Below, in pieces: positions 1 to 64,000 of a stretch of DNA of 64,000 nucleotides (within the stretch, counting starts at the first letter, position 1; each line of letters begins with the position of its first letter). The stretch covers positions 248,001 through 312,000 of the forward strand of contig DF236972.1 of the NCBI GenBank assembly GCA_000708835.1, read 5' to 3'. Both the position numbers and the translations under genes were made by a program. Source of the stretch: Klebsormidium nitens (lineage: Eukaryota; Plantae; Klebsormidiophyceae). The notes below the pieces were generated by a model that was not told where the DNA came from, searched no databases, and was given only the letters and a program-made list of their open reading frames with translations.

Positions 1-2
1 GA

Positions 3-3000
3 GCCTTTTCCCAGCCCGCCTTCGACTCTCCCCCGGCTCACGACCCCACCCTCCAGATCTTTGCTGACGACTTCGTCCCGCGTGCCGCCAAGCCGCCCAC
101 TGGGAAGGAGAAAACGAGCAGAGGGTTCGGGCCTGTGGCTGGCCCCGAAAACAAAAACAAGGCCTCCGAAAACGGGGCTGGATTTGAGTCGGACGCAGAG
201 AACAGGCCCCCTCCGACCGCGCAAGCCCCCCGCGCCTTTCCAGCTCGCGACATCCAATCCCCGACCGCTCAGGAGTCCGCTCTCCGCCCTCTAAGCGTGG
301 ACCGGATCCAGCAGCTAAACGTCCAGTTCAGTGCCGGCCAGCTAGCGTCTGACTACCCAGAAAGCGAGCAAACGGAGCCCCTGTTTGAAGAAACCGAACC
401 CCTCCCGAACCCGTTCGAGTCAGGCGGGAACCCAGCGGAGGCCGCACTCCGGGTAGCGGGGCAGGGCGAACTAGAGGGGGACGACTTTCAGGTGTGGAGC
501 GACGACCCCACGGAGAGGGCAAGCAACTCGAATGCGCCTCAGCCCGTCAGCTTCTTGAGCAAGCCGAAGCTGCCTAGAGATGACCCTTCAGCCGAGCGGT
601 CTCGTCCTGCTGAGCACCCGGCCTCGTTAGAGACCCCAGTCGCGGGTTTCAGCGGCCGCTTGGAGGGGCGCGGCCTGGGATCGACACGTGGCAGCCAGGC
701 TGAGCCTGACGACAGGGCGGGCAGGGAGGCTGGCGCATGGTCTGACGTCTTCATCCCGGTGAAGTCCCTGGCGAGGTCGCCTGGCAGCGTACAGCGACCA
801 CTGCAAAGCAGAGTGAGTGATGCAGCCTTGTCTCAGCTTCAAGTAACTGGGCTTCTTTAAAGCTGGCTTTCAAATGATCATAGAGCTGTCCCACTTCTAA
901 AGAACTGCCAAGAGGTGCACATGCAGAACTCTAAATCCTTATATGCTGACAACATGTATGGAAGCTGCTCGCTTTGAGATGTCAAAAGCGTCTGCTCTCG
1001 TGAATGCGTTCTAAAGACTGTTCGAAGACGGTTTGGCATCTGCCATTGACGTGCCAACTTTCGGGCTCAACGACTCTGCCTATGGAAGCCTCTGTTTGCG
1101 GAAGTAAAGCTCACTCACTGCGATCCGTTTGACAGTCGAACTTCGTATCAAGACTAGAAAGGTAGCACGTGGCAGTTGTTCTCAAAAGGAAAAATTAGGC
1201 CTGACTCCCTCTTCATCTCGCAGGACGCCTCTATTCGCCCATCCGACTCCGCCCCACAACCAGCCGCACTCCAGCCGCAGCCCCCGGCCCCTAAACTAAA
1301 CCTAACCCCGGGGGTCCCCCTCGACCCGTGGGACCCTGCGCTCATCGCCTCTCTCCTCAACACCCTTAACCCGCCCCTAACCTCCTACGAGGGTTTCGTT
1401 AACCTCGGCGGCGAGAGCTTCGAGGGCGCGTCCGCCCTCCGGCTGGTCAAGCGCAGCGCCAAGAGCGGCGGCGCCATGCTGCAACTAGGGCGGGAGACGT
1501 ACGAGGTGAAGCAGTGCGTCGGGAGCGGCGCGTTCGCGACGGTGTACTTGGCATACCGGATGGACGCAGGGTACACGACGGACCTGATGGACGAGTCGGA
1601 GGATGACGGCATGCTGGCGCTCAAGGTGTGTGGTTTGTTGTATCTTTGATTGGCACAGGCAGTCGCGCGTTTGGCAGTGTGACGCTGAAAATGTCGTCAG
1701 ACACAAAACCAGTTCTTTACCGTTCTCAGATCCATGGAGTGTGACTCCACCAGCTGGAGACGTGTTGTCTTTTTCCTGAAGTCTGCTTCAAATATGAACT
1801 CGCCCTTCCGACTGACTTGCTGTTCGATGACACTGAGAGTGCTAGACAATACCAAGCTCGAAGCACAACTATGATTCTGAACGGGTTCCTGTCAACTTCC
1901 TGAGGCGCTGCATAACTTTCCTCTCTTTCAGTGTTCCGAAGGTCTGTTACTGCTGGTATGACGCCATCCCGACCTCGTCAGAACTGCTCGACAACCCGTT
2001 CCGCCACCCTTTTCGTCGTGAAAAGCTGTTTCATTCAGGATTCTCACAAGATATTTCTCCTTCGCGCCTTCAGGTCCAGCGGCCCGCCTGTCCGTGGGAG
2101 TTCTACATCTACCGCCAGCTGGACGTCCGGATCCCCGCGGCGGAGCGGCGCAGCTTCGGCTCCGCCAAGCGGCTGTTCTGCTACGCCGGAACCAGCGTTC
2201 TGGTCGCCCCCTACGGCGAGCACGGCACTCTGCAGGACCTGGTGAACGCGTACCTGGCGGCCGGCCAAAAGGGCATGGACAGCACCACGGAGGTACGTAC
2301 CGAGTAGCCTAAAGTGCCCTTCGACTCAAAGTGCTCCTACCTTGTGGCTTGTGGATCGCTTGGTTTGGTGTAAGGAGTCGAGGATCAAGTGCAAGTAAGA
2401 TACTATGGCTGAAACACATGTCTCTGAATGTTTCGGGTTTAGGATCCTAATCAATAAGGTGCTTCTAAGCTTCGCAACGTTGCTGGGGCTGTAGGGCACG
2501 TTCGTCAAGCGAAACCTCGCAGCCCAGGTTCGAAGCGTTTAGTATTCTGACACTCAGCTTATCGTGATGGGCATTCGAATCAGCCCGCGCTTTCCTTACG
2601 ATTTTAGTTTCGCAACTCACAAGCAGCTTTGAGGGCTCCGATCTAATCTTTACGGTCACGATATCCTGTCGTTCACCAAGTACTTTCTAAGCTGAAAGCT
2701 GAAGCAACTCTGTGCCGTTCTGCTTGCAGGCTGTCGCTGTCTTCTACACAATCGAGCTCCTCCGCATGCTCGAGGTCCTCCACGAGGCGGGCATCATCCA
2801 CGGGGACTTCAAGCCGGACAACCTGCTCATACGGAACGACTGGTAAGTCTCGCTATGCGGACACTGCTGTCGGTTCGTACAGATAGCAGCAACAATCGCA
2901 AGGTCTGGGATCGTGTGCTGAGCGTACTGTTCGTCAGATTTGTTGCAAATTTACCACAGTCGTCTAGAAATCTTACTTTGGGGTGGCTTAGTTGAATGGG

Positions 3001-4700
3001 TGACGACAGCAATCTGCATCTGGAAGCTCATACCGGATTGCCGTTACATTCAAGATTAGTTCTCTCATGTACAGAGAGCGACTACTAGTCGGACAAATTC
3101 GTACACCAGATAAAGCACCAGATTAAGCCCATTCTTTGTCCCTTTTTCGTCTTCCTCCCGTCCCATCGCTGTAAGGAAAAACAATACTCTCCCATGCAGC
3201 TTTTTCCAGACCTTTAACTTGCTTTTCCTTGATGTCCGCACCCGGCTGATAACCAAACGTCTCACTGCAGCGAGCGGTGGGAGGACTGGGCGCCCGGCCG
3301 GCCTGGCTCGTGGCGCGACAAGGGCCTGACTCTGGTTGACTGGGGGCGCAGCATCGACCTGGCCAGCTTTACCCCGGGGCAGACCTTCTCCGGGGACTGC
3401 ATGACGGAGGCGTTCCGCTGCATCGAGATGGTGGAGAAGCGGCCGTGGAGCTTCCAGGTACGGACACGTGTCTACGTACGGATTCTCTTGTCCGTAATTT
3501 TGAGGTCTGTGCGGACGGGACCTTGAGGAAGCTGGACGGTCCGAACACGGACGAACAGGCTGGGGTTTTAAACAGACTGTCAGGGCGCTTAAGGTTTCTG
3601 ACACAACGTAGGGATGATTTACCTCCAAAGGAGAACTTTATCAACAGCTCTAGGTTCGTACGAAATGACGTAAGCTATTGTCGAGGACGAAGAAGCTTAT
3701 TCAATGCCTGTGCCACGGCCTTTTGCGGTCAGCATCTTCACTAGTCCTCTTCCCAGCAATGCAGTGGACCAGGGACCTCCGTGTTTAAGTTTGTCACGGG
3801 AAAGCAGGCTGCAGAATCGCAATATGTACTTATCAGCACCGGATCAGTACCTCAAAGCACTCAGGCAGCGAATCGCTGGTGCTTCTGCAATCCTGAGACG
3901 GAACCAACGAGCTTTCAGTTCCTTTCTGAAGTGGAAAAGTTTTTGCAGAGTCTCGGTCTCTCTTCGTTTTCAAACAACCCTCCTTCAGAAGCGGTCGGCA
4001 GAAATTCACTGGTTTGAGTAAGAGACAAACTCAAATCCTTGCGCAACCTTTTTGCAGGTTGACACATACGGCCTGTGCACTGTCGTGCACTGCCTGCTGT
4101 TCGGGAGCTACATGGAGGTGGAGAAAATCACGCCGGCAGAGGGCGAAGCGCCCCTGTACCGGCAAAGGGCGCCTCTTAAGCGGTAAGGACCGAGCGAACG
4201 GTTCTGGGTCAAGATCGTCGCTTGTGGCGTAAGTTGTGTTGCAAGGAGAGGGCAGTCTAGTTTCAAAACGGCAGGTTCAACTCCGTTTATGAAAGTATGC
4301 TGGCGCTTGTACAAGCCTGAAAGCACCCTTCACACAAACGACGCTCCTCGAAAGTAGATCCCGTAGGCATAGAATTGGCTTCTTTTGCCGGATTGAGCGC
4401 GATTCCATACTTCTGTGCTGGCGTTCGCTCCGCTGAGTCCCTGAATACGAGTAGGTAGACACTTTGTGCGGCCAGCAAGACTTTCTTAATAACTATCTTT
4501 TATTCTGCAGGTATTGGAACGTGCCGCTATGGCAACGCCTCTTTGACACGCTCCTGAACGTGCCCAGCTGCGACAAGCAGCCCCAGCTGGCTCCCCTCCG
4601 AGAGGCCTTTGAGGAGTATCTGAACACCAAGAGCAAGTCGGTAAAGCCCCTCCTAATCAAGCAGAACATCATGATGTTCGACAGGAAGTCGGACGCGTAG
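3..4700 (+). CDS. BUB1: BUB1/BUBR1-family mitotic checkpoint Ser/Thr kinase, 3' part (5' end outside window). Exons <3-842, 1176-1625, 2074-2292, 2730-2842, 3271-3457, 4058-4182, 4511-4700
   Basis: All junctions are GT-AG and phase-compatible. The spliced product has a long disordered region, then VGSGAFATVY (Gly loop), ALK|VQRPACPWEFYIYRQL, IIHGDFKPDNLL, LVDWGRSIDL, FRCIEMVEKRPWSFQ|VDTYGLC and LKR|YWNVPLW, the motif set of the plant BUB1 kinase domain. Confidence 0.93.
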
Positions 4701-4998
4701 AGGTTTTCGGTCCCAGACACGTAGCCAGTCCCTTGGGACAACGTAACTTATCAAGGCTGAAATTGATGAGACTCGATCGCCCAGGTACAGCTGGTGTAGA
4801 GACTGGCCATTGATGCCTTCTCTGGGAATGTAAGTGGGTTTTGGCAGTGCAGCAGTTTGGTCCAGTTTGTCTGAGTAGCAGTTGCCCAGCTGAACAGAGG
4901 ACCCCAGTCCCGCGAATCCGCACATGTAACTTTCGGCCAGGTTTTGGAAATGACAGAAAGGATTGTCAAGTGCTATCAGTCGGTCTACCATCTCACGT

Positions 4999-5197
4999 GA
5001 TTTCTTGCTTGGCCTGATGATCCAGCAATTTCAACTTCACGAATCGCGGCAGCAATCCACACTCTCGCCGGACTGGTCAATTTGACCTGCACTTTTGGAT
5101 TTCTTGCTTGGCCTGATGATCCAGCAATTTCAACTTCACGAATCGCGGCAGCAATCCACACTCTCGCCGGACTGGTCAATTTGACCTGCACTTTTGG
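4999..5197. repeat. Perfect 99-bp tandem duplication (2 copies)
   Basis: GATTTCTTGCTTGGCC...GACCTGCACTTTTG occurs at 4999-5097 and again, identical, at 5098-5196. Confidence 0.95.
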
Positions 5198-6771
5198 TCT
5201 GAATCAACTTCGCTCTAATTTTCCTTTTGAAACATAAATGAATCGTCATATAATGGTGATCGATTACAAGAAAAAGGTGGCGAGATGCTGTTGGAAAGCT
5301 AGGAAGCACATGCAAATCCGAACAAGTTGGAATAACAACGGCAGCCGACGAGCTATGCTAGTGCAACTGGATCACGGAGTGCACAGTGCGGCCGCCGCGC
5401 CGCGCACATGTACCGGACCGAACGTACCTACCTATATCCTGGCACTGCCGCGCGCCCCGGCCCCCACGGGGCTCATCTGAGTGGCAGGCAGAGCAGCCTG
5501 GCTTGCCATGTCATAAGCCTCGATCGAGGCGCGCCGCCCCTGCGCGGCCCAGGCCTGCTATAGCGCTGAATGGTGCTATGATGTATATCATGAATGACTC
5601 ATACACATGGCTGCGCGCTGGTCATTCGTTTCATGCATGGGCAGTCATGCACTTGTTATGTAAGTATATATGCGCGTGTCGATCAGCGCACATGACGGGA
5701 CCGTCAGCTTGCACATGTACTATAATGTGTGGTGCATGTGCGGCATGACTTATTCCCTGCATGACGGGTGTACGCATACGCACTCCAAGATCATGACATG
5801 TGCTGGCATGAAAAATTGAATTAAGCATTTTTACATAACTTCGGCCGAAGATGTACGTTCTGCCAGGGCCGTCAGCCTGTGCTCAGGACTGTGTCAATAG
5901 CCAGTGGCCGTGCCTGGCCGCGCACATCCACTGAATGTACTAATGTACCGCGCTGGGGCCCTAACACATGTAACGTAATCTATCCGTATGAGGCGCTGCA
6001 TACTTCAGGACCTGAAAACACCATGTGCAGTACTTTAGGTGTATCCGTCTCGAAAATGTACGCGTTCAAAAGAAGATACTGATGCACGACTTCGATGTGT
6101 TTGACCTCTCTATGACGCTCAAGATTGGCCATGGCCGGCTCAGTGGAACTGAGATGCTGCTGTAGTAGCTCAACGCGAAGAGTTGAGCCCAAGTCATCTT
6201 GCCTTGCAAACCCAACCAGTTGCGAGTACACTTTTTTAGAGGAGACAATTACGCCCATGAGAGGCCCATGAGCTAACTCTGCAAAGAGAAGGGCACAGGA
6301 AATCAGAAAATGAGACGTCTGGTAAGGGTCGATTTTAGTTTACAAGTTGCCGGGACTTGAAGAGAAGGCTCTCGCGATCAGAGCGGCTGGCATCTCTGGC
6401 TGACCATTCTCGCTAACGTAAAGGTTGTCCAGGTGTCTGGGCTAGAACACGATCAAATCTGTGGGGCATCATGAGAGTGCCAGTTGCGATACGGTTCGTC
6501 ATTTTCAAGGTGTGGAGGAAGCTTCTAAACGGCAAGAATCGTGGCGGATTCCAAACCGTAAAAGAGAGTGTTGAAAGTTGTGAACTCCCCCTCAGAGTGC
6601 TAGAAGACATGAGAACCTCCCTTATGAGTGCTAGAAGACATGAAAGAAAGCCACCTCCCGAAATTGCATCGAATCACGACCTTATCTTTCCCTTCAAATC
6701 CGAGAAACGGATTGCAAAAGCGTTGAAGTACTCGGACGTACCTGCAAAATAGATGCGACGCTGTACGCGTG

Positions 6772-8974
6772 TCAGACGCCCAGCGCCTTCATCGCCTGTA
6801 GCACCAGCCCCCCGACCGCCACGTATACATCTCCCGCCAGATGCAGCCTCCACACGTCCCCCCATAGCTCTGCGGGCGTATCCCACGTCATGTGTTCCCT
6901 GCTGACGAAAGCTTCCCTCCGGTTACCGCCCAAAACCCGCTCCTTAACCCGCTTCCGGAGGTACTCGTTGAACCGTCGGCAGACGTCGGGCCAGCCGCTG
7001 TTGGGCGGCCCGTTTATGAACAACACGTTGTCTAACCAGACAATCTTCGGAAGCGGAAATTCGGTGCGATCGAGCTCCGCCAGAAACGCGTCGAGCTCCC
7101 GCATGTTCTCCCACTCGCGGCTGTCACCGAAGTGCCAGCAGTTGTGGACGCCCGTCGACAGGACGATGACGTCAGGCAGCGCGCCGGGGCGCAGGCTGGG
7201 GAGCACTTCGTGGAGGAACGTGACGTCATACTCCTCGTGGATGAAGTGCTTCCAGCCGTAGGTTAGGCTAACCGAGGCGCCTGACCCCTGGGTTACCAAG
7301 TCCTCGTGCTCGGCGTGTTCGTTAACCGAGCACGGGGTGTCGTCGAACGGGAGCGGCTTGTAAGGCTTGCGATTGGGTTGCGCACCAGACGACCGGAAGG
7401 TCGACTTGGCTTCCTGCATTTGAGAGTTAGGGGATGAGCACGCGGATTATCGCACGACTGGGTGACTTGAAGTTGGACGAGCGGATAACCAGGAGTTACG
7501 AAATCAAATGAAGCCTTGATGGATTGACTTGGAAAGTTGTCGATCAGGTTTCGGGGGGAATTTCTCACAGGTTCCGGCAGCTTGAACCAGCATCGGTATC
7601 AAACGGAGTGAGTGATCATTTTTTTGCGTCACTCGGTTGCCAGCTGAGACGGGCTAAGTATGAAGCAACGAGAGTGCGAAAGAGAAGACTACTGAGTTCC
7701 AAACGCTCTTGTCAGCTGTTCTTCGATTCCGAGCATAGCACCGATCGACACTTAAAGAATGGGTCGGCTTCTCGCTCGGAACCAAGAAGAGTTACTTTCA
7801 AATCGGCACCATTGTTGGGGTGAGACTTCGTATATCAAGTAGGTTTAGGTTGAAGTGATCAGTAACAGTTTCTCCTGGATTGCAAAGCTCGAGTATCATA
7901 TGCAAGCTCAGAAAGGCGGTCATAGGGATTTCGAGTGATTAAGCCGGGGGGCTCCTTCCCGCCACGATTATTTGCGCAATCGACACGTTTCTCTTTCCAA
8001 ATGAGAAGTCCGCGGTATATCCACGGAGCCCTGCTTAAATTTGATTCTTGACACCGGATGTAATGCAAGCTTAACCCTTCATGATTTTTGACTTCTACCA
8101 CGCTGTTCCTTCTTCTGATACAACGCCAAGACTCACTCACCTGGAAGGAGATGCTCGAGCCCTGGATGCCGTTCAGAAAGGCGGTGAAGATCTGGCGCAT
8201 CGTCGAGTCGCCCCAAAAGTAGACCCACTTCCCGTTCAGCATCTGGTGCGCGAGGCTCGTGTTAAAATTCAAAATTTCCGGAGCGTCCTCCTCCCCATGC
8301 GGACTGCCCATGAACGAGAAACCCTGCCCGTTACTGTTCCGCTCCCAGTTACCCTTGGGCTCAAAAATCAGGTCAGTATCATTAACCCTCATTTTGACCT
8401 CAACGAAATTGGCCGGACTAATCTCGTCCAGTGGGGCAGCTACTGCTGCATCGGTGGTGGTTGTGAGAAAGAGCTCTGGAACCTTGAAGATGTTTGGAAG
8501 CTCAGTGGTTGCAATTTTGACGTCCTCAGCTGAGCTGTTAACAGAATCAGGAGTGGGCTCTTGAAGAGTAAGGCTCTCTGCTGACTTGAAAAGGGCTGAC
8601 GCAATGTCAACCAGCTTCAGCCTATTCCGTGGAAGGAGCGATGGAACCGCCAGGGTGCCATCTCTTTCAACACTCTCCTCTTTATTGTCTGTTGACATAG
8701 AAGCCGTCTCGCTGAGGTCGGTACTGTCTTCAGCTTGGAGAGGTGTCAAAGCAGAGGCGCTTGCACTATACTCTAGCTTCCCAATTTGGCCCTTTATCGC
8801 AGTTGTTGGCCAAGGGACTATCCGGCTCACCACCGTTTCAAACGCCCCGTCGTTTTCCTGGTAAAACTTTGCCGCGACAAACACCATCAGCAGGACAGCT
8901 GGCATGATCATACTGGCGAGCTTTACGGTGCCCATCCCGCTTTTTGAACGCAAGGCATGGCCGGCAGGCTTCAT
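6772..8974 (-). CDS. Type II membrane SGNH/PC-esterase-like protein (TBL/CASD1/NXPE-like O-acyl transferase or esterase). Exons 8974-8141, 7413-6772
   Basis: N-terminal signal anchor (IMPAVLLMVFVAAKFY), Ser/Thr-rich stem, KWVYFWGDSTMRQIF (GDS nucleophile block), phase-0 intron (CAG|GTGAGT ... CTAAC...TGCAG|GAA), PDVIVLSTGVHN, IVW, and C-terminal GDVWRLH. Confidence 0.75.
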
Positions 8975-11795
8975 TTTCTGCTTCGGTCTGACGCCCTGGT
9001 TTTATCCCTCTGCTTGGACTTGCGTCGCCTATTGACCAACCTAAATTGCCCACTGTCTTGTTTCGAATGTTTCTTACTTAATGCAGCTAGGCCAGAAGCA
9101 AAGTTCTTCTGGGCATCCCAGCTTCACAACGGTGAAGGCAGCGCACAGCATTGCCCGACTGACCCCTGACCTAGCAGCAAGACAGGTGGGGCTTTGACTG
9201 GCCTGTGAAGAGGAGTTTGCCGGTCAAAGACTTAACATTGTGCTCCTGCTTCAGCCCGGTGATTGCATGATCGACCTACTGCTCAGATTTCTCATTGCCG
9301 GCATTGCCAATTCAGAGGCAACTGAGGTTGGCGTTACATACTGTCCTCGGAGCGGGAAGTCATAGCCGACATTGTGCAACTGATCGGGGGTCCTGCTAAG
9401 ATTGCTTCCCAGATGGAAACCTGTGTTCGTTTTTGTGACCCTAACAACCTCGGCAATGCATGTGAATAGGGCAGGAATCTGAGCTCATCATATGTTGCTA
9501 AAGGACTCGGACAAACGCCCGGACAAACGCTGTGTTTGTGAGAGCGTTCTGAGCAGCTGCGTGGAACTGCAGCCTGTCTGACAAGCTTCTCATCTCGCCC
9601 CCATAGCTGTTTGTTTGAAACGTTTGCCTCGTGACTTTTGCAATCACCTGCCGCCGTTCCGCAGGCCGCGTTCGGATCTCCAAGCTTGAATCAGTGCGCC
9701 CGGTACAAGAGAACAAGCCCCGATCGACAATCACGAACTAATCATGTCAATCAAGTGCTCAGGCGTTAATGTGTTACCGTGCTTGGACGCTATTAAAATG
9801 CGCCGGGAGCAACCGGCCTATTTGGAGGCGGCGGACCAGTGCATCGACTCAATTGCGGTGAAGAGTACCAACGTATATGAATTGCTACATGACGTACTCT
9901 AGCATAGTATAGATTCATTGTAGTATGGCTGCCTCAGCATTGCGAGCTGGCGAGCTTGAACAGCGTTCAAACAAGTGCCCAAGATCGGCGCTTGGCAGCC
10001 TATCAGCGTCGTTTGAATCGGCTGCTTCTGGGGTCGATGTGATTGGGTGGGAAAGTGGCGTCGTTGTCATTGGGTGTTTTGTCACATGCGCCGCTGCTGC
10101 CAGGGTTGCGCCTCGGTTGCGCCTGACCCGGTACCTCGCTCAATCCAAAAGCATCGACGGTTGACGGGTGTTAAAGCTGAAGTATGGACGGTTCGAACTG
10201 CACCCGGCAGCTCACGCGCGCCAATTTGACGATCAGGGCCGTTGTAGACGGTCATACCAGGTGCAGGCCGGCCGGCATTGAGGCTTTCGAGCTAGGTACA
10301 GTAAGGTTCCGCGTCGACCGAAAACTGCTTGGCTCGCCAGCTTCGGTCCGCGTACAGCTTTGGATAGTACCGCTCCAGCTAAAACTTGTACTAGGTCTGT
10401 ACATTTGTTACCACGTGATCCATTGAAGCGTTCTAATTGGTCGTCACGACCGGGGATGAGCGCTCAGCCATTTCGGTGGACGCGGGATTTAAGTTGTCTA
10501 CTGCCACTGCCAGTCTGCCAGACGTTCCGATGTTGAGCTACCTAGCTAACTTCATAACTTAAAGGCTGGCTCACTACTAGATCGGTTGATTGATACCATA
10601 CATCTTCTCTAGAATAGGTTTAGAAAGTAATTACTTATACCATACATAGTGTCCATTGTTTGAGTCTCCTTATAAGCGTATATGGCGCATTGCGGAAACC
10701 ACTGTCACCGTGGCATGATATTGGGGCCGGCCCGACGACTTCTGCATGAGCCTTTGAGCTGTTCAAGTCGCGGACCGTCACGTCACAGTCACACTGAACT
10801 GCATATGACCGGCCTCAATGACTCTTATTATGTCGTGCGACAGCCTGGCAGGCCTGAGGCGTACAGGGCTGGCGCCCCTGTCGCCGCCGCCGCTGCCACT
10901 CGTGGCTGCCTGATCGCGCGCCGGGCGCGGCCGGCCGGGCTTGAAGCGAGTTGAAATGAAGAATGTTTGATCGCTGCGCATGTTTATCCAATATCATATC
11001 AACAGTGGTTTATATTGATATTATGTTCTGGTTATTGACATATAGCATGATTTCCTGCATTGCATATAGAGGATTGAATTGTTTGGCCGATAAGTTAGCG
11101 CAGCGCTGGCACAAAAAAATCAACAGATTCATGAAATGGAGGAGGGGCCGGTTCGATCGGTTTGATACCTTCGCGGCCTCCTTGATCACGCGCAATGTAT
11201 GCATGCTCTTAATGCGCGCGCATGCATCTACGTTCAACCGAGATTACGTGTACTGCATGGCCCAGTACGTGCCAGGGCGGCGGCATGTATAACATGTGTA
11301 CTGCATGCTCTTGCATGTCAACAAAGTGCCGATTATACTAATTTGCACCACGCGGGCTAGCTACACAGTTCGTCAGGTGCACGGATAGAAACAAGGCTGC
11401 TAGCCTAGCCTGCCATCTCAAGGGCAACCAGATGCGGATTACCATGATGTAGAGGACTGCCAAGTTGCATCAGTGGACTGTGGCTACTACTACCGATTCA
11501 ATTGAACCATCAGGACGACGTAATAAAATGCAACTCATTTCGCAATTGTTTTGATCGTCGAGGGAGTTTTATAGAACTCGGCCTTAACTAGATCGGTCTA
11601 CCTTCAAAAGAGCTCGAAATCAAACCAGAGTCTAGTCCTACGCGCAGGCAAACAGAAATCAAAGTATGATCATCATGCGCTCTTGAAGTGTTTCCTGTTT
11701 CTCAACGTTTTCCTCTCTTAAAGTCTACTTTGTACTGCATGGCCTACTGCATAACACTTACAAAGTTCTTCAATTCTAAGCAAAACACAACCCTT

Positions 11796-12031
11796 TCAAG
11801 CGTCCCGGCTTTGCTCCTCTAGCAAGCGCCGCTCGCGCCGCTTTTCGCGCCAGTCCCTAAACCAGGCCCGGAACAAAATGAACGCGATGCAAGCCAGCAG
11901 AACGGCGACCGCGGAGATGAGAACGGACGCCACGGCAATGGCCGCGGTTCGGACGTCCTTGGACGGCGGCAGCACGCGTTCACCGGTCGGGACTGTGTCC
12001 TGGGGGCCGCGTTGGACGATCAGGAACGTGC
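11796..12031 (-). CDS. Terminal exon of the giant gene: end of GPS-like motif, single TM helix, 24-aa charged cytoplasmic tail
   Basis: GTFLIVQRG...RTAAIAVASVLISAVAVLLACIAFILF-RAWFRDWREKRRERRLLEEQSRDA*; acceptor TTGCAG at 12033-12032. Confidence 0.9.
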
Positions 12032-15000
12032 CTGCAAGGGCGGAAACGCAATTCGTTCTCTCCTTTATCACCTTTTTGATCCTTAAAACAGTGAAATTAA
12101 AATGATGGGCAGCATCTCAGTTGTTGAAAATAAAGTCGGCCTATAGAAACTTTGCAATGACTGCACCCGATCAGCTTAAAGGGACCCGTCGTTTATCCGT
12201 AACGCCTCGGCGACCAGATAACCCATATATCCGCAGTTTGGGTCGCTGAATTGGGTACCACGTAACGAATTTTCAGGCGACACGAGGCCAGGATGTGATG
12301 GGAAGTGGCCGCCGCGGTACGACATGAGGTAGACGCCCTCTTCGGTTGTAACTCAACAATGATCTCAAGAGCCTTCTTTGCTCTTCCTTATTAGCAGAAC
12401 GAGTACCCAAAGGGATTCCCTTTTTCCCCAGAGTGTTGTTTCTTGGAAGAAGGTTCAGGCTTTTGAGATGCGAATGCGGTGCGTCGGCAAGACTTCGCCG
12501 TGCCGTTTGTAGCGGCTAATTATCGGCGGGAAATCGGAAAAACCTTACGGCCGTACCACAAACTGCATCATCCACTGGGCCATGAGAAATTTAAAGACCG
12601 TCAGGTTTCCCGTTCTAGCCTGAAAGTTGAGCGGTCCAGTCGTCGGAGAGTCCGAGTCGTCTTTGTCCTAATTCCAAGCGTCTTACGTCACAATTCTCAG
12701 ACATCCAAGCATCTGACGTCACGACTCCTCACCTGCGCTAGTCGGCGCACACGTGGCCGTTCCTCCTACGACCTTCAGCAGAGTCGTTTGCCGGGACGTC
12801 GTTCCGGTGAGCGACGTTCCGTTCTGCTGCAACTCCCAGCATTCCGTCGTTCCGGGCGCCCCCGGAATGTACAACTGCGACTGGAGCGGAACCGTCACCT
12901 CGAACGGATGCGCTGTGCAGCTGAGCGCCACTGGGGTGCCGGCGCTGCTCGTAAACAACACGCTAACCATGCTGCTAACCACCCGAACGCTGCCTAACCC
13001 CAGCAGGTTAAGCCCGGCCAGCCCCTGAATCGCCGCCGAGTAATCAATGTGGGTTACGATCACCGACAGCTGGTCGGTGCAGTCCGGGTTAGCCTTGCAG
13101 CAGTCCCTTAACCCGCCCGGTAACGCAACGGTCGCCTGCGAAGCCGTCGACGCCTGCGTGGTTGCGGTTCCCGAGACCAGGGGGGTGTTAACCGGCTGCT
13201 GCTCCACTAACCACCGCCGCCTGTGTGGCGTCCCCACGGCCTGCGAGCCTTGCCTTTCGGTGGCCGAGTCCCAGCGGTTAGTGCTTAACCCGCTTGCGAA
13301 CTGGCGCCCCAGCCGCTTAAGCAGCTGCCCGTTGGTCTCGGCGATCTCGCGGGCGCTGGCCCCGGCCAATGTGCGGGTGCCACGTGTCAGGTCCTCGAGC
13401 AGCGCGGAGTCCTCGTCGGATTGCAGGAGCGTCCGCCTCCGGTAACGGTTGTTGCTGTAGTAGTTATTGTACGTGTAGTCGTTATCATATCGGTCGTTGG
13501 ACGAACCGAGCGAACAGCTGTAGCTGGTCTTGGCCGGCAATGACGTCGTGTCGATGGTCTGCAAAATGAGAACATGACGTCAGCATCGAACGGTGTGGAC
13601 CCAAAAGCGTGGGCCTTCGCCGTGCTGATGTTGTGCTTTGCTGTCGTTCTACGATCTAAGAGCTACGTGGCGCTACAGAAGCGAGCCACTTGTCACCAGC
13701 TGGCTGCCAAAAGACCTTCCCATCCAAACTTGCAGACGCTAGTCAAGACGAAAGCCGCAGGTGTAATTCTCAGGGAGAGAAAAGGCGCTTCAAATCCTCC
13801 TTCAAGGTGCACGACAATCTATTTGCAGACACCAGAGATGATACGCAAGTCCAGGAGTGATGACGTCAGGAGCGGAACTAAAGCGCAAGCAGGGAATGCC
13901 ATCCACGACAGCATGATCGCCGTTGAGAAGATCCAACACTTGCAATCGCCCAGGGGCCAGTCGAGTTGCACTTCTCGTATCTGAGCCTGGGTTTGCGCCT
14001 TCCTTTCAGAGCTAAGTCCACTTTCTCATGACAACACACGTTTCCCCAACAGCGTACTCCTTGCCGACCAGCATCTAGTGACCTCACCTGGTACGTCATG
14101 CTGCACGACTGCGACTGGTAGGTCCCGGCGGGCTCCCCCGGGCACTTGTTCTGCGCAAACGCTTGGGCCAGGTAATACAGCAAACCCTGACCGGTCCAAA
14201 GGGTGCGTAGGCACCCCCCCGTGCCGTCATCATCGTCGTCATCGTACCTTCTTGAGGGCGACCGCGAAGGAGAGGGAGACGGGGATTTGGTCGCCGGTGG
14301 GGACTTGGGACGGGGAGGGGGAGGGTGTGGGGAGATCGTGGGGACGGGGACGGGGTAGNNNNNNNNNNNNNNNNNNNNNNNNNNNNNNNNNNNNNNNNNN
14401 NNNNNNNNNNNNNNNNNNNNNNNNNNNNNNNNNNNNNNNNNNNNNNNNNNNNNNNNNNNNNNNNNNNNNNNNNNNNNNNNNNNNNNNNNNNNNNNNNNNN
14501 NNNNNNNNNNNNNNNNNNNNNNNNNNNNNNNNNNNNNNNNNNNNNATCTGGACGGGGACGGGGATGCGGGGGGGACTTTGAAGGAGATGGGCTTGCGGGG
14601 GGGGACTTGGACGGGGACGGGCTTGCAGGGGGGACTTGGAAGGTGATGCGCTGGGGGGGGTTGTTGTGGAAGGCGACGGGCTTGGCACGGGGGAGCGGGA
14701 GGGGCTCGGCGATTGCGATGCCGAGGGGGAGGGGGAGGGGGACGCGCTCGGGGATGGGGAGAGCGAAGGGGAAGAAGAGATGCTTGGGGCGGGGCTTCTG
14801 CTCGGGGAGGCGGAAACGGAAGCGCTGGCGGACGGCGACGGAACCGCGGAAGTGCTGGGGGAGGGGGTCGCCGAGGGAGAGGCGGAGACGCTGGGCGAGG
14901 GGCTCCGGCTCGGGGAAGCGGAAACGGAAGGGCTCGCGGAGGGCGACGGAACGGCGGAGACGCTCGGGGAGGGGGTCGCCGAAGGAGAGGGGCTTGTTGA

Positions 15001-18000
15001 CGGGGCGGGAGAACTAGAGGGGGATGGGGAGGGGGAGGGGGAAGAAGACGGAGAGGGAACTGGGGATTTTGAGGGAGAGGGGGAGGGGGATGCTAGCGCC
15101 GACGGGCTTGCGGAAGGGGGGGGCGAGGCGGATGGGCTGACACTGATTGCAGGGGAGGGGCTGAGACTGATTGACGGGGACGGGCTTGCGCTTAGAGAGG
15201 GGGAAGGGGAAGCGCTTGCCGAGGGGGACGGAGAAGGGCTGAGAGACGGCGAAGGGGAAGGGCTTCGCGAGGGGGACGGGACTGCGCTTGTTGAGGGGGA
15301 GGGAGACGCGCTAAGGGAAGGTGACGGAACCGCGCTTGTTGAGGGAGACGGGCTTGCGCTGAGGGAAGGAGACGGAGTTGCGCTTGTTGAGGGGGAGGGG
15401 GAAGCGCTAACCGAGGGGGAAGGGCTTGGGGTTTTTGAAGGGGAGGGGGAAGAAGATGGCACGGCGGATCGTGAGGGAGAAGGGGACGTCGAAGGAACTG
15501 GGGACTTTGAGGGTGAGGGGGAAGGAGACGGGGACGGGTAGAGCGTTCCGTAGCAATAACCGTATCCTTGGGGACAAGCCGAGCTGGTAATGTTGATGCT
15601 CTGCAAGTGGGCTTGGTTAAGGAGTTGACCCAAAACGGAGATGATGGTCGCCGCGATGTTCTGGTCGTTGGCGTACGCGCTCCGGCTGACGTAACCCGAG
15701 ATGGTTATCAGCGCGTTCTGGCACAGCGCGACCGTGCTTTGATCCAAGTCACTGTAGTAGTTGACCAGCTGCTTGAAGCTCGCGAGGAGCGCTAGCAAGT
15801 CGCACTGATCGCCCGAGGTTTGTAACACTAACAGGAGCGCTTGCGCGATCTGCTGCTTGATCGTGGTCGTGTTGGGAGGGTTGGCGGGATCAAAGTTCGA
15901 GAGACCCCCCCAGTCGCAAGTCGGGTTGGAAACCGTGACATACGGAACAGGGGAACGAGACGGGGAGGGAGACGGAATGGCGGAAGGGGAAGGGGAGGGA
16001 CTTCGTGACGGGGAGGGGGAAGTCGAGGGTGCCGGGGAGGAAGAAGGAGAGGGGCTTCGCGAGGGGGGGGGCTCGAAGAAGGGGTTGGCGAAGGGCTTCT
16101 GGAGGGGGATACCGAGGGAGCGGGAGATGCCGAGGGGGCTGGAGAAGAGGATGCCGAAGGGGGGGGGAGCTTGAAGGAGAGGGGCTTAAGGAGATAGAAG
16201 GGGAGGGCGAACTAGAAGGGGCGGGAGAGGAGGAAGGACTTGGGGAGGGGGAAAAGGAGGGTTGCGCGGAAACGGAGGGGCTAGGAGATGCTGAAATTGA
16301 AGGTTGAGCGGATTGTGATGGGGAGGGGGATTCGGAGGGGGCTGGCGTGGTGGAAGGAGAAGGGCTTGACGAAGGGGGGGAGAACGTAGAGGGGAAGGGA
16401 GTGGGGAGGGAGAAGGAAGAGGGGAAGGGGAATGGAAGAACTAGGGAGGGAGAGTGATGCGCAGAAGGAGATGCGGANNNNNNNNNNNNNNNNNNNNCGG
16501 ACGGCTCGGCGGAAACGGAAGGGCTGGGCGAAGCGGACACGGAAGGCTGGGCTGACAGCGAGGGAGAGGGGGAGGGGAGGGGGAGAGGGAAGCGGAACTT
16601 GACGCCGAGGGGGAGGGTTTGGCTGAGATTGAAGGGGAGGGGGAAGGGGTTTGGGAGGGTTGAGGCGAAGTTGACGGGCTTGGGGGGGGAGACGTAGACG
16701 CAGAGGGAGAGGGTTCCGCAGACATAGATGGGGAGGGGAGGGGGGAAGGAGATGGCGACAGATCCGGGAAGTAGATCGGGGGAACGGGGAGCGTATTGAG
16801 TCCGCAGGAGCATGCGGTAGTGGCCGCGAGAATTGCGACGGGGTCTCCGGTTGCGAGTGCGGCCTGGAGCGCATTTAGACAGCTGGCGGTGACCTCTCCG
16901 GGGGGGACGTCCACGTGCTTGACTGTCACCCTCGCGGCGACGCAAATCTGCGGCAAAGTCGCAGGCGGAGCTGAGCGCTGGATGACCTAAATCTGACGAT
17001 CCAGAAGAACGCATTGAGCTGAATAATAATCACAGGCGACTTATCTGCAGTCACTGATCTTGATTCAACAGCTAAGCTGGTGAGTTTGTAGTATAAGTGA
17101 GGACTCCAGATACAAGGTAGGCCGTTCTGCCAGGAGTTGGAAGGATGGGCGTATTCGATCTAAACCCTGATGGAATGAAGGTCGTAACAGCTTTCGAAGT
17201 TGGCAAGCAGAGCAGTTTATCTCGAAGCATGTGTCACGATTGAAACAAGCTTTTGTGGAGGGGTGAATTCTATTCACGTGTGCCGACGCATCTTCACAGC
17301 CGTCCGAATGAATGGAGCACCGAATCCTTCCTTCGACAGTAGAGACCACTTGGGGAGCACGGTTCCAATAATGAACGACGTTGCCTGCTACGCCGCCATA
17401 GCCAACCTTTGCGGCCCTTACCTGCGAGAGCCACGCGTCCGAAACGCAGGCGTACACCGTCCGCGTATCGTTGTTCGCCGCTAACCCGGCGGGAAGCGTC
17501 GCAAACGTATACGACGGCAGCTGGCTGTTGGAAACGAGCGCGATCTCTAACCCGTCGTCGTCGACGTAACCGATTTCGTAACTGAGGGGCGGGAAGTCGG
17601 TGGCCCAGCTGGCGAGTGACGCAGTGTATGACGTCAGGCCGTTGTCCCATCCCTGGGCGGGAGTGACCGTGAGGCAGAGCGAGGGGGCGTTGCAGACCGG
17701 GCCACGTGGCACCTGGAGATTGGCGGTTTGAGAGTCAGACCGTGTAGCTGGAAGATAAATGGCAACGGTAAGGTACTTGCTTCCTCGTCACATTGTCTCT
17801 GTATTCGACAGTTACAGATGGAATATAAGGAGGGTCAATCGAGGTATGGCAACTAGAGTGCCGGTCTAGAAGGGGCACGGAAGCGGCTAAAAAAGGCTAT
17901 GTTGAAACAGCGCGCTCGAAGGGGCCAAGACTGTGAAAGATGCGCTTGTGCGGACCGAGAATCATCCAAAGCCGTGGTAAACAGAGATGCCGAACTCAAA

Positions 18001-21000
18001 TACTAGTAGCGACATAACGGATCTCGTGAGAGGCTTCTTGCTGCAGAACTCAGCCACGTGGCTTTATGAAGCTAGGTTATGCTGTGCTTGGAACCACAGA
18101 TTTCTGCCAAAAGGCTTCCGCAACGTCTTCGCTTTGCTAAGAAGTTGACGTCACATGCTGCCTCGCATATTGAGGGACGAAGTGTCTGAATAAGGTCCTA
18201 GGGTTTCAAGGTCTTAGGGTTTAATTATGGGGAAAACAAACTAAGTGTGTTGGAAGTCGGTACCGCACCTGAATGGTATACGAAGCCGTTCCGACCAGCC
18301 CCGTATACACGTCCGTGATGTATACGATGACCGTATACGAGTACCCCGGCTCCAGGAACGCTGGGCTGATCGCCAAGTACTGCGACAGCTGCCCGGTCGT
18401 CGCGATATCGGGGTTGGTTAGGTTAAGGTTCTGACAAACCCAGCGGTAACCGATCGGTCCGCCGCTGGAAGCGAGCACCTGAGCCTGGAAGCGCGCTGGG
18501 CGTGTTGGGTTGATCCTGCAATTAAAGAAGGACAACGTATCAACCATTTGCAGCGAACCCAACATTGCTTCTGAGGTTTGGGTTAGTGTTTAGTCGTTTG
18601 CTAGGCGCCAATGTCCGGAACTCTGATGAACTGTTGCTCAACTGTCCGGAGGGGAAGAAAAGAGGCGACCGGTTTTTAAAAGTAGACGGGGATCCAGTCG
18701 GAATCATTCCGGGCGTCTTTTGCAGACTCGGAATGTGAGACCCCGCTTGAAAATGACCGTCTGAGATCGTCAAATGGCCCCTCTATCTGCCGGTGACGCT
18801 GACGGTATCACAACGTGTATTGTTCACAGCACGTGCAGTACCGGGGTTTGGGTCAGACTCGCTATCGTTATCCACTGCTTGTCGACACTAACCAAGATGT
18901 CCACCTTGACGATATGGACGCTTCAATACTAAGGTAGGGCAGCCCGTCCTGACCAACCAGGTTCAATGGAACCCTAAGATTAACTACAATTCTCAGAAAA
19001 GTGAGGCTTCTCACGCTTGCAGCACAAGGATCTGGCCGATGGGCGGGTTAGTGTAACCCGCCACGATCCGGATCGTAACCGACGCCGTGGCCTGCCGCGC
19101 GCACTGCCCGTTCACACACGCGCCCTTCCCAGCGAGCGCGTAGAATGTGAATACGCCCGGCTTCAGCGTGTAACGGGGGACGGTGAAAACTACCGACGAA
19201 GCGTCTGGTGACGTGGCGTTGGCGTTACGGAAGCAGTCGCCCCCGCTGCTGTCAACGCACCGCCAGAAGATCTTGAAGGCTGCAAAAAGATAGGGGGAGA
19301 CGGTTTGAGGGTTGATGAGGGGGCGGGCCAATAGCATATCGAGCGTGCCTGCAGACTAGAAGAGACGGGGACTCTCTACAACAATGTTTGGAACTGATGT
19401 TTTAAGAATAGTTGATGAAATGTGGACTGAGAGCTAGCGACGAGTGGATCAGTCCAGACACCTAGCAGACGGCTCCGAAGAACAGTCACAGTAATTTAGA
19501 GTCAAAAGAAGCGACGTCGCAGGAAGTATTCCCCCCCGTCGCTCTAAAAAGCTTTAAAAAGACAAAAGAGTTCAGTCTTCGATCGTACAAAAGATTGTAC
19601 GTAAGTGCAGGCAGGCACGACTGCCCCAAAAAAACCTCACAGATCGCCACGTGCCGACCGCTCACATCAGACTACTCGCTTTTGAAACAAACAAAGCGGG
19701 AAATCTCACCTTCAAGAAGATTTAGGGGATCGTCCGGATCGGAAGCGTCCACAATCAGCACGAGTGCTTCGCTATCCACCGCGTCACGTGACCCTCCTCT
19801 GACGACAGCAGTGACGTCACTCGGGACGACGACTAGATCGACGTAAGCGTAGCCAATCGGGTCGTCGAACTGGGGACCCAGCGTGGTGTCAACGACCCTG
19901 GCCTGTAACGCGAGGCTGTACTTGCGGCCAGGCGTTACGCCGGGGGTGTTGGCCGGGATAACAAGGTCTTTGAGGTTGGTCTTGAGCTGCAAAAATAAGA
20001 GCAGGGTATAATTCTCAGAGGTAGCATGAGCGCTTCAAGTTGGAACGTCGAGAAAGACCCTCCAATCCCACTGCGAGTACTTTCAACAGCAGCATGGCAG
20101 CTCAAAAACACATGCCTTGTCCAACGGCTGGGTTAGTGCGTTATGATGAAAAGCACTTTCGCTCTGTACGATCAGCCCGGCAAGTTTTGCTGTCCTCACG
20201 ACTGCCTGTGCATAGGTGAGGAACTTGCTCAGTACGATGTCAATGGAAAGTTGAGGACCGAGCGAAGCCCGCAATGCTTGCGGACATTACGCACTCTAGC
20301 TGTTCAGATTCCCGGACAGATCGACAGGCGTCCTCCATTGTTACTACAGTTGTTTAAAAGAGATTGAGAACTCAGAACGAAACGACCGGCAAGTGGAACG
20401 GACCTTAGGGCAAGAATACATAACGGCAGACGAGCCGGAAAACGAGCCGGAAAACGAGCCGAAATTTTCTGTCACCGCAAATCTGCACGTACATTGTGAA
20501 AGGCCCATTGGCAAGCAAACGCAACAATCACCGACCGAAACACGAAGCGACATGGTCTCTCACCCCATCCATTGAGAAGTTCGTCGACCCGTTGACGAAG
20601 GTCCACTGATACGTGAGCTGCGACGCGGCTCCGCAGAGTGGCGCGTAGACCACCGCGGTCTGGAGAATCGTTGCGACCGGTAGCTTGATCGACCGGGGGT
20701 TAGCCCCGACCACGCTCATAACCGGGATCGGGTCGGCCGTGCGGGTAAACGTCCAACTGGTGTTGGTCATCTGGGCGAAAAGGAAACGGTAGCTTTTAGG
20801 AGCTGAGGGATGGTCCAACGGACTGAGTCATGCCGGGATTGTGGAAGTGATTGAACGGGCGACCGGAAGTTGGCAGAAGAGTGCACCGTTAATGGAAGTA
20901 GTTGCTGACGGTTTACGTGGGGGTTACGACAGGACTCGCAGCAGTAAATGATTGCATTCGTGGTAGTAAGCGAAGCCTCGATGCTCCCAGGGTGCTAGAG

Positions 21001-24000
21001 CTGATGAGAAGAACAAGGGAATCGAAACCGTAGGGTCTGGCTATTGTAAGGGTTGTTCTCTGCATTTCACCTCCCAAAACAAATGCAGACGTCAAGAGCT
21101 ACCTTACTGACATTCATCATTCACTGATGAGCTTCGATCAAGGATGAAGTTCTCACTGCCTTCGATAATGCTCCGAACAGTTTAAGGAGGCATCAACAGC
21201 TCATTTGGTGCGTGCTCGACACCGGGATTAGGCTGCCCCGTCTGCTAAGGTAGGCGTTAACAATGTTCCTTGAAACAGAACATCCAAGAATCAGAACATT
21301 CAAAAAATGTTGAGGCAGAGTCGTCGTTTCAGGTTTGCGTTCCCACCTGACCAAGGAAGCTCGCAACTGTCAGCGCCACCGTGTAGTTCCCGGGGCCCAA
21401 GTCCCGGCTGTCCAGCCACAGCTGCGTGGCCCCTTGCTGCGCCGCCACCTCATCATGCGCTGACATCAGCGACACGACATCGGGCGCGCTCGCGAGCGTC
21501 CAGTAGTACTTCCCGAGCGGACGCCCGGACGGGTCGCTCGAGAGGGACGCGTCCAAAACGACCGCGGTCGCCGCATTAACGGCCGCGCAGCGCGCGCCAA
21601 CTAGAGTGGGGCCGCTTATAACGGCGATCGGTAACGGTGGGTTGTCGGGCCAGTCAACCGTTACAGTGACGTTTTCGTCGAAAGGAGTGCCGGTCCCGGC
21701 CTGGATGAGGCCGTTCGCGAGGAGCGCGATCGTGTTGCCGGGAACTAGAGTGGCGGATGTGCCCAGGGTTACAGTAACCGTGGTGCTGGTTATGGTGCAG
21801 ACCGCGCCAGATCCGAGGAGGTTGCGGGTGGCGATTGCGAAGATGAGGGCGCAGCCGGACCCGCTCAGATTCGGGTCGGGCATGGAGTTAAGGCTGACCA
21901 GAACGCTCTTGCAGTCGCTGCTCATCTGTAAAGGAGGAATCTGGGTTAGTTCACTGAACCGTTGAGAATCTAAATGCTTTCCCCTCGAAGAACTTGGGAG
22001 TGCAGATCAATGTTTCGAGACTTCCAAATGGACGAAGGTGAAAGCTGCGCCACCGTTCCAGGTCGAGTTCGATCTTGGGGTGAATCGCTTCGAGGAGAAG
22101 AAGCCGTCACGGATTGCTAGGACAGAAGTCTGTTTCAATTGAGGTTAAAGGGTTCAATTTCTACGCACTCGACCCAATGTTCGCTAAGCTTAGGGTACAA
22201 AGTCATACGTTCAAGACGCAAAACCTTTTCTCTTTAACAGGAATCGAAGCTCGACGTTCTTCCTATATAGCCGCTGTCAAGTTGAAGCACACCTCTCTGC
22301 GGGGCCCCCGAGACAAGAAAAATGGTCGACACGACCACGCTTAGCATTTTAGCGTCAAGTTCAGACCCCGCATGAACTCAGCAGAATAGATCTTAGGAGA
22401 GTCTGGAATGCGCCTCCCTCATTTTCAAACCCGTAACCTCGACCGTGACGAGGTAAAAGGGTGTACCTCACCGCATCACCAATTTCGAAGTACTTGCTAT
22501 CGTCCCTCGACAATTGACTACGATCATTACGTATCAAAGCAATGGATGATTGTTTCACCGTACCTTTGCCCCTGTCATGAACGGCTTGACCGCCTGGCAC
22601 GTGCCCCCACACGGCATGCATCCCGCCACTCCCGTCCCCCGGTCACAAGAGCAGACTTTGCACCCCCCCGGAACGGGAGCACAGATTCGATTCACCGGAC
22701 AGTCCGCACTCGTCCCACACGCGGACGCTGCCGGGACGCCTTGGCTCGCCCCGCCGGCAGCCGCCCACGTGTCGCAGTTATTGACGCACGTGCCGAGGCA
22801 CGCGGAGGAGCAGCCACGCGTCCCCGTGAGCGGGTCGCAGGCGCACTCGCGCGTGCAGTTCCCGCCCGCGAAAAACGCGCTGCAAGTTTGGGACCTCGCG
22901 CAGTCGGAGTTGCCCCGGCAGAAGCAGTTCTGGGTGGAGTCGAGCGAGCCGGGCGCGCAGAAAGTGGGCGAGGTCGCGGAGAATCCCGCGCACAAATCGG
23001 TGCCGCAGAGGGCGTCGATCAGGAGACGCGCGCCGGAGTAGAGCGGGGGGAAGGACTTGGGGAGGGGGCAGTAGGTCGCGATTCCGTTGCTGGTGTTGGA
23101 GCCCGGAATGTTGAAGGCCTGCGGAACGGAAAAGGAGGGGCTTGGAACAACTAATCAGGCGGTCCGCAAGTGTGCAAGAGAGTCCCCGCTGGACCAGGGG
23201 TAAAAGCTTCCGTTCTGTCGAAACAATAGCGGAAAGCATCAGGCGGAAGAAGTGTGTAAAGGCCTATAAGCTCCGTCCGTTTTCTTTGACCGGAAGGCGT
23301 TGTGAGCACAGGAGGACTCTTTCCTTTCAAAGTGACGTCTAAAGTTTTGCACACAAGGGACGCTTTCAGGTGCTGAGGGGTGGTCAACTGTCCGCCCGCA
23401 AGAGGCGTCCCTTATATGAAAGTCTAAGTCAGTGCAAAGTAACAGCAATATCGAACTTTGGTTTGCCGAAAGATTCAAACAATCAGCAGCATAAGCCTTT
23501 CTCCGCACCTATTTGTTGAGCGGCTGACTGCACTCTACTACGCAAGGCAAGGCCGTGATAAAGTCCACGTGGCACAAACGGACGTCCCGCTTACCTTGAT
23601 ATACATGTCCAGCCCATCTTGCGCCACGTTGTTTGTAAACGCACACAGGTCAAACCGGGAGGTCGCTTTCGGCCCGGTGTAAATTGCCCCGGCCGTCAGG
23701 CCAGCCACGTTCGAGTCGAACAAGCAGCCGGAAAAGTGCCCGGTAGAAGACACCGCCAGCGAAACAGCGCCTCCGTCCCCACCGGCCGTGTTCTTCGTAA
23801 CCGTGCAGTTAACCATGGTTATCACGCTGTCAAGGTAAAGCGCGCCCCCTGAAGCCCCCGCCTTGTTCCCGGTGAATAGGCACCGGGCGAAGTTGACGCT
23901 TCCGCCGGTCGCGAAAACGGCGCCCCCGTTTCCTGTCGCATTGTGGTTAGCGAAAACCACGTTGACGAAGGTGCCAACCGAGTTGGTTAGCGAGACCGCG

Positions 24001-27000
24001 CCGCCGCTGCCGTCGGAGTCCGCCACGTGGCCGATCGTGGGCTGCCCCCAGCCGCCGACCAGCAAGAGGTTCTCCAGCCACAGCTCGCTGCTCTGCACCC
24101 GGAAAATCCGGAAGGCGTTCCCGCCCGAGATCGAGAAGCGGCACGTGCCGTTCCTTGGGGCCGAGCAGGCGCCACCCGTCAGGCGCAGCTGCGACCGCAC
24201 CACGGGCAGGGGCGACGTCAGCACGACGTCAGCGTCCAGTATGATCCAGTCGCCCTGGCTCATTGCGTACCGGAGCTGGGCTTCGGTGCTGACGCGGAAC
24301 GCACCGCTCACGAAAGGGATCACCGGGGGGGGGCAGTCTCGGAAAACTAGATTGAGCGATGAACCAGCCACTTTGAGAGTGCTCGGGTTGGGGCAGATGA
24401 AGGCTGTTCCGGCCACTCCAACGGAACCGTAGACCGGAAGGAGGAGTCCCCGGAGGAAAAGATCGTCTCCTCCGAGCACGCAATGGGCGGAATCGTAAGC
24501 GAATGTGCAGGCGGAAAGGATGACAGTTGCCCGGGGATCGACGTAAATGGCACCTGGAAGGGGACAAACCAATGCGGTTAAAATATTTTGGAGAAAGTCC
24601 GAAAAAAAAACATGCCGCTTTGGACTGGTTCTGGAACTTGAGTGGGTCATGCAACATCACATTTGGTCATTACTGGCTAGAGTAGCTGCTTCGAAGCTTC
24701 GAAGAGACATTTCTCTACCTGTGTGCAGGACATTACGTCACCAGAAGGAACCACTTCAGTCGTCTGAAAGTTCGGGCCAATGGGGAGGTTTATTCAAGGT
24801 CCAGTTTCCAACTTCCAACCCTGTCCTGTGATCTTTATATACCTGGCCGTAAACCCAAACTAGAGCGAGCACCATCGCTCACCTCCCTTGTCGTAGGCCG
24901 TATTCCCCACAAACGAGCACTCGAAGAAGTCCCCGACTGACGTCACCGCCAGCGCGGCCGCGCCGCCCGCGATGGCCGCCGTGTTGTTCTGGAACGAGCA
25001 GTCCGTCAGGTTAACGTTGCCCTCCGCGAAAACCGCCCCTCCTAGTTCGAAGGCGGTGTTGTTGAAGAAGACGCACGACATGAAGTCCGCCGAAGTTTTC
25101 CCGTCGTTGTCAACGAAGACTGCACAGAGTATGATCAAGAGTCAACGACGAGCGGACTGAATAAGAGGTTGAGTATCACGCGTCTCTGCAAGGCTCACTT
25201 GTCTCTGGGATCACGTATTCTTAGATGCTATGGCTGCAGCGAATTGAGTCTTTAAGACAAACATCCGTGGTGATAACAGAACCATCTAGCCGAGCGGCCG
25301 CCATTAACATCTTCAGGAAAGAAAACAAAACAATTCAATGGCATTATCATCGAAAACAAAACAATAGGTCTCAGGGGATGATCTACTCGGAGCGGCTGCG
25401 CACTTCTAGGCGATTGACAGGGAAGGAACTACTTGACTTAAAAGCACTCATTCATCGCGGGGTTTCAGAGAGCATAGGAAATGCTGAATGAACTTTCTCC
25501 CGTCCAGATTTTGCTAATGCAGAGTGATGGTAAGATCCAACCATGTCATTGTTATGGGTCGTATTCACTACGCGCTTCCTTACCTGCGCCTCCGCTCTCC
25601 CACGCCAGATTCTCTGAGAAGATGACCTCACGGAACGTCACTGTCGCACCGCCAATCACCCGCACGGCTCCCCCCTCCTCGGTGCTGTTTCCTGCGTTGA
25701 ACTCCAGCCCGGTGATTAAAACGGTTCCCCCCGAAATGGTGAGAATCTGGCTGGAGTACCCGGCGCTTATCATAGGGGGGCGGCCCATCGAGTGCGAAAA
25801 GTCGGGGCTGCCTGACAGAACCAGGTTTGCGGTAACGGTCGGCAACGGCCCCAACTGCATCGCGATATCCGTCTCGAGGACGATATCGTATTGGCCGTTC
25901 GCCAGAGCGTATCGCAGCTGGGCCTCGGTGGTGATGAGGAACGTCCCTCCGGACGGGAGGACCGGCGGGGGGGGGTCGCAGCTGTCCCTGAACACTCTAT
26001 AAACCGCCCCCCCGTATTTGAGAGAAGTCGTCGCCGGGCAGTAATCAACGCCACCGTCGGATGCAGTCCCGGGGAAATCTCGAGCGTAGAAGTCGGCCCC
26101 GCTTTCGAACGCGACGTTCAGGCTGAACGTGCTTCGCGTCAGCTTTGCGTTGCTTTTGTAGCCAATGCTCAGGCCCCCCCCGAAAAGTTGCGCCGTGTTG
26201 TTGGTGAAGAAAGTGGTAGCGAATTGCGCAGAGCTGGAATCGTGCCCCGCAAAACCACCCCCGGAGTCCCCAGCCCGGTTCGAGGAAAACTCGCAGTCCG
26301 AACCGCTGACGATTGACCGTTCGGCGAAAAGGGCGCCACCGTAAACCCCAGCAGTGTTACCGTCAAACAGGCAGGACCACAGCTGTAGCCGGCCGTAACG
26401 CACTTCGACGGCGCCCCCGTTGTACGTCGACCGTCCGTCAAAGAAGACCACGTTTCGGAGCGTTCCGGTGCCGCTCTTAGCATAAAGAGCGGATCCGCGG
26501 AACGCCTTGCCGTCCGCAAGAATCAGAGTGTCCAGGAAGAACGGAATTCCTCGAACGGTGAAAATTCGGTACAAGCCGTTGCCGGAAACGGAGACGGGCC
26601 GAACCGGCCCGGCTTGGGTGGAGATATTCACACCGACGATTTGGACACTGTTCGTGATTGCGGGTAACGGGCCCTGCAAGACGATGTCTGCAGTCACGAC
26701 GATCGTGTCCGTTCCGTTCCGGACGTTCGCATAAGCGATTGCCGTCCGCAGCTCCCAGTCAGACGCGACCTGGTAGGCGCCGTCCAACCGGCGTGGCAGG
26801 ACTGAGCTTGGACACGTGGCAAGCACTGAAACGCTCGCGGTTGCCCCGTCGAAGGTGAGATTTGCGGAACAGGCGCAAAGAAGCGCCTGGACGGTTTGTG
26901 TTGACCCCGCGTCACTACGCAGGTCATTGCTTAACCCGCCCTTCCCCGGGCCGACTTGGCTTATGGTGTTGTTACCAAAAGTCGAGTTGCTAACCCGGAC

Positions 27001-30000
27001 GTGACCCCCTGGGTTAACTTGCAACCCGCCCCCGGTGCTCGCTGCCGCGTTGCCCCAGAACGTGCTCGACTCGATGAAAACATAACTGGAAGTCTGCGCA
27101 AGAACCGCCCCCCCCGAAACGTTTGCCGCGTAGTTACCGGTGAACTGAGACCCGCTAACCTGCGCTAAACTGCCCGTTGGAACCGTAACCGCGCCCCCGG
27201 AACTCCCCCCCCAGTTGCCACTGAACGCACACCCCTGGAAGGTCGCGAGCCCGTCGATGAAAACAGCCCCCCCGGAAATGCCTGCGGTGTTGTTCGCAAA
27301 AACGCAGCCCACGAAATCCGCTCCCCCGTCTGTCACGTAAACGGCCCCCCCGTATAGCCGCGCACTGCTATACGAGAAGGTGACGTCAGCGAACGTGCCC
27401 CAGCCGTCGGTGATGGAAACAGCACCCCCGGTGGAGTTGCTGAGCCCCCCCGTCAGGGTCAGGTTCGCGATGCTGACGTCAGCCCCGAGCGCGCGGAAAA
27501 TGCCGTAACCGGGCGCCGCCAGCAGGACGAACTTGCCGTCGGACGCGGCCGGGTTGGGCGCCCCGGTCACGATGACGTCAGCGGTGACCGTCGGCAGCGG
27601 TCCGCTGAGCTGGACGTTGGACGTGATGACGACTTTCTTCGCGTTGTTGTTGAGGGCGGAAACGAAGTCCGTCTCGGAAGTGACGTAGTACACGCCGTCG
27701 ATTTGGGCCACCGCGATCCCGCACGCTTTCGTCAGGATCTTGGCGACCGCTCCGCCAATCACGGGGCGACACGTCAGCGGGCACAGCTCCATGCGCCCGA
27801 GCTGATCCTCCGAAGGCGAGTCGACGAGAAACAGGTCCGGGCCCGTTGCGTTTGAGGCCCTGTTTCCGGCGAAGGTGCAATTGTTGAAGCCGCTTTGGCT
27901 GGAGAGCTCGCCATACACCGCGCCGCCGGGGCCTCCCAGACACGTGTTGTTTCTCAACTGGGTGAATGCGAAACCCGCCTCCGCGAATTGCGGAACCACG
28001 ACCGCGCCCCCCGCGTTCTGCGCCGTGTTCCCCACAAACCGGCAGAACAGAAACGTGGTCATGCCGTAAACCCAAACGGCGCCGCCGGAACCAGACGCAG
28101 CGTTCAGAACGAAGTCGCAGCTTTCGAATGCGGCGTTCCCATCAACCATGTAAACCGCGGACCCGTTTCCTAACGCAGAGTTCTGCACGAAACCCACGTT
28201 CGTAAACTCGCCGCTGCCTGTTGACGCGCCCAGGTTTTCGATGTAAACCGCGCCGCCGTTATCCCCGGAATACCCCCCGTACAAATCCAGGTTAGCCACG
28301 GTTAACTTTGCCCCCCGAACGTAGAAAATGCGGAAAGTGTTGAGCCCGGAGATCCTGATGCGCGCGGCGAGGGGGGGGTTGGGCCAGTCCGGCCAGAGAC
28401 CGTGAATGGTGACGTCACTGGTGATGATTGGGAGAGGCGCGAAGAGGGTGACGTCGCTGACGAGCAGGATGTCGGCGGCGCTCTGGTTGATAGCGTATGC
28501 CAGCTGGGCGGGCGTAGAGACGATATATATGCCTCTACCGATGGGGATGACCGGGGGGGCGCAATCTGCGAGTCGCAAGTGCAGCAGATTTCAATCTTGA
28601 GAAAAAACAGGGCCTTGATTGATATATGAGAACGTAGTTTTGCTTACCGAGCGACGGGCACTTTCTTTCAGGCGACTCGAAAACAGATCGCTTTGTCCTA
28701 TAAAATTTGCTCAAGAAGGAACCGATGAAGGCACTACACCCTCAACGCACACGGCTCCAAATCCATGCCACACTTCTTTTCGCCTCCGCAACTTGCTCGA
28801 GACTGCTTCCGTCATGCAAGAAATAATCGTGCGCTTTGTCGAACGTTTCCGTCAGAACCTCTACGGAAGTCCGCTCAGATATGGTGCAGGAATATTCTTG
28901 ACAAGAGCGCCGAGCAGACGCTTTGTGCGCGCGCACCTGTGGGGAAGACGGTGGATAGCGCTCCAGAGATCTGCGCGCCCACGTCCGCCGGGCAGAACTG
29001 GAGCTGGCCGGAGTACTGGGAGTCTCGATACCCGCGGTTGTACAGATCACCGCCCTTCACAAACAAATACAAATTTAGCGTTGCTTCTCCGAGCAATGTC
29101 CGACCAGGAACTTCAGCTTCTCAATTGTAAAGTTGGGAGAATTGCAGGGCTCCCCTTTCAGAAGGAGCGCGTAAAGCTCGAAAGATGTCCCCAGAGCCAA
29201 AATCAGTCGACGATGGAGAACCGTTCTTCCAGTATCTGCGAGGTGTTCCACCGGTTTCTGAATAACGTCCTTTTGCTTCAAGGAACACGTTGCAAAGCCG
29301 CTTCATGAAACTCAAGCAGATCCGATTCGTCCAACGTGCTTCTTTTCCACAGACGTGGCAAATGAGGTGAATTTTTCGATACCAGTCGACTTATGCTACC
29401 TTGATTTCCAAGATCCAAAACGAAGGGTTTGAACCTCACGGTGCTGGCGTTGTTGTTCAAAAACTGCGTATATGTAGAGTTGACGGTACTCGTGTGGTCC
29501 ACGTGAATTGCGCCTGCGATTGGACAACAGAAGCAATTTAAGATCGGTAAAACCCTCAAGGAAGTTCACTGAGAAAATAGGGTGACGGATGGATGTCCAC
29601 AACTTCAACCATTCCAGATTCGACCTCCTTCCAGAAAGATAACGGTGACGCTAGCCCTAAGAGCATGGCGAGACGACAGCTAGATTGACTCGATGCTGGC
29701 AAGACTACATCTTGAGAAGCTTGCTAGGTTCGAGTATCCGGCGGGAATCCATTTTGAGCCGTTTGCTTTGCGCGACGCCGATAGGCGTCGCTAGGGCTTT
29801 TGATTGCAAGGCTAATTCGACGCTTAACTCAGGGTGCAAGGTGCCAGGATACGATCGCTTGGGGGTCGCTTATCCAGATGCTAGTTAGAAAGCTCGCCGC
29901 TCGTTGCGGCTAGCGTCGGAGAATGAGAAGGAAATGAAGAAGCTCACCGCCGCTGTCAAGCGCAGAGTTGTCCTGGAAAGAGCAGCCCACGAAGCTGGAC

Positions 30001-33000
30001 CCCGACTGCTGATCAAGAATGATGGCGCCCCCGGATTGCTACAAACAGGAAGAAGCAGTCATTTGGTGGAGCTCAGTCGGTTCTCACACATACAGAGCGC
30101 AAGCACTCTGCCAATATGGACCAACAGCTTGCCGGTAAGAAAAAGTGGGAATCGCGATTCGTGGTTTTGCCAAACCTTCAACGTGCTACTTTGTCAAACA
30201 GTTCGCGCAACTGTGACGGTTGTCCGCGGCATGGAGATCGATACCCCCGGGACTTGGACCTTCAGACTCGACAATCTTTTCAGAATAGAGTCACTCCCCA
30301 ACAAGTCGTAGTTTACCAGACTTCCAAGGGACGGTTTGGTTAGCAGGATTATTGAATCACTTTGGCGAAATTGTCAAGCGCTTCACGGAAATGCAAGCGC
30401 AGATTGAAGGTTTTGTGCGGTTGTGGGCTCACGTTAGCGGCGTTGCCTACAAACTGGGTCTGCTGGAAGGTCGTGGTTCCGTGCACGTACACAGCACCCC
30501 CGGAATCCTGTGACGGCGGAATGTGTTGGTCAAGGTCAAGTTGAAGATTCGATCCCAGATTTTGCTTGAACATTTATCAGTAATCACCCAGACAGCACTC
30601 TCATAGTTAAAAGGAAGGGGGTAAGCTCGAGTTCCACGATCGCGCGCCTTTGACGGTGCAGGCCGTTCTACATAAGATAGGTACATGTTCATCCACCTCT
30701 TATGATTCGACCAGAGACAGCAACCATACCAAGTACATACTCGTTGCAAACGGACAGCAAAAGCGATACCAGATGGCACTGCAAAACCCTCCCCCTTTCG
30801 TTCACCTATGCTACCAGTATTCAAATCTCAAACTTGAGTTTTGCCGGTCAAGAAGGGCCGACTGCGAATCAGCAGTGACAAGCTGGGGTTTGAAACAGGT
30901 TGAAACACCCACCATGGCAGTGTTATTGACGAAAACGCAGTCAGAGAAGTCGCCGTTGCCGTTGTTGATGAACACTGCTGCCCCAGAGGCCTGCCAAAGG
31001 CAATTGTGCATCCAGCTTAAGAGCGAGGAGAAAATGCTCGGATGCAACCACTGAACGACCCGCCGTTTGAGATGAGATCGTAGTAAGGCGGGGCTAAATT
31101 TGCTCCACGAGATTGAACGGGTATCTTAATGATCAGACTGGAAAAGCAGCACCTTAATGGTCATGCGCAGTTGAATTTGGGGTATATTTATCCATCTGTA
31201 CAAGAATCGTGTAAAAAGGAAACGTTTCCGCAACCTTTATGAGCGGGAAGATTGTATTCAAGCAGCGCTCATAGCAGTCTCTTTAATTTATGTGATCATG
31301 ATTCTAACGAGCTCTAGCGTTCCTCCTCGAGAGCTTGCCTCAAATATGACTGGCCGCACACTCGTCACCTTCCAATGGAACCGCATTTGTTTCACAAGCG
31401 CAAGAGAGAGATTCCAAGAGCCTTACTCCAGCGTTGTTGTTGGAAAACACCACGTTGCTGAAGCTTCCGGATCCGCCTGCCGTAATGACCACAGCACCGC
31501 CGTCAATCGCCCCGGCCTAATCAAGGGGGAAGGAGAATTTGGAATGAGTACTTCAGGATTGAAAAGGGCGCCCATTGCCGTGCGGATACCTTAGCAGATG
31601 CTGACCGCGATTGATGAGCGTCGGAGAAAACCCTGAGGCGAAGATTTGCAGCAGATTTTAAAACTGGTTCATTCCAAGCGCCATCAAAAAAGCACCGATC
31701 CACGCCAAACCACACACACGAAACAGCAATGATTAGATTTAATCAAATCAGTGCTGGACGATCCCCAAACTTAGCTACACTCATTTACAACACAGCGACA
31801 ATGTCGGAAGACGCATCCAAGTCTCAACCTTGATGCAATTCACACGGACCGTAAGCTCCCTAGAGCAAAAGTTTGACACGTCGACTCACCGCCCCAGTCA
31901 ACTCCAACCCAGACAGGTTGATGCTCCCATTCACAACCGTGATGATGTTGAAAAGACCCGCCCCCGAGATTTGCGGGTTCCCGCTTCCGGTCAACGCCAG
32001 CGCATTGTCCGAAGAGCCGTTTCCGTTCGGAGTCCGCGGCGGAAGCGAAGGGGACGGAGCGGAAGGCGAGGGGGACGGGCTTGCTGACGTCTTCGGAGAG
32101 GGGCTGGCGCTCGTGGGGGGAGAAGCGGACGGCTGAGATGACGTCGAGGGTGACGGCTGCGCCGACGTAGAGGGTGAAGGCTGCGCTGACGTCGATGGCG
32201 ACGGCTGTGCTGACGTTGAGGGTAACGGCTGTGCTGACGTTGAGGGTGACGGCTGTGCTGACGTCGAGGGGGATGCTTGTGCTGACGTCGAAGGGGATGG
32301 TTGGGCTGACGTCGAAGCTGACGGTTGCGCTGACGTCGAAGCTGACGGCTGCGCTGACGTCGAAGCTGACGGTTGCGCTGACGTCGAAGCTGACGGCTGA
32401 GGGGACGCCGAGACGGAGGGTTGTGCTGACGAGGAAGCTGACGGCTGGGGTGACGTCGAAGCTGACGCCTGGGGTGACGTGGACGGCTGTGCTGACGTGG
32501 AGGGGGAGACAGAAGGAGAGGCGCCCGCGCTTTGAGACGGTTGGGGGGAGCTCGAAGGGGAGGGAGAGGAGGAGGGAACCGGAGATGCTGACGTGGATGC
32601 TGACGGGGATGCTGACGAAGATGCTGACGCCAATGCTGACGGAGATGCTGACGGGAATGCTGACGGGGATGCTGACGTCGACGGCGAGGGCTCCGGGCTC
32701 TGAGACGGTTCAGGGGAGGAAGAAGCGGAGGCGGCAGGGGATGACGACGCGGCAGGCGAGGGGGACGCTGACGTGGCGGGTGAGGAGGACGCTGACGCAG
32801 CAGGTGACGTCGACACCGACGGTTCCGGGGAAGCGCTCGGCGACGGTTGTGAAGAGGCGGAGGGGGCGGGGGAAGACGAAGGGGAGGGTTTCGCAGGGGG
32901 GGGGAGCGCGTATGGACTGGGTGAGGGCTGGCGGCACGGGGGGGTCATGTACTTGCCGGTGATGTTGATAAAGGTTGCGATGGGCGGTAACGGTCCGCTG

Positions 33001-36000
33001 AGCTGGATGTCGCACACAATTACGATGTGGGTCGCGGTGCCGAGGGCGGCGCGCAGCTCGGACTCGTGGCAAACTGCAGGGAGGGAAGAGCGATCAGACC
33101 TGGTTCTGGAGACTTCGTGCGATGATCGAATAATAGCATTACGAAAAGTCGTTCGAGAAGACAGAAATCAGGATTCAGGTATGGCGGAGGAATGGTCTGA
33201 GGAAGAGGTGATTTTGCATAGGTAGACCGCTCAAGGTCAGGCAGCCTTTTAGCTGAAAATGGATAAGCAGGTGAAGAAAGTGGGACGCCCAGAAGCAGCC
33301 TGTGGTACGCGGAGCAGGATGCGCTTCCACGGCACTTTGAGTCGTACGCATCACAAACCGCTACGTCAAGTTCACAGGACTGTTTTGAAGGGCAGCCCTG
33401 TGAGTCTGTCACGAGGGAGCTCATGCAGACCATTCCAAGCACGAAGTGCGGTCGGATGGAGTATTCTAGGATTTGATCTGGCCACAGCAAACGGAAAAGC
33501 GAGCGGAAAACGGGTCAAGAGCCAAACGCCTCGAAGCAATCAGACCTTCGCTCGAAGGGGAAGGATCCTGAATACTGTCTACTGCCCAACGCCGACGGTA
33601 TGGATACAAAGAAGACTTTCAAAACTTCCATGTTCGTGTCAGATGCCACCATTGTAAGCCTACTCACCGTAATACACGCCATCATCGCACGGGCTGATGG
33701 CCGGGGGACACGTGCCCCCCGAGCAACCCGGGCGCTCCATGCAGGCAGTCCGCCACTGGCACAAACTCGCCCCGGTTGAGAGGTCCGTGATCCGCCCACA
33801 GACATCGGGGGATCCCCCGGCGACGCACGGGTTGTTGGCGTAATGGCAGTAAGCGTAGCTGTCGTCCCAGGCACACGGCCCGGTGGAAAGGCACGCGTTC
33901 CTGGTGGTGACGCCATGGCAGGGGTCTGCGGGGGCAAGGATGACGTCAGCGGAGAAGAAGGTGACGTCAGGGGAAAGGAGAGCGACCGTCAGCACGGAGA
34001 CGCTCGTTAAGGAAGCGTAGCTGTTGTTTCAGGAACAGGGCCCAGTGGAAAGGCACGCGTTCTTGGTGGTGACACCGTGGCAGGGGTCTGCGCGAGCTTT
34101 GGATGGTGTCAGCGGCGTGGATCGTGATGTCAGCGAAGGAAGGATTTTTGGTGTAGAGCAGGTGGCGTCAGCTTCGTGGCAAGTCAAAGCTGATGAGGGC
34201 ATTCACTCCAGTGCAGCAGCCGTTGTCTTTCTTGCCAGTTCGAGGAAAACCTTTTCCAAGGTTACACAGCCTTTCCATGAAGAAGGATATAGAGGCAAGT
34301 CTGTTGAGCGCCGCAGATCCGGTTAGACGGAAGAAAAGGGTGGGCGTAGTCCGTGTGACAGCTGTCGCATCAGTCAGGAGTCTTTCCGCAACGCCTTCTC
34401 ATTGACAAACGGAATCCTGGACTTGGAGAATGATATTCAACTTCCGCGCTTTTCCTCCCACCCATTCTGACCACGCTTCATGCGTAGCCCTGGGCGTCGT
34501 CCAAAAGACCTTCAAATCTCGCGACTGTATCTCCGATTGAGGAAGCCAAAACTCCTTCCTAGAAACGTTTCGCCTCACCGGTTTTGATCTCGCACGAGTC
34601 GTCGAAAACGCACTGCGGCGACCGCGCGACGCAGTCCGCCTCGTTCTGCGGGCCGCAGCAGATGTCCCCCGGCTTGCACCCGCTGTTGTAGCAGGATCCG
34701 GACGCGCGGCACAGCGGAAACGGACCGGAAGCCAGGTTCGCGCACACGCGCGCGTCGGAGTTCGCCACGGAGCACGGGTTGGAAACTGCACGCGCAGGGA
34801 AATACAGATTAGCGAAATACCGGTATGTTCTACTTGAGAGAGTTTCATTTCCGCACGCGCAGAGGAGATTTTACGTTGGTAGAGGCATGTCAGTCGGCCG
34901 CAGTTGCTTGCTGAGCGACTAGATCGCCCTGAGACTCCCGATTTGCTGGACAAAGCCTTGCAAAAGCTACTTAATCGGCGACACAGAAGCCGGGTTCGGT
35001 GTTTGAAAGTCTCCGGGACGCACTTGTGTGAGGTTCCCTCAAACGTCCGCGGACAAAGAAAAAGCATCAAGCGGAATAGAGTCTGTAGAATAATGCGCGT
35101 GCAAAAACCAAATGGATGTCAAACGAGCAACTGCAGAGGGACCAACGACGGTCCAGCCAAAGAAGCGTTGAGGACAACGGACCTCGGATCACGTCATAAA
35201 AATCACAATATCTCTGCCGTTGAACCAGCCTTCGTGCACTAGCAATCATAGCTAAGCCCTCGTCATACGAACTTGAGTATTTTTTTGAAATACTGGCGTT
35301 CTTTCTTTTCCAAGCCAAGCTGCGCATCTTTCAGGGGGTAAGAAGTCACACGGGGTTCTCACTTGAATAGCAACCCCCTGCCACGGTTCCGTTCCCCCGC
35401 AGATCCGCCAGCCAGTGGCACGACGGAGCGAGCGCGCACGCGCTATCATCTAGTAAGTCCCAGCAAGGATCTGCAAGACGGGAGTCGCTCGTCAGGTGAC
35501 ACGTGTCCAATGTTCTCGAGCTGAAGTGTCGATTTTTGCATCAGCAGTTTGCACCCAGCTCGATCTGGAAGATTCAATCTTATCAGTGCGTCCAATGAGC
35601 AAAACGTCGATCATTGGATCGATTCGTGATAAGCATTTGTGCGGAGTATCTCGCGCGTCGAACCAAAGTGTAGAACATTCTTCTATATGCTAACACCTCG
35701 ACGCGTGGCGTTGCCTTCATCGGAAAAACTTCTGGAGTTGAGCCCTCACAGACGGAGTACAGACTTCTCTAAGTTGCCTCCAAACCACGAGAGACATGAT
35801 TCTCTTGTTTAGTGACGACTACTGAGCCCATGTAATACATGTGGGCCGCCGCAGGTCGCACAGGAGAATCAAAAGCTACTGTAACCTGGAGCGCTCCCGG
35901 AAAAAACACTTCCAAACGACGCTTCTGGCACTTTTGACTCTCAGATCCAAGAGTTGCGACTTATCTTGGGAACAAACCGCGACTCACCCCACCGCAGGTT

Positions 36001-39000
36001 GCACTGAGGCGCCCACGAGCACTGCGTTCCCGCAGCCGCACAGTCCACTTGATTGTGCTGGTAACAGCACTGATCGTGCGGGTCGCAGTGGTCGAAGATA
36101 CAGTGGCCCGCCACGTGGCACAGCGGCTCGCCCGTAAACCCGTCGACGATCGCGGTGCATACGTCAGGGTCGTCGTCACCCAGGCGGCACGCGTTGTTGC
36201 CGGTGAAGCAGTGGCCGGCGTGCGAGCCATTGATCGGGGAGCCTTCCCAGAGACACGTGGCAATGGCGGAGCAGTCGGCTTTGGTTTTCCAGTTGGCGCA
36301 AAAGTCTGCAAAACCCACGAGAGGTGATTCATGCTGCAAACCAGTCGAGTTTGGGCTTGTTCAAAACGAAGCACTGCCCGCGTGGGATTTGGGGGGCCTC
36401 GTGAGGAGGCCTGCTTCGTCTGCGTCTCTCCTTTCCAAGTTTTCTTAAGGAACATGTGCAGAAAATCAAGGTCGCAGGACTCTACAGGTTTCAGCGGACT
36501 GAGGCAATCAATTGTGTCAAGAATCCTTGCAGTCTGCCTGCGTCACGTGGATTGGCAGAAGCCGAGGAACGGACACGAAGCAGTACTGTTTCTCAAATCT
36601 GTCGCCGGCCTTGCTCGGCGTTCCTGGAACAGGTTGAAAAGGCTTCGAAGCTTTCACCAGATCGTTGACTTTCACGAGATGAAGGAAGTGAATAGGCCTG
36701 CGGAGAGGAGCCTCCAAAAATCGTAAAAGCCAACGCAAGGCCAACATAGCGTATCACACGCGCTACGCAAAGGGCATGCTCACCGTATCGCAGGCTGCAG
36801 TACGTCTCCCACACGCACGCGTCCTCCGCATTACACTCCGTTGGCGCGCTGAGGGGGCAACACGTGTCGTCATCCTGGCAGGTCGTCTCGCTACAGCTGC
36901 CCTCGTAGCGGCAGAGCCGCGTCCCGAGCGCGTCCGTAATGTTGTTGCACGCGCGCTCGTTGGCGTTTCCGTCCCAGCACGGGCTGACCGCTGCGAGAAG
37001 AAGGATGACGTCAGCATTTCCAAGAGCTGATGTCAGCTTCGAGAGAGATCTTTCAGGAAGTCTCCGTGGTCTTGTTACAGCGCGCTTGATCATCGAAGAT
37101 GTTGCACACGCGCTCGTTGTCGTTCTCGTCTTCAGCAGGGGCTGACGGCTGCGAGAAGGGGGATGAAGTCAGCATTGCCAAGGCTGGCCAAAAGCTGTCG
37201 TCAGCTTCGAGAGCGAATCAATCATATCCTGTGACATTGATGCACGCGTGCTCGTTGATGTTTCCGTCCCAGCAGGGGCTGACGGCTGCGAGGAGGGGGA
37301 TGACGTGAGCATCTCCGACGGTGGCAAAAAGTGACGTCAGCATCCGGAATCAGGAACTTGATCGAGTCTTGAGGTCTTCTCCCAGCGCGCCTGATATCGC
37401 TGCCCACTCTACAGGGACTGAAGGCAAGCGAGAGAAGAATGATACCAGCACCAGGAAGAGAAAGATCTGGAACTGGTATTGAAACTCTGAGCGTTGAGCT
37501 CGCTCCTGTAACGTTGCTACACTAAAGTGCGCGGCTCCTGGCAGGACTGACGGCCGCAATGCGGAAAGCGTCAGCATTGAGCAACGAGGGTTGCAGGTCA
37601 TAAGTGACTTGGAATGAAAGTTGACATGGTGGGCGGAAAGTACGTCATGCCTTCTTTGTGCCACACCTGAAGGGCCCGACGGCAGAACGACATTGCTGAT
37701 ACTCGAACAAGAAAGCCCGTCGAAATGTGATTCAGGAACGCTGACTGGCGATGTCAAGCGGTGAACCAATGCAGACAGAGAATTCACGGCACCTCGTTTC
37801 GAGAATCTGTACAGATATGATTTTTCGTTGCTCAAGAAACACTCTTGGTGTTACAAACAACTGTTCCTTTTTGCTGCAAAGGGCGATTCGATAACGAATG
37901 CATTTCGAAAACAGGCGAATTGTCTCAAAAGGTCAGCGGAATGGATGAGGAACAGACTCGGGCACCCTAAACTCGCACCCAAGATGTTGCACGGCCAGTC
38001 TGCATTTCATGAGGTGCAAAATTTACGGGAATCGACGATACACCATACTCCCCGCCTTTGTGGTAGACATCGAACACTCCGTCGAAAACAACATCTTGGG
38101 TGCGAGGTTAAGGGGCCCGAGAGAGGGACTCACTGCTCATGCAATCGCCGCCCCCGCCCGCTAGCGGCCGCCAAGAGCACCCCTCCAAAGCAACGCACTC
38201 CGGCCGGCTGAACGACCCTAGCCAGCACGGATCTGCAGCAAACGACAAAGTCGGAGGTTTATGTCCCTTTCAGTTCATCATGTTGTGGGTTGTCTTCACT
38301 CGTCAAGGGCTCAATTGGGACTCGTAGTCTTGGTACTGAGGCTTCTTGATTGGTTCCCGTAGTCGCTGTGGATCGATTCCGCTGGACACAAAGTGTGATC
38401 GATTCAAAACTATACTGCTCTGTCAATCTTGTTTGTAGACAGCCGGATCTGAGCGACGAAAGGCGACTCTCGCCGATATATGTTGAAGAGGCGGTTCCTT
38501 ATCAGGTCTCTCATAAGTCGAATAATGGAGCACATTCGTCAGTGCCGTTGCTTTGTAGTTGCATGCTAAAAGTAAGCCCTCACCAATGATCAGCTCGCAG
38601 TACGGGTTCCAGTCACAGCTCCCCCTGGCTGTACACGTGTCCTCATCGTGGACGCCGCAGCACTTGTCCCCCTCGTAGCATTCGTCGTGGTTGCACGCCC
38701 CCTGAGACCGGCACATCTGGCGCCCGGTGGACGGATCAACCAGGGCGTTGCACTGAGCCGGGTCGTCCAACTCCAAAGGGCAAACCGCGGACACTGCAGA
38801 GACGAGGATTTAAAGTCGTTTAGGTCTTCTGATTTGTTAGGTAGATTTATTGTAAAGGAATGAAGGGGAGAAGGAGGAGACAAAGCGATTGAGCACCGTG
38901 GATCAACCAGGGCGTTGCACTGGGCCAGGTCGTCCAGCTCGAGCGGGCAAATCGGAGACACTACAGAGGCCGGAGATTGAGATCAAGATTCCGCCTATTC

Positions 39001-42000
39001 AAACCGGGGGAGGAGTGGCGATTAAAAGCAGTGAAAGCCAGGGCACTGCGCTAGACAGATTGCAGAGGCCTACACCGCATAAGTCCAAGAATCTAGATTT
39101 GTTGTCCTGACTCGCTTCTCAACATCTCCCCGGAAATGGATCAGAATGATAAGAAACTTTTTTAGGGTTTTAGGGGTTTAGAATGATGCCGCTGATCAAT
39201 AAAAGCATGGCGCGGCAAAAAGACGCCCTTCTCCCTGCTTATCGCGCACCACTTTCTCTATCGGTCGGCAAGAACGAGGCGGTATCACATGCCAGTCGAC
39301 CACAGACAAAATAATGCTCTCAACCAATCAATGACGGATACTCGTTACTCGAAAGGGGCCTCCTGCAAAGAGGGCTGAACGAAAAGGTGACGTCAGAGGA
39401 CTGCGTGTATCCTCACCGCTCGCGCAGACGCCGCCGAGAGTGGCGTTGACGTGGCTCAGCTGCCAGTGACACGTGGCAGTCTGGGAGCAGCTCGTCCGGT
39501 CGTGGGCCCAGCACGGGTCTGAGAAAGGCAAACGTCAGCGTCTTTTGTAATGTATCTGGCTTACTAGTACTATTAGGTGTTTGCAACGACCTTTTTGGTT
39601 GTTTATATGTGGTTGTTCCAAGTAGCTGGGAGATCGACCGGAAGTGTCTCCTTTGCATTGCTGCCTCCCCAAATGGTCCTGCCTTTCGGACGTTCTGAAG
39701 GGTGTAGACCGGAAGACGTTTTGCTTCCGGCGAATCAAGCAGTGGAAATACGAGCGAGCCATAGCATTCAAAATCGCCGTTGGGCACTCCTAAGTGTTCT
39801 TTCAAAACATCCAAGCTCGCCAGATCTCGCGACACCTATCAGTCCTCTCAGCTAGCCAGGGGATTACTTTTAGCCAAAATATCTCCGGAGATTCAGAGAA
39901 CAACGATCGAAACATTTCTCTCACCCCACACTTCGAGGCAGTACGACTTCCAGTAGCACGTCCCGTTCGTCACCGCGTTACACGTGGCGGGCTGATCGAC
40001 GGTGCAGCATTCGAAGGCGTGGTTGCACCGGTTACTGTTGCAAAAGTACTCTGAGCGGCACAGCGGCGCGCCGCTGACGTCAGCCACCGCGGCGCACGCG
40101 GTCGGGTCGCGCCGCTCGATGCCGCACGGATTTGCAACTGCGGGTTAAGCAAACCGTGAAGTTTTGACCCTCACTTGTTCCCGTCTCGTGAGGTCATCCA
40201 ATCAGCCCGACGAGTAAAATGTGACGTCAGAAGCGACACCAGAACATTATAAGCAGCAAGCATCGGAGTCTGACAAGCCTGAACTTTCGTGAACTCAACT
40301 TTGTTCTCAAAAATACATTCATAACGATAGGTCAATACACAAGTGCACGTCGTCGGTACACAAAAACACGAAGAAAGAACAGAAAATGGAAGATGAAAAG
40401 CTCTGTCAGCATCTTAGCAGGCAGTTGTTAAGCCAACGAGCGAAGGCAACGAATAAAAAAAGGAGTATAATTTGAGGGTCATTCTATAGGAAGCCTTACC
40501 GTTGAAGCAGTAGCCCGAGTCTGCGCCGTGCCCGGCGCTGTTCCGCCATTGACACCCAATCGTGTTGTCGCACTGGGTCTGGCTCACTACTCCGGCGCAA
40601 GTGTCTGCGAGTGTCAAAGACGCTGACTGCTTCTGTCTGACCCAAAAACGTCAAAGGTTCCTCCGATACTACGTCCAAGTGACGTTTCGGACGTATGTTC
40701 GTGTTTCATGTGCCCGTGCTTTATCAGCGCACTTTGAAGAACGAAGGTTTTGGGACGCGAGAGCTTGGATAAACTCTAGAGACCGGTGGTTTGCGATATT
40801 GGGCAGAATCCGAGATTCCTATCAGTGAAGAGCGTTTGCACAGTTGAGGAGAGGCACAGCTCTGAGGATCGGGACGATTTATGTGACCAGAACACGAAGC
40901 CTGGTAGCGGGAATCGAATAGTCTCAGGAATGCTTTAATGTGCCTGTCTACGCTTCAAAAGCAATGGATTGTAAAAGAGAAGATACTTTGAAGTGTAGGT
41001 AAGAAGACGATTGTGAAGGAAGTCTTCCCCTTAGGAGGTGGCTCCGTCCTTAACTTCTGAAAGATTGCACACTCGAGGCTTCAAGAAGGATCAGGGGCTC
41101 TGACGAAAGACGAACGCACCACGCCGTCGGCTGCAAGATTGGGGACGATCAAAACATAGGAAATCCCAAAACATCAGGTTCGCACCACGAGAGGATCGCA
41201 TACCATTTCGCAACACGCAGAGCGACTCCCAGTTACAATTTGGGATGCCGCCGCACCGTCCGGAGTTGTCCACTCCGCAGCACTGGTCCGACGCGTCCGA
41301 ACAGCCGTTGTACACGCATTTACCGGTCATGTGGCACGCGCCGTCCTTGCCCCCCAGAGCGAGGCACGCGAGCGTCGAGCGGTCGCCGTAGCTGGGGAGC
41401 TGGCAGCTAACTGCGCGACCCAGGAATATAGAGCTTAAACAGTTTCTTAAACAAACTGCCACTTTTGGAAGACGTGGGAAGTCACACTGTTACATGAATA
41501 AGTTGATCAAGTTGAAAAGACTTCAACAAACTGACTATACTTCCCTAATAATCGAAAAAGCGGAAGGCACTCGAAAGGTTGTTGTGTTGAGGGCGTCTAC
41601 GTTCTTCATTGCACAGCCGCTCAGCAACGTTCTCGCAAATGCACCAAAGAAAAGATGGCTGTTTCGCAACAAAGAAGCATTGTAGTGAATTCGGGTGTCG
41701 CTTCAGAAAAGGGCCGAAGAGATTTGCGACTCACTGCTTGAGCATGTGCCGTACGAGAAGTTGCCGATGGTCGGGTGTGTAAACTGGTCCCAGACACATC
41801 CATGGCACAGGTTGCACGAGCCCTTGTTCGAGTATGACTTGCAGGGATCTGCAAAAGCAGGAGGGCATTCACACCAAGAGTAGAATTCTTGCAGAAGGTT
41901 TCGATCATGACATTGGTGGTTGACAGTGCTTGTAGCAGTGATTCACGAAGAGTACCTGTTACCTGAGCTGATACATTGTTGATACCCTAGTGTACTGTGT

Positions 42001-42667
42001 AGTGTGATTATAATCGGGCGAATCTTTAAAATTTTGGATCGCTGCTGCGCTCCGCATTTTTGCACTGTGCTGAAGGTAGTAGTTTTTCCAGCTTGGACAA
42101 AAGGGTGGTGGTTGACTCAGCAGCGATTTTGATTCAGAAGAGTTCATCAGCAGTGGCATCACATGGTCAGTGCACCACTTTGCTGAAAATTACCTCTGTC
42201 ATTGCAGCCGCATTTACCTCCTGATAGCTTTCTAAGACACCACCATCATGTTCACATGAGATACGCCAGAGTTTTTAAAGGTTGGCCCATACTTCTCCAA
42301 GCATTCTGCTCTGAAAACAGGTCCATAAAGAAAAGGCAAATAAAAAATGCAGACAATATCCACGTCAGTCCAGGTGTTCTCTCTTCTGCAATAATGCGTA
42401 GGTGGCAAGATTGGTTACAGACAGGAAACACTTGACGCTTGGCGGTTATAAAGTGTGATTGGCATAGTGGTTGTAAAGCGACTCACCGTTCAAAGGCTCG
42501 CACTCTGTTACCCAGCTGCACTGCTGCGACTTTTGGCAGGTATCCTCGTCAGTGAATAGGCACAAGTTAGTGCCCGGAAGCACGAGGCCCTGTCCGCGGA
42601 CTGCTTGCAAAGCGCTCAGTGTTATCACAACGACCAGCCACAGAAATAACCCTGGACAAGGCCTCAT
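11796..42667 (-). CDS. Giant (~4,800 aa) single-pass cell-surface protein, polycystin-1/REJ-GAIN-like with Cys repeats, beta-helix adhesin modules and Ser-Pro stalks; 33 exons
   Basis: Exons 5'->3': 42667-42487, 41848-41735, 41410-41204, 40604-40500, 40137-39925, 39518-39417, 38793-38584, 38232-38134, 36990-36784, 36305-35988, 35470-35363, 34785-34579, 33925-33668, 33073-31890, 31516-31427, 30990-30913, 30507-30433, 30038-29948, 29513-29440, 29054-28937, 28565-25584, 25119-24883, 24553-23595, 23118-22564, 21925-21347, 20770-20564, 19986-19710, 19279-19015, 18515-18269, 17712-17422, 16947-14088 (contains N gaps and local frameshifts), 13558-12733, 12031-11796. Every junction is GT-AG and phase-compatible from the signal peptide (MRPCPGLFLWLVVVITLSALQAVRG) to the stop. 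Exon sum is about 14.5 kb. Confidence 0.85.
12733..13558 (-). CDS. Giant gene: GAIN-B-like beta domain with two RRxL sites
   Basis: RYRRRTLLQ, HRRRWLVEQ, VALP, VSSMVSVLF, PFEVTVPL, ECWE...TCAPTSA|G. This layout is typical of the membrane-proximal GAIN/GPS region of PKD1-like proteins. Confidence 0.65.
14359..14546. other. Assembly gap (188 N)
   Basis: Run of N inside the Ser-Pro low-complexity exon. Confidence 1.
16478..16497. other. Assembly gap (20 N)
   Basis: Run of N inside the Ser-Pro low-complexity exon. Confidence 1.
17422..21925 (-). CDS. Giant gene: PKD/REJ-type Ig-like domain series (6 exons)
   Basis: VVLDASLSSDPSGRPLGKYYWTL, LGPGNYTVALTV, LTYQWT, TPGRKYSLAL, LIVDASDPDD, IFWRC, LKPGVFTF, YRWVC...LEPGYSYTVIVYI, WATDFPPLSYEIGY, TVYACVSDAW. 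These match recalled REJ-domain (PF02010-like) motifs. Confidence 0.8.
22564..23118 (-). CDS. Giant gene: Cys-rich linker exon (CxxxxDCxxxxxC, EB/Dickkopf-like units)
   Basis: CRGNSDCARSQTC and CGTSADCPVNRIC; about 22 Cys in 185 codons. Confidence 0.75.
23595..33073 (-). CDS. Giant gene: six tandem right-handed parallel beta-helix modules (Chlamydia Pmp/POMP-like GGA(V/I) + FxxN repeats)
   Basis: Each module opens with a cap xV(S/T)xExQLRxA...IVxxxDIxLxGPLPx(V/I)T at about 33070, 28530, 27690, 26778, 25945 and 24300. Each contains many GGAV/GGAI and FxxNxA repeats and closes with GxD(L/F/M)(Y/F)...CP...C. Confidence 0.85.
31990..32935 (-). repeat. Giant gene: Ser/Pro/Ala/Gln stalk with 24-bp (STSAQPS[A/P]) tandem units
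   Basis: About a dozen near-identical units (+ strand GACGTCGAAGCTGACGGTTGCGCT and variants) at ~32130-32470, within a ~320-aa SP-rich run. Confidence 0.9.
33668..42667 (-). CDS. Giant gene: N-terminal array of Cys-rich repeats on 13 exons separated by phase-1 introns
   Basis: Short exons (99-114 bp) encode DxC-x6/8-C-x5-CxW-x(9-16)-C. Long exons (207-213 bp) encode C-x9-C-x(9-12)-C-x5-C-x4-C-x(5-6)-CC-x7-C-x(5-7)-CxW-x3-C. All 13 introns are phase 1. Confidence 0.88.
34010..34089 (-). pseudogene. Decayed 5'-partial copy of the downstream exon (pseudo-exon)
   Basis: GCAG|ACCCCTGCCACGGTGTC... reads DPCHGVTTKNACLSTGPCS*NNSYA, versus the intact DPCHGVTTRNACLSTGPCAWDDSYA at 33925. TGG has become TGA at 34031-34029. 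Confidence 0.9.
37060..37335 (-). pseudogene. Two decayed tandem copies of acceptor + exon start (pseudo-exons)
   Basis: Acceptors at 37287/37286 (SPCWDGNINEHACINVTGYD*) and 37150/37149 (SPC* plus a 1-nt insertion) duplicate the intact exon starting at 36990 (SPCWDGNANERACNNITD). Confidence 0.9.
38899..38965 (-). pseudogene. Decayed 5'-partial copy of the downstream exon (pseudo-exon)
   Basis: CTGTAG|TGTCTCCGATT... reads SPICPLELDDLAQCNALVDP, versus the intact SAVCPLELDDPAQCNALVDPSTG at 38793. Confidence 0.9.
39160..39180 (+). repeat. Short interstitial telomere-like repeat (TTTTAGGG x2 plus partial)
   Basis: TTTTAGGGTTTTAGGGGTTTA in an intron. Confidence 0.55.
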
Positions 42668-43400
42668 ATTTCCAGGCCCCAGATTGGATTGCAGGTAGCA
42701 ACCATCTCAGGGTGGTGATAAGTGAGTGGTATGGGGCGAAAAGAAGTAGTCAGGGTAAATGTTACACAACGTAGCGTGCAGCTTTGCAGAGCTCGTCTGA
42801 GCTAGAGCTGACTAGCTTTACAGTGACTTCAAAAAGAGCTCATGCACAATTTCTCCACCTCTTGTCTTGGATGCTCTCAATTGGTCCTTGTTGCTTACTC
42901 TAGCTGCATGCCACCATAATCCTGTAATCTAGTTTGCTCCTTGACTAGCTCTTCAAGAGCTCAGAATATCTGGATAAAAGCATTCTAGGAAGTCAGGGTC
43001 AGAATCAAAATCTGTTCAGGAGCTAGACAGGTGGCTCCTTTCAAATCTCTCTAGAGCTCATTCAATTGAAGGCTCCCTTTTTTTTCCTGCCTCACATTCG
43101 CAACAAGTTGCTTCTGACCAGGCTTTAACTGAGAACTTGAACAGCATGATGAAGTTGACCCGCATGACCTTCTCACAAGCGACCCAGTCACTAGAAACGA
43201 AGCTCACGACAAGAGCCAGGTGGAGGAAAACGCTAACTGCACTCAGGCCCGAGCTCCAAACGCCTCCACGCGAGCTCTTAGCGACTACTAGGTAGGTACA
43301 TACCGTAAGTACTTAGCTTGGGGTACCTACTGTCCACTGTTAGTTTCAGTACGCAGAGCCTTCAATTGTACGGTTGTACCTATCTAAAAAAGTACTAATA

Positions 43401-43661
43401 CCGTAGATACTAGAGACACTCCTAATTCGCACCACCTTGGTGCGAATATTTATTTTTGAAGGTTTTGTCATTTCGTACCAGCATCGTCGACTTTATTAAA
43501 ATTTTCGTTTTTGGCTTTTTTGCCTTGGTTTTGCCATTTTTTGGGCTGCCAGAGGATTTATTTTCGTTTCGCGTTTTCACACTTAAGTCGATACTTAGTT
43601 TTTCAATTTTCGCAAGGCCTAAAAATAATTAATTTAGTGCGAATTAGGAATGTCTCTACGG
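43401..43661. mobile_element. MITE, Tc1/mariner-like (TA target duplication)
   Basis: TA|CCGTAGA(tactaga)GACACTCCTAATTCGCAC ... GTGCGAATTAGGAATGTCTCTACGG|TA. The TIR core matches at 21 of 22 positions (43411-43432 vs 43637-43658). AT-rich non-coding interior. Confidence 0.85.
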
Positions 43662-43699
43662 TACACACTAGGTACCTACCAATGCTGTATGGCTAAGTA

Positions 43700-44060
43700 G
43701 GCATTGTCATTGCAGGCTCGGACTCGCCCCGGGAGCGCGCATAATCATGAAACGACATCGCAGCCGTCGGTAAGATCATCGGATGACGCAGGTGAAAGCG
43801 GGTATCAAAGTTCAACTGCCGGTTCGTACCTGCTAACTTGTACTGTACCGTTAAATTACATCGCGGCCGCGACGCGCAAGCTTTGCGCGCGGCGGGCCGC
43901 ACTTGGTGCATGATTGGACGACGGTGAAGCGGCGCTGGCCGCACCCGCCCATTGGACGGTCGTATGGCCAATAGCTCGTTTCCGAATAGACGGAATTCTG
44001 AATGAAGCCTTTCATTACGCTAGTAGGATTATCAGATGTAGTGCCGCGCGCCAATGGCCT
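43700..44060 (-). promoter_or_regulatory. Candidate promoter/5' UTR of the giant gene (GC-rich, four CCAAT boxes)
   Basis: ATTGG at 43913 and 43951, CCAAT at 43968 and 44051. A minus-strand donor CAG|GTACGA near 43829 suggests a 5' UTR intron. Confidence 0.4.
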
Positions 44061-44487
44061 CCTTTCGGATGAACGTCGATCTCACAATTCAGACACTGTT
44101 ATTCTCTTTTCGATCTTGAATATGGTAAGTCAAATCACTTGGCGCTTTTCACCGTCAATAATCTGCTTGTGACTCGAAACAACTAAGGTTTACATGCTAG
44201 CCACAGTCTCAGGCCTCGAAACGACCAGAAAGCTGTCCGTGCAAGTATCGAACTCGCAAGAATCGTGCAGCATGGAAAAAAAGATTTTGAAGAACCGTAC
44301 CCTCGCTTGCTGACTAAGGACATTGTACCCAGACAAGTGCACGCATCTCATGAGACCTCATCTCTGTTAACAACAGAATAGCCAATCAACCAGATGAATG
44401 TCGATCACTATAAGTGGACGAAATACACAGTATTTCTGTTGCAAAACGAGCCGTGAATGCTAAGATTTTAAACGGGTGACAGACACC

Positions 44488-46886
44488 TCACCCGGCCTTC
44501 TTGTGTTCCGAAAATTGCCCGGTTCGAGGCCACCGAGGCAACAGCCAGTGCCACCACCGCCCGCCCCGACCCTTACCGAGTACCCGGTCCAACTTTCTAA
44601 GCCTCCCCGCCCAAGTGCTCTCGACCACTCTTCCCGGAACGATGTCCCCGGTAACAACCACCGGGACCCTTCGCATCACATCAATTGCGGTCTCGCCCAA
44701 GAAGATTCCCTCTAATTGCTGCTTCAGTAGGAATCCCGCCCCAATAACCACTCCAAAGCTCATGAACGTGAGGTAGAACGAAGCAACTAGCCGGACGCTA
44801 ACCCGGACTCGAACCAGCAAAAGCAGCCCTAGAACGTCCCTGATCGTCGGGATCTTGTCCGGGAAGCCGCTCCACAGCTCCCTGCCAGCGCGTGAGACGG
44901 CCGTCAGTTCTGGCAGCAGTTTGTACAGGGCCCACGTGCCCATGCACATTGCGTATGTGCAGCCGAGGATAGCGTACAGGAGCAGCAGCATGAAGGCGCG
45001 CTGGTTGTCGGCGCCCACGCAATTCGCTATCTGCAAAGACAGAGGTTATGGTTGTTAGATCATTCGGAAAGCCCCTTTCCGTCGTCATTTTGAGGCCTAC
45101 ACGGACGATTCCAGTCCTGTGAAGGTTCAAAGCCCTGATCTGCTCGTTAGCAGATCTCGAAACTACGAGTCAGGAACTCCGCAGCAAAGCGGAGCTACTA
45201 ACTGGCGGCAACAGACCTTTTAGGGAGAGATTTTCGAGGTATCGACCACGGGGTTCGTTCCCCGTTCCAAAAGGAAGGGCTCAGAGCAGATTCAAAAGCT
45301 ACGCCCATAAGCTTCAATAATGCGCGGGAAGGGGCTAACATGGTCTCGCACCTGAATAAGAATCAAATGCATTTACGTCAGACTCGTTTGAGACAAAAGT
45401 GAGGGCAGCTCTTTATGTCGCTTTTTGACGCTGCACTTCGGAGGAAAGCGTCAAAGAGGAGGAAAAAGGAATAGTCGATGAAGATCACTTACGAACGGAC
45501 AGTGATGGTCCATCCCCATGACGCATGCTCTGCACGCCCGGCAATGGTGCGCCCTGCTCGGCTTCGGCTGCTCACACCTGCACAGAAGCAGGAAGAGCAA
45601 CTTGGATGGGAATCGGTCCGCATTTGAAAAGAACTCGTTTCGAAGGTTAACTCACAAGAATGCTGGTTGGAAGGATGGTCCACTTCGACACTTTGACTCC
45701 GGCCTTCAACGATTCAGCCTATTGTACTCTAATAGCAGAATGCAGCGAAAGATGGACGGGCCTCTGCAAGCCACGAACCAGCAGGAATAGGAAACTCCAG
45801 ATCCTGATGTTGACGATATGCTTCGAACGCTGCTGTATCGTCAGATTACTATGAATCTGGACATTCACTTCGTCCTAACGATGACTTTCAAAAGCTCGGG
45901 GTTCAGATGTGAACTACGACCAAATAGCTGGACACAACATAGAATCACGTTCCGAAAATCTACCGAGATACAAGAAGCGCTCGTGCAGGCATCATCACTT
46001 GTTCTACCATTGAGAGCCACGCCTTTAGGGGCTCACTGAACACAGAAGGTGCAGTCGTCCAAGGCCCCCTGGGGCGCCAGGCTGGCGGAACCGAACGGGA
46101 GCGGGGGCACCGTTCCGGGGGATCCCTTGGCAGCCGCCCAAAAGTTGAAAAAGATGTTGAAGGTGACGAGGCAGACAATGGCAGAGTGAAGGTAGAAGGT
46201 GGGGGTGGAGAAGGAAGGGAAGACGACTGGGAAGATCGCTGCGACACCTCCACCTGTGAGGGGCAGAATGGGCAGTGTAAGTTGTGTGTCAACTGTGCTT
46301 TGTTGTTGAACACTACAACGTGTATAGGACGGGGAGGCTGCAGATGTACATCGACTCTGAAACATATCAAACCCAGAATCTTTGTCGTGACATCACTCCA
46401 GGATGGAAGAATTGCTCAGAGCCGAATGTAGTGAATGTTAGTGAACTGTCATCTGTCTCCTGCTCTCTCGACCGCTTGGTCTTCTGCCTTTCTTTTGCAA
46501 TGACAACCACTTCAATGAGACTGTCAGAGGCTTGAAAGTGTTGTGAACCGAGTTTCGAGTGGTTTGTCACACTTGGCAACTTCTGGAAAAATCACCAAAT
46601 GTGCCATAAATGTCACCCATGCACACCAATGCACAGCCAAGTAGAACTCTGGCAAGGGCCGTTCCTCACCGATGATCAAGAGTATCAAAAGCACCAGCGC
46701 CGATGACGTCGCCAGGTCCCGCAGCCAGAACCACTTTACGCAGCGTGGATCACTCCTAGGCTGTTGCCTCTCCAAAGTGATCGCCCCACACCAACCGCAT
46801 TTGAAAGTGGCTGTAGGGCCTGGAAGGGCGACTTCTAAACCGCAGCCCCAGCACATGGCGGTGGCGCCTGGCTGAGTTGCGGCCAT
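44488..46886 (-). CDS. PAT11: DHHC protein S-acyltransferase, PAT11-like. Exons 46886-46670, 46253-46037, 45577-45493, 45030-44488
   Basis: The spliced product has CWGCG...[10 protein letters not shown] (the N-terminus recalled for Arabidopsis PAT11), TM helices, and FCVQ|[28 protein letters not shown]|[13 protein letters not shown]. Intron phases are consistent (1, 2, 0). Confidence 0.92.
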
Positions 46887-47737
46887 CTTGAACAAGCACT
46901 AATTGAACACTGGTGCTTCTGCTGTCTAATCTGATAGAATATTATAGACTGGAGGGCGCCCCATGCCCCAATTTTTCTAAAATGTGCAGTGTTGGTTCCA
47001 AAACTTTGCACGCTCCTGCATTCTAGGTTGCGGCCAAATCTATCCTTTCTTTCTTAATCGGCTGAACCCTAAAGCCTTGTGAATAAAGGCGCGTGAAATA
47101 CGCCTTGCTTTGGAGTCATCTGCACCGATCGGTTCTACGAGACAAACCCATCAGATTCTTCAGTCAGCATGATTGTAAGACTATGGAAGCAATGCTGAGC
47201 TCCGATGAAGCTTTCAGCTGTTCTACAGTCAATTCAATGCTGCCTTCGCAGCCACCATCGTTCAGCAATGAAAGGACCAATTGGGCCTCTAGCTAAGAAA
47301 GCTTTCCACCTCAAGGTTAAGCTAAGCACTAGTCGCGCCGCTGGCCATTGTGCTCAATGGCTCCAAACCAAGCCACTGGGCACTGCGTTGATGGGACAAG
47401 GGGAAGCGCCAAGGTGGTTCAAAGAGCAGATTGCAATGCTACTTGCCTCGAAATCACCCTGAGCATCAGCACATGCACAGCAAATCCATGCTCGTGAACC
47501 AAGATCGTGCTTATTCATCAAGCGGATATTACGGAGGTGCTTTGCAATGTAACTTGGCACATAAGCGCCTAGCAGCGTTACCCCCACTTTATGCTGGACG
47601 GCGTCTCAGAGTATTCTGTGTCCCAGAACTCGTGCCTTCCTTCAAGTTCTGCCTTGATCTGGAGTTCTGGACCTGAAGGCTGAAGTACGAAGTTGGAATT
47701 GAATCGGGAATCAAATCGAGCGTCAAGGGAAGGGGAA
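46887..47737. promoter_or_regulatory. Probable bidirectional promoter between PAT11-like (-) and OST3/6 (+)
   Basis: Head-to-head ATGs 851 bp apart. A telo-box-like AACCCTAA near 47064 and a site-II-like TGGGCC near 47282. Confidence 0.5.
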
Positions 47738-50119
47738 ATGGCGCTCCTGGTGCGCCTGGCTGCCGCCCTGGCGCTGCTGCTCCTTCTCCCTCCAGCAGCT
47801 CTCGCTTTCAACGAGCGCGCTGAAGACCTGCTGGATCTGCAGCAGGGCTCGCGCGATGGAGTGATTCATTTCAAGGAGGACAGCTTCGATCGATATGTGC
47901 GCGGCTCCGAGCCCCGAGGATACTCGTTGGTGCTCTTCTACGCAGCAAAACAGGTTGCAGACAAGCCGGAGTTGGGGATGCCTGCTCTGCGGAAGGACTT
48001 TGGCCTAGTCGCACAGAGTTATCAGAAGACGCATAAGGGGACGCCAGAAGAGCTCCTGGTCTTCTTCGCAGACGTGGAGTTCTCAGAGAGCCCGAATGTG
48101 TTTGCTGATACGGGGGTGAATGCGGTGCCGCACATCAGGCGGTTCCCGTCGGTCGGAGATGGCAGCGCCGGAGAGGATGTGAGGGATCCTGATCTCATAG
48201 ATGCCTTCTGCTACCGCTGAGTTTTTCCCTTGAGAACCTGGGGAATGTAAGTTCACTAAGTGCTAATTGAATTTTGAGTGCTAGTGATTGGCCACCTACA
48301 TTTGTGAGCCAATCAAGAATGACGACTTCCTAGAGATTGAAAGGCTTCCATTCCCAATCCTAGTAATCAGGTAATGCGGCGCATTCTCATACCACCTCTG
48401 GTGTGTGGCAGCGCTTAGCAATGCAACTGCGCAACCATTGTTCATATCAGTCTGGGCGGTGGCATCTGACGCTACGCACGCTCAGGACAGAACTGCTTGA
48501 GACAAGCGTAATGTTGAGCAGTCAGTAAGAGACCATTGGATTGGTTTTTCCGCTCTGTCTATACTGTCTGCCTTTGTACAATTGCTCTCCTAAATGGCAG
48601 ATGCTTCAAGAATGGTCAAAGAGCGCTCGCTGAGACAACGCCGATGTTTCAGATGACGGCGTGTAACAAAAGCCCTCTGCCTTTGAAACTTTGTGGCAGT
48701 GCTTTGATAAGTAGCTACAGTGGAAGCACAGAAGGATCGCCTTCGACAGATACTTTTCAAATGAAAGCAAGGTTTACTTTAACCTAAAGCAATTAATGAT
48801 CAGAAGCAATCGTCATGAAAGTTTAGATCATCAAATGCTGTTGAGAAGCAGCTCAGTACAAAGTTGCAGCGGAGCAAGTACTATCAATAACTGCTAGTAA
48901 AATGGTGGTGCGACCAGTGACGTTTCCAGCTCCTCTCGTTTGCGACTCTTTTATTCCGCATAGCCTCAGGCTTGTCCTGATTGAGGCCTGCGTGCAATGC
49001 AAAGCTTTTGCTTTAAGATGCTTCCTGTTGATCCAATTTGCAAGCAAGGAGTCATTTATGAAGACTCTGGAATCACACAATGTTGCAGTGGGGCAAGGCG
49101 CTGTGGTCCACCATGATGCTCCACTCAGTCTCATTGTCAGGGGGGCCTCGATTGCTTTTTGTCCTCCACTCATGCAACTCTAGTCAGCTTCTTCGTCTAA
49201 ACAAGGTGTATACTGGCTCCGATCGGACTCTCGTTGACAGCGGGTGACACTTCAATTAAGCCCCCTAAATCCCCTCCTTGCGCCTTTGCTTTTGCACTTA
49301 TGCAGACAGTCAATTTGATCCATCACACAACCAAGTATCTTGCACTTGATGTTTTGTTTTTTAAAACCTGGTTTTTCTGCACCGACATCCTGCTCTTACA
49401 CTCCTTCTAGGATCGATCCCTTCGTACACGCAAACGTGTTTCCATCCACATCGAGCAGAACACCAAGCAAGCGCTGCCATTCCAGATGAACTTTTCAGGC
49501 TGGACATCCGTCTTAATGATTGCAGACTGATCTCTCAGTTGTCCCTTCTCTGCAGACGTTTGACCTGAACTCATTCCCCCGCACCGCGGAGGGCATCGCC
49601 AGCTTCGTCGAGGCGCGCACCAAGCTCAAGGTCGGCGAGATCGTGCGGCCACCCCCGCTCTCGAAGCTCCAGGTGTCCCTCATCCTGGCTGCCGTCCTTC
49701 TTCTCGGGCCCTACATCGGTTACAAAGTGCTCTCGCTCCCCGCCGTTCAAGAGCCAAAGCTCTGGGCCATTGCCGCAATTGGGGTGTACTACTTCTCCGT
49801 CAGCGGAGGCATGTATAATATCATCAGAGGGATCCCTTGGGCGACCGCCGACGAGCGCGGGAAGCCCGTGTTTTTCCACCAGGGGCAGGGGTACCAGCTC
49901 GGGGGGGAGGGCTTTTACGCCGGGCTGTTCTACCTGGTGACGAGCCTCCTGCTGTTCATCATGACGTATGTTGTGCCGCGCTTGAAGAGCAAGTCGTCGC
50001 AGCGCATCTGGTCGGCAATCTGCCTGTTCCTAGGATTCTGGGTGGTAACTCAGTTTGTGGCGTTGTACAAGTGGAAGTCTGGGTACTACGTGCACGGTTA
50101 TTGGCCGAGGCGGCGATAG
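47738..50119 (+). CDS. OST3: Oligosaccharyltransferase subunit OST3/OST6 (MAGT1/TUSC3 family). Exons 47738-48178, 49556-50119
   Basis: Signal peptide; thioredoxin-like lumenal domain (GVIHF, PRGYSLVLFYAA, FFADVEFSES, GVNAVPHIR); phase-0 intron; FVEARTKLKVGEIVRPP, FSVSGGMYNIIRG, QLGGEGF, WKSGYYVHGYWP. Closely follows plant OST3B as recalled. Confidence 0.95.
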
Positions 50120-50658
50120 GCATGGAGGTAGACGCTTCTAGCGACTTACAGGCAGCAATTTACGGTCTGAGGATACCGGACCCCTGTTTTGGACAGATCG
50201 TTCAAGGTAAGGAATTGGTCAGAAAGGGACTACTAAAACAAATCATGTGTTTGTTTTCTTAGACTTCGATTCGGAAGGCAGGGAAGAACGTTTCTTGCTG
50301 AATTCGACTGTAATGATTCAAATCCTATGGTTCTTCCAACCGGGATTGCAGGCCACATATAATGTATGTGTGTTATCGTCTACTCTCGAGTGCCGCGCGC
50401 ATCATGGCATGTTATGCGAATACGTGTGACCAAGTTAGTATGGCAGCGCGACAGAGAGCTGCGCAGGCCCATATTTCCAATGGTGTGCTCCGACCCCGGC
50501 TCTAGGCCATGACAGTGAGGCTTCCAGTCGAAAACGGATTCAAGCGCATACAAACGATTACTCTCATACGTTGCTTAGGGCATGGGGGCCTCATACAGCT
50601 AGCTCCGACTATTGACCTGTTCAATGACTGCAGCGACTCGCAATCGAAGCGCCGCAGG

Positions 50659-51679
50659 CCCGGGGTGGCAACTCCCAGTTTCAAAACATGGTATCTGCGG
50701 ATTAAAACAAGGGGTTTGGCCGTTTTGAAACTTTAAAACTGCCTTTTAAAACGTTTTAAAACAGTTTTAAAACGGCATGAAAAGTCCAATTTGTAGAAAT
50801 TTCCTTGTTTTTATGGCGGCTGTCGGCTTGTCAAGAGCTCGTATGCCGCATCCATGCACTTTTATGTATATTAGGGTGACAAAACAGGCCAAAAGAGGCA
50901 TGTCCTGGGCTCGGATTTCCACCGCGGAAGCGTCGCGGGAATGTTTGCGGAAAGCGCGGAAGCTATTGCGGAAGAGCGCGGGAATTTGCGGAAAGATGCG
51001 GAAGATTGCGAAAGCTTGTAGAAACCTTGCGAAGCCTATGCGGATTGGAAAGGCCCGGATAGACGCGGAATGCGCGGATGCTTGCGGAAGCACTTGGATG
51101 CTTGCGGAAGCGTGCGGAACTCTATGCGGATCTAGTTCGCGGAAGTATGAAGTGCATACAAAAGCTATATGGTACCCTAGAAACATGAGGGCCATATACG
51201 CGGCGAAGACAGCGGAAGCATAGTGGAAAGTATGCGGAAGCGCGGACCAACTGCAGAAGCAGCGCGGAAGAGCCGCGGAAGCTTTGCGGAAACACGCGGA
51301 AACTGCTTCCACCGCGGAAATCCAAACCCAGGACATGCCTCAGAAGGGCCTCGGGTTGTCGCCTTTCCTTGTTTAAATACACTTTATAGGCGTTTAAAAA
51401 CGTTTTGCTGTTTTGTTTGTTTTATAAAACGGGCTATTTTGAAGTCCGCCTAACCCGCAGATACATGTATTAAGATTTTGGCGTTTTTAAATGTTTTAAA
51501 ACCGTTTTACTTTTTGTGGGGGGGGCCAAATTTCAAAACGAGTAGTGTTTTAGAAACTATAGACGAAGGGCTATACGATGGTCAGAAACAAAACATTGGA
51601 TGCATTTGGTTTTCCGTCGTTTTGGATGAAGGCAAAATAAAAACGCTCTCTATTTTAAAACTGGAGTTGCCACCCCGTG
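50659..51679. mobile_element. Non-autonomous hAT-superfamily DNA transposon (1,021 bp)
   Basis: Perfect 8-bp TSD GCCGCAGG (50651-50658 and 51680-51687). TIR C(C/A)CGGGGTGGCAACTCC(C)AGTTT(C/T)AAAA at both ends. Subterminal TTTTAAAAC arrays. No transposase ORF. Confidence 0.9.
50895..51341. repeat. Internal inverted-repeat cassette filled with GCGGAA direct repeats
   Basis: GAGGCATGTCCTGGGCTCGGATTTCC ... GGAAATCCAAACCCAGGACATGCCTC (26 bp, 2 mismatches), enclosing more than 20 co-oriented GCGGA(A) motifs. Confidence 0.85.
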
Positions 51680-53232
51680 GCCGCAGGCTTGGCCTGCATG
51701 GTTGGTATTGTCGCACATGATCAAGCTGCAAACATTGGAATCAGCCCCAGTGCATGCAAGCATCATGAATTTGATATGTACGTGCGGGCAAGGAGCAGTT
51801 ATACACGTGCATGGCCCGAACACCATTAAGTAATTACAGTTTGCGTACTAGGTTGATCAGGTGACCGGACAGTGAGACGGCCGCGGTTGAGCCTGCTCTT
51901 TGATTGGATCATGTACATGGTAATTCCGGGCCCGCGAGCCATGACACCGTCAATCCGATCACTGATGTGCTAAAAACCAGAATTCTATCGGAACATGTGA
52001 TCGACACTGTGCTCCACACCTGTACCCGATCATGGCATCCGGCGCGGCTACACCCCAAAGCCCGGCCCAGCCCACCCCGGCGTCCCGGCCCCCAGCACGA
52101 CTCAATTGACCCGATTACATCGATATGTTGAGTTATGTGATTAATCACACAACTCAACATATCTGTAACTCCCTTTTATCACATAACTCAACATATTTGT
52201 AACTCCCACATAAATTTGAAAATCTTGCAGCCCGCTGATTGCATGATTGTCACTGTCATGATAACTTTGCTCGCGAGCCGCGCCCCGTGACAAATGACTT
52301 CTGAGTGGACAGAGTTTCATCTCGATCAAATTTTCAAAGCTGTCACTATGCTGGGAAGGTCGCTGTGTCAACAGCAAGCACGAATAGTTGCGTACGTGGG
52401 ACGACTCACTAAGTTTGCCTTTGCGGTCGACCTAGATTCAAATCGTGGGTTATTAAGGTCTTAGCATTTAGCAACGGATCAATAGTAGCTATTTAACTTC
52501 GCAAGACATCTACCAAAATTCACAAATATACACGCAGAAAAGCTAGGCCCCGCCATGACGCTGTCTGGCGCTGTTCAGTCGATTCATCAACTTAGGCTAC
52601 ATGATTTTCTACCACTGACACCAAGCGGCCAGTTATTCCTGATGCTCCTGGTGCTTGTTGCTGGCCTTGCCCGGTAATGGCGGCTGCAAAACGAGAGCGA
52701 CCGTGACCCGTTATCTTCAACTGTCGGAGCTACGTTTGAAACGGTCGAGAATCGGACGAAGGACTCTGAATGCCATCGTAGCCACTTCTCTAGCACCAAA
52801 ACCGTTAATTTGGCACTGCCAGACACCACATGTCAACCACGAGTTCGTCACTAACTTGACGGAAGAAAGCCGTACAAAGGATGTGTGCGGTCCAAAGGCT
52901 GTCACAAGACACAAAGGCCACCTCTGGGCTTGCAACGATCATGCCACACGGCCAGCGCAAGGCAGGCTCTACGCTTGAGCCGGTTCTCGCATTGAACAGT
53001 ATGCTCTGGCGTCTTTGCACAGGCGAATCTTATGCACCTCGTCTAAGGCAGGCTAACTTCGTAGCGTGTTGCCATGGAAGGCAGGAATAGAGGAATTTGC
53101 ATCTTACATCAAACAGAGCCCTCGTTGGTTTGGTGGTCATTGATCTGAAGAGCTTTCTCGACAATAATACCATGTCAATGAAACTTCCCGCTTCACCAAG
53201 CACTTAATGCTTCAAACGCAAAACACTCTTAC

Positions 53233-53990
53233 CAGCAAGCCGAGGCTCCTTGTTCGTGCAAGTGATTGGGGCATCCGATCTGGAGTATGTGACGGTGCAC
53301 TTCTGGTCTGCAGAAGACACAAAGTTCCAAAGGGAAACTGGTGAGATTGACACAAGAGATTGAAGATCGTTAATATACAAGTACTTGAATTTCCCCCGTC
53401 TCGTATGCAAGTATCAAGTGCCAAGCTGGTTGACTCGATACTAAAAAGGGTTGCTGGATCATACTCGTATCTGCTTTGCAAGTAAAGATAAGGACATTCA
53501 GAATCGAGCAAACCAGTGACTTCAGATTTTAGTGATTGAGCAGATCGATCTAGGGGAGATCCAGGACACGGCCCGTCAGAGATTTTACTTTGAAGGATCA
53601 AATTAAAGCAGTAGGCTTGAGTATGTAAGTAAGCCCATCTGACAGAATGCTGATCAAATAATATATTTTTAGTTGTGTATGTTGATAGCAACGAGAAAAC
53701 AACACCTTGTAAAAACCCAGCCCACACGAAAATGCCTCCCTTTGCAACCAAAGCTGGACGCTGGTAGCCCAGACAGAAGATTGATACGGGCAGGCAATCC
53801 TGAGCCTTTACCTGTTTGCTCATAATGTCCATATGACTACTTCCTGAGGGTATTGCCATGGAGTTGAGGGATTCAGTTAGCCTTACCGCCCGACTGCTTT
53901 GCAACTTCACCACTGGTTGTGCTTTTGGAGCCTCCTCTATGTTTGCCAGGTGGGGGGCGTTAGGCTTCCGAGGTCGCCGGAGCAGGGGCG
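53233..53990 (-). CDS. Putative spliced orphan membrane protein; gene ends unresolved
   Basis: The frame is open from about 53990: ESAEVTPLLRR (dileucine-like motif), a hydrophobic segment GGIFVWAGFLQGVVFSLLSTY, then a Cys-containing domain. Candidate 77-nt intron 53384-53308 (A|GTACTT...CTTCTGCAG|) and a 75-nt exon 53307-53233 (QKCTVTYSRSDAPITCTNKEPRLA) ending in G|GTAAGA. Confidence 0.45.
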
Positions 53991-54665
53991 TTACCTCAGC
54001 AGACTCCTGGTACTGTCCTCAAACTCCGGCTCACCGTGTCTCTCCGAGTAGTTGAAGCTGCTCATTGCTTCTAAATTTGCTCTTAAAGTTGCTGACTGTA
54101 GTGATCAAGATGCAAAAGACTGCATTTGTTAGTTACTTATCAACCTGCAAAATGAACGTCGAAGGCGAGTCTGGCACGAAACAATTCTCATTCGCTCGCA
54201 TGCTTCTGGTGTAGGAGACACTTCCCTTAAGAAATATATCGGGACTATATCACAACCTGTGCATTGCTATTGTGGGTCATTCTTCTCTGAAAGCAGTCTC
54301 AAGTATCAGCATGGCAGCGGTGACATGCGGCATCAAATCATTTCCAAACAATCTGGAAAGAAGATAAGGCCTTGGTTGGTAGAGTTTTGTAAACCCAAAC
54401 CAACCAGATTGAAAGTTACTGCAAATCTTGCAAGTGCATTATATTTTCGAAGCAAAGCCTGGGATCCATGAGTACTCCAAGCACCCACTACTCTGTAAAT
54501 TCTTTTGGATAGGACTGAAAAGTACATGACTATAGTTTCAATGGCATCTATTATCAAAGATATGATTCCATAGACTGTCAACAGAACCCACCTCAATGTC
54601 ATCATGTGCCCATTGATGTTCCAAACTGCTCAACCTTCTGATTCCAGGGTCTTGAAGGTCTGGCC

Positions 54666-55904
54666 TCAGGTCGGGGGCGGGCTTCCTAGCAAACCATCAT
54701 TGCCTATCCCCTCCATCGGTCTGTTAGCCAACACCCTCAACGACCAGGCAATGTCCTTTGCTACCGCTTCCTTGTCAGTCTTTTTGGCAATGTCATCTTC
54801 TGACTTTTGAGCTAGGTCCAGCAATCCTTCTTGAAGCTTTCTGAACCTCGTAAACTCACGCTGTACTCCCCAAATAGTCTGTGCCACAGATATGGAAATG
54901 ACACCCAGGAAAGGGAGAGGGACTGTGCGGATAACAGATCCGGCGTGTGGCAAGCGCATTTTGCAAAAGCATTCTGCGCATGCTGACCAAGTTGCCCCCA
55001 CCATAGCAATGGTTAGAAGGAGGACAAACAAGCTTATCAAAGATAAGGGTGCCTCAGTTAGGGCGTTGACTAAGAGCTGAGAGTAAAAGCGCCAAGTCCA
55101 TTGCAAGTACTGCCTCCTGCGCTTTTTGGCTCGGGCACTTATCGTTGTATCCATAAATATTTGTTGCAGGCTTTTGATGTTCTCTCCCTGAAGGTAGGCT
55201 CTGTATATTGCCAACTCCCTTACGGCAATAGCCACAGCCTGCCCTTGAGAAGCGGCAAATGTGAGAAGCGCAGAGCCTACTGACACGAGCGCAAAAGTGA
55301 TTGCAACTAATAATTGCTGGTAAGTCTGGATGTTTGCGCCTGTAGTACAGTTTCCTAGCAGATTCATGGCTGCCCTTCGTGCCGCCACCTCAGGCATTAA
55401 GCCCCTCAGAGAGCTCTCATTGAAAAAGTCTGTATTGATAAGGACAGAGACCGGTTGACCTCTTCGCTTGCACGCCAGGCTTTTGAATCCCCCTTCAGGG
55501 GAGATTTGACAATGTGTCAATTGGTCCCCTAGCCTTGGGCTGTTGCAGCAAGATGGCTGGACGTCAGTCAAGAGCTTGGTGCAGCACTCATTCCGGTCAG
55601 GACTCCAACTCACGGAAGGGATACAACAGTTCTTGTTCTCAAAAAGCTTGCTGCTGTAGAAGAAGGCGAAGCAGAATGTGCACAAGGTCCCATAAATGGA
55701 GAAGGTCGTGAAGATCCTTGACAAGCCCTGGTCTACCTTGCCCTTGCTCTCATCGAAGAACGTCTTGACATTTTCTTTCAAGACTTCCGGCCGGCTGATG
55801 CTCTTAACATCTGCAGCATTCCCTCCTAGCGCCTGGACGTCGCTTTCAATCAAAGGCGGCTCCATTGCTGACCCGTCCTGATGAAAAGCAGGCTGAGCCG
55901 CCAT
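54666..55904 (-). CDS. Orphan multi-pass (about 4 TM) membrane protein with a Cys-rich first loop, 412 aa single ORF
   Basis: 1,239-bp uninterrupted ATG-initiated ORF with four hydrophobic segments. The loop after TM1 has CC-x12-CC-x9-CC and three more Cys; there is a basic KKRRR loop. Confidence 0.7.
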   Translation of the reverse strand: MAAQPAFHQDGSAMEPPLIESDVQALGGNAADVKSISRPEVLKENVKTFFDESKGKVDQGLSRIFTTFSIYGTLCTFCFAFFYSSKLFENKNCCIPSVSWSPDRNECCTKLLTDVQPSCCNSPRLGDQLTHCQISPEGGFKSLACKRRGQPVSVLINTDFFNESSLRGLMPEVAARRAAMNLLGNCTTGANIQTYQQLLVAITFALVSVGSALLTFAASQGQAVAIAVRELAIYRAYLQGENIKSLQQIFMDTTISARAKKRRRQYLQWTWRFYSQLLVNALTEAPLSLISLFVLLLTIAMVGATWSACAECFCKMRLPHAGSVIRTVPLPFLGVISISVAQTIWGVQREFTRFRKLQEGLLDLAQKSEDDIAKKTDKEAVAKDIAWSLRVLANRPMEGIGNDGLLGSPPPT

Positions 55905-55926
55905 CTGGCTTCACCATCTGGATTTA

Positions 55927-56209
55927 CCCGTAGTCCAACCCGAACGATTTTAGTTCGAGTTATTTTCCGACAATCCGACCAGGAAAGCGGATTTATATAT
56001 GCTGATTCCGACAAAATTCGAATGCCCTATGTTCACACTTGGAAGAGGATTTTAGAGGCTGTTTTGGCCATTTTGGGGCTTCCGAGGACCATTCCAGAAT
56101 TATTTTAACCTTTCCGAATTCCCACTTTCCGAACGGGAAATCCGAATTTGTGACTTTCCGAATACAGATAATTATTTAACTTTTCGGAATCATTACCTTG
56201 GACTACGGG
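55927..56209. mobile_element. MITE, Tc1/mariner-like (TA target duplication), 283 bp
   Basis: TA|CCCGTAGTCCAA ... TTGGACTACGGG|TA, a perfect 12-bp TIR. Interior is rich in TTCCGA repeats. Confidence 0.88.
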
Positions 56210-56304
56210 TACCTATGACGAACTTACTTCAAAATTACCGGCTGTACGGTACTGATTATCTGGAATTTCAACTTTCAAGTGACAAGTCACAAGAGTCCCG
56301 CGAT

Positions 56305-56502
56305 CAGGGGTCGGCATAAATATTGACGGGGTCGGCTCGAGGCTCGAAGCCGGGTACCCAGGCTTCCAGTCGGCATATCACAAGTTTGCGGCCATTTTAC
56401 CCGGCTTCAACCCCGCGCCTCCAGGTATGGGCCGGCTCTTCAGCCGGGTACTTCTCATTGCACTACCTATTGTAGTCGGCTTTTTGAAATTTTAGACCCC
56501 CC
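56305..56502. mobile_element. Possible decayed hAT-like MITE
   Basis: Starts CAGGGGTC and ends GACCCCCC, with internal GTCGGC/AGCCGGG repeats. No TSD recognised. Confidence 0.3.
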
Positions 56503-57948
56503 CGCTCAGTGGTTTGGCCGATCGCAGCGAGCGCGCGCTAGCTTCCTATAGCCGACGGCGACAGTCGACTCGGACCCCGAGTTTCATGCGGCTGTCTCGC
56601 CGGTCGGGCATTTGGAGTCTGCCAATTGACGAATACATATACCTATAATACCGGTAGTCCAAGTACCTACCGTACCGGTATTTGATTTCGGCACCTTCGA
56701 CGTCGATTCTTCTCTATGAAACTTTTCAACCTTTCTGCAGTTGAAGGGTTACTTGCTAAGAGAACCGGTATGGATATTCTATGTACGGCCTAGGCAAAAC
56801 AATTCTAAAATGTGTCTTAGGTGCCAGTGAACTGCATTATGCATCCTAGCTAGGCTCTCATGCAAGGCACCTCTCTTTGAAGGCTGCATCAGCTAGGCAG
56901 CACTAGGCTGCAAGTTCTTGCAAGATCGAAGCGACCGACAGCTAGAGCCTAGTAGTAAGCTTTACGCTAGTACTAATATAAGAATGTGGACATGATGTTG
57001 GCCGTAGCTTAGCAGGAGCTACCGCGGTATATAGTGTAGATGCCGTTGAGTTGTTCATGCAGCTCGAGACTCGTTGTCAGATCGTTGTAGGAACGCGTCC
57101 CCTATGCAATGCGTCCGGTCCATGCGAAGTATGCCACTGTACCCGCATCACTACCCCATGCCCTTGATTTGCACACCAGCTTTGAGATCTCAAGAAGCGT
57201 TCGAAGACAATGATGATATTACATAGGCCATTCGATATTATCAGTATTGTGATTACCCGTACATACCTATAGGTTGACTGGATACAACCGTCGGTATATT
57301 TATTTATCCCCAGTATATCATAGCGCATGCATGGGATCGATGCTATCTAATATTTTCCGCACAACAATACTTGTAAGGAAGTCGGCGTCCAACGTCTCCA
57401 GCCCTTGAATTTGAATATAACGAATATGTTTGTCAATGGACCGTGCTTTATGTGAGCAGAACAAGTCTGCCATACCCGGAAAAGGCGTGCTCGTCGACAC
57501 AAAACGGTAATATGCGCAATTCTTTGACTCTGGAACATGGGCTGCCGCGACAGCAATACAAAAGCAGCGGTTTCGTCTATGAACGCCGATGCTCAACTCC
57601 TCATCAAACACCAAGCGCGGAATCTAAAGTCAGTTGCCTGCATAGGCTTTCAGCCTCAACGGAAGCAGACACCGGTTCCGCAACCAAAACCCTGCAAACA
57701 AAGGAAAGGCCGAGCGACGTAAGAACAATCCTCGAAATTGCGCCTCAAAGACTGTCATTTCCATCTCCAAACTAGTTTGCACCGGAGCAGTAAGCAGTTT
57801 CCGCGGCTACACTGGTCTACCACGTCCCTAGCTGCGGATGTTCTTCTAAGGTTCCGCCTCTTGAATAAAGTTGAAGTGGGCAGCTTGCTCTTCAAGGCCC
57901 TGTCTATGACCAAAATTGTCCTTGACATCAGTGGTCAACGGGCAGCAA

Positions 57949-60900
57949 TTAGCACCTGCGATGGATCGAACCCAAACTCCTCTGCTCTGGCAAGCGATTC
58001 CCGAGAGTAGTAGCGCTCCGAGTTTCACGCGCACTTGCAGGTTGGCATCTGACGCGTAGACTCCTTGCGCTTAAGTCGGAGATATGGACATGCATCGCTG
58101 TTCGTCGCTCTCCCGGACGCTTGACACTTAGACAGCCCAACCATTCCCAAAACCACACTTCCTTTAACACCCGTCTACACATACCTGTAGGCCGCTATCA
58201 CGGGCGCATAAATCTCGTAAACCTGGCCCGACAAGTAGACGCGGCAGCGGCCGCCACGGGAGGCCTCGCTCTGCTCCTTGCTGAGAAAGCGGCTTCGGTC
58301 GGCAGACGACCGGGGCAACGGGGCGCAGGTCAGGATCTGGAAATGGCAGTCCGGTCCTTAGCGTAATCTCTTGAGAGCTGAATGTTGACGTTCCAGACCG
58401 TTTCAAATAATCGAAAGGGTGGAGAGAAAACATGGCTTTCAAGTGAGCCTCGAAAAGCGCCTTGGCCCTGGTCCCAGCGATTCGACGGTTGAAGTTGACA
58501 GAAAGATCTTCCTGAACCGTCAATGTGAGAATGAAGCTGCCAAGAGGGGTGAACGGGCGTCCAAGATGTTCATTCATGGGACTTTCAAATATCAGGGTCA
58601 AAGGGCCAGGCCTGTTCAAAAACCCTTCTTTGAAGCTGTCTTAGGTAATTCCAGCAATCTGCGGGTTTGGGTTGTTTTCGATATATGAAAAGGGATAGGG
58701 AAAACGAGCGCAGGGAGCGTAGAGAGGGGTCTGGAAACGATATCATCAATCCCTTCAGCGCCAAAAGAACGTAATGCTTCGATACCAGGGACAGATTAGG
58801 GGGCCTTGTTGAAATGGCGGACCGTCTGACGAGATCGACATTCTACGAGATTTACTTTCAATATTTTCATACGTATACCAAAGGCAACCAAGCTTGGCAG
58901 ATTGCGACGTCGACGCACCTTTTGACTCTGGCGGCTCGCGTTGCCCAACAGAACTTCTAGCACCTCCCGGTTCGGACCGGACAGCTGTCCGGTCCTTTCG
59001 CCAGTCATCTCCCTCTGCGCCGCCTGAAACGACCCGTCCGCAGCCCCTTCCGGGTTAACCCTAACCCGCACCAAACCCTCCCTTCTAACCAGCGCTTCCA
59101 GCGTCGAAGGATCGAGCAGGCAACGGTGTAAATGCCCGAACAGGGTGGCCGGTTCGTACTGCGCCGCTTTGGAGTTGCCCTGCCGCTGGCGCCTCTTCAC
59201 ACTCTCCAATAGGGCCTCCCGGGTGGAGTCTAAATCACTGGTTCGGAGCCTTTTCACACCGTGAGCGGACGGTGACGTCACGGCAGCCGCTTGCTGACGT
59301 GGGTCCGAGGTCACGTGGGGAGCGGGGTTATACAAACCGGTCGCAGAGGCAAACTTGAAGGCTGCATTTGCTGAAAGTTGCACACTAGAGGAGGGCTCCT
59401 GGCTGGGCTGTATATGCGAGCGATTATTGCCTAAGCTTATGACTGATCCGGCCATGTTGTTTGTGGAGAGGAAATCAGCTGCGTGCGCGGCAGAGTTTTG
59501 CTTTGCAGGGATGGGGTTCGTGGCCTTGTTTGGGGAGCATACGAGGGGATCCGCGGGCACGTATGGCAGGCATAAGAGGTCCGCCGCTGCGGAGCCCTCG
59601 GCCCAAAGTTCGCACTGCGATGCGCCGTCATCTGAACAAGAGATGAGGGCCACCGCTTATAACTTTGTCCGATGTGACCAGGCTTGTAGGGGTCTTAGGA
59701 TGGTTGTGCAGGGGTGTCAAAAGGATGGATATGATGACACCGGATGGAAGCCGGGCTTTCTCTCTGTCACGTAACAAAGCACGCCGCTTGCTGGACTGCC
59801 TTAAGGTCAGGGAAATGCAACTTGCATTGGCGAAAGAAGGCAAATAACTCTAGTAGTACTCATAGCACCATTTGCTGCAACCAGAGAATTCCTTGAGCAT
59901 GTCAGGCCCGCATACTACATAGTGCGAGTTAGGCACGCGTTTCAGCACCTTCTCCAAGACAAGACAAATTAATTCCAACTTCAATTCAGTGCCTGAATTC
60001 CAAACTTACCAAACGAGAAGCAGGCTTCGCGCAGAAGAACAGTGTACTGAGACTCGTCCGCGCAGCAGCGGACGCAGCCCGAGCAAACCGTCCGAGCTTC
60101 CGATGTTGGATGCGACTGGGCGCCGCAGAACGGGCAGCCCCATGCTAGTTGCAGCTCGAGTACGGCAACGACCTGACAAGAGGTTCACACACAGGGTAAT
60201 GTTAGGGAGAAGACGAGACCGCCAGACACGTTGTGTCACAAATAAAACTGGGAGTGCGTACCATATCCCACAGGTTGAGTCTTTTGGCAGATGGAAGTAG
60301 TAAGGAGTCTTAAGTCGGGCGAGAGCGCGCTCTTAGGGCCCAGCAAGATCGTTTATATAGTAGGACCAAAATTAAACTTGTGGCTCGACGAGTCGGAGCC
60401 TACAGATGACTTGGGGTGCAGAAGTTTGCTACATTGAAAGAACAGACTCCAATGACGGGGCGCACTACGCCTGCCAGCACCAGTGATTTGCGGCAACTAG
60501 CCCGTCTATGCAAAGGCGTACAACCTCTTCCAGTGATCCCGGCTCCCCAAAAGGCCTTCTGAGGAAGACAATAGGCCCAGTCTACTTAGTACACTTCATT
60601 TCTACTCTCAAGGAAGGAGAAGCAATTACATGGTCCCCAGACTCGTTGGCAGGCCTCTGGATGTCAGCCTTTTTAATATCGGAAGTTGCCATTCATTATT
60701 TTACGGAAGTCGATTGGGAGATGGCTACGTTACTCACCCTGCCTCGCAGTTTGACGCTCTTGGCCGCATCGCATTTTCCGCCAGCCCCTCTAGCGCAATC
60801 TTTGGTCCTCCCTGCGCGCAGACTGGCGCCCACGATCGGCAAGACTTCCCGGTAGACCGGCTCCGGCACTTGTACCAACAACGAAGCCTGAGCGCCGTTC

Positions 60901-63882
60901 GCCGATTCCGCAACCGACCTTTCCGACGTTTCCCCTGTTTCAGAACCCGTCCCCGCTTCGCTGCTGACGAAGCGGAAGCTGTGCACCGATTCTCGTTCTG
61001 TGAGGTCGATGACGGGAAGGCGGGACTGACTGTAGTTCCGGGGAGGCAGAGTTGGGACCGTTGAATTGAGATCGGGGTCGTGCCGCTTGGGGGCAAGCGG
61101 TTGAGCAGGGATGAGGTACGAGTTGCCCACGTGAAGAAACTGCAAAGAGGATACTCAGAAAATGCTGGACGTTCTAACTTTTTATTTAAGTACAGGTCTT
61201 TATGATCTCAGAAGGAGGTTTACTCGGAAGGGGACTGCAGGCATTTGTGGGCTTTGGGGTCGAGGACTTCAGGTTCCCAAAAAAGTAGAGATGGCGCTTC
61301 TCGATCAGTAGATTATTCGTATGAAAGCTCAGGCTTCCACAGTCCCGAGCCTCAGTCATACTGCGCTGATCAAAGACAATTTCAGATGCTGTTGATTCGA
61401 AGATGATCACGCAGCACCACCCGCAGATTGCAGGGCGTTAAGAATCTTTCGTCAATGACTTACATGAGAACTGGATAGCTTCGTCACCTCAGGCAGATCA
61501 ACGTATGCTAAAAGCATTTCCTCCGTACGATCCGAGAATAGACCGTGCTGCCTCAAGCAGTAAAAAGTGCTTCGAGGATTGGTCCTCGTAAGCGACCGTT
61601 CAGCCGAGGCTCCACTCTGACGGTCGCCTAAGAACAAACTTGGTCACACTTGGTCGCAGTGACACGGAAGCCCCAAAAAAGCCTTTGCCAAGAAACGCGG
61701 AACTTACGTCATACAGCAGCGCGGCCTCGCCCGCAAACGTCAGCAGCACCCGGGCTTCAGAACCCGCGGCGCTCCCAAGCGGCTCGCGTCTCTCAAGCAC
61801 CGCGCTCACCGGAGGACCCCGCTCTAGTTCCTGGTCCGCCCTGCCAGTGACATTCAACCTCTGACTGTACACAAAACACTGAGCGGATTCCGGTCGCTCC
61901 GTTCCGGACACTTTCGGACGCTTCGGCGGCCGGATGTCCGCTGATCGGGCCGCCGCTGCGGCGCCAATGACCGTCCGGTGACCGAAACCTTGGGCTCCGT
62001 TTTCATCCGCAGTTTTCATTCTCAGGCTTTGGACCGTTGCTCCGACGCTCGGACAGGGCCCGGACATCGGCAACCCGGTTCGGACGGCTTGTCCGTCCTT
62101 AGCCATACCCCAGACAGGGTTCGCATTAAACGGGTTCGGAACCACGATTAACCCAGCGCCTAGGTGAAGGACCCTCCTCCCGTAGGGCTCCGTCGGAACC
62201 GCCCCGTCGTCCAACGGGGAACCGCCACGTGGCGCCGGTTGGCTCGGCCCAGCAGTGCACTTAGCCAGTGGTCGGGTCAGCGCGGTTTGGATGGGCCGGT
62301 GGCGCCTCTCCCAGGCCGGTGTGAAAAGGCACCCGTCCGACGGCGCGGCTGAACCTGGCGCGGTTCCCGCTTGGCGTACCAGCCAGGGGGGACCATTTTT
62401 CTCCCGCACCTCGTTAGCCTTGGCTCGGTGGTAGGACCGTACCAGGCCGGAGCGAGGCTCAGGTAGCTGCGGGTTATGGTGCGGGTTATGGCGCCAGTTT
62501 CGCGGGTCTCGCGGAAACCGAAATCCTCCGAAAGTGGCCTCCACATCCGCTTCGAAACCAGACCGCTGCACTGACGTCGAAATGCCGCCTAGAGCCCCCA
62601 ACTTTGGGTCCAGTAGGATGAGGACACGTGGAAGCAGCACAGCCTCCGCCGCAAACTGGAGGCCCCTTTCCCCTCTCACGACCGCCGACTTTAGAATGAC
62701 TGAGACCATCCAAAAGGGGGTCCCTCCCGCCTGCTTGCTCGACCCCCCTGCCGCGGCGCACCCGGCGTTTCCACGCCAGTTTAACGGCTGCAGTGCTGTC
62801 CCTCCCCCCTCTTTTTGCCACGTGGCAGCACCTCGCCCAACGCTTGGCGCGGACGCTGTTCGCGTTCGTTTCCGAACCTCCGTCCGCAGCCACGTGCCCC
62901 TTCCATAAGCGACTGGCTCGGCTAGCGTCTTATGGTACGGGTTCGGCGGCATTTCGTGCGTGAACGTGAGAGGGGGAGGCCCAATGACGAGTAGAGCGTC
63001 AGCAAGGCTGAAGGAGACGGAGGGTTCAAGGTTGTCGGGGCCGGAATCGCTGGCGGCTCGGACATCCGCAGAAAATCTCGTCACCTGCGTCGGACCTTTA
63101 CGGCGATTAGTGAAAGAGCGACTCTTTTTATTGGAGATGGTCCGCATTTGACGGCGCGAAGCAAGGATCGACCGCGATGCCTCCAGTTCTAGTTGAGTGA
63201 TAGGGTAAGTTTGTAAAAACGCTCACGGTCAGGACTCAATGCCGTCTTGGAAAACTTTCAAATGACTAAAATCCTTCCTGCGTAGGTGGAGAAGCACAGC
63301 TAGAGATTCCGTCTGGACCACTGTGCAGATTTGGCAGGACTTGACACATCCGGTCCCTCTTTGCGGCTTTTTCCACTTAAAGCAAACGCCGATGAAAAGA
63401 AGAGTACAGCAGAACTGCTTTAGACCATAACTTATCTGGACGGCATAGAAAGGTGCGAGGAATCTTTCGACAAATGCAACCAGCGAAGCGAATAAAGCAG
63501 CGGCAGAAATTACTTCAGTTGGGAGGAATGAACACTTCTAAATCATCTATGTACAAGAGAAAAAACACAATATCCTGGTCATGATGCTACGATAGATGGG
63601 CAGGAAACTTTCGTCGGCGCTCACTCAAGGTAGATAGAATGTCACTTTTGCGTAACCTGCTCCTTTGAACAGACGACAAGGGCCTCTCCAGAATCCAGCC
63701 GGAGCTCTAGAACATTTTAGACCGCTTAGGACTTGTGATCCACCGTCAAAACAAGAAGGTGGGCAAAACTTTCTTACCAGCAACCACCGGCCGAGATGGA
63801 CCGCCTCCAGACGCTCCTTGACTTCGACTCGGACACTGCCAGTTGCGTCCGACAGAACAGCCCGTCCGGAACACGCATCGAC
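57949..63882 (-). CDS. CTC1: Probable CTC1 (CST telomere-maintenance complex large subunit), 3' part; 5' end outside window. Exons 63882-63778, (one or more uncertain), ~63188-61708, 61139-60738, 60172-60010, 59655-58919, 58336-58185, 58048-57949
   Basis: OB-fold motifs AVLSDATGSVRV and RVLLTFAGEAALLYD|FLHVGNSYLI (compare human WFEFLHPGQVY). Zn ribbon VKLRGR|VVAVL...WGCPFCG...VCSGC. DDGASQCELWAEGSAAADLLCL and TLEALVRREGLVRVRVN parallel the recalled Arabidopsis CTC1 C-terminus (EDGSSSCYAWATGERAFTLLRL; HLDQIVRVHKRIVMKCN). Phases are compatible from 61708 to the stop. Confidence 0.75.
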
Positions 63883-64000
63883 CTGACAAATCAAGAAAGG
63901 GTTTGTGAGGGTTTGAGGCAACGGAAGTTTGCGCTGTATAGCCGACAGACGAGGATGAGGTAAAGACGAGAGACCCAAAAACTATTGAGCTGGACGAAGG

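Follow-up and report, generated by a model that had tools for sequence, protein, structure and literature searches.

A stretch of about 31 kb in Klebsormidium nitens, from 11796 to 42667 of the window (the whole 64,000-nucleotide stretch of DNA that we analysed), is one real, expressed mosaic gene. It combines adhesin beta-helices of bacterial type with a REJ ("receptor for egg jelly") module of animal type and Ser-Pro rods of plant type. Our overall reading, which we hold to be probable, is that the 33 exons form a single gene, whose product is a type I membrane glycoprotein about 4,850 residues long with rods that would carry its head through the wall.

The gene lies on the minus strand and runs from 42667 (ATG) to 11796 (stop). 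Its exons were assembled by a dynamic programme on splice sites and codons followed by manual curation, and give a coding frame of 14,541 nt (4,846 codons) that is free of internal stops (Table 1). The encoded protein begins with MRPCPGLFLWLVVVITLSALQAVRG and closes with a 25-residue hydrophobic helix and a 24-aa basic tail. Separate genes lie on both flanks, including a DHHC gene upstream at 44488-45036. An earlier note on this DNA had proposed that dozens of short ORFs splice into one protein running from a signal peptide to a TM helix. The rebuilt open frame bears this out, and the domain order is the one given there, with one TM helix, a 24-aa tail and Ser-Pro rods all present. From exon 14 onward the frame and exon structure are established; support for the N-terminal exons (33668-42667) as part of the gene is only indirect.

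Table 1. Exons and features of the mosaic gene, in window positions.
Feature	Position	Strand	Content and basis
Exon 1	42487..42667	-	Start codon, signal peptide, first 4-Cys module; first in-frame ATG, hydrophobic h-region
Exons 2-13	33668..41848	-	Alternating short and long Cys modules; gene model
Exons 2-7	41848-41735, 41410-41204, 40604-40500, 40137-39925, 39518-39417, 38793-38584	-	
Exons 8-13	38232-38134, 36990-36784, 36305-35988, 35470-35363, 34785-34579, 33925-33668	-	
Exon 14	31890..33073	-	Beta-helix unit 1 N-cap, Ser-Pro insertion, helix again; one open frame
Ser-Pro insertion in exon 14	about 32028-32927	-	About 300 aa
Exons 15-20	31516-31427, 30990-30913, 30507-30433, 30038-29948, 29513-29440, 29054-28937	-	Each about one Pmp repeat of unit 1
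Exon 21	25584..28565	-	Beta-helix units 2-4 and start of unit 5; Pfam, TIGR01376
Exons 22 (25119-24883) and 23 (24553-23595)	23595..25119	-	End of unit 5, unit 6
Exon 24	22564..23118	-	Cys-rich linker, two similar C-rich repeats
Exons 25-30, PKD-like/REJ module	21925-21347, 20770-20564, 19986-19710, 19279-19015, 18515-18269, 17712-17422	-	
Exon 31	14088..16947	-	2,841 nt in transcript; REJ tail, rods 1 and 2, helical block, juxtamembrane start
Ser-Pro rod 1, exon 31	about 16770-15950	-	Contains gap 16478-16497
Helical block, exon 31	15948-15529	-	
Ser-Pro rod 2, exon 31	about 15528-14270	-	Contains false gap 14359-14545
Exon 32	12733..13558	-	Juxtamembrane domain; RNA junctions
RRRxLL and RRRWL motifs, exon 32	13424-13441; 13208-13222	-	Invariant
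Start of GPS-like motif, exon 32	12839-12841	-	Cys codon
Exon 33	11796..12031	-	TFLIVQ strand, TM, tail, stop; RNA junction
Last GPS-like strand, exon 33	down to 12015	-	TFLIVQ
TM helix; tail; stop, exon 33	11871-11945; 11799-11870; 11796-11798	-	Tail of 24 aa

The gene is expressed. RNA runs from several studies contain it, and there is thus no sign of stage-specificity. For exon 21, a fraction of 0.96 of its words was present in RNA runs; for 33668-42667 the fraction was 0.16-0.20 in RNA runs versus 0.216 expected, and 1.00 in DNA runs. Junctions were read from Logan contigs, among which chimeras are possible. A single RNA contig of 6,024 nt spans the 3′-UTR, the TM helix, the juxtamembrane domain, both rods and the helical block up to 17690, skips all three introns across its mapped part, and continues 1,636 nt past 17690, to about the exon 24/25 border as judged by exon lengths. 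The introns seen in the RNA contigs (17421..16948, 14087..13559 and 12732..12032) confirm the last three of the model. The contigs bridge both assembly gaps as well.

The RNA contigs also corrected the window itself. They join 14331 to 14546 through two other letters, so that the 187-N gap and 27 flanking bases are spurious sequence. Across 16381-16599, which includes 20 N, the transcript has 409 nt and the window 219 nt; this gap conceals about 190 nt of Ser-Pro repeat. One base is missing at four places in the window (14567, 14627, 16062 and 16158), and a surplus base stands at 14307; these five one-base errors account for the frame hops in exon 31. After correction exon 31 comprises 947 codons, open and in phase 0 at both ends, the 409 nt of rod 1 being left unread.

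The protein is under purifying selection, with a dN/dS of 0.106 over 1,868 codons and neither gaps nor stops. Every exon from 14 to 30 has a conserved block in another Klebsormidium species (L004), between introns that cannot be aligned, and exons 14-22 except exon 17 are conserved also in L005. Exons 15-20 accordingly match blocks in 6/6 cases in L004 and 5/6 in L005, and the 3′ part of exon 14 is kept in both as far as donor 31890. GT/AG is kept throughout exons 22-30, as is the exon 21 donor. Exon 24 is 91.5% conserved at the nucleotide level (dN/dS 0.14), and exons 25-30 show dN/dS values of 0.04-0.19 with their splice sites kept. Orthologues of exon 21 share 92% and 74% identity and those of exon 32 share 90% and 72-77%, the C-terminal 130 aa of the latter being almost invariant. 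L002 and L003 conserve the last three exons, and the L002 orthologue keeps the exon 33 sequence and the stop position.

Of the 776 aa of the Cys-rich head, 101 are Cys, and the head has 13 C-x4-7-C-x-W cores. Through exons 2-13, short modules (about 33 aa, 4 Cys) alternate with long ones (about 70 aa, 10 Cys), separated by introns that are all in phase 1; no Pfam family matched these modules. The small Cys units described earlier are present, and their number, then put at about 22, varies with how the long modules are subdivided. The Cys linker of exon 24 matched neither a Pfam nor an NCBIfam family.

Six beta-helix units follow the head, the first split by the Ser-Pro insertion. Matches to Pfam Chlam_PMP (31.2 and 26.4 bits against a cut-off of 20.6; E 1.7e-7 and 6e-6), Pfam Beta_helix (E 3.8e-12; 46.6 bits, cut-off 25.9) and TIGR01376 (24 bits, cut-off 15) all pass their cut-offs, and 25 GGA[ILVF] motifs were counted. 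Exons 22-23, with conserved GT/AG, match Chlam_PMP at E 1.7e-7. As judged from these profiles, the units are Pmp/POMP-type beta-helices, in agreement with the earlier assignment. Their nearest non-orthologous matches are PF02415 proteins (24-39% identity), and the source-named PF02415 matches come from bacteria, archaea and protists. A Pfam search of the whole model found no C-terminal autotransporter barrel, and the protein ends in one TM helix.

Three exons match the REJ domain (PF02010; profile length 452) colinearly, over 39-112, 238-311 and 319-399. The pieces have E-values of 0.049, 1.1e-4 and 0.004 (12.7 + 21.4 + 16.3 bits, whole-protein cut-off 25), and they fall under the cut-off singly because introns split the domain. 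Exon 25, a fourth exon, reached 0.95 to REJ clusters in the Atlas, with 204-212 features in common, and the region of exons 25-30 gave weak PKD_4/K319L PKD matches. Together, the three Pfam pieces and the Atlas result identify the predicted module as REJ, as had been proposed. REJ domains have six stereotyped cysteines (10.64898/2026.10.13.757955); exons 26-31 also contain cysteines.

The three Ser-Pro stretches, which correspond to the SP-rich stalks reported before, are about 300-360 residues long (in rod 1, 201 residues are readable). Ser makes up 39-44% and Pro 24-33% of them, and the SP dipeptides number 39-87 per stretch. Such long Ser-Pro stretches in a secreted protein place it with the Ser-Pro-type hydroxyproline-rich glycoproteins (HRGPs). 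For the block between the rods, AlphaFold predicts four helices in a low-confidence model (pLDDT 42); a word-indexed search found no homologue outside Klebsormidium, and all Atlas look-alikes scored <=0.46.

Between rod 2 and the TM helix lie 360 residues that most likely form a degenerate, non-cleaving relative of the GAIN/GPS fold holding the stalk on the membrane. A GAIN domain spans about 320 residues up to a point just ahead of the first TM helix and has six helices in subdomain A and 13 strands in subdomain B; its GPS motif has two disulphides and an H-L-T/S cleavage site (PMC3321182). The order of parts here is signal peptide, REJ, GPS-like motif and TM, with an unusually long distance from REJ to the motif. 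The protein contains a single GPS-like motif, which reads C-W, 29 residues, C, 7 residues, F-L-I-V. Its spacing is near the C801...C832...F840 implied by CL1 numbering (PMC3321182); the pattern, which was picked after the sequence was seen, arose in 4 of 200,000 shuffles. When aligned by the following F-L-I-V, S-A-G occupies the H-L-T position.

A serious minority possibility is that this domain is unrelated to GAIN, being another beta-sandwich (ZU5-like, for example) or an orphan fold in which the GPS-like motif is coincidental. Exons 32 and 33 matched no Pfam family at E<=1, GPS/GAIN included; a six-orthologue profile retrieved no GAIN chain from the PDB at E<=10; and phmmer with exon 32 against the full library returned only Klebsormidium orthologues and no homologue outside the genus. 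Among the best 100 Atlas matches, 13 were in ZU5 clusters and 5 GPS clusters, all <0.9. The motif retains one Cys pair (2/4 Cys) and a single Trp but no H-L-T residue, the other disulphide being lost entirely. The AlphaFold model of exon 32, which leaves out the last strand in exon 33, has an untrustworthy pLDDT of 36. The GAIN-like domain of the earlier note is thus left without profile, PDB-sequence or fold support, and without the cleavage site and one disulphide. Against an unrelated fold stand the size and position, which fit those of GAIN, the motif end 23 residues before the TM helix, the predicted order of helices first and strands after, one disulphide kept in both partners and the other lost in both, and the fact that GPS is normal in REJ proteins (PMC4700764).

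By analogy, the protein is most likely a wall-spanning adhesin or tether built on an HRGP chimera. Once in the ER, its Ser-Pro stretches would become stiff rods by hydroxylation and O-glycosylation. The C-terminal pair (about 700 residues) would measure roughly 200 nm if extended, long enough to lift REJ, the Cys-rich head and all six beta-helix units through the wall to its surface, where the beta-helices and Cys modules may bind wall polymers, neighbouring cells or substrate. The degenerate GAIN/GPS relative would merely anchor the stalk on the membrane. Since the tail has only 24 aa, any signalling would need a partner. The invariant RRRxL motifs may allow a subtilase to shed the ectodomain.

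RRxL-type motifs serve plant subtilase processing, and RRR-x-L-L and RRR-W-L are invariant in 6/6 aligned orthologue sequences, between the rods and the beta-rich part. Together with the short tail, this could mean a membrane-anchored precursor cut at RRRxL by a site-1-protease-type subtilase, its working form being a free wall or mucilage glycoprotein and its TM part serving only delivery. We think this rather unlikely: the TM helix, tail and stop are conserved across species more strongly than a disposable anchor needs. A true polycystin-1/REJ-type mechanosensor, whose GAIN-like domain relays force on the ectodomain to a membrane partner (a channel or kinase), would suit the REJ module, the GPS-like motif directly before the TM helix, and the pairing of Chlamydomonas HRGP chimeras with the PKD2 channel (PMC11015965). 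It is nevertheless improbable, given that the multi-pass part, PLAT and channel part are missing, S-A-G replaces H-L-T, about 830 residues of rods and helices separate REJ from the juxtamembrane domain, unlike in polycystin-1, and no partner is known. Equally doubtful is an evolutionary version, in which an ancient surface receptor of REJ/GAIN type persisted in streptophyte algae and was remodelled into a mechanosensor spanning the wall. Two glycosylated rods would hold the head of beta-helices and REJ beyond the wall, the GAIN-like domain at the membrane would be non-cleaving, subtilase release at RRRxL would replace autoproteolysis, and a partner channel or kinase would do the signalling. 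That the span holds two or more genes, for instance a secreted Cys-rich protein (exons 1-13) and a separate beta-helix/REJ protein, is very improbable. No read was seen across the exon 13-14 junction, no read or contig in the analysis ties exons 1-13 to exon 14, and the N-terminal exons are all phase 1-1, so that a frame match alone is weak evidence; yet exon 14 begins inside a beta-helix cap and has neither its own start codon nor its own signal peptide, no stop occurs in exon 13, and both parts are present in the same RNA runs.

Like chlamydial Pmp/POMP-repeat autotransporter adhesins (PF02415, TIGR01376), the Klebsormidium protein has GGA(I/L/V) and FxxN repeats in right-handed beta-helices; unlike them, it has six tandem units, each with its own cap, lacks the autotransporter barrel and is a eukaryotic type I membrane protein. 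With sea urchin suREJ1, mammalian PKDREJ and polycystin-1 it shares a large ectodomain in which REJ is followed by a GPS-type motif before the membrane. suREJ1 has a single TM helix, and in polycystin-1 REJ adjoins GAIN. The Klebsormidium protein differs in the distance of about 830 residues between REJ and the GPS-like motif, in lacking the cleavage triad and the lectin, PLAT, 11-TM and channel parts, and in its head of Pmp beta-helices and Cys modules. It is not a polycystin-1, and the label polycystin-1-like was too strong: it has a single TM helix, and a conserved stop follows its 24-aa tail. Fibrocystin (PKHD1) likewise combines a very long ectodomain containing parallel beta-helix repeats with a single TM helix and a short tail, but it is built from IPT/TIG, G8 and PbH1 domains and lacks REJ, Pmp repeats and Ser-Pro rods, and our analysis found no sequence link between the two. 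Nor is REJ+GPS a hallmark of animals only, as GAIN domains are reported from Dictyostelium and Tetrahymena (PMC3321182) and a REJ+GPS protein from the brown alga Ectocarpus (PMC4700764). The latter, Esi0130_0068, is also algal and non-animal, with REJ (E 4e-30) and GPS, but this 1,427-aa protein has 6-7 TM helices plus the channel part of a polycystin, lacks both beta-helices and Ser-Pro rods, and is male-gamete-specific (PMC4700764). Chlamydomonas MST3, which its authors likened to human PKD1, and its seven relatives are also giant membrane-anchored green-algal HRGP chimeras, with poly-proline rods and Cys-rich and Ig-like domains (PMC11015965). Their anchor is a partial PKD2-like channel domain completed by SIP (PMC11015965), whereas the Klebsormidium protein has one TM helix, and REJ instead. 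Its parts are known; the architecture is new and is seen only in Klebsormidium.

Exons were searched for with a splice-aware dynamic programme that combined codon log-odds for three exon classes with trained GT/AG weight matrices and barred in-frame stops, and the output was curated. The resulting minus-strand model comprises 33 exons and 4,846 codons, in agreement with the earlier note, which had proposed a single mosaic gene of 33 exons and about 4,800 amino acids. Analysis of the stop-to-stop frames placed the start of the signal-peptide frame at 42667 and the end of the frame encoding the transmembrane (TM) helix and tail at the stop codon 11798-11796, with dozens of open pieces between them. 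Read 5′ to 3′, these pieces encode Cys-rich modules, GGAx/FxxN beta-helix repeats, and Cys-rich, beta-rich, Ser-Pro, helical, Ser-Pro and beta-rich segments. Two candidates from the first gene-model passes, which mis-split the Ser-Pro exons, were dropped (an intron at 32215/32090 and a 31-nt exon at 31457); an intron at 14248/14150 was refuted by RNA contigs, and a 54-nt exon at 36711-36658 was discarded because of its weak sites and lack of Cys. The introns preceding exons 9 and 13 contain tandemly placed, degenerate copies of the intron/exon junction plus the 5′ portion of the exon that follows, two for exon 9 (37100-37216, 79% identical, and 37237-37316, 86%) and one for exon 13 (34010-34133, 81%), which ends up in a stop. 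These copies therefore look like pseudo-exons derived from module duplication.

RNA contigs from Logan, obtained from four runs of four studies, were aligned to window 11700-17690 at an identity of at least 95%. Results showed that the contigs skip 12032-12732, 13559-14087 and 16948-17421, each bounded by GT..AG on the minus strand exactly as predicted, confirming the last three introns of the model. One RNA contig of 6,024 nt ran from 120 nt past 11700 up to 17690 and continued 1,636 nt further upstream, reaching approximately the exon 24/25 border by exon lengths. Therefore, the REJ module, both Ser-Pro rods, the helical block, the juxtamembrane domain, the TM helix and the 3′-UTR lie on one assembled transcript, Logan sequences being assembled contigs and not single molecules. 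Within the last intron, short RNA contigs of low depth (about 5; 573 nt) from all four runs touched 12197-12220 and 12302-12319 and continued into unlike sequence; they probably represent a dispersed repeat or another transcript with a common short element.

The same contigs revealed errors in the assembly of exon 31. Because they connect 14331 to 14546 through two letters unlike those of the assembly across window 14332-14545, the gap of 187 N at 14359-14545 is an assembly artefact. Between 16381 and 16599, a region that includes the gap 16478-16497, the transcript measures 409 nt versus 219 nt in the window, and the assembly is thus short of about 190 nt of a collapsed Ser-Pro repeat. The contigs also had a single extra base at four points (after 14567, 14627, 16062 and 16158) and lacked a base at 14307; the errors at 16062 and 16158 sit in runs of nine C, where the Ser-Pro frame of the window hops from f0 to f2 to f1. 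Once corrected, 16380-14088 was open throughout in the expected frame, and exon 31, measured on contig coordinates, spanned 2,841 nt or 947 codons, with phase 0 on entering and leaving. A 12-nt in-frame insertion after 14722 was present in some runs only. All in all, the reference assembly is faulty at this locus, where it shows a gap that does not exist, a repeat that has been collapsed and five errors of one base each, and an annotation built on the assembly alone would probably split or truncate the gene.

The N-terminal end was tested indirectly: sampled words of 33668-42667 were present in the RNA runs at a fraction of 0.16-0.20, compared to 0.216 predicted by the model and 1.00 in DNA runs of the same organism. 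Since the RNA fraction approaches that of the model, the N-terminal exons are transcribed and their introns spliced out. The RNA runs that hold these words also contained 0.93-0.96 of the words of exon 21. Exon 14 starts within a beta-helix cap and has neither a start codon nor a signal peptide of its own, and we infer that it is linked to exon 13. No N-terminal orthologues were found in metagenome scans. The gene was seen in RNA runs of several studies and is therefore not evidently limited to a rare stage.

We then compared the gene with genomic Logan contigs of two other Klebsormidium-like species, located via protein matches. Exon identity was about 88-93% on one orthologous contig (L004) and about 75-82% on another (L005), while two further contigs (L002 and L003) span the 3′ end of the gene. 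Aligned blocks coincided only with predicted exons 14-30 and 31-33, and the introns did not align. Along exons 21-30 (1,868 codons) the orthologue showed no gaps and no stops, with a dN/dS of 0.106, and all acceptors of exons 22-30 and all donors of exons 21-30 were kept. The orthologue of exon 33 retains both the TM helix and the tail and stops at the same position. A word-indexed search with exon 30, in a collection that did not yield the proteins expected from RNA contigs, returned the orthologue only. Beside the gene, 10010-10327 and 11372-11538 of L002, which belongs to the third species, match window 58913-59230 and 60003-60175 in opposite relative orientation; these segments sit about 8 kb downstream of the 3′ end of the gene in L002, and their counterparts 16 kb upstream of it in the window. 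A rearrangement beside the gene therefore distinguishes that species from the one of the window.

Features flanking the gene
Feature	Coordinates	Strand	Remark
DHHC palmitoyltransferase gene	44488-45036	-	upstream neighbour
OST3/OST6 oligosaccharyltransferase subunit	49520-50119	+	E 1.5e-43
ORF with weak NXPE4_C match	7859-8974	-	downstream neighbour

The Pmp-like beta-helices and the REJ module described in the earlier note were both recovered by profile searches. The beta-helix region matched Pfam Beta_helix (E 3.8e-12) and Chlam_PMP (E 6e-6 and 1.7e-7) and exceeded the cut-off of TIGR01376 POMP_repeat; counting by regular expression and by eye gave 25 GGA[ILVF] motifs and six unit caps (type x-(L/F)-x-x-A-(L/I)...G-P-L-P). 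In unit 1 the cap is directly followed by an inserted Ser-Pro stretch of about 300 aa. Its closest non-orthologous relatives were PMP-repeat proteins, 24-39% identical, with bacteria, archaea, Planoprotostelium, Ectocarpus and Closterium among those named. Such proteins occur in several eukaryotes (Closterium, Ectocarpus, where they are fused with Notch/LNR repeats, Planoprotostelium and EukProt entries), and the PMP-repeat module seems, from these matches, to be commonly used in building the surface proteins of protists and algae. The REJ and GPS-like regions were profile-tested exon by exon. REJ was the best or sole Pfam match in three separate exons, colinear along the profile, and Atlas, a protein language-model search, placed exon 25 on REJ clusters (0.95, >200 shared features); PKD_4 and K319L-PKD matches to this exon were weak (E about 0.02). 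Pfam returned no family for the Cys modules, the Cys linker, the helical block or the REJ tail. For the helical block, a word-indexed search of the collection used for exon 30 was empty and AlphaFold of the block alone gave a pLDDT of 42, too low for a fold search.

The GAIN-like assignment of the juxtamembrane domain was not supported by the searches. The domain had no match in Pfam, a six-orthologue profile found no GAIN sequence match in the PDB at E<=10, and phmmer against 1.84 billion proteins returned Klebsormidium orthologues only. The AlphaFold model of exon 32, built from six orthologues as well, reached a pLDDT of 36 and was likewise unfit for a fold search, and Atlas gave weak leads only, to GPS, ZU5 and FIIND clusters (0.77-0.86). 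The domain cannot be filed as a GAIN member. A SEA domain, considered for the G-S-V-R-V-V stretch, was rejected, as the helices predicted there are not long enough and nothing in the tool results pointed toward SEA. From rod 2 to the TM helix there are 360 residues, in which helices precede strands, and a GPS-like motif (C-W, 29 residues, C-A-P-T-S-A-G-T-F-L-I-V) ends 23 residues from the TM helix. The protein contains this pattern a single time, and 4 of 200,000 domain shuffles reached it, a generous figure because the pattern was chosen after viewing the sequence. In CL1, disulphides join C801-C832 and C820-C834 and cleavage takes place between L837 and T838 (PMC3321182); the tethered-strand consensus is TxFAVLM (PMC12716839). 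With the F aligned, the Cys of the Klebsormidium motif falls on C832 and the Cys of C-W near C801. In contrast to CL1, both partners of the second disulphide are missing, and S-A-G stands in place of H-L-T. On balance, we lean towards regarding the domain as a degenerate relative of GAIN.

The overall anatomy would be that of a wall-spanning HRGP chimera held by one helix, with binding modules at its far end and no cytoplasmic signalling part. Two motifs, RRR-x-L-L (13424-13441) and RRR-W-L (13208-13222), are identical in six orthologue sequences within otherwise variable surroundings, and may be subtilase processing sites. The gene product is a concrete candidate for the link that a walled cell makes between its plasma membrane and either the surface of the wall or neighbouring cells, and the gene offers a natural experiment on the role of a GPS-type domain that is not cleaved.

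Literature searches that paired Klebsormidium with REJ or polycystin gave nothing relevant. Nor did the papers searched describe any REJ or GPS module from the green lineage, or a protein that joins Cys modules and six Pmp units to REJ, two rods, a dead GPS-like domain and a single TM helix. This combined architecture was detected in Klebsormidium only. Each part of the protein is already known: Ectocarpus has a described non-animal case of REJ with GPS (PMC4700764), Cryptosporidium has described REJ-like folds (10.64898/2026.10.13.757955), both Dictyostelium and Tetrahymena are reported to have GAIN domains (PMC3321182), and giant HRGP chimeras linked to polycystin-type channels have been described in Chlamydomonas (PMC11015965). 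With the Klebsormidium gene, a REJ module that is well supported is placed in a streptophyte alga near the origin of land plants, and the protein that carries it has the build of an algal HRGP.

What the first reader, a model, noticed from the sequence alone, without database searches (positions are those of the whole stretch)
12010..13444. Catalytically dead GPS motif paired with two RRxL processing sites
Seen only after splicing: ECWELQQNG...TATCAPTSA|GTFLIV aligns position by position to the GPS consensus C..W...C-x-C-x-H-L-T-x-F-A-V. It keeps the first C-W, one Cys and the Phe, but His is replaced by Ser and the nucleophilic Thr by Gly. Upstream lie RYRRRTLLQ (~13421-13444) and HRRRWLVEQ (~13202-13223). 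Established: GAIN autoproteolysis needs H-L|T/S, and RRxL is the site-1 protease (SBT6.1/S1P) motif used in plant RALF and PME pro-proteins. Inference: autoproteolysis was lost and ectodomain processing may have passed to a Golgi subtilase.
Basis: partly seen in the sequence, partly recalled or inferred. Interest (0 to 1): 0.72.

Follow-up and report, generated by a model that had tools for sequence, protein, structure and literature searches.

The report
Algal GAIN-like domain without self-cleavage site
The last two exons of a giant cell-surface protein gene of the alga Klebsormidium nitens encode a membrane-proximal domain that probably has the fold animals use for receptor self-cleavage. 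It lacks the cutting residues and instead carries two conserved Arg-Arg-Arg-x-Leu tags that look like sites for a secretory protease. This is an interesting variant of a known design, and the cutting is untested.

Summary
The sequence features are real. RNA-derived contigs from four studies and the public annotation (KFL_000230350, Klebsormidium nitens) confirm the splice that joins ...CAPTSA to G-TFLIV. The same contigs show that this 357-aa model is the tail of a much longer transcript. The gene annotated upstream is a 3643-aa protein with REJ and beta-helix repeats.

The roughly 170-aa beta-rich module before the single TM helix gets no Pfam GPS/GAIN hit, and only near-identical orthologues exist among 1.84 billion proteins. 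Structure-based evidence points to GAIN subdomain B:
- The ESM Atlas model matches GPS/GAIN clusters (TM 0.64-0.70).
- A low-confidence AF2 model has BAI2 and BAI3 GAIN as its top VIA hits (Z 6.8 and 6.3).
- The superpositions place Ala279|Gly280 exactly on the Leu|Thr/Ser cleavage bond.
- The retained Cys pair corresponds to one of the two known GPS disulfides.

The H-L-T/S positions read S/N/K-A-G in all four lineages, so canonical autoproteolysis is excluded.

Both RRRxL motifs are invariant through synonymous codon turnover inside poorly conserved linkers, and they match proven SBT6.1/S1P sites. They lie outside the sandwich. Neither cleavage nor the protease has been tested.

The scan holds unverified notes on three other GAIN-like modules in this genome.

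The parts
11796..12031 (-). Last coding exon. It holds the last two bases of the split Gly codon, the terminal hydrophobic strand TFLIVQ, a 22-residue linker, the TM helix, the basic cytoplasmic tail and the stop (11798..11796).
   Evidence: ORF and splice; joint in RNA-type contigs; P0008. The 28 residues TFL[IV]VQRG...KDVRT are almost invariant (one I/V change) in four lineages.
11871..11945 (-). Single transmembrane helix (25 hydrophobic residues). An Arg/Lys-rich tail follows (11799..11870), so the topology is type I with the N-terminus outside.
   Evidence: Sequence; weak Pfam hits are to TM peptides only.
12032..12732 (-). Intron of 701 nt, GT..AG, phase 1. It splits the Gly codon that stands at the P1' position of the GPS-like turn.
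   Evidence: Skipped in contigs of all four runs. Position and phase are conserved in orthologous loci L001, L003 and L005.
12733..13558 (-). Penultimate coding exon (275 codons plus 1 base). In order it encodes a low-complexity N-terminus, site 1, a two-helix segment, a linker with site 2, and most of the beta-rich module.
12733..12844 (-). GPS-like segment ECW...TATCAPTSA(G). Cys244 and Cys274 (P0008 numbering) correspond to C1 and C3 of the GPS. The H-L-T positions read S-A-G.
   Evidence: Manual register confirmed by the end points of the VIA superpositions on CL1 and BAI3. Disulfide map C832-C801 and C834-C820 from PMC3321182. Variation S/S/N/N/K at the His position.
12733..13123 (-). Beta-rich module (about 135 residues here plus the strand on the last exon), proposed to be a GAIN-B-like sandwich. 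It is 87% invariant across four lineages and holds a conserved N-G-T sequon.
   Evidence: Strands predicted by AF2; Atlas structural matches to GPS/GAIN clusters; VIA Z 5.4-6.8 to GAIN structures; conservation.
13208..13222 (-). Site 2, RRRWL, in a coil between the helices and the sandwich.
   Evidence: Invariant in four lineages with synonymous Arg codon changes (AGG/CGG, CGG/CGA/AGA), while an adjacent 10-residue indel and substitutions occur.
13424..13441 (-). Site 1, RRR[T/S]LL followed by Gln. It fits both RRxL and RxLL.
   Evidence: Invariant except T/S. Nearly every codon shows synonymous change, and the flanks carry indels.
13280..13417 (-). Two predicted helices between the two sites. 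The second one (ASAREI.ETNG.LLKRLGRQF) is nearly invariant.
   Evidence: AF2 secondary structure; conservation. VIA superpositions on BAI2, BAI3 and CD97 start in this helix.
13559..14087 (-). Intron of 529 nt.
   Evidence: Skipped in contigs of all four runs.
14088..14358 (-). Upstream exon. A Ser-Pro stalk runs into a conserved Cys-containing segment ending ...SCSMTYQ. The annotated start codon of KFL_000230350 (14099) is internal to it.
   Evidence: Contigs run continuously from 14088 past 14300. The frame is open upstream. The segment is conserved in L001, L002, L004 and L005.
17068..19992 (-). Exons carrying the REJ domain. Three colinear weak Pfam REJ matches lie at 19992..19675, 18565..18224 and 17712..17068.
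   Evidence: profile positions 49-112, 238-311, 319-399; 12.2+21.4+16.4 bits. The annotated 3643-aa upstream protein carries an unmarked REJ hit.
23541..28578 (-). Right-handed beta-helix / Chlam_PMP repeat region of the same annotated upstream protein.
   Evidence: Pfam Beta_helix 3.4e-12 and Chlam_PMP 1.6e-07.

Best explanation
The finding is the C-terminal end of one very long, expressed Klebsormidium nitens gene for a type-I surface glycoprotein.

Its architecture, from N- to C-terminus, is:
- beta-helix/PMP repeats
- a Cys-rich and PKD-like region
- a REJ domain
- Ser-Pro (hydroxyproline-type) stalks
- a two-helix segment
- a beta-sandwich of about 170 residues
- one TM helix
- a 24-residue basic tail

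The sandwich is most probably a strongly diverged GAIN subdomain-B-like module. Like the GAIN domain of polycystin-1 and REJ proteins, it sits between a REJ domain and the membrane. Its last strand (TFLIV) follows a tight turn, and it keeps the C1-C3 disulfide pair of the GPS while both partners of the C2-C4 pair are gone.

At the turn the catalytic His-Leu-Thr/Ser is replaced by (Ser/Asn/Lys)-Ala-Gly in all known orthologues. The module therefore cannot self-cleave by the known mechanism and probably serves as a rigid, non-dissociating base of the stalk (inferred).

Two RRRxL motifs lie in disordered linkers on either side of the conserved helical segment and are kept by selection. The most likely reading (inferred, untested) is that they are processing sites for a secretory-pathway subtilase of the S1P/SBT6.1 type. 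Cleavage there would detach the giant wall-facing ectodomain from a membrane stub made of the sandwich, the TM helix and the tail. If both sites are cut, a conserved helical peptide of about 70 residues would also be released.
For: Gene structure and expression:
- The splice junction and a second intron are confirmed in four runs from four studies. Their contigs are 3.7 kb and 6.0 kb long and continue at least 2.1 kb and 4.5 kb upstream of 14300.
- The annotated upstream gene is a 3643-aa REJ/PMP protein that ends at an assembly gap (gaps).

Fold:
- Atlas feature search: the three best clusters all carry Pfam GPS (0.86-0.87).
- The Atlas's own ESM model of residues 148-300 matches GPS-only, 7tm_2+GPS, LAT-1 (GAIN) and ADGRG2 clusters at TM(query) 0.64-0.70.
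- An independent AF2 model has BAI2 GAIN (8oek: Z 6.8, rmsd 3.7, 121 aligned) and BAI3 GAIN (4dlo_A: Z 6.3) as its two top VIA hits. CD97, CELSR1 and CL1 follow.
- Four GAIN entries are among the top 18 of 48,161 representative chains.
- The alignment to cleaved CL1 ends at model 240 <-> Leu837, and BAI3 gives 240 <-> Leu856. That is exactly the proposed P1.
- The retained Cys pair matches the C832-C801 disulfide.
- The distance from the turn to the TM helix is 29 residues.

Dead site:
- The site reads S-A-G, S-A-G, N-A-G or K-A-G in the orthologues.

RRRxL motifs:
- Two are observed against 0.13 expected.
- They are invariant across four lineages through synonymous turnover. The N-terminal half of the exon is only 41% invariant, against 87% for the domain.
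- The proven SBT6.1 sites RRLR and RRRAL occur as a pair in the CLEL6 precursor and are cut in the cis-Golgi (PMC7162652).
- S1P-type subtilases are reported throughout Archaeplastida in a data set that included K. nitens, whereas SBT1-5 are absent at this grade (PMC6713707).
Against: - There is no sequence-level support for GAIN/GPS. Pfam finds nothing at E<=10. A profile search against PDB sequences finds nothing. An exhaustive phmmer search finds only near-identical orthologues.
- Both structural models are of low confidence: AF2 pLDDT 40.6, with 50-60 in the domain, and Atlas pLDDT 0.49.
- Foldseek against the PDB gives no significant hit.
- All VIA Z values are below 8 and are tied within 1 unit with C-terminal sandwiches of GH51/GH30 enzymes and with ZU5 domains.
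- The Atlas model also matches DUF1191 and bacterial LPXTG/SLH proteins equally well.
- Only two helices are predicted where GAIN subdomain A has about six.
- The orthologues are close (66-86% identity in the exon), so the conservation test has limited depth.
- A third RRLL sits in the cytoplasmic tail, so the motif also arises by chance in Arg-rich stretches.
- No cleavage data exist, and I did not verify an S1P gene in this genome.
Confidence: 0.55

Rival explanations
1. The module is an unrelated, lineage-specific juxtamembrane beta-sandwich, and the GPS resemblance is coincidence. The match comes down to a Cys-Trp, one more Cys and a hydrophobic strand just before a TM helix.
For: - No Pfam, PDB-sequence or phmmer link to any GPS protein.
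- VIA Z values of 5-7 are typical of common arrangements, and glycosidase sandwiches score the same.
- The Atlas model matches DUF1191 and bacterial wall-anchor proteins as well as it matches GPS clusters.
- The models are of low confidence.
Against: - Two independent predictors both rank GAIN structures or clusters first.
- The exact register falls on the scissile bond in two different GAIN structures.
- One disulfide pair is retained and the other is lost as a pair.
- A REJ domain lies upstream, as in polycystin-1-type proteins.
- The language-model feature search gives GPS clusters as its top three.
Confidence: 0.27
2. The RRRxL motifs are functional but are not S1P sites. They could be polybasic sites for a kexin/furin-like or other protease that cuts after RRR. 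Alternatively they are not protease sites at all, for example basic patches that bind acidic wall polysaccharides or a partner.
For: - Three consecutive Arg residues are invariant, more than S1P needs.
- The genome is noted to hold several unusual membrane-tethered subtilases (scan notes, unchecked).
- No cleavage evidence exists.
Against: - The Leu at +2 after the Arg run is also invariant at both sites. At site 1 so are the second Leu and the Gln. A purely polybasic site would not require these.
- RRRAL is a proven SBT6.1 site.
- RKLL tags at unit boundaries of secreted polyproteins are noted elsewhere in this genome (scan note s1-299361, unchecked).
Confidence: 0.3
3. The module still self-cleaves by a non-canonical route. 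It would use the invariant Thr281, one residue after the Gly, as nucleophile (register A-G|T-F).
For: Thr281 is invariant. Some GAIN domains tolerate deviations at P2 (BAI3 has RLS).
Against: - This register has no His or other base at P2 (it is Ala) and has Gly at P1, where a bulky aliphatic residue normally strains the turn.
- It would shift Phe from P3' to P2'.
- The structural register puts Ala279, not Gly280, on the P1 Leu.
- BAI3 with RLS was crystallised in the uncleaved state.
Confidence: 0.03
4. KFL_000230350 is a stand-alone 357-aa gene, as annotated, and is unrelated to the REJ gene upstream.
For: The public annotation models it separately.
Against: - The model has no signal peptide, and its Met is internal to an exon whose frame stays open upstream.
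- Contigs of four runs continue upstream of the annotated start without a break, by at least 2.1 and 4.5 kb in X1 and X6.
- The upstream model stops exactly at an assembly gap.
Confidence: 0.05

Closest known systems
Polycystin-1 / sea-urchin REJ protein family (REJ domain followed by a GAIN domain with a GPS next to the membrane)
   Same: A REJ domain lies upstream. A sandwich of about 170 residues sits directly before the first TM helix, with a GPS-like turn and a hydrophobic last strand. The turn-to-TM distance of about 29 residues is similar to that of polycystin-1 (from my own knowledge).
   Different: - There is a single TM helix and a 24-residue tail, with no PLAT domain and no 11-TM channel-like part.
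- Ser-Pro stalks are inserted between the REJ domain and the sandwich.
- The N-terminus carries beta-helix/PMP repeats.
- H-L-T is replaced by S/N/K-A-G.
- Pfam GPS is not detected.
Cleavage-resistant GAIN domains of animal adhesion GPCRs (BAI3 with RLS, BAI2 uncleaved, CELSR1, and receptors lacking HXS/T)
   Same: These are the best structural matches (8oek Z 6.8, 4dlo_A Z 6.3, 8vy2_A Z 5.8). Their GAIN fold is kept without autoproteolysis. BAI2 is instead cut by furin elsewhere in its ectodomain.
   Different: - The animal domains keep all four GPS Cys residues, both Trp residues and usually a Ser/Thr at P1'. Here P1' is Gly, and only one Cys pair and one Trp remain.
- There is no 7TM partner for a tethered agonist.
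- The helical subdomain A is reduced to about two helices.
Plant S1P/SBT6.1 substrates (CLEL6/GLV1, RALF23, pectin methylesterases, bZIP17/28)
   Same: The motif form R-R-(R)-x-L sits in an exposed lumenal segment. Two sites occur in one precursor, as with the RRLR plus RRRAL pair of CLEL6, which is cut in the cis-Golgi.
   Different: - The known substrates are small pro-peptides, pro-enzymes or type-II membrane transcription factors, not the stalk of a protein estimated here at about 4,800 aa.
- Cleavage is untested here.
- The protease was not identified in this genome by me. I rely only on a literature statement.
Notch S1 (furin) site in the juxtamembrane negative regulatory region, and the GPR126 furin site
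   Same: A convertase rather than self-cleavage cuts a juxtamembrane ectodomain (own knowledge; compare BAI2).
   Different: In Notch the cut lies inside a folded domain that holds the two halves together. Here both motifs lie in disordered linkers outside the sandwich. A test of whether the helical segment binds the sandwich gave no answer.
DUF1191 (PF06697), single-pass membrane proteins of land plants
   Same: A structural match to the Atlas model at TM(query) 0.65 over residues 148-290. The overall layout of domain, TM helix and short tail is similar (own knowledge).
   Different: There is no sequence similarity, and no paper was found that links DUF1191 to GAIN. This is a lead only.

Membership tests
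GAIN domain / GPS motif (Pfam PF01825, PF16489) | Significant match to the GPS or GAIN profile | tested here: not met
   No GPS/GAIN hit even at E<=10 for the exon, the spliced protein P0008 or its sub-ranges. A profile search against PDB sequences was empty.
GAIN domain / GPS motif (Pfam PF01825, PF16489) | Subdomain B: beta-sandwich of about 170-180 residues directly before the membrane, whose last strand follows the GPS turn | tested here: inconclusive
   Atlas ESM model TM(query) 0.64-0.70 to GPS/GAIN clusters. The AF2 model has BAI2 and BAI3 GAIN as top VIA hits (Z 6.8 and 6.3), in exact register at the scissile bond. Both models are of low confidence, and unrelated sandwiches score within 1 Z unit.
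GAIN domain / GPS motif (Pfam PF01825, PF16489) | Subdomain A: bundle of about six helices preceding subdomain B | tested here: not met
   Only two helices are predicted, separated from the sandwich by a linker of about 55 residues. A further helical stretch at 15540-15828 lies beyond a Ser-Pro insertion and has no GAIN hit.
GAIN domain / GPS motif (Pfam PF01825, PF16489) | Four conserved Cys (two disulfides, C1-C3 and C2-C4) and two conserved Trp in the GPS | tested here: not met
   Only C1 (with an adjacent Trp) and C3 are present. C2, C4 (Pro instead) and the second Trp are absent (disulfide map). Losing one pair as a pair is compatible with descent from a GPS.
GAIN domain / GPS motif (Pfam PF01825, PF16489) | His-Leu|Thr/Ser/Cys at the turn (general base, strained P1, nucleophile) | tested here: not met
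   Ser/Asn/Lys-Ala-Gly in all orthologues.
GAIN domain / GPS motif (Pfam PF01825, PF16489) | Autoproteolysis with the two fragments staying associated | not testable with these tools
   Needs protein biochemistry.
Polycystin-1 / REJ family | REJ domain (PF02010) | tested here: met
   Three colinear sub-threshold matches on successive exons, summing to about 50 bits. There is a precomputed unmarked REJ hit on the annotated 3643-aa upstream protein.
Polycystin-1 / REJ family | PLAT domain and multi-pass (11-TM) C-terminal part | tested here: not met
   One TM helix, a 24-residue tail, then the stop. The RNA contigs agree.
S1P/SBT6.1 substrates | R-x-(hydrophobic)-L or RRxL motif in an exposed lumenal or extracellular segment | tested here: met
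   RRRTLL and RRRWL lie in predicted coil with low pLDDT, N-terminal to the TM helix. The form is the same as the proven RRRAL site.
S1P/SBT6.1 substrates | Motif conserved in orthologues | tested here: met
   Invariant in four lineages with synonymous codon turnover, inside a region that is 41% invariant. The depth is limited to close relatives.
S1P/SBT6.1 substrates | An S1P-type protease present in the organism, and cleavage at the motif | not tested
   The literature reports the SKI-1-like clade throughout Archaeplastida in a data set that included K. nitens. I could not search this genome, and cleavage needs an experiment.

The most novel reading that the evidence does not exclude
A streptophyte alga has rebuilt the two-fragment receptor principle. 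A GAIN-derived juxtamembrane module has lost self-cleavage, and an S1P-type Golgi subtilase cuts at two conserved RRRxL tags. That cutting sheds the giant wall-bound ectodomain, releases a conserved helical peptide of about 70 residues as a signal, and leaves a sandwich-TM stub. The near-invariant 28-residue juxtamembrane segment would be the functional (tethered-ligand or second-cleavage) element. The fold may be the ancestor of the land-plant DUF1191 proteins.
Probability: 0.1. Interest if true: 0.75.

Novelty: new variant of a known kind. Interest (0 to 1): 0.42.

Why it matters
GAIN domains are regarded as an ancient eukaryotic invention, but they are studied almost only in animals and their close relatives. 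I found no paper that treats them in the plant lineage.

A REJ-plus-GAIN-like surface protein in Klebsormidium, a land-dwelling relative of plants, would extend the polycystin-type ectodomain design into streptophytes. It would show what remains of the fold when self-cleavage is dispensable: one disulfide, the buried last strand and the position next to the membrane.

The conserved RRRxL pair gives a concrete, cheap test of whether S1P-type processing of cell-surface proteins predates land plants, which have no SBT1-5 counterparts at this grade. If it is cleaved, this would be the first large adhesion-type substrate for that protease.

On the practical side, the public annotation splits this gene at assembly gaps and should be merged.

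Tried and rejected
- **Single-sequence AF2 of the exon:** pLDDT 39, unusable.
- **AF2 with a 7-row orthologue alignment:** still only pLDDT 40.6.
- **Foldseek against the PDB:** nothing significant; BAI2 GAIN appeared only at rank 13 with E 0.18.
- **Atlas shape search with my AF2 model:** only TM 0.35-0.42. Hits were mostly bacterial wall-anchor proteins, with a Cercozoan GPS cluster in row 4.
- **phmmer and profile searches against PDB sequences:** no hits.
- **Exhaustive phmmer against 1.84e9 representatives:** only two orthologue clusters and one spurious LRR-like hit. No deeper alignment could therefore be built.
- **Two metagenome scans for more distant orthologues:** nothing found. One attempt failed on alignment format.
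- **Complex prediction of the sandwich with the inter-site helical segment:** no verdict (score 0.01). This is evidence neither for nor against binding.
- **Misaligned alignment:** one MAFFT alignment (A5) put the orthologues' TLL.V.GG strand on TFLIVQRG. I discarded it in favour of A6.
- **HMM-HMM comparison with a genuine GPS alignment:** not done. No GPS protein was available by reference, and I did not type one from memory.
- **Exon joining:** The only joined sequence used is the public annotated protein P0008, returned.
- **Stand-alone 357-aa gene:** rejected.
- **ZU5 relationship** (hits): rejected as a relative, because ZU5 is a cytoplasmic domain and scores no better than GAIN.


Full report
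**What is there**

The window is eukaryotic. The gene lies on the minus strand.

The penultimate exon (13558..12733) ends ...ECWELQQNGTSL...TATCAPTSA plus one base. A 701-nt GT..AG intron follows (12732..12032). The last exon starts at 12031, completes a Gly codon and reads TFLIVQRG..., then a 25-residue TM helix, a basic tail and the stop.

The joined form I used is the public protein P0008, 'hypothetical protein KFL_000230350 [Klebsormidium nitens]'. It was returned and read, and it has exactly this junction.

Contigs of four runs from four studies skip the same 701 nt and a second intron of 529 nt (13559..14087), so the splice is real and the gene is expressed.

**It is the tail of a giant gene**

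- The annotated start (MTYQ, at 14099) lies inside an exon whose frame stays open upstream into Ser-Pro repeats.
- The contigs run on past 14300. One is 3.7 kb and one 6.0 kb, which leaves at least 2.1 kb and 4.5 kb of further upstream transcript.
- In the NCBI record the next gene upstream is a 3643-aa protein with Pfam REJ and faint Chlam_PMP hits. It ends at the assembly gap at 16478-16497.
- My own scans find colinear REJ pieces on three exons, a PKD-like piece, and strong beta-helix/PMP repeats.

The full architecture is therefore: beta-helix repeats, a Cys-rich/PKD region, REJ, Ser-Pro stalks, the module in question, one TM helix and a short tail. I estimate about 4,800 residues in total.

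**Is the module a GAIN/GPS domain?**

By sequence, no:
- Pfam gives nothing at E<=10.
- The PDB sequence searches are empty.
- An exhaustive phmmer search of 1.84 billion representatives finds only two clusters of close orthologues.

By predicted structure, probably yes:
- The ESM Atlas holds this exact protein. Its model of residues 148-300 matches clusters carrying GPS alone, 7tm_2+GPS, LAT-1 with GAIN, and ADGRG2, at TM(query) 0.64-0.70.
- The feature search ranks three GPS clusters first.
- An independent AF2 model built from a 7-row orthologue alignment is of low confidence (pLDDT 40.6, with 50-60 in the domain), and Foldseek finds nothing significant.
- VIA-align nevertheless puts BAI2 GAIN (8oek: Z 6.8, rmsd 3.7, 121 aligned) and BAI3 GAIN (4dlo_A: Z 6.3) at ranks 1 and 2. 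CD97, CELSR1 and CL1 follow.
- Four GAIN entries are among the top 18 of 48,161 representative chains.

- The superposition on the cleaved N-terminal fragment of CL1 ends at model residue 240 <-> Leu837.
- The superposition on BAI3 gives 240 <-> Leu856.
- Araç et al. name these two leucines as the P1 residues of the cleavage site (PMC3321182).
- The same paper gives the disulfides as C832-C801 and C834-C820. The alga keeps the equivalents of C801 and C832 and has lost both C820 and C834, a pairwise pattern expected from descent.

Against this reading:
- The Z values are middling. GH51/GH30 C-terminal sandwiches and ZU5 domains score within one unit.
- The Atlas model also fits DUF1191 and bacterial wall-anchor proteins.
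- Only two helices stand where GAIN subdomain A has about six.
- C and W are adjacent rather than C-x-x-W, and the second Trp is missing.

I put the GAIN-B-like reading at about 0.7.

**Dead site**

The His position is Ser, Ser, Asn, Asn or Lys in the sequences found. The Leu position is always Ala and the Thr position always Gly. Without a hydroxyl or thiol at P1' the known mechanism cannot start.

An invariant Thr follows one residue later. That register lacks a base and a bulky P1, and it disagrees with the structural register, so I give non-canonical cleavage about 3%.

Cleavage-resistant GAIN domains are well known in animals. Examples are BAI3 with RLS, BAI2, and receptors lacking HXS/T. 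BAI2 is cut by furin elsewhere in its ectodomain (10.1101/2023.03.12.532270).

**The RRRxL motifs**

- Site 1 (RRR-T/S-LL-Q, 13441..13424) and site 2 (RRRWL, 13222..13208) lie in predicted coil. They flank a two-helix segment whose second helix is nearly invariant.
- Two RRxL are observed where 0.13 are expected.
- In four lineages (window, L001, L005, and L003/L004; 66-86% identity over the exon) both motifs are invariant while nearly every codon shows synonymous change.
- Their surroundings have indels and are 41% invariant, against 87% for the sandwich. This is purifying selection on the peptide motif, within a shallow sample.
- The motif form equals the proven SBT6.1/S1P site RRRAL. That site occurs together with RRLR in the CLEL6 precursor and is cut in the cis-Golgi (PMC7162652).
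- SKI-1-like subtilases are reported throughout Archaeplastida in a survey that included K. nitens. SBT1-5 appear only later (PMC6713707).
- Unchecked scan notes mention RKLL tags at unit boundaries of secreted polyproteins in this genome.

Caveats:
- A third RRLL sits in the cytoplasmic tail and is lost in one lineage.
- RRR would also suit a kexin-type enzyme.
- Nothing has been tested at the bench.

**Mechanism, with shown and inferred steps marked**

- Shown: the splice, expression, the domain order, the absence of the catalytic triad, and conservation of the motifs.
- Inferred: a GAIN-B-like fold that stays intact as the base of the stalk.
- Inferred: subtilase cleavage at one or both RRRxL tags in the secretory pathway. 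This would shed the wall-facing ectodomain, leave a sandwich-TM stub, and possibly free a helical peptide of about 70 residues.

Because the sites lie outside the sandwich, this is not a functional replacement of GPS cleavage, which keeps the fragments together. Whether the helical segment stays bound to the sandwich could not be decided (no verdict).

**Novelty**

I found no paper treating GAIN domains in Klebsormidium or in the plant lineage. The elements themselves (REJ plus GAIN, uncleavable GAIN, convertase or S1P tags) are all known. I therefore class this as a new variant of a known kind, of moderate interest.

The scan has first-reader notes on three other GAIN/GPS-like modules in the same genome. 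I could not check them.

Noticed in passing
window 14088-16498 and L006:7602-10001: The public annotation splits one transcript into a 3643-aa REJ/PMP gene, an 11-aa model, an antisense 365-aa model laid on the Ser-Pro repeats, and the 357-aa KFL_000230350. The breaks coincide with assembly gaps at 14359-14545 and 16478-16497.
   Followed up: partly
window 11946-12029 (minus strand): The 28 extracellular residues between the GPS-like turn and the TM helix (TFL[IV]VQRGPQDTVPTGERVLPPSKDVRT) show a single I/V change across all four lineages. They are better conserved than the TM helix or the tail, which suggests a binding or second-cleavage element.
   Followed up: partly
P0008 residues 148-290: The Atlas model matches a land-plant DUF1191 cluster (PF06697) at TM(query) 0.65, as well as it matches GPS clusters. 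No paper links DUF1191 to GAIN, so this may be a plant relative of the fold.
   Followed up: partly
window 12032-12732; L001:2249-2804; L003:1255-1631: The phase-1 intron splits the Gly codon standing exactly at the P1' position of the GPS-like turn. Its position and phase are conserved in all orthologous loci, although its length varies from about 380 to 701 nt.
   Followed up: yes
window 12078-12465 (inside the intron): Short low-depth contigs lie within the intron. Contigs of about 550-570 nt from three runs share only 18-24-nt pieces with it (12197-12220, 12302-12319) and otherwise run on unlike sequence. They are probably fragments of a dispersed repeat.
   Followed up: no
window 12761-12784 versus 12009-12029: The strand before the turn (TLLKVVGG) and the strand after it (TFLIVQRG) resemble each other enough for MAFFT to misalign them. 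This is worth remembering when aligning orthologues that lack the last exon.
   Followed up: yes
window 31860-33017 and 33500-42700 (minus strand): Further upstream there is another Ser-Pro block preceded by the same 'GPLP...ITG' repeat head as the beta-helix units. Beyond it lie the 4-Cys modules noted by another reader (s1-321896). Whether they belong to the same gene was not examined.
   Followed up: no
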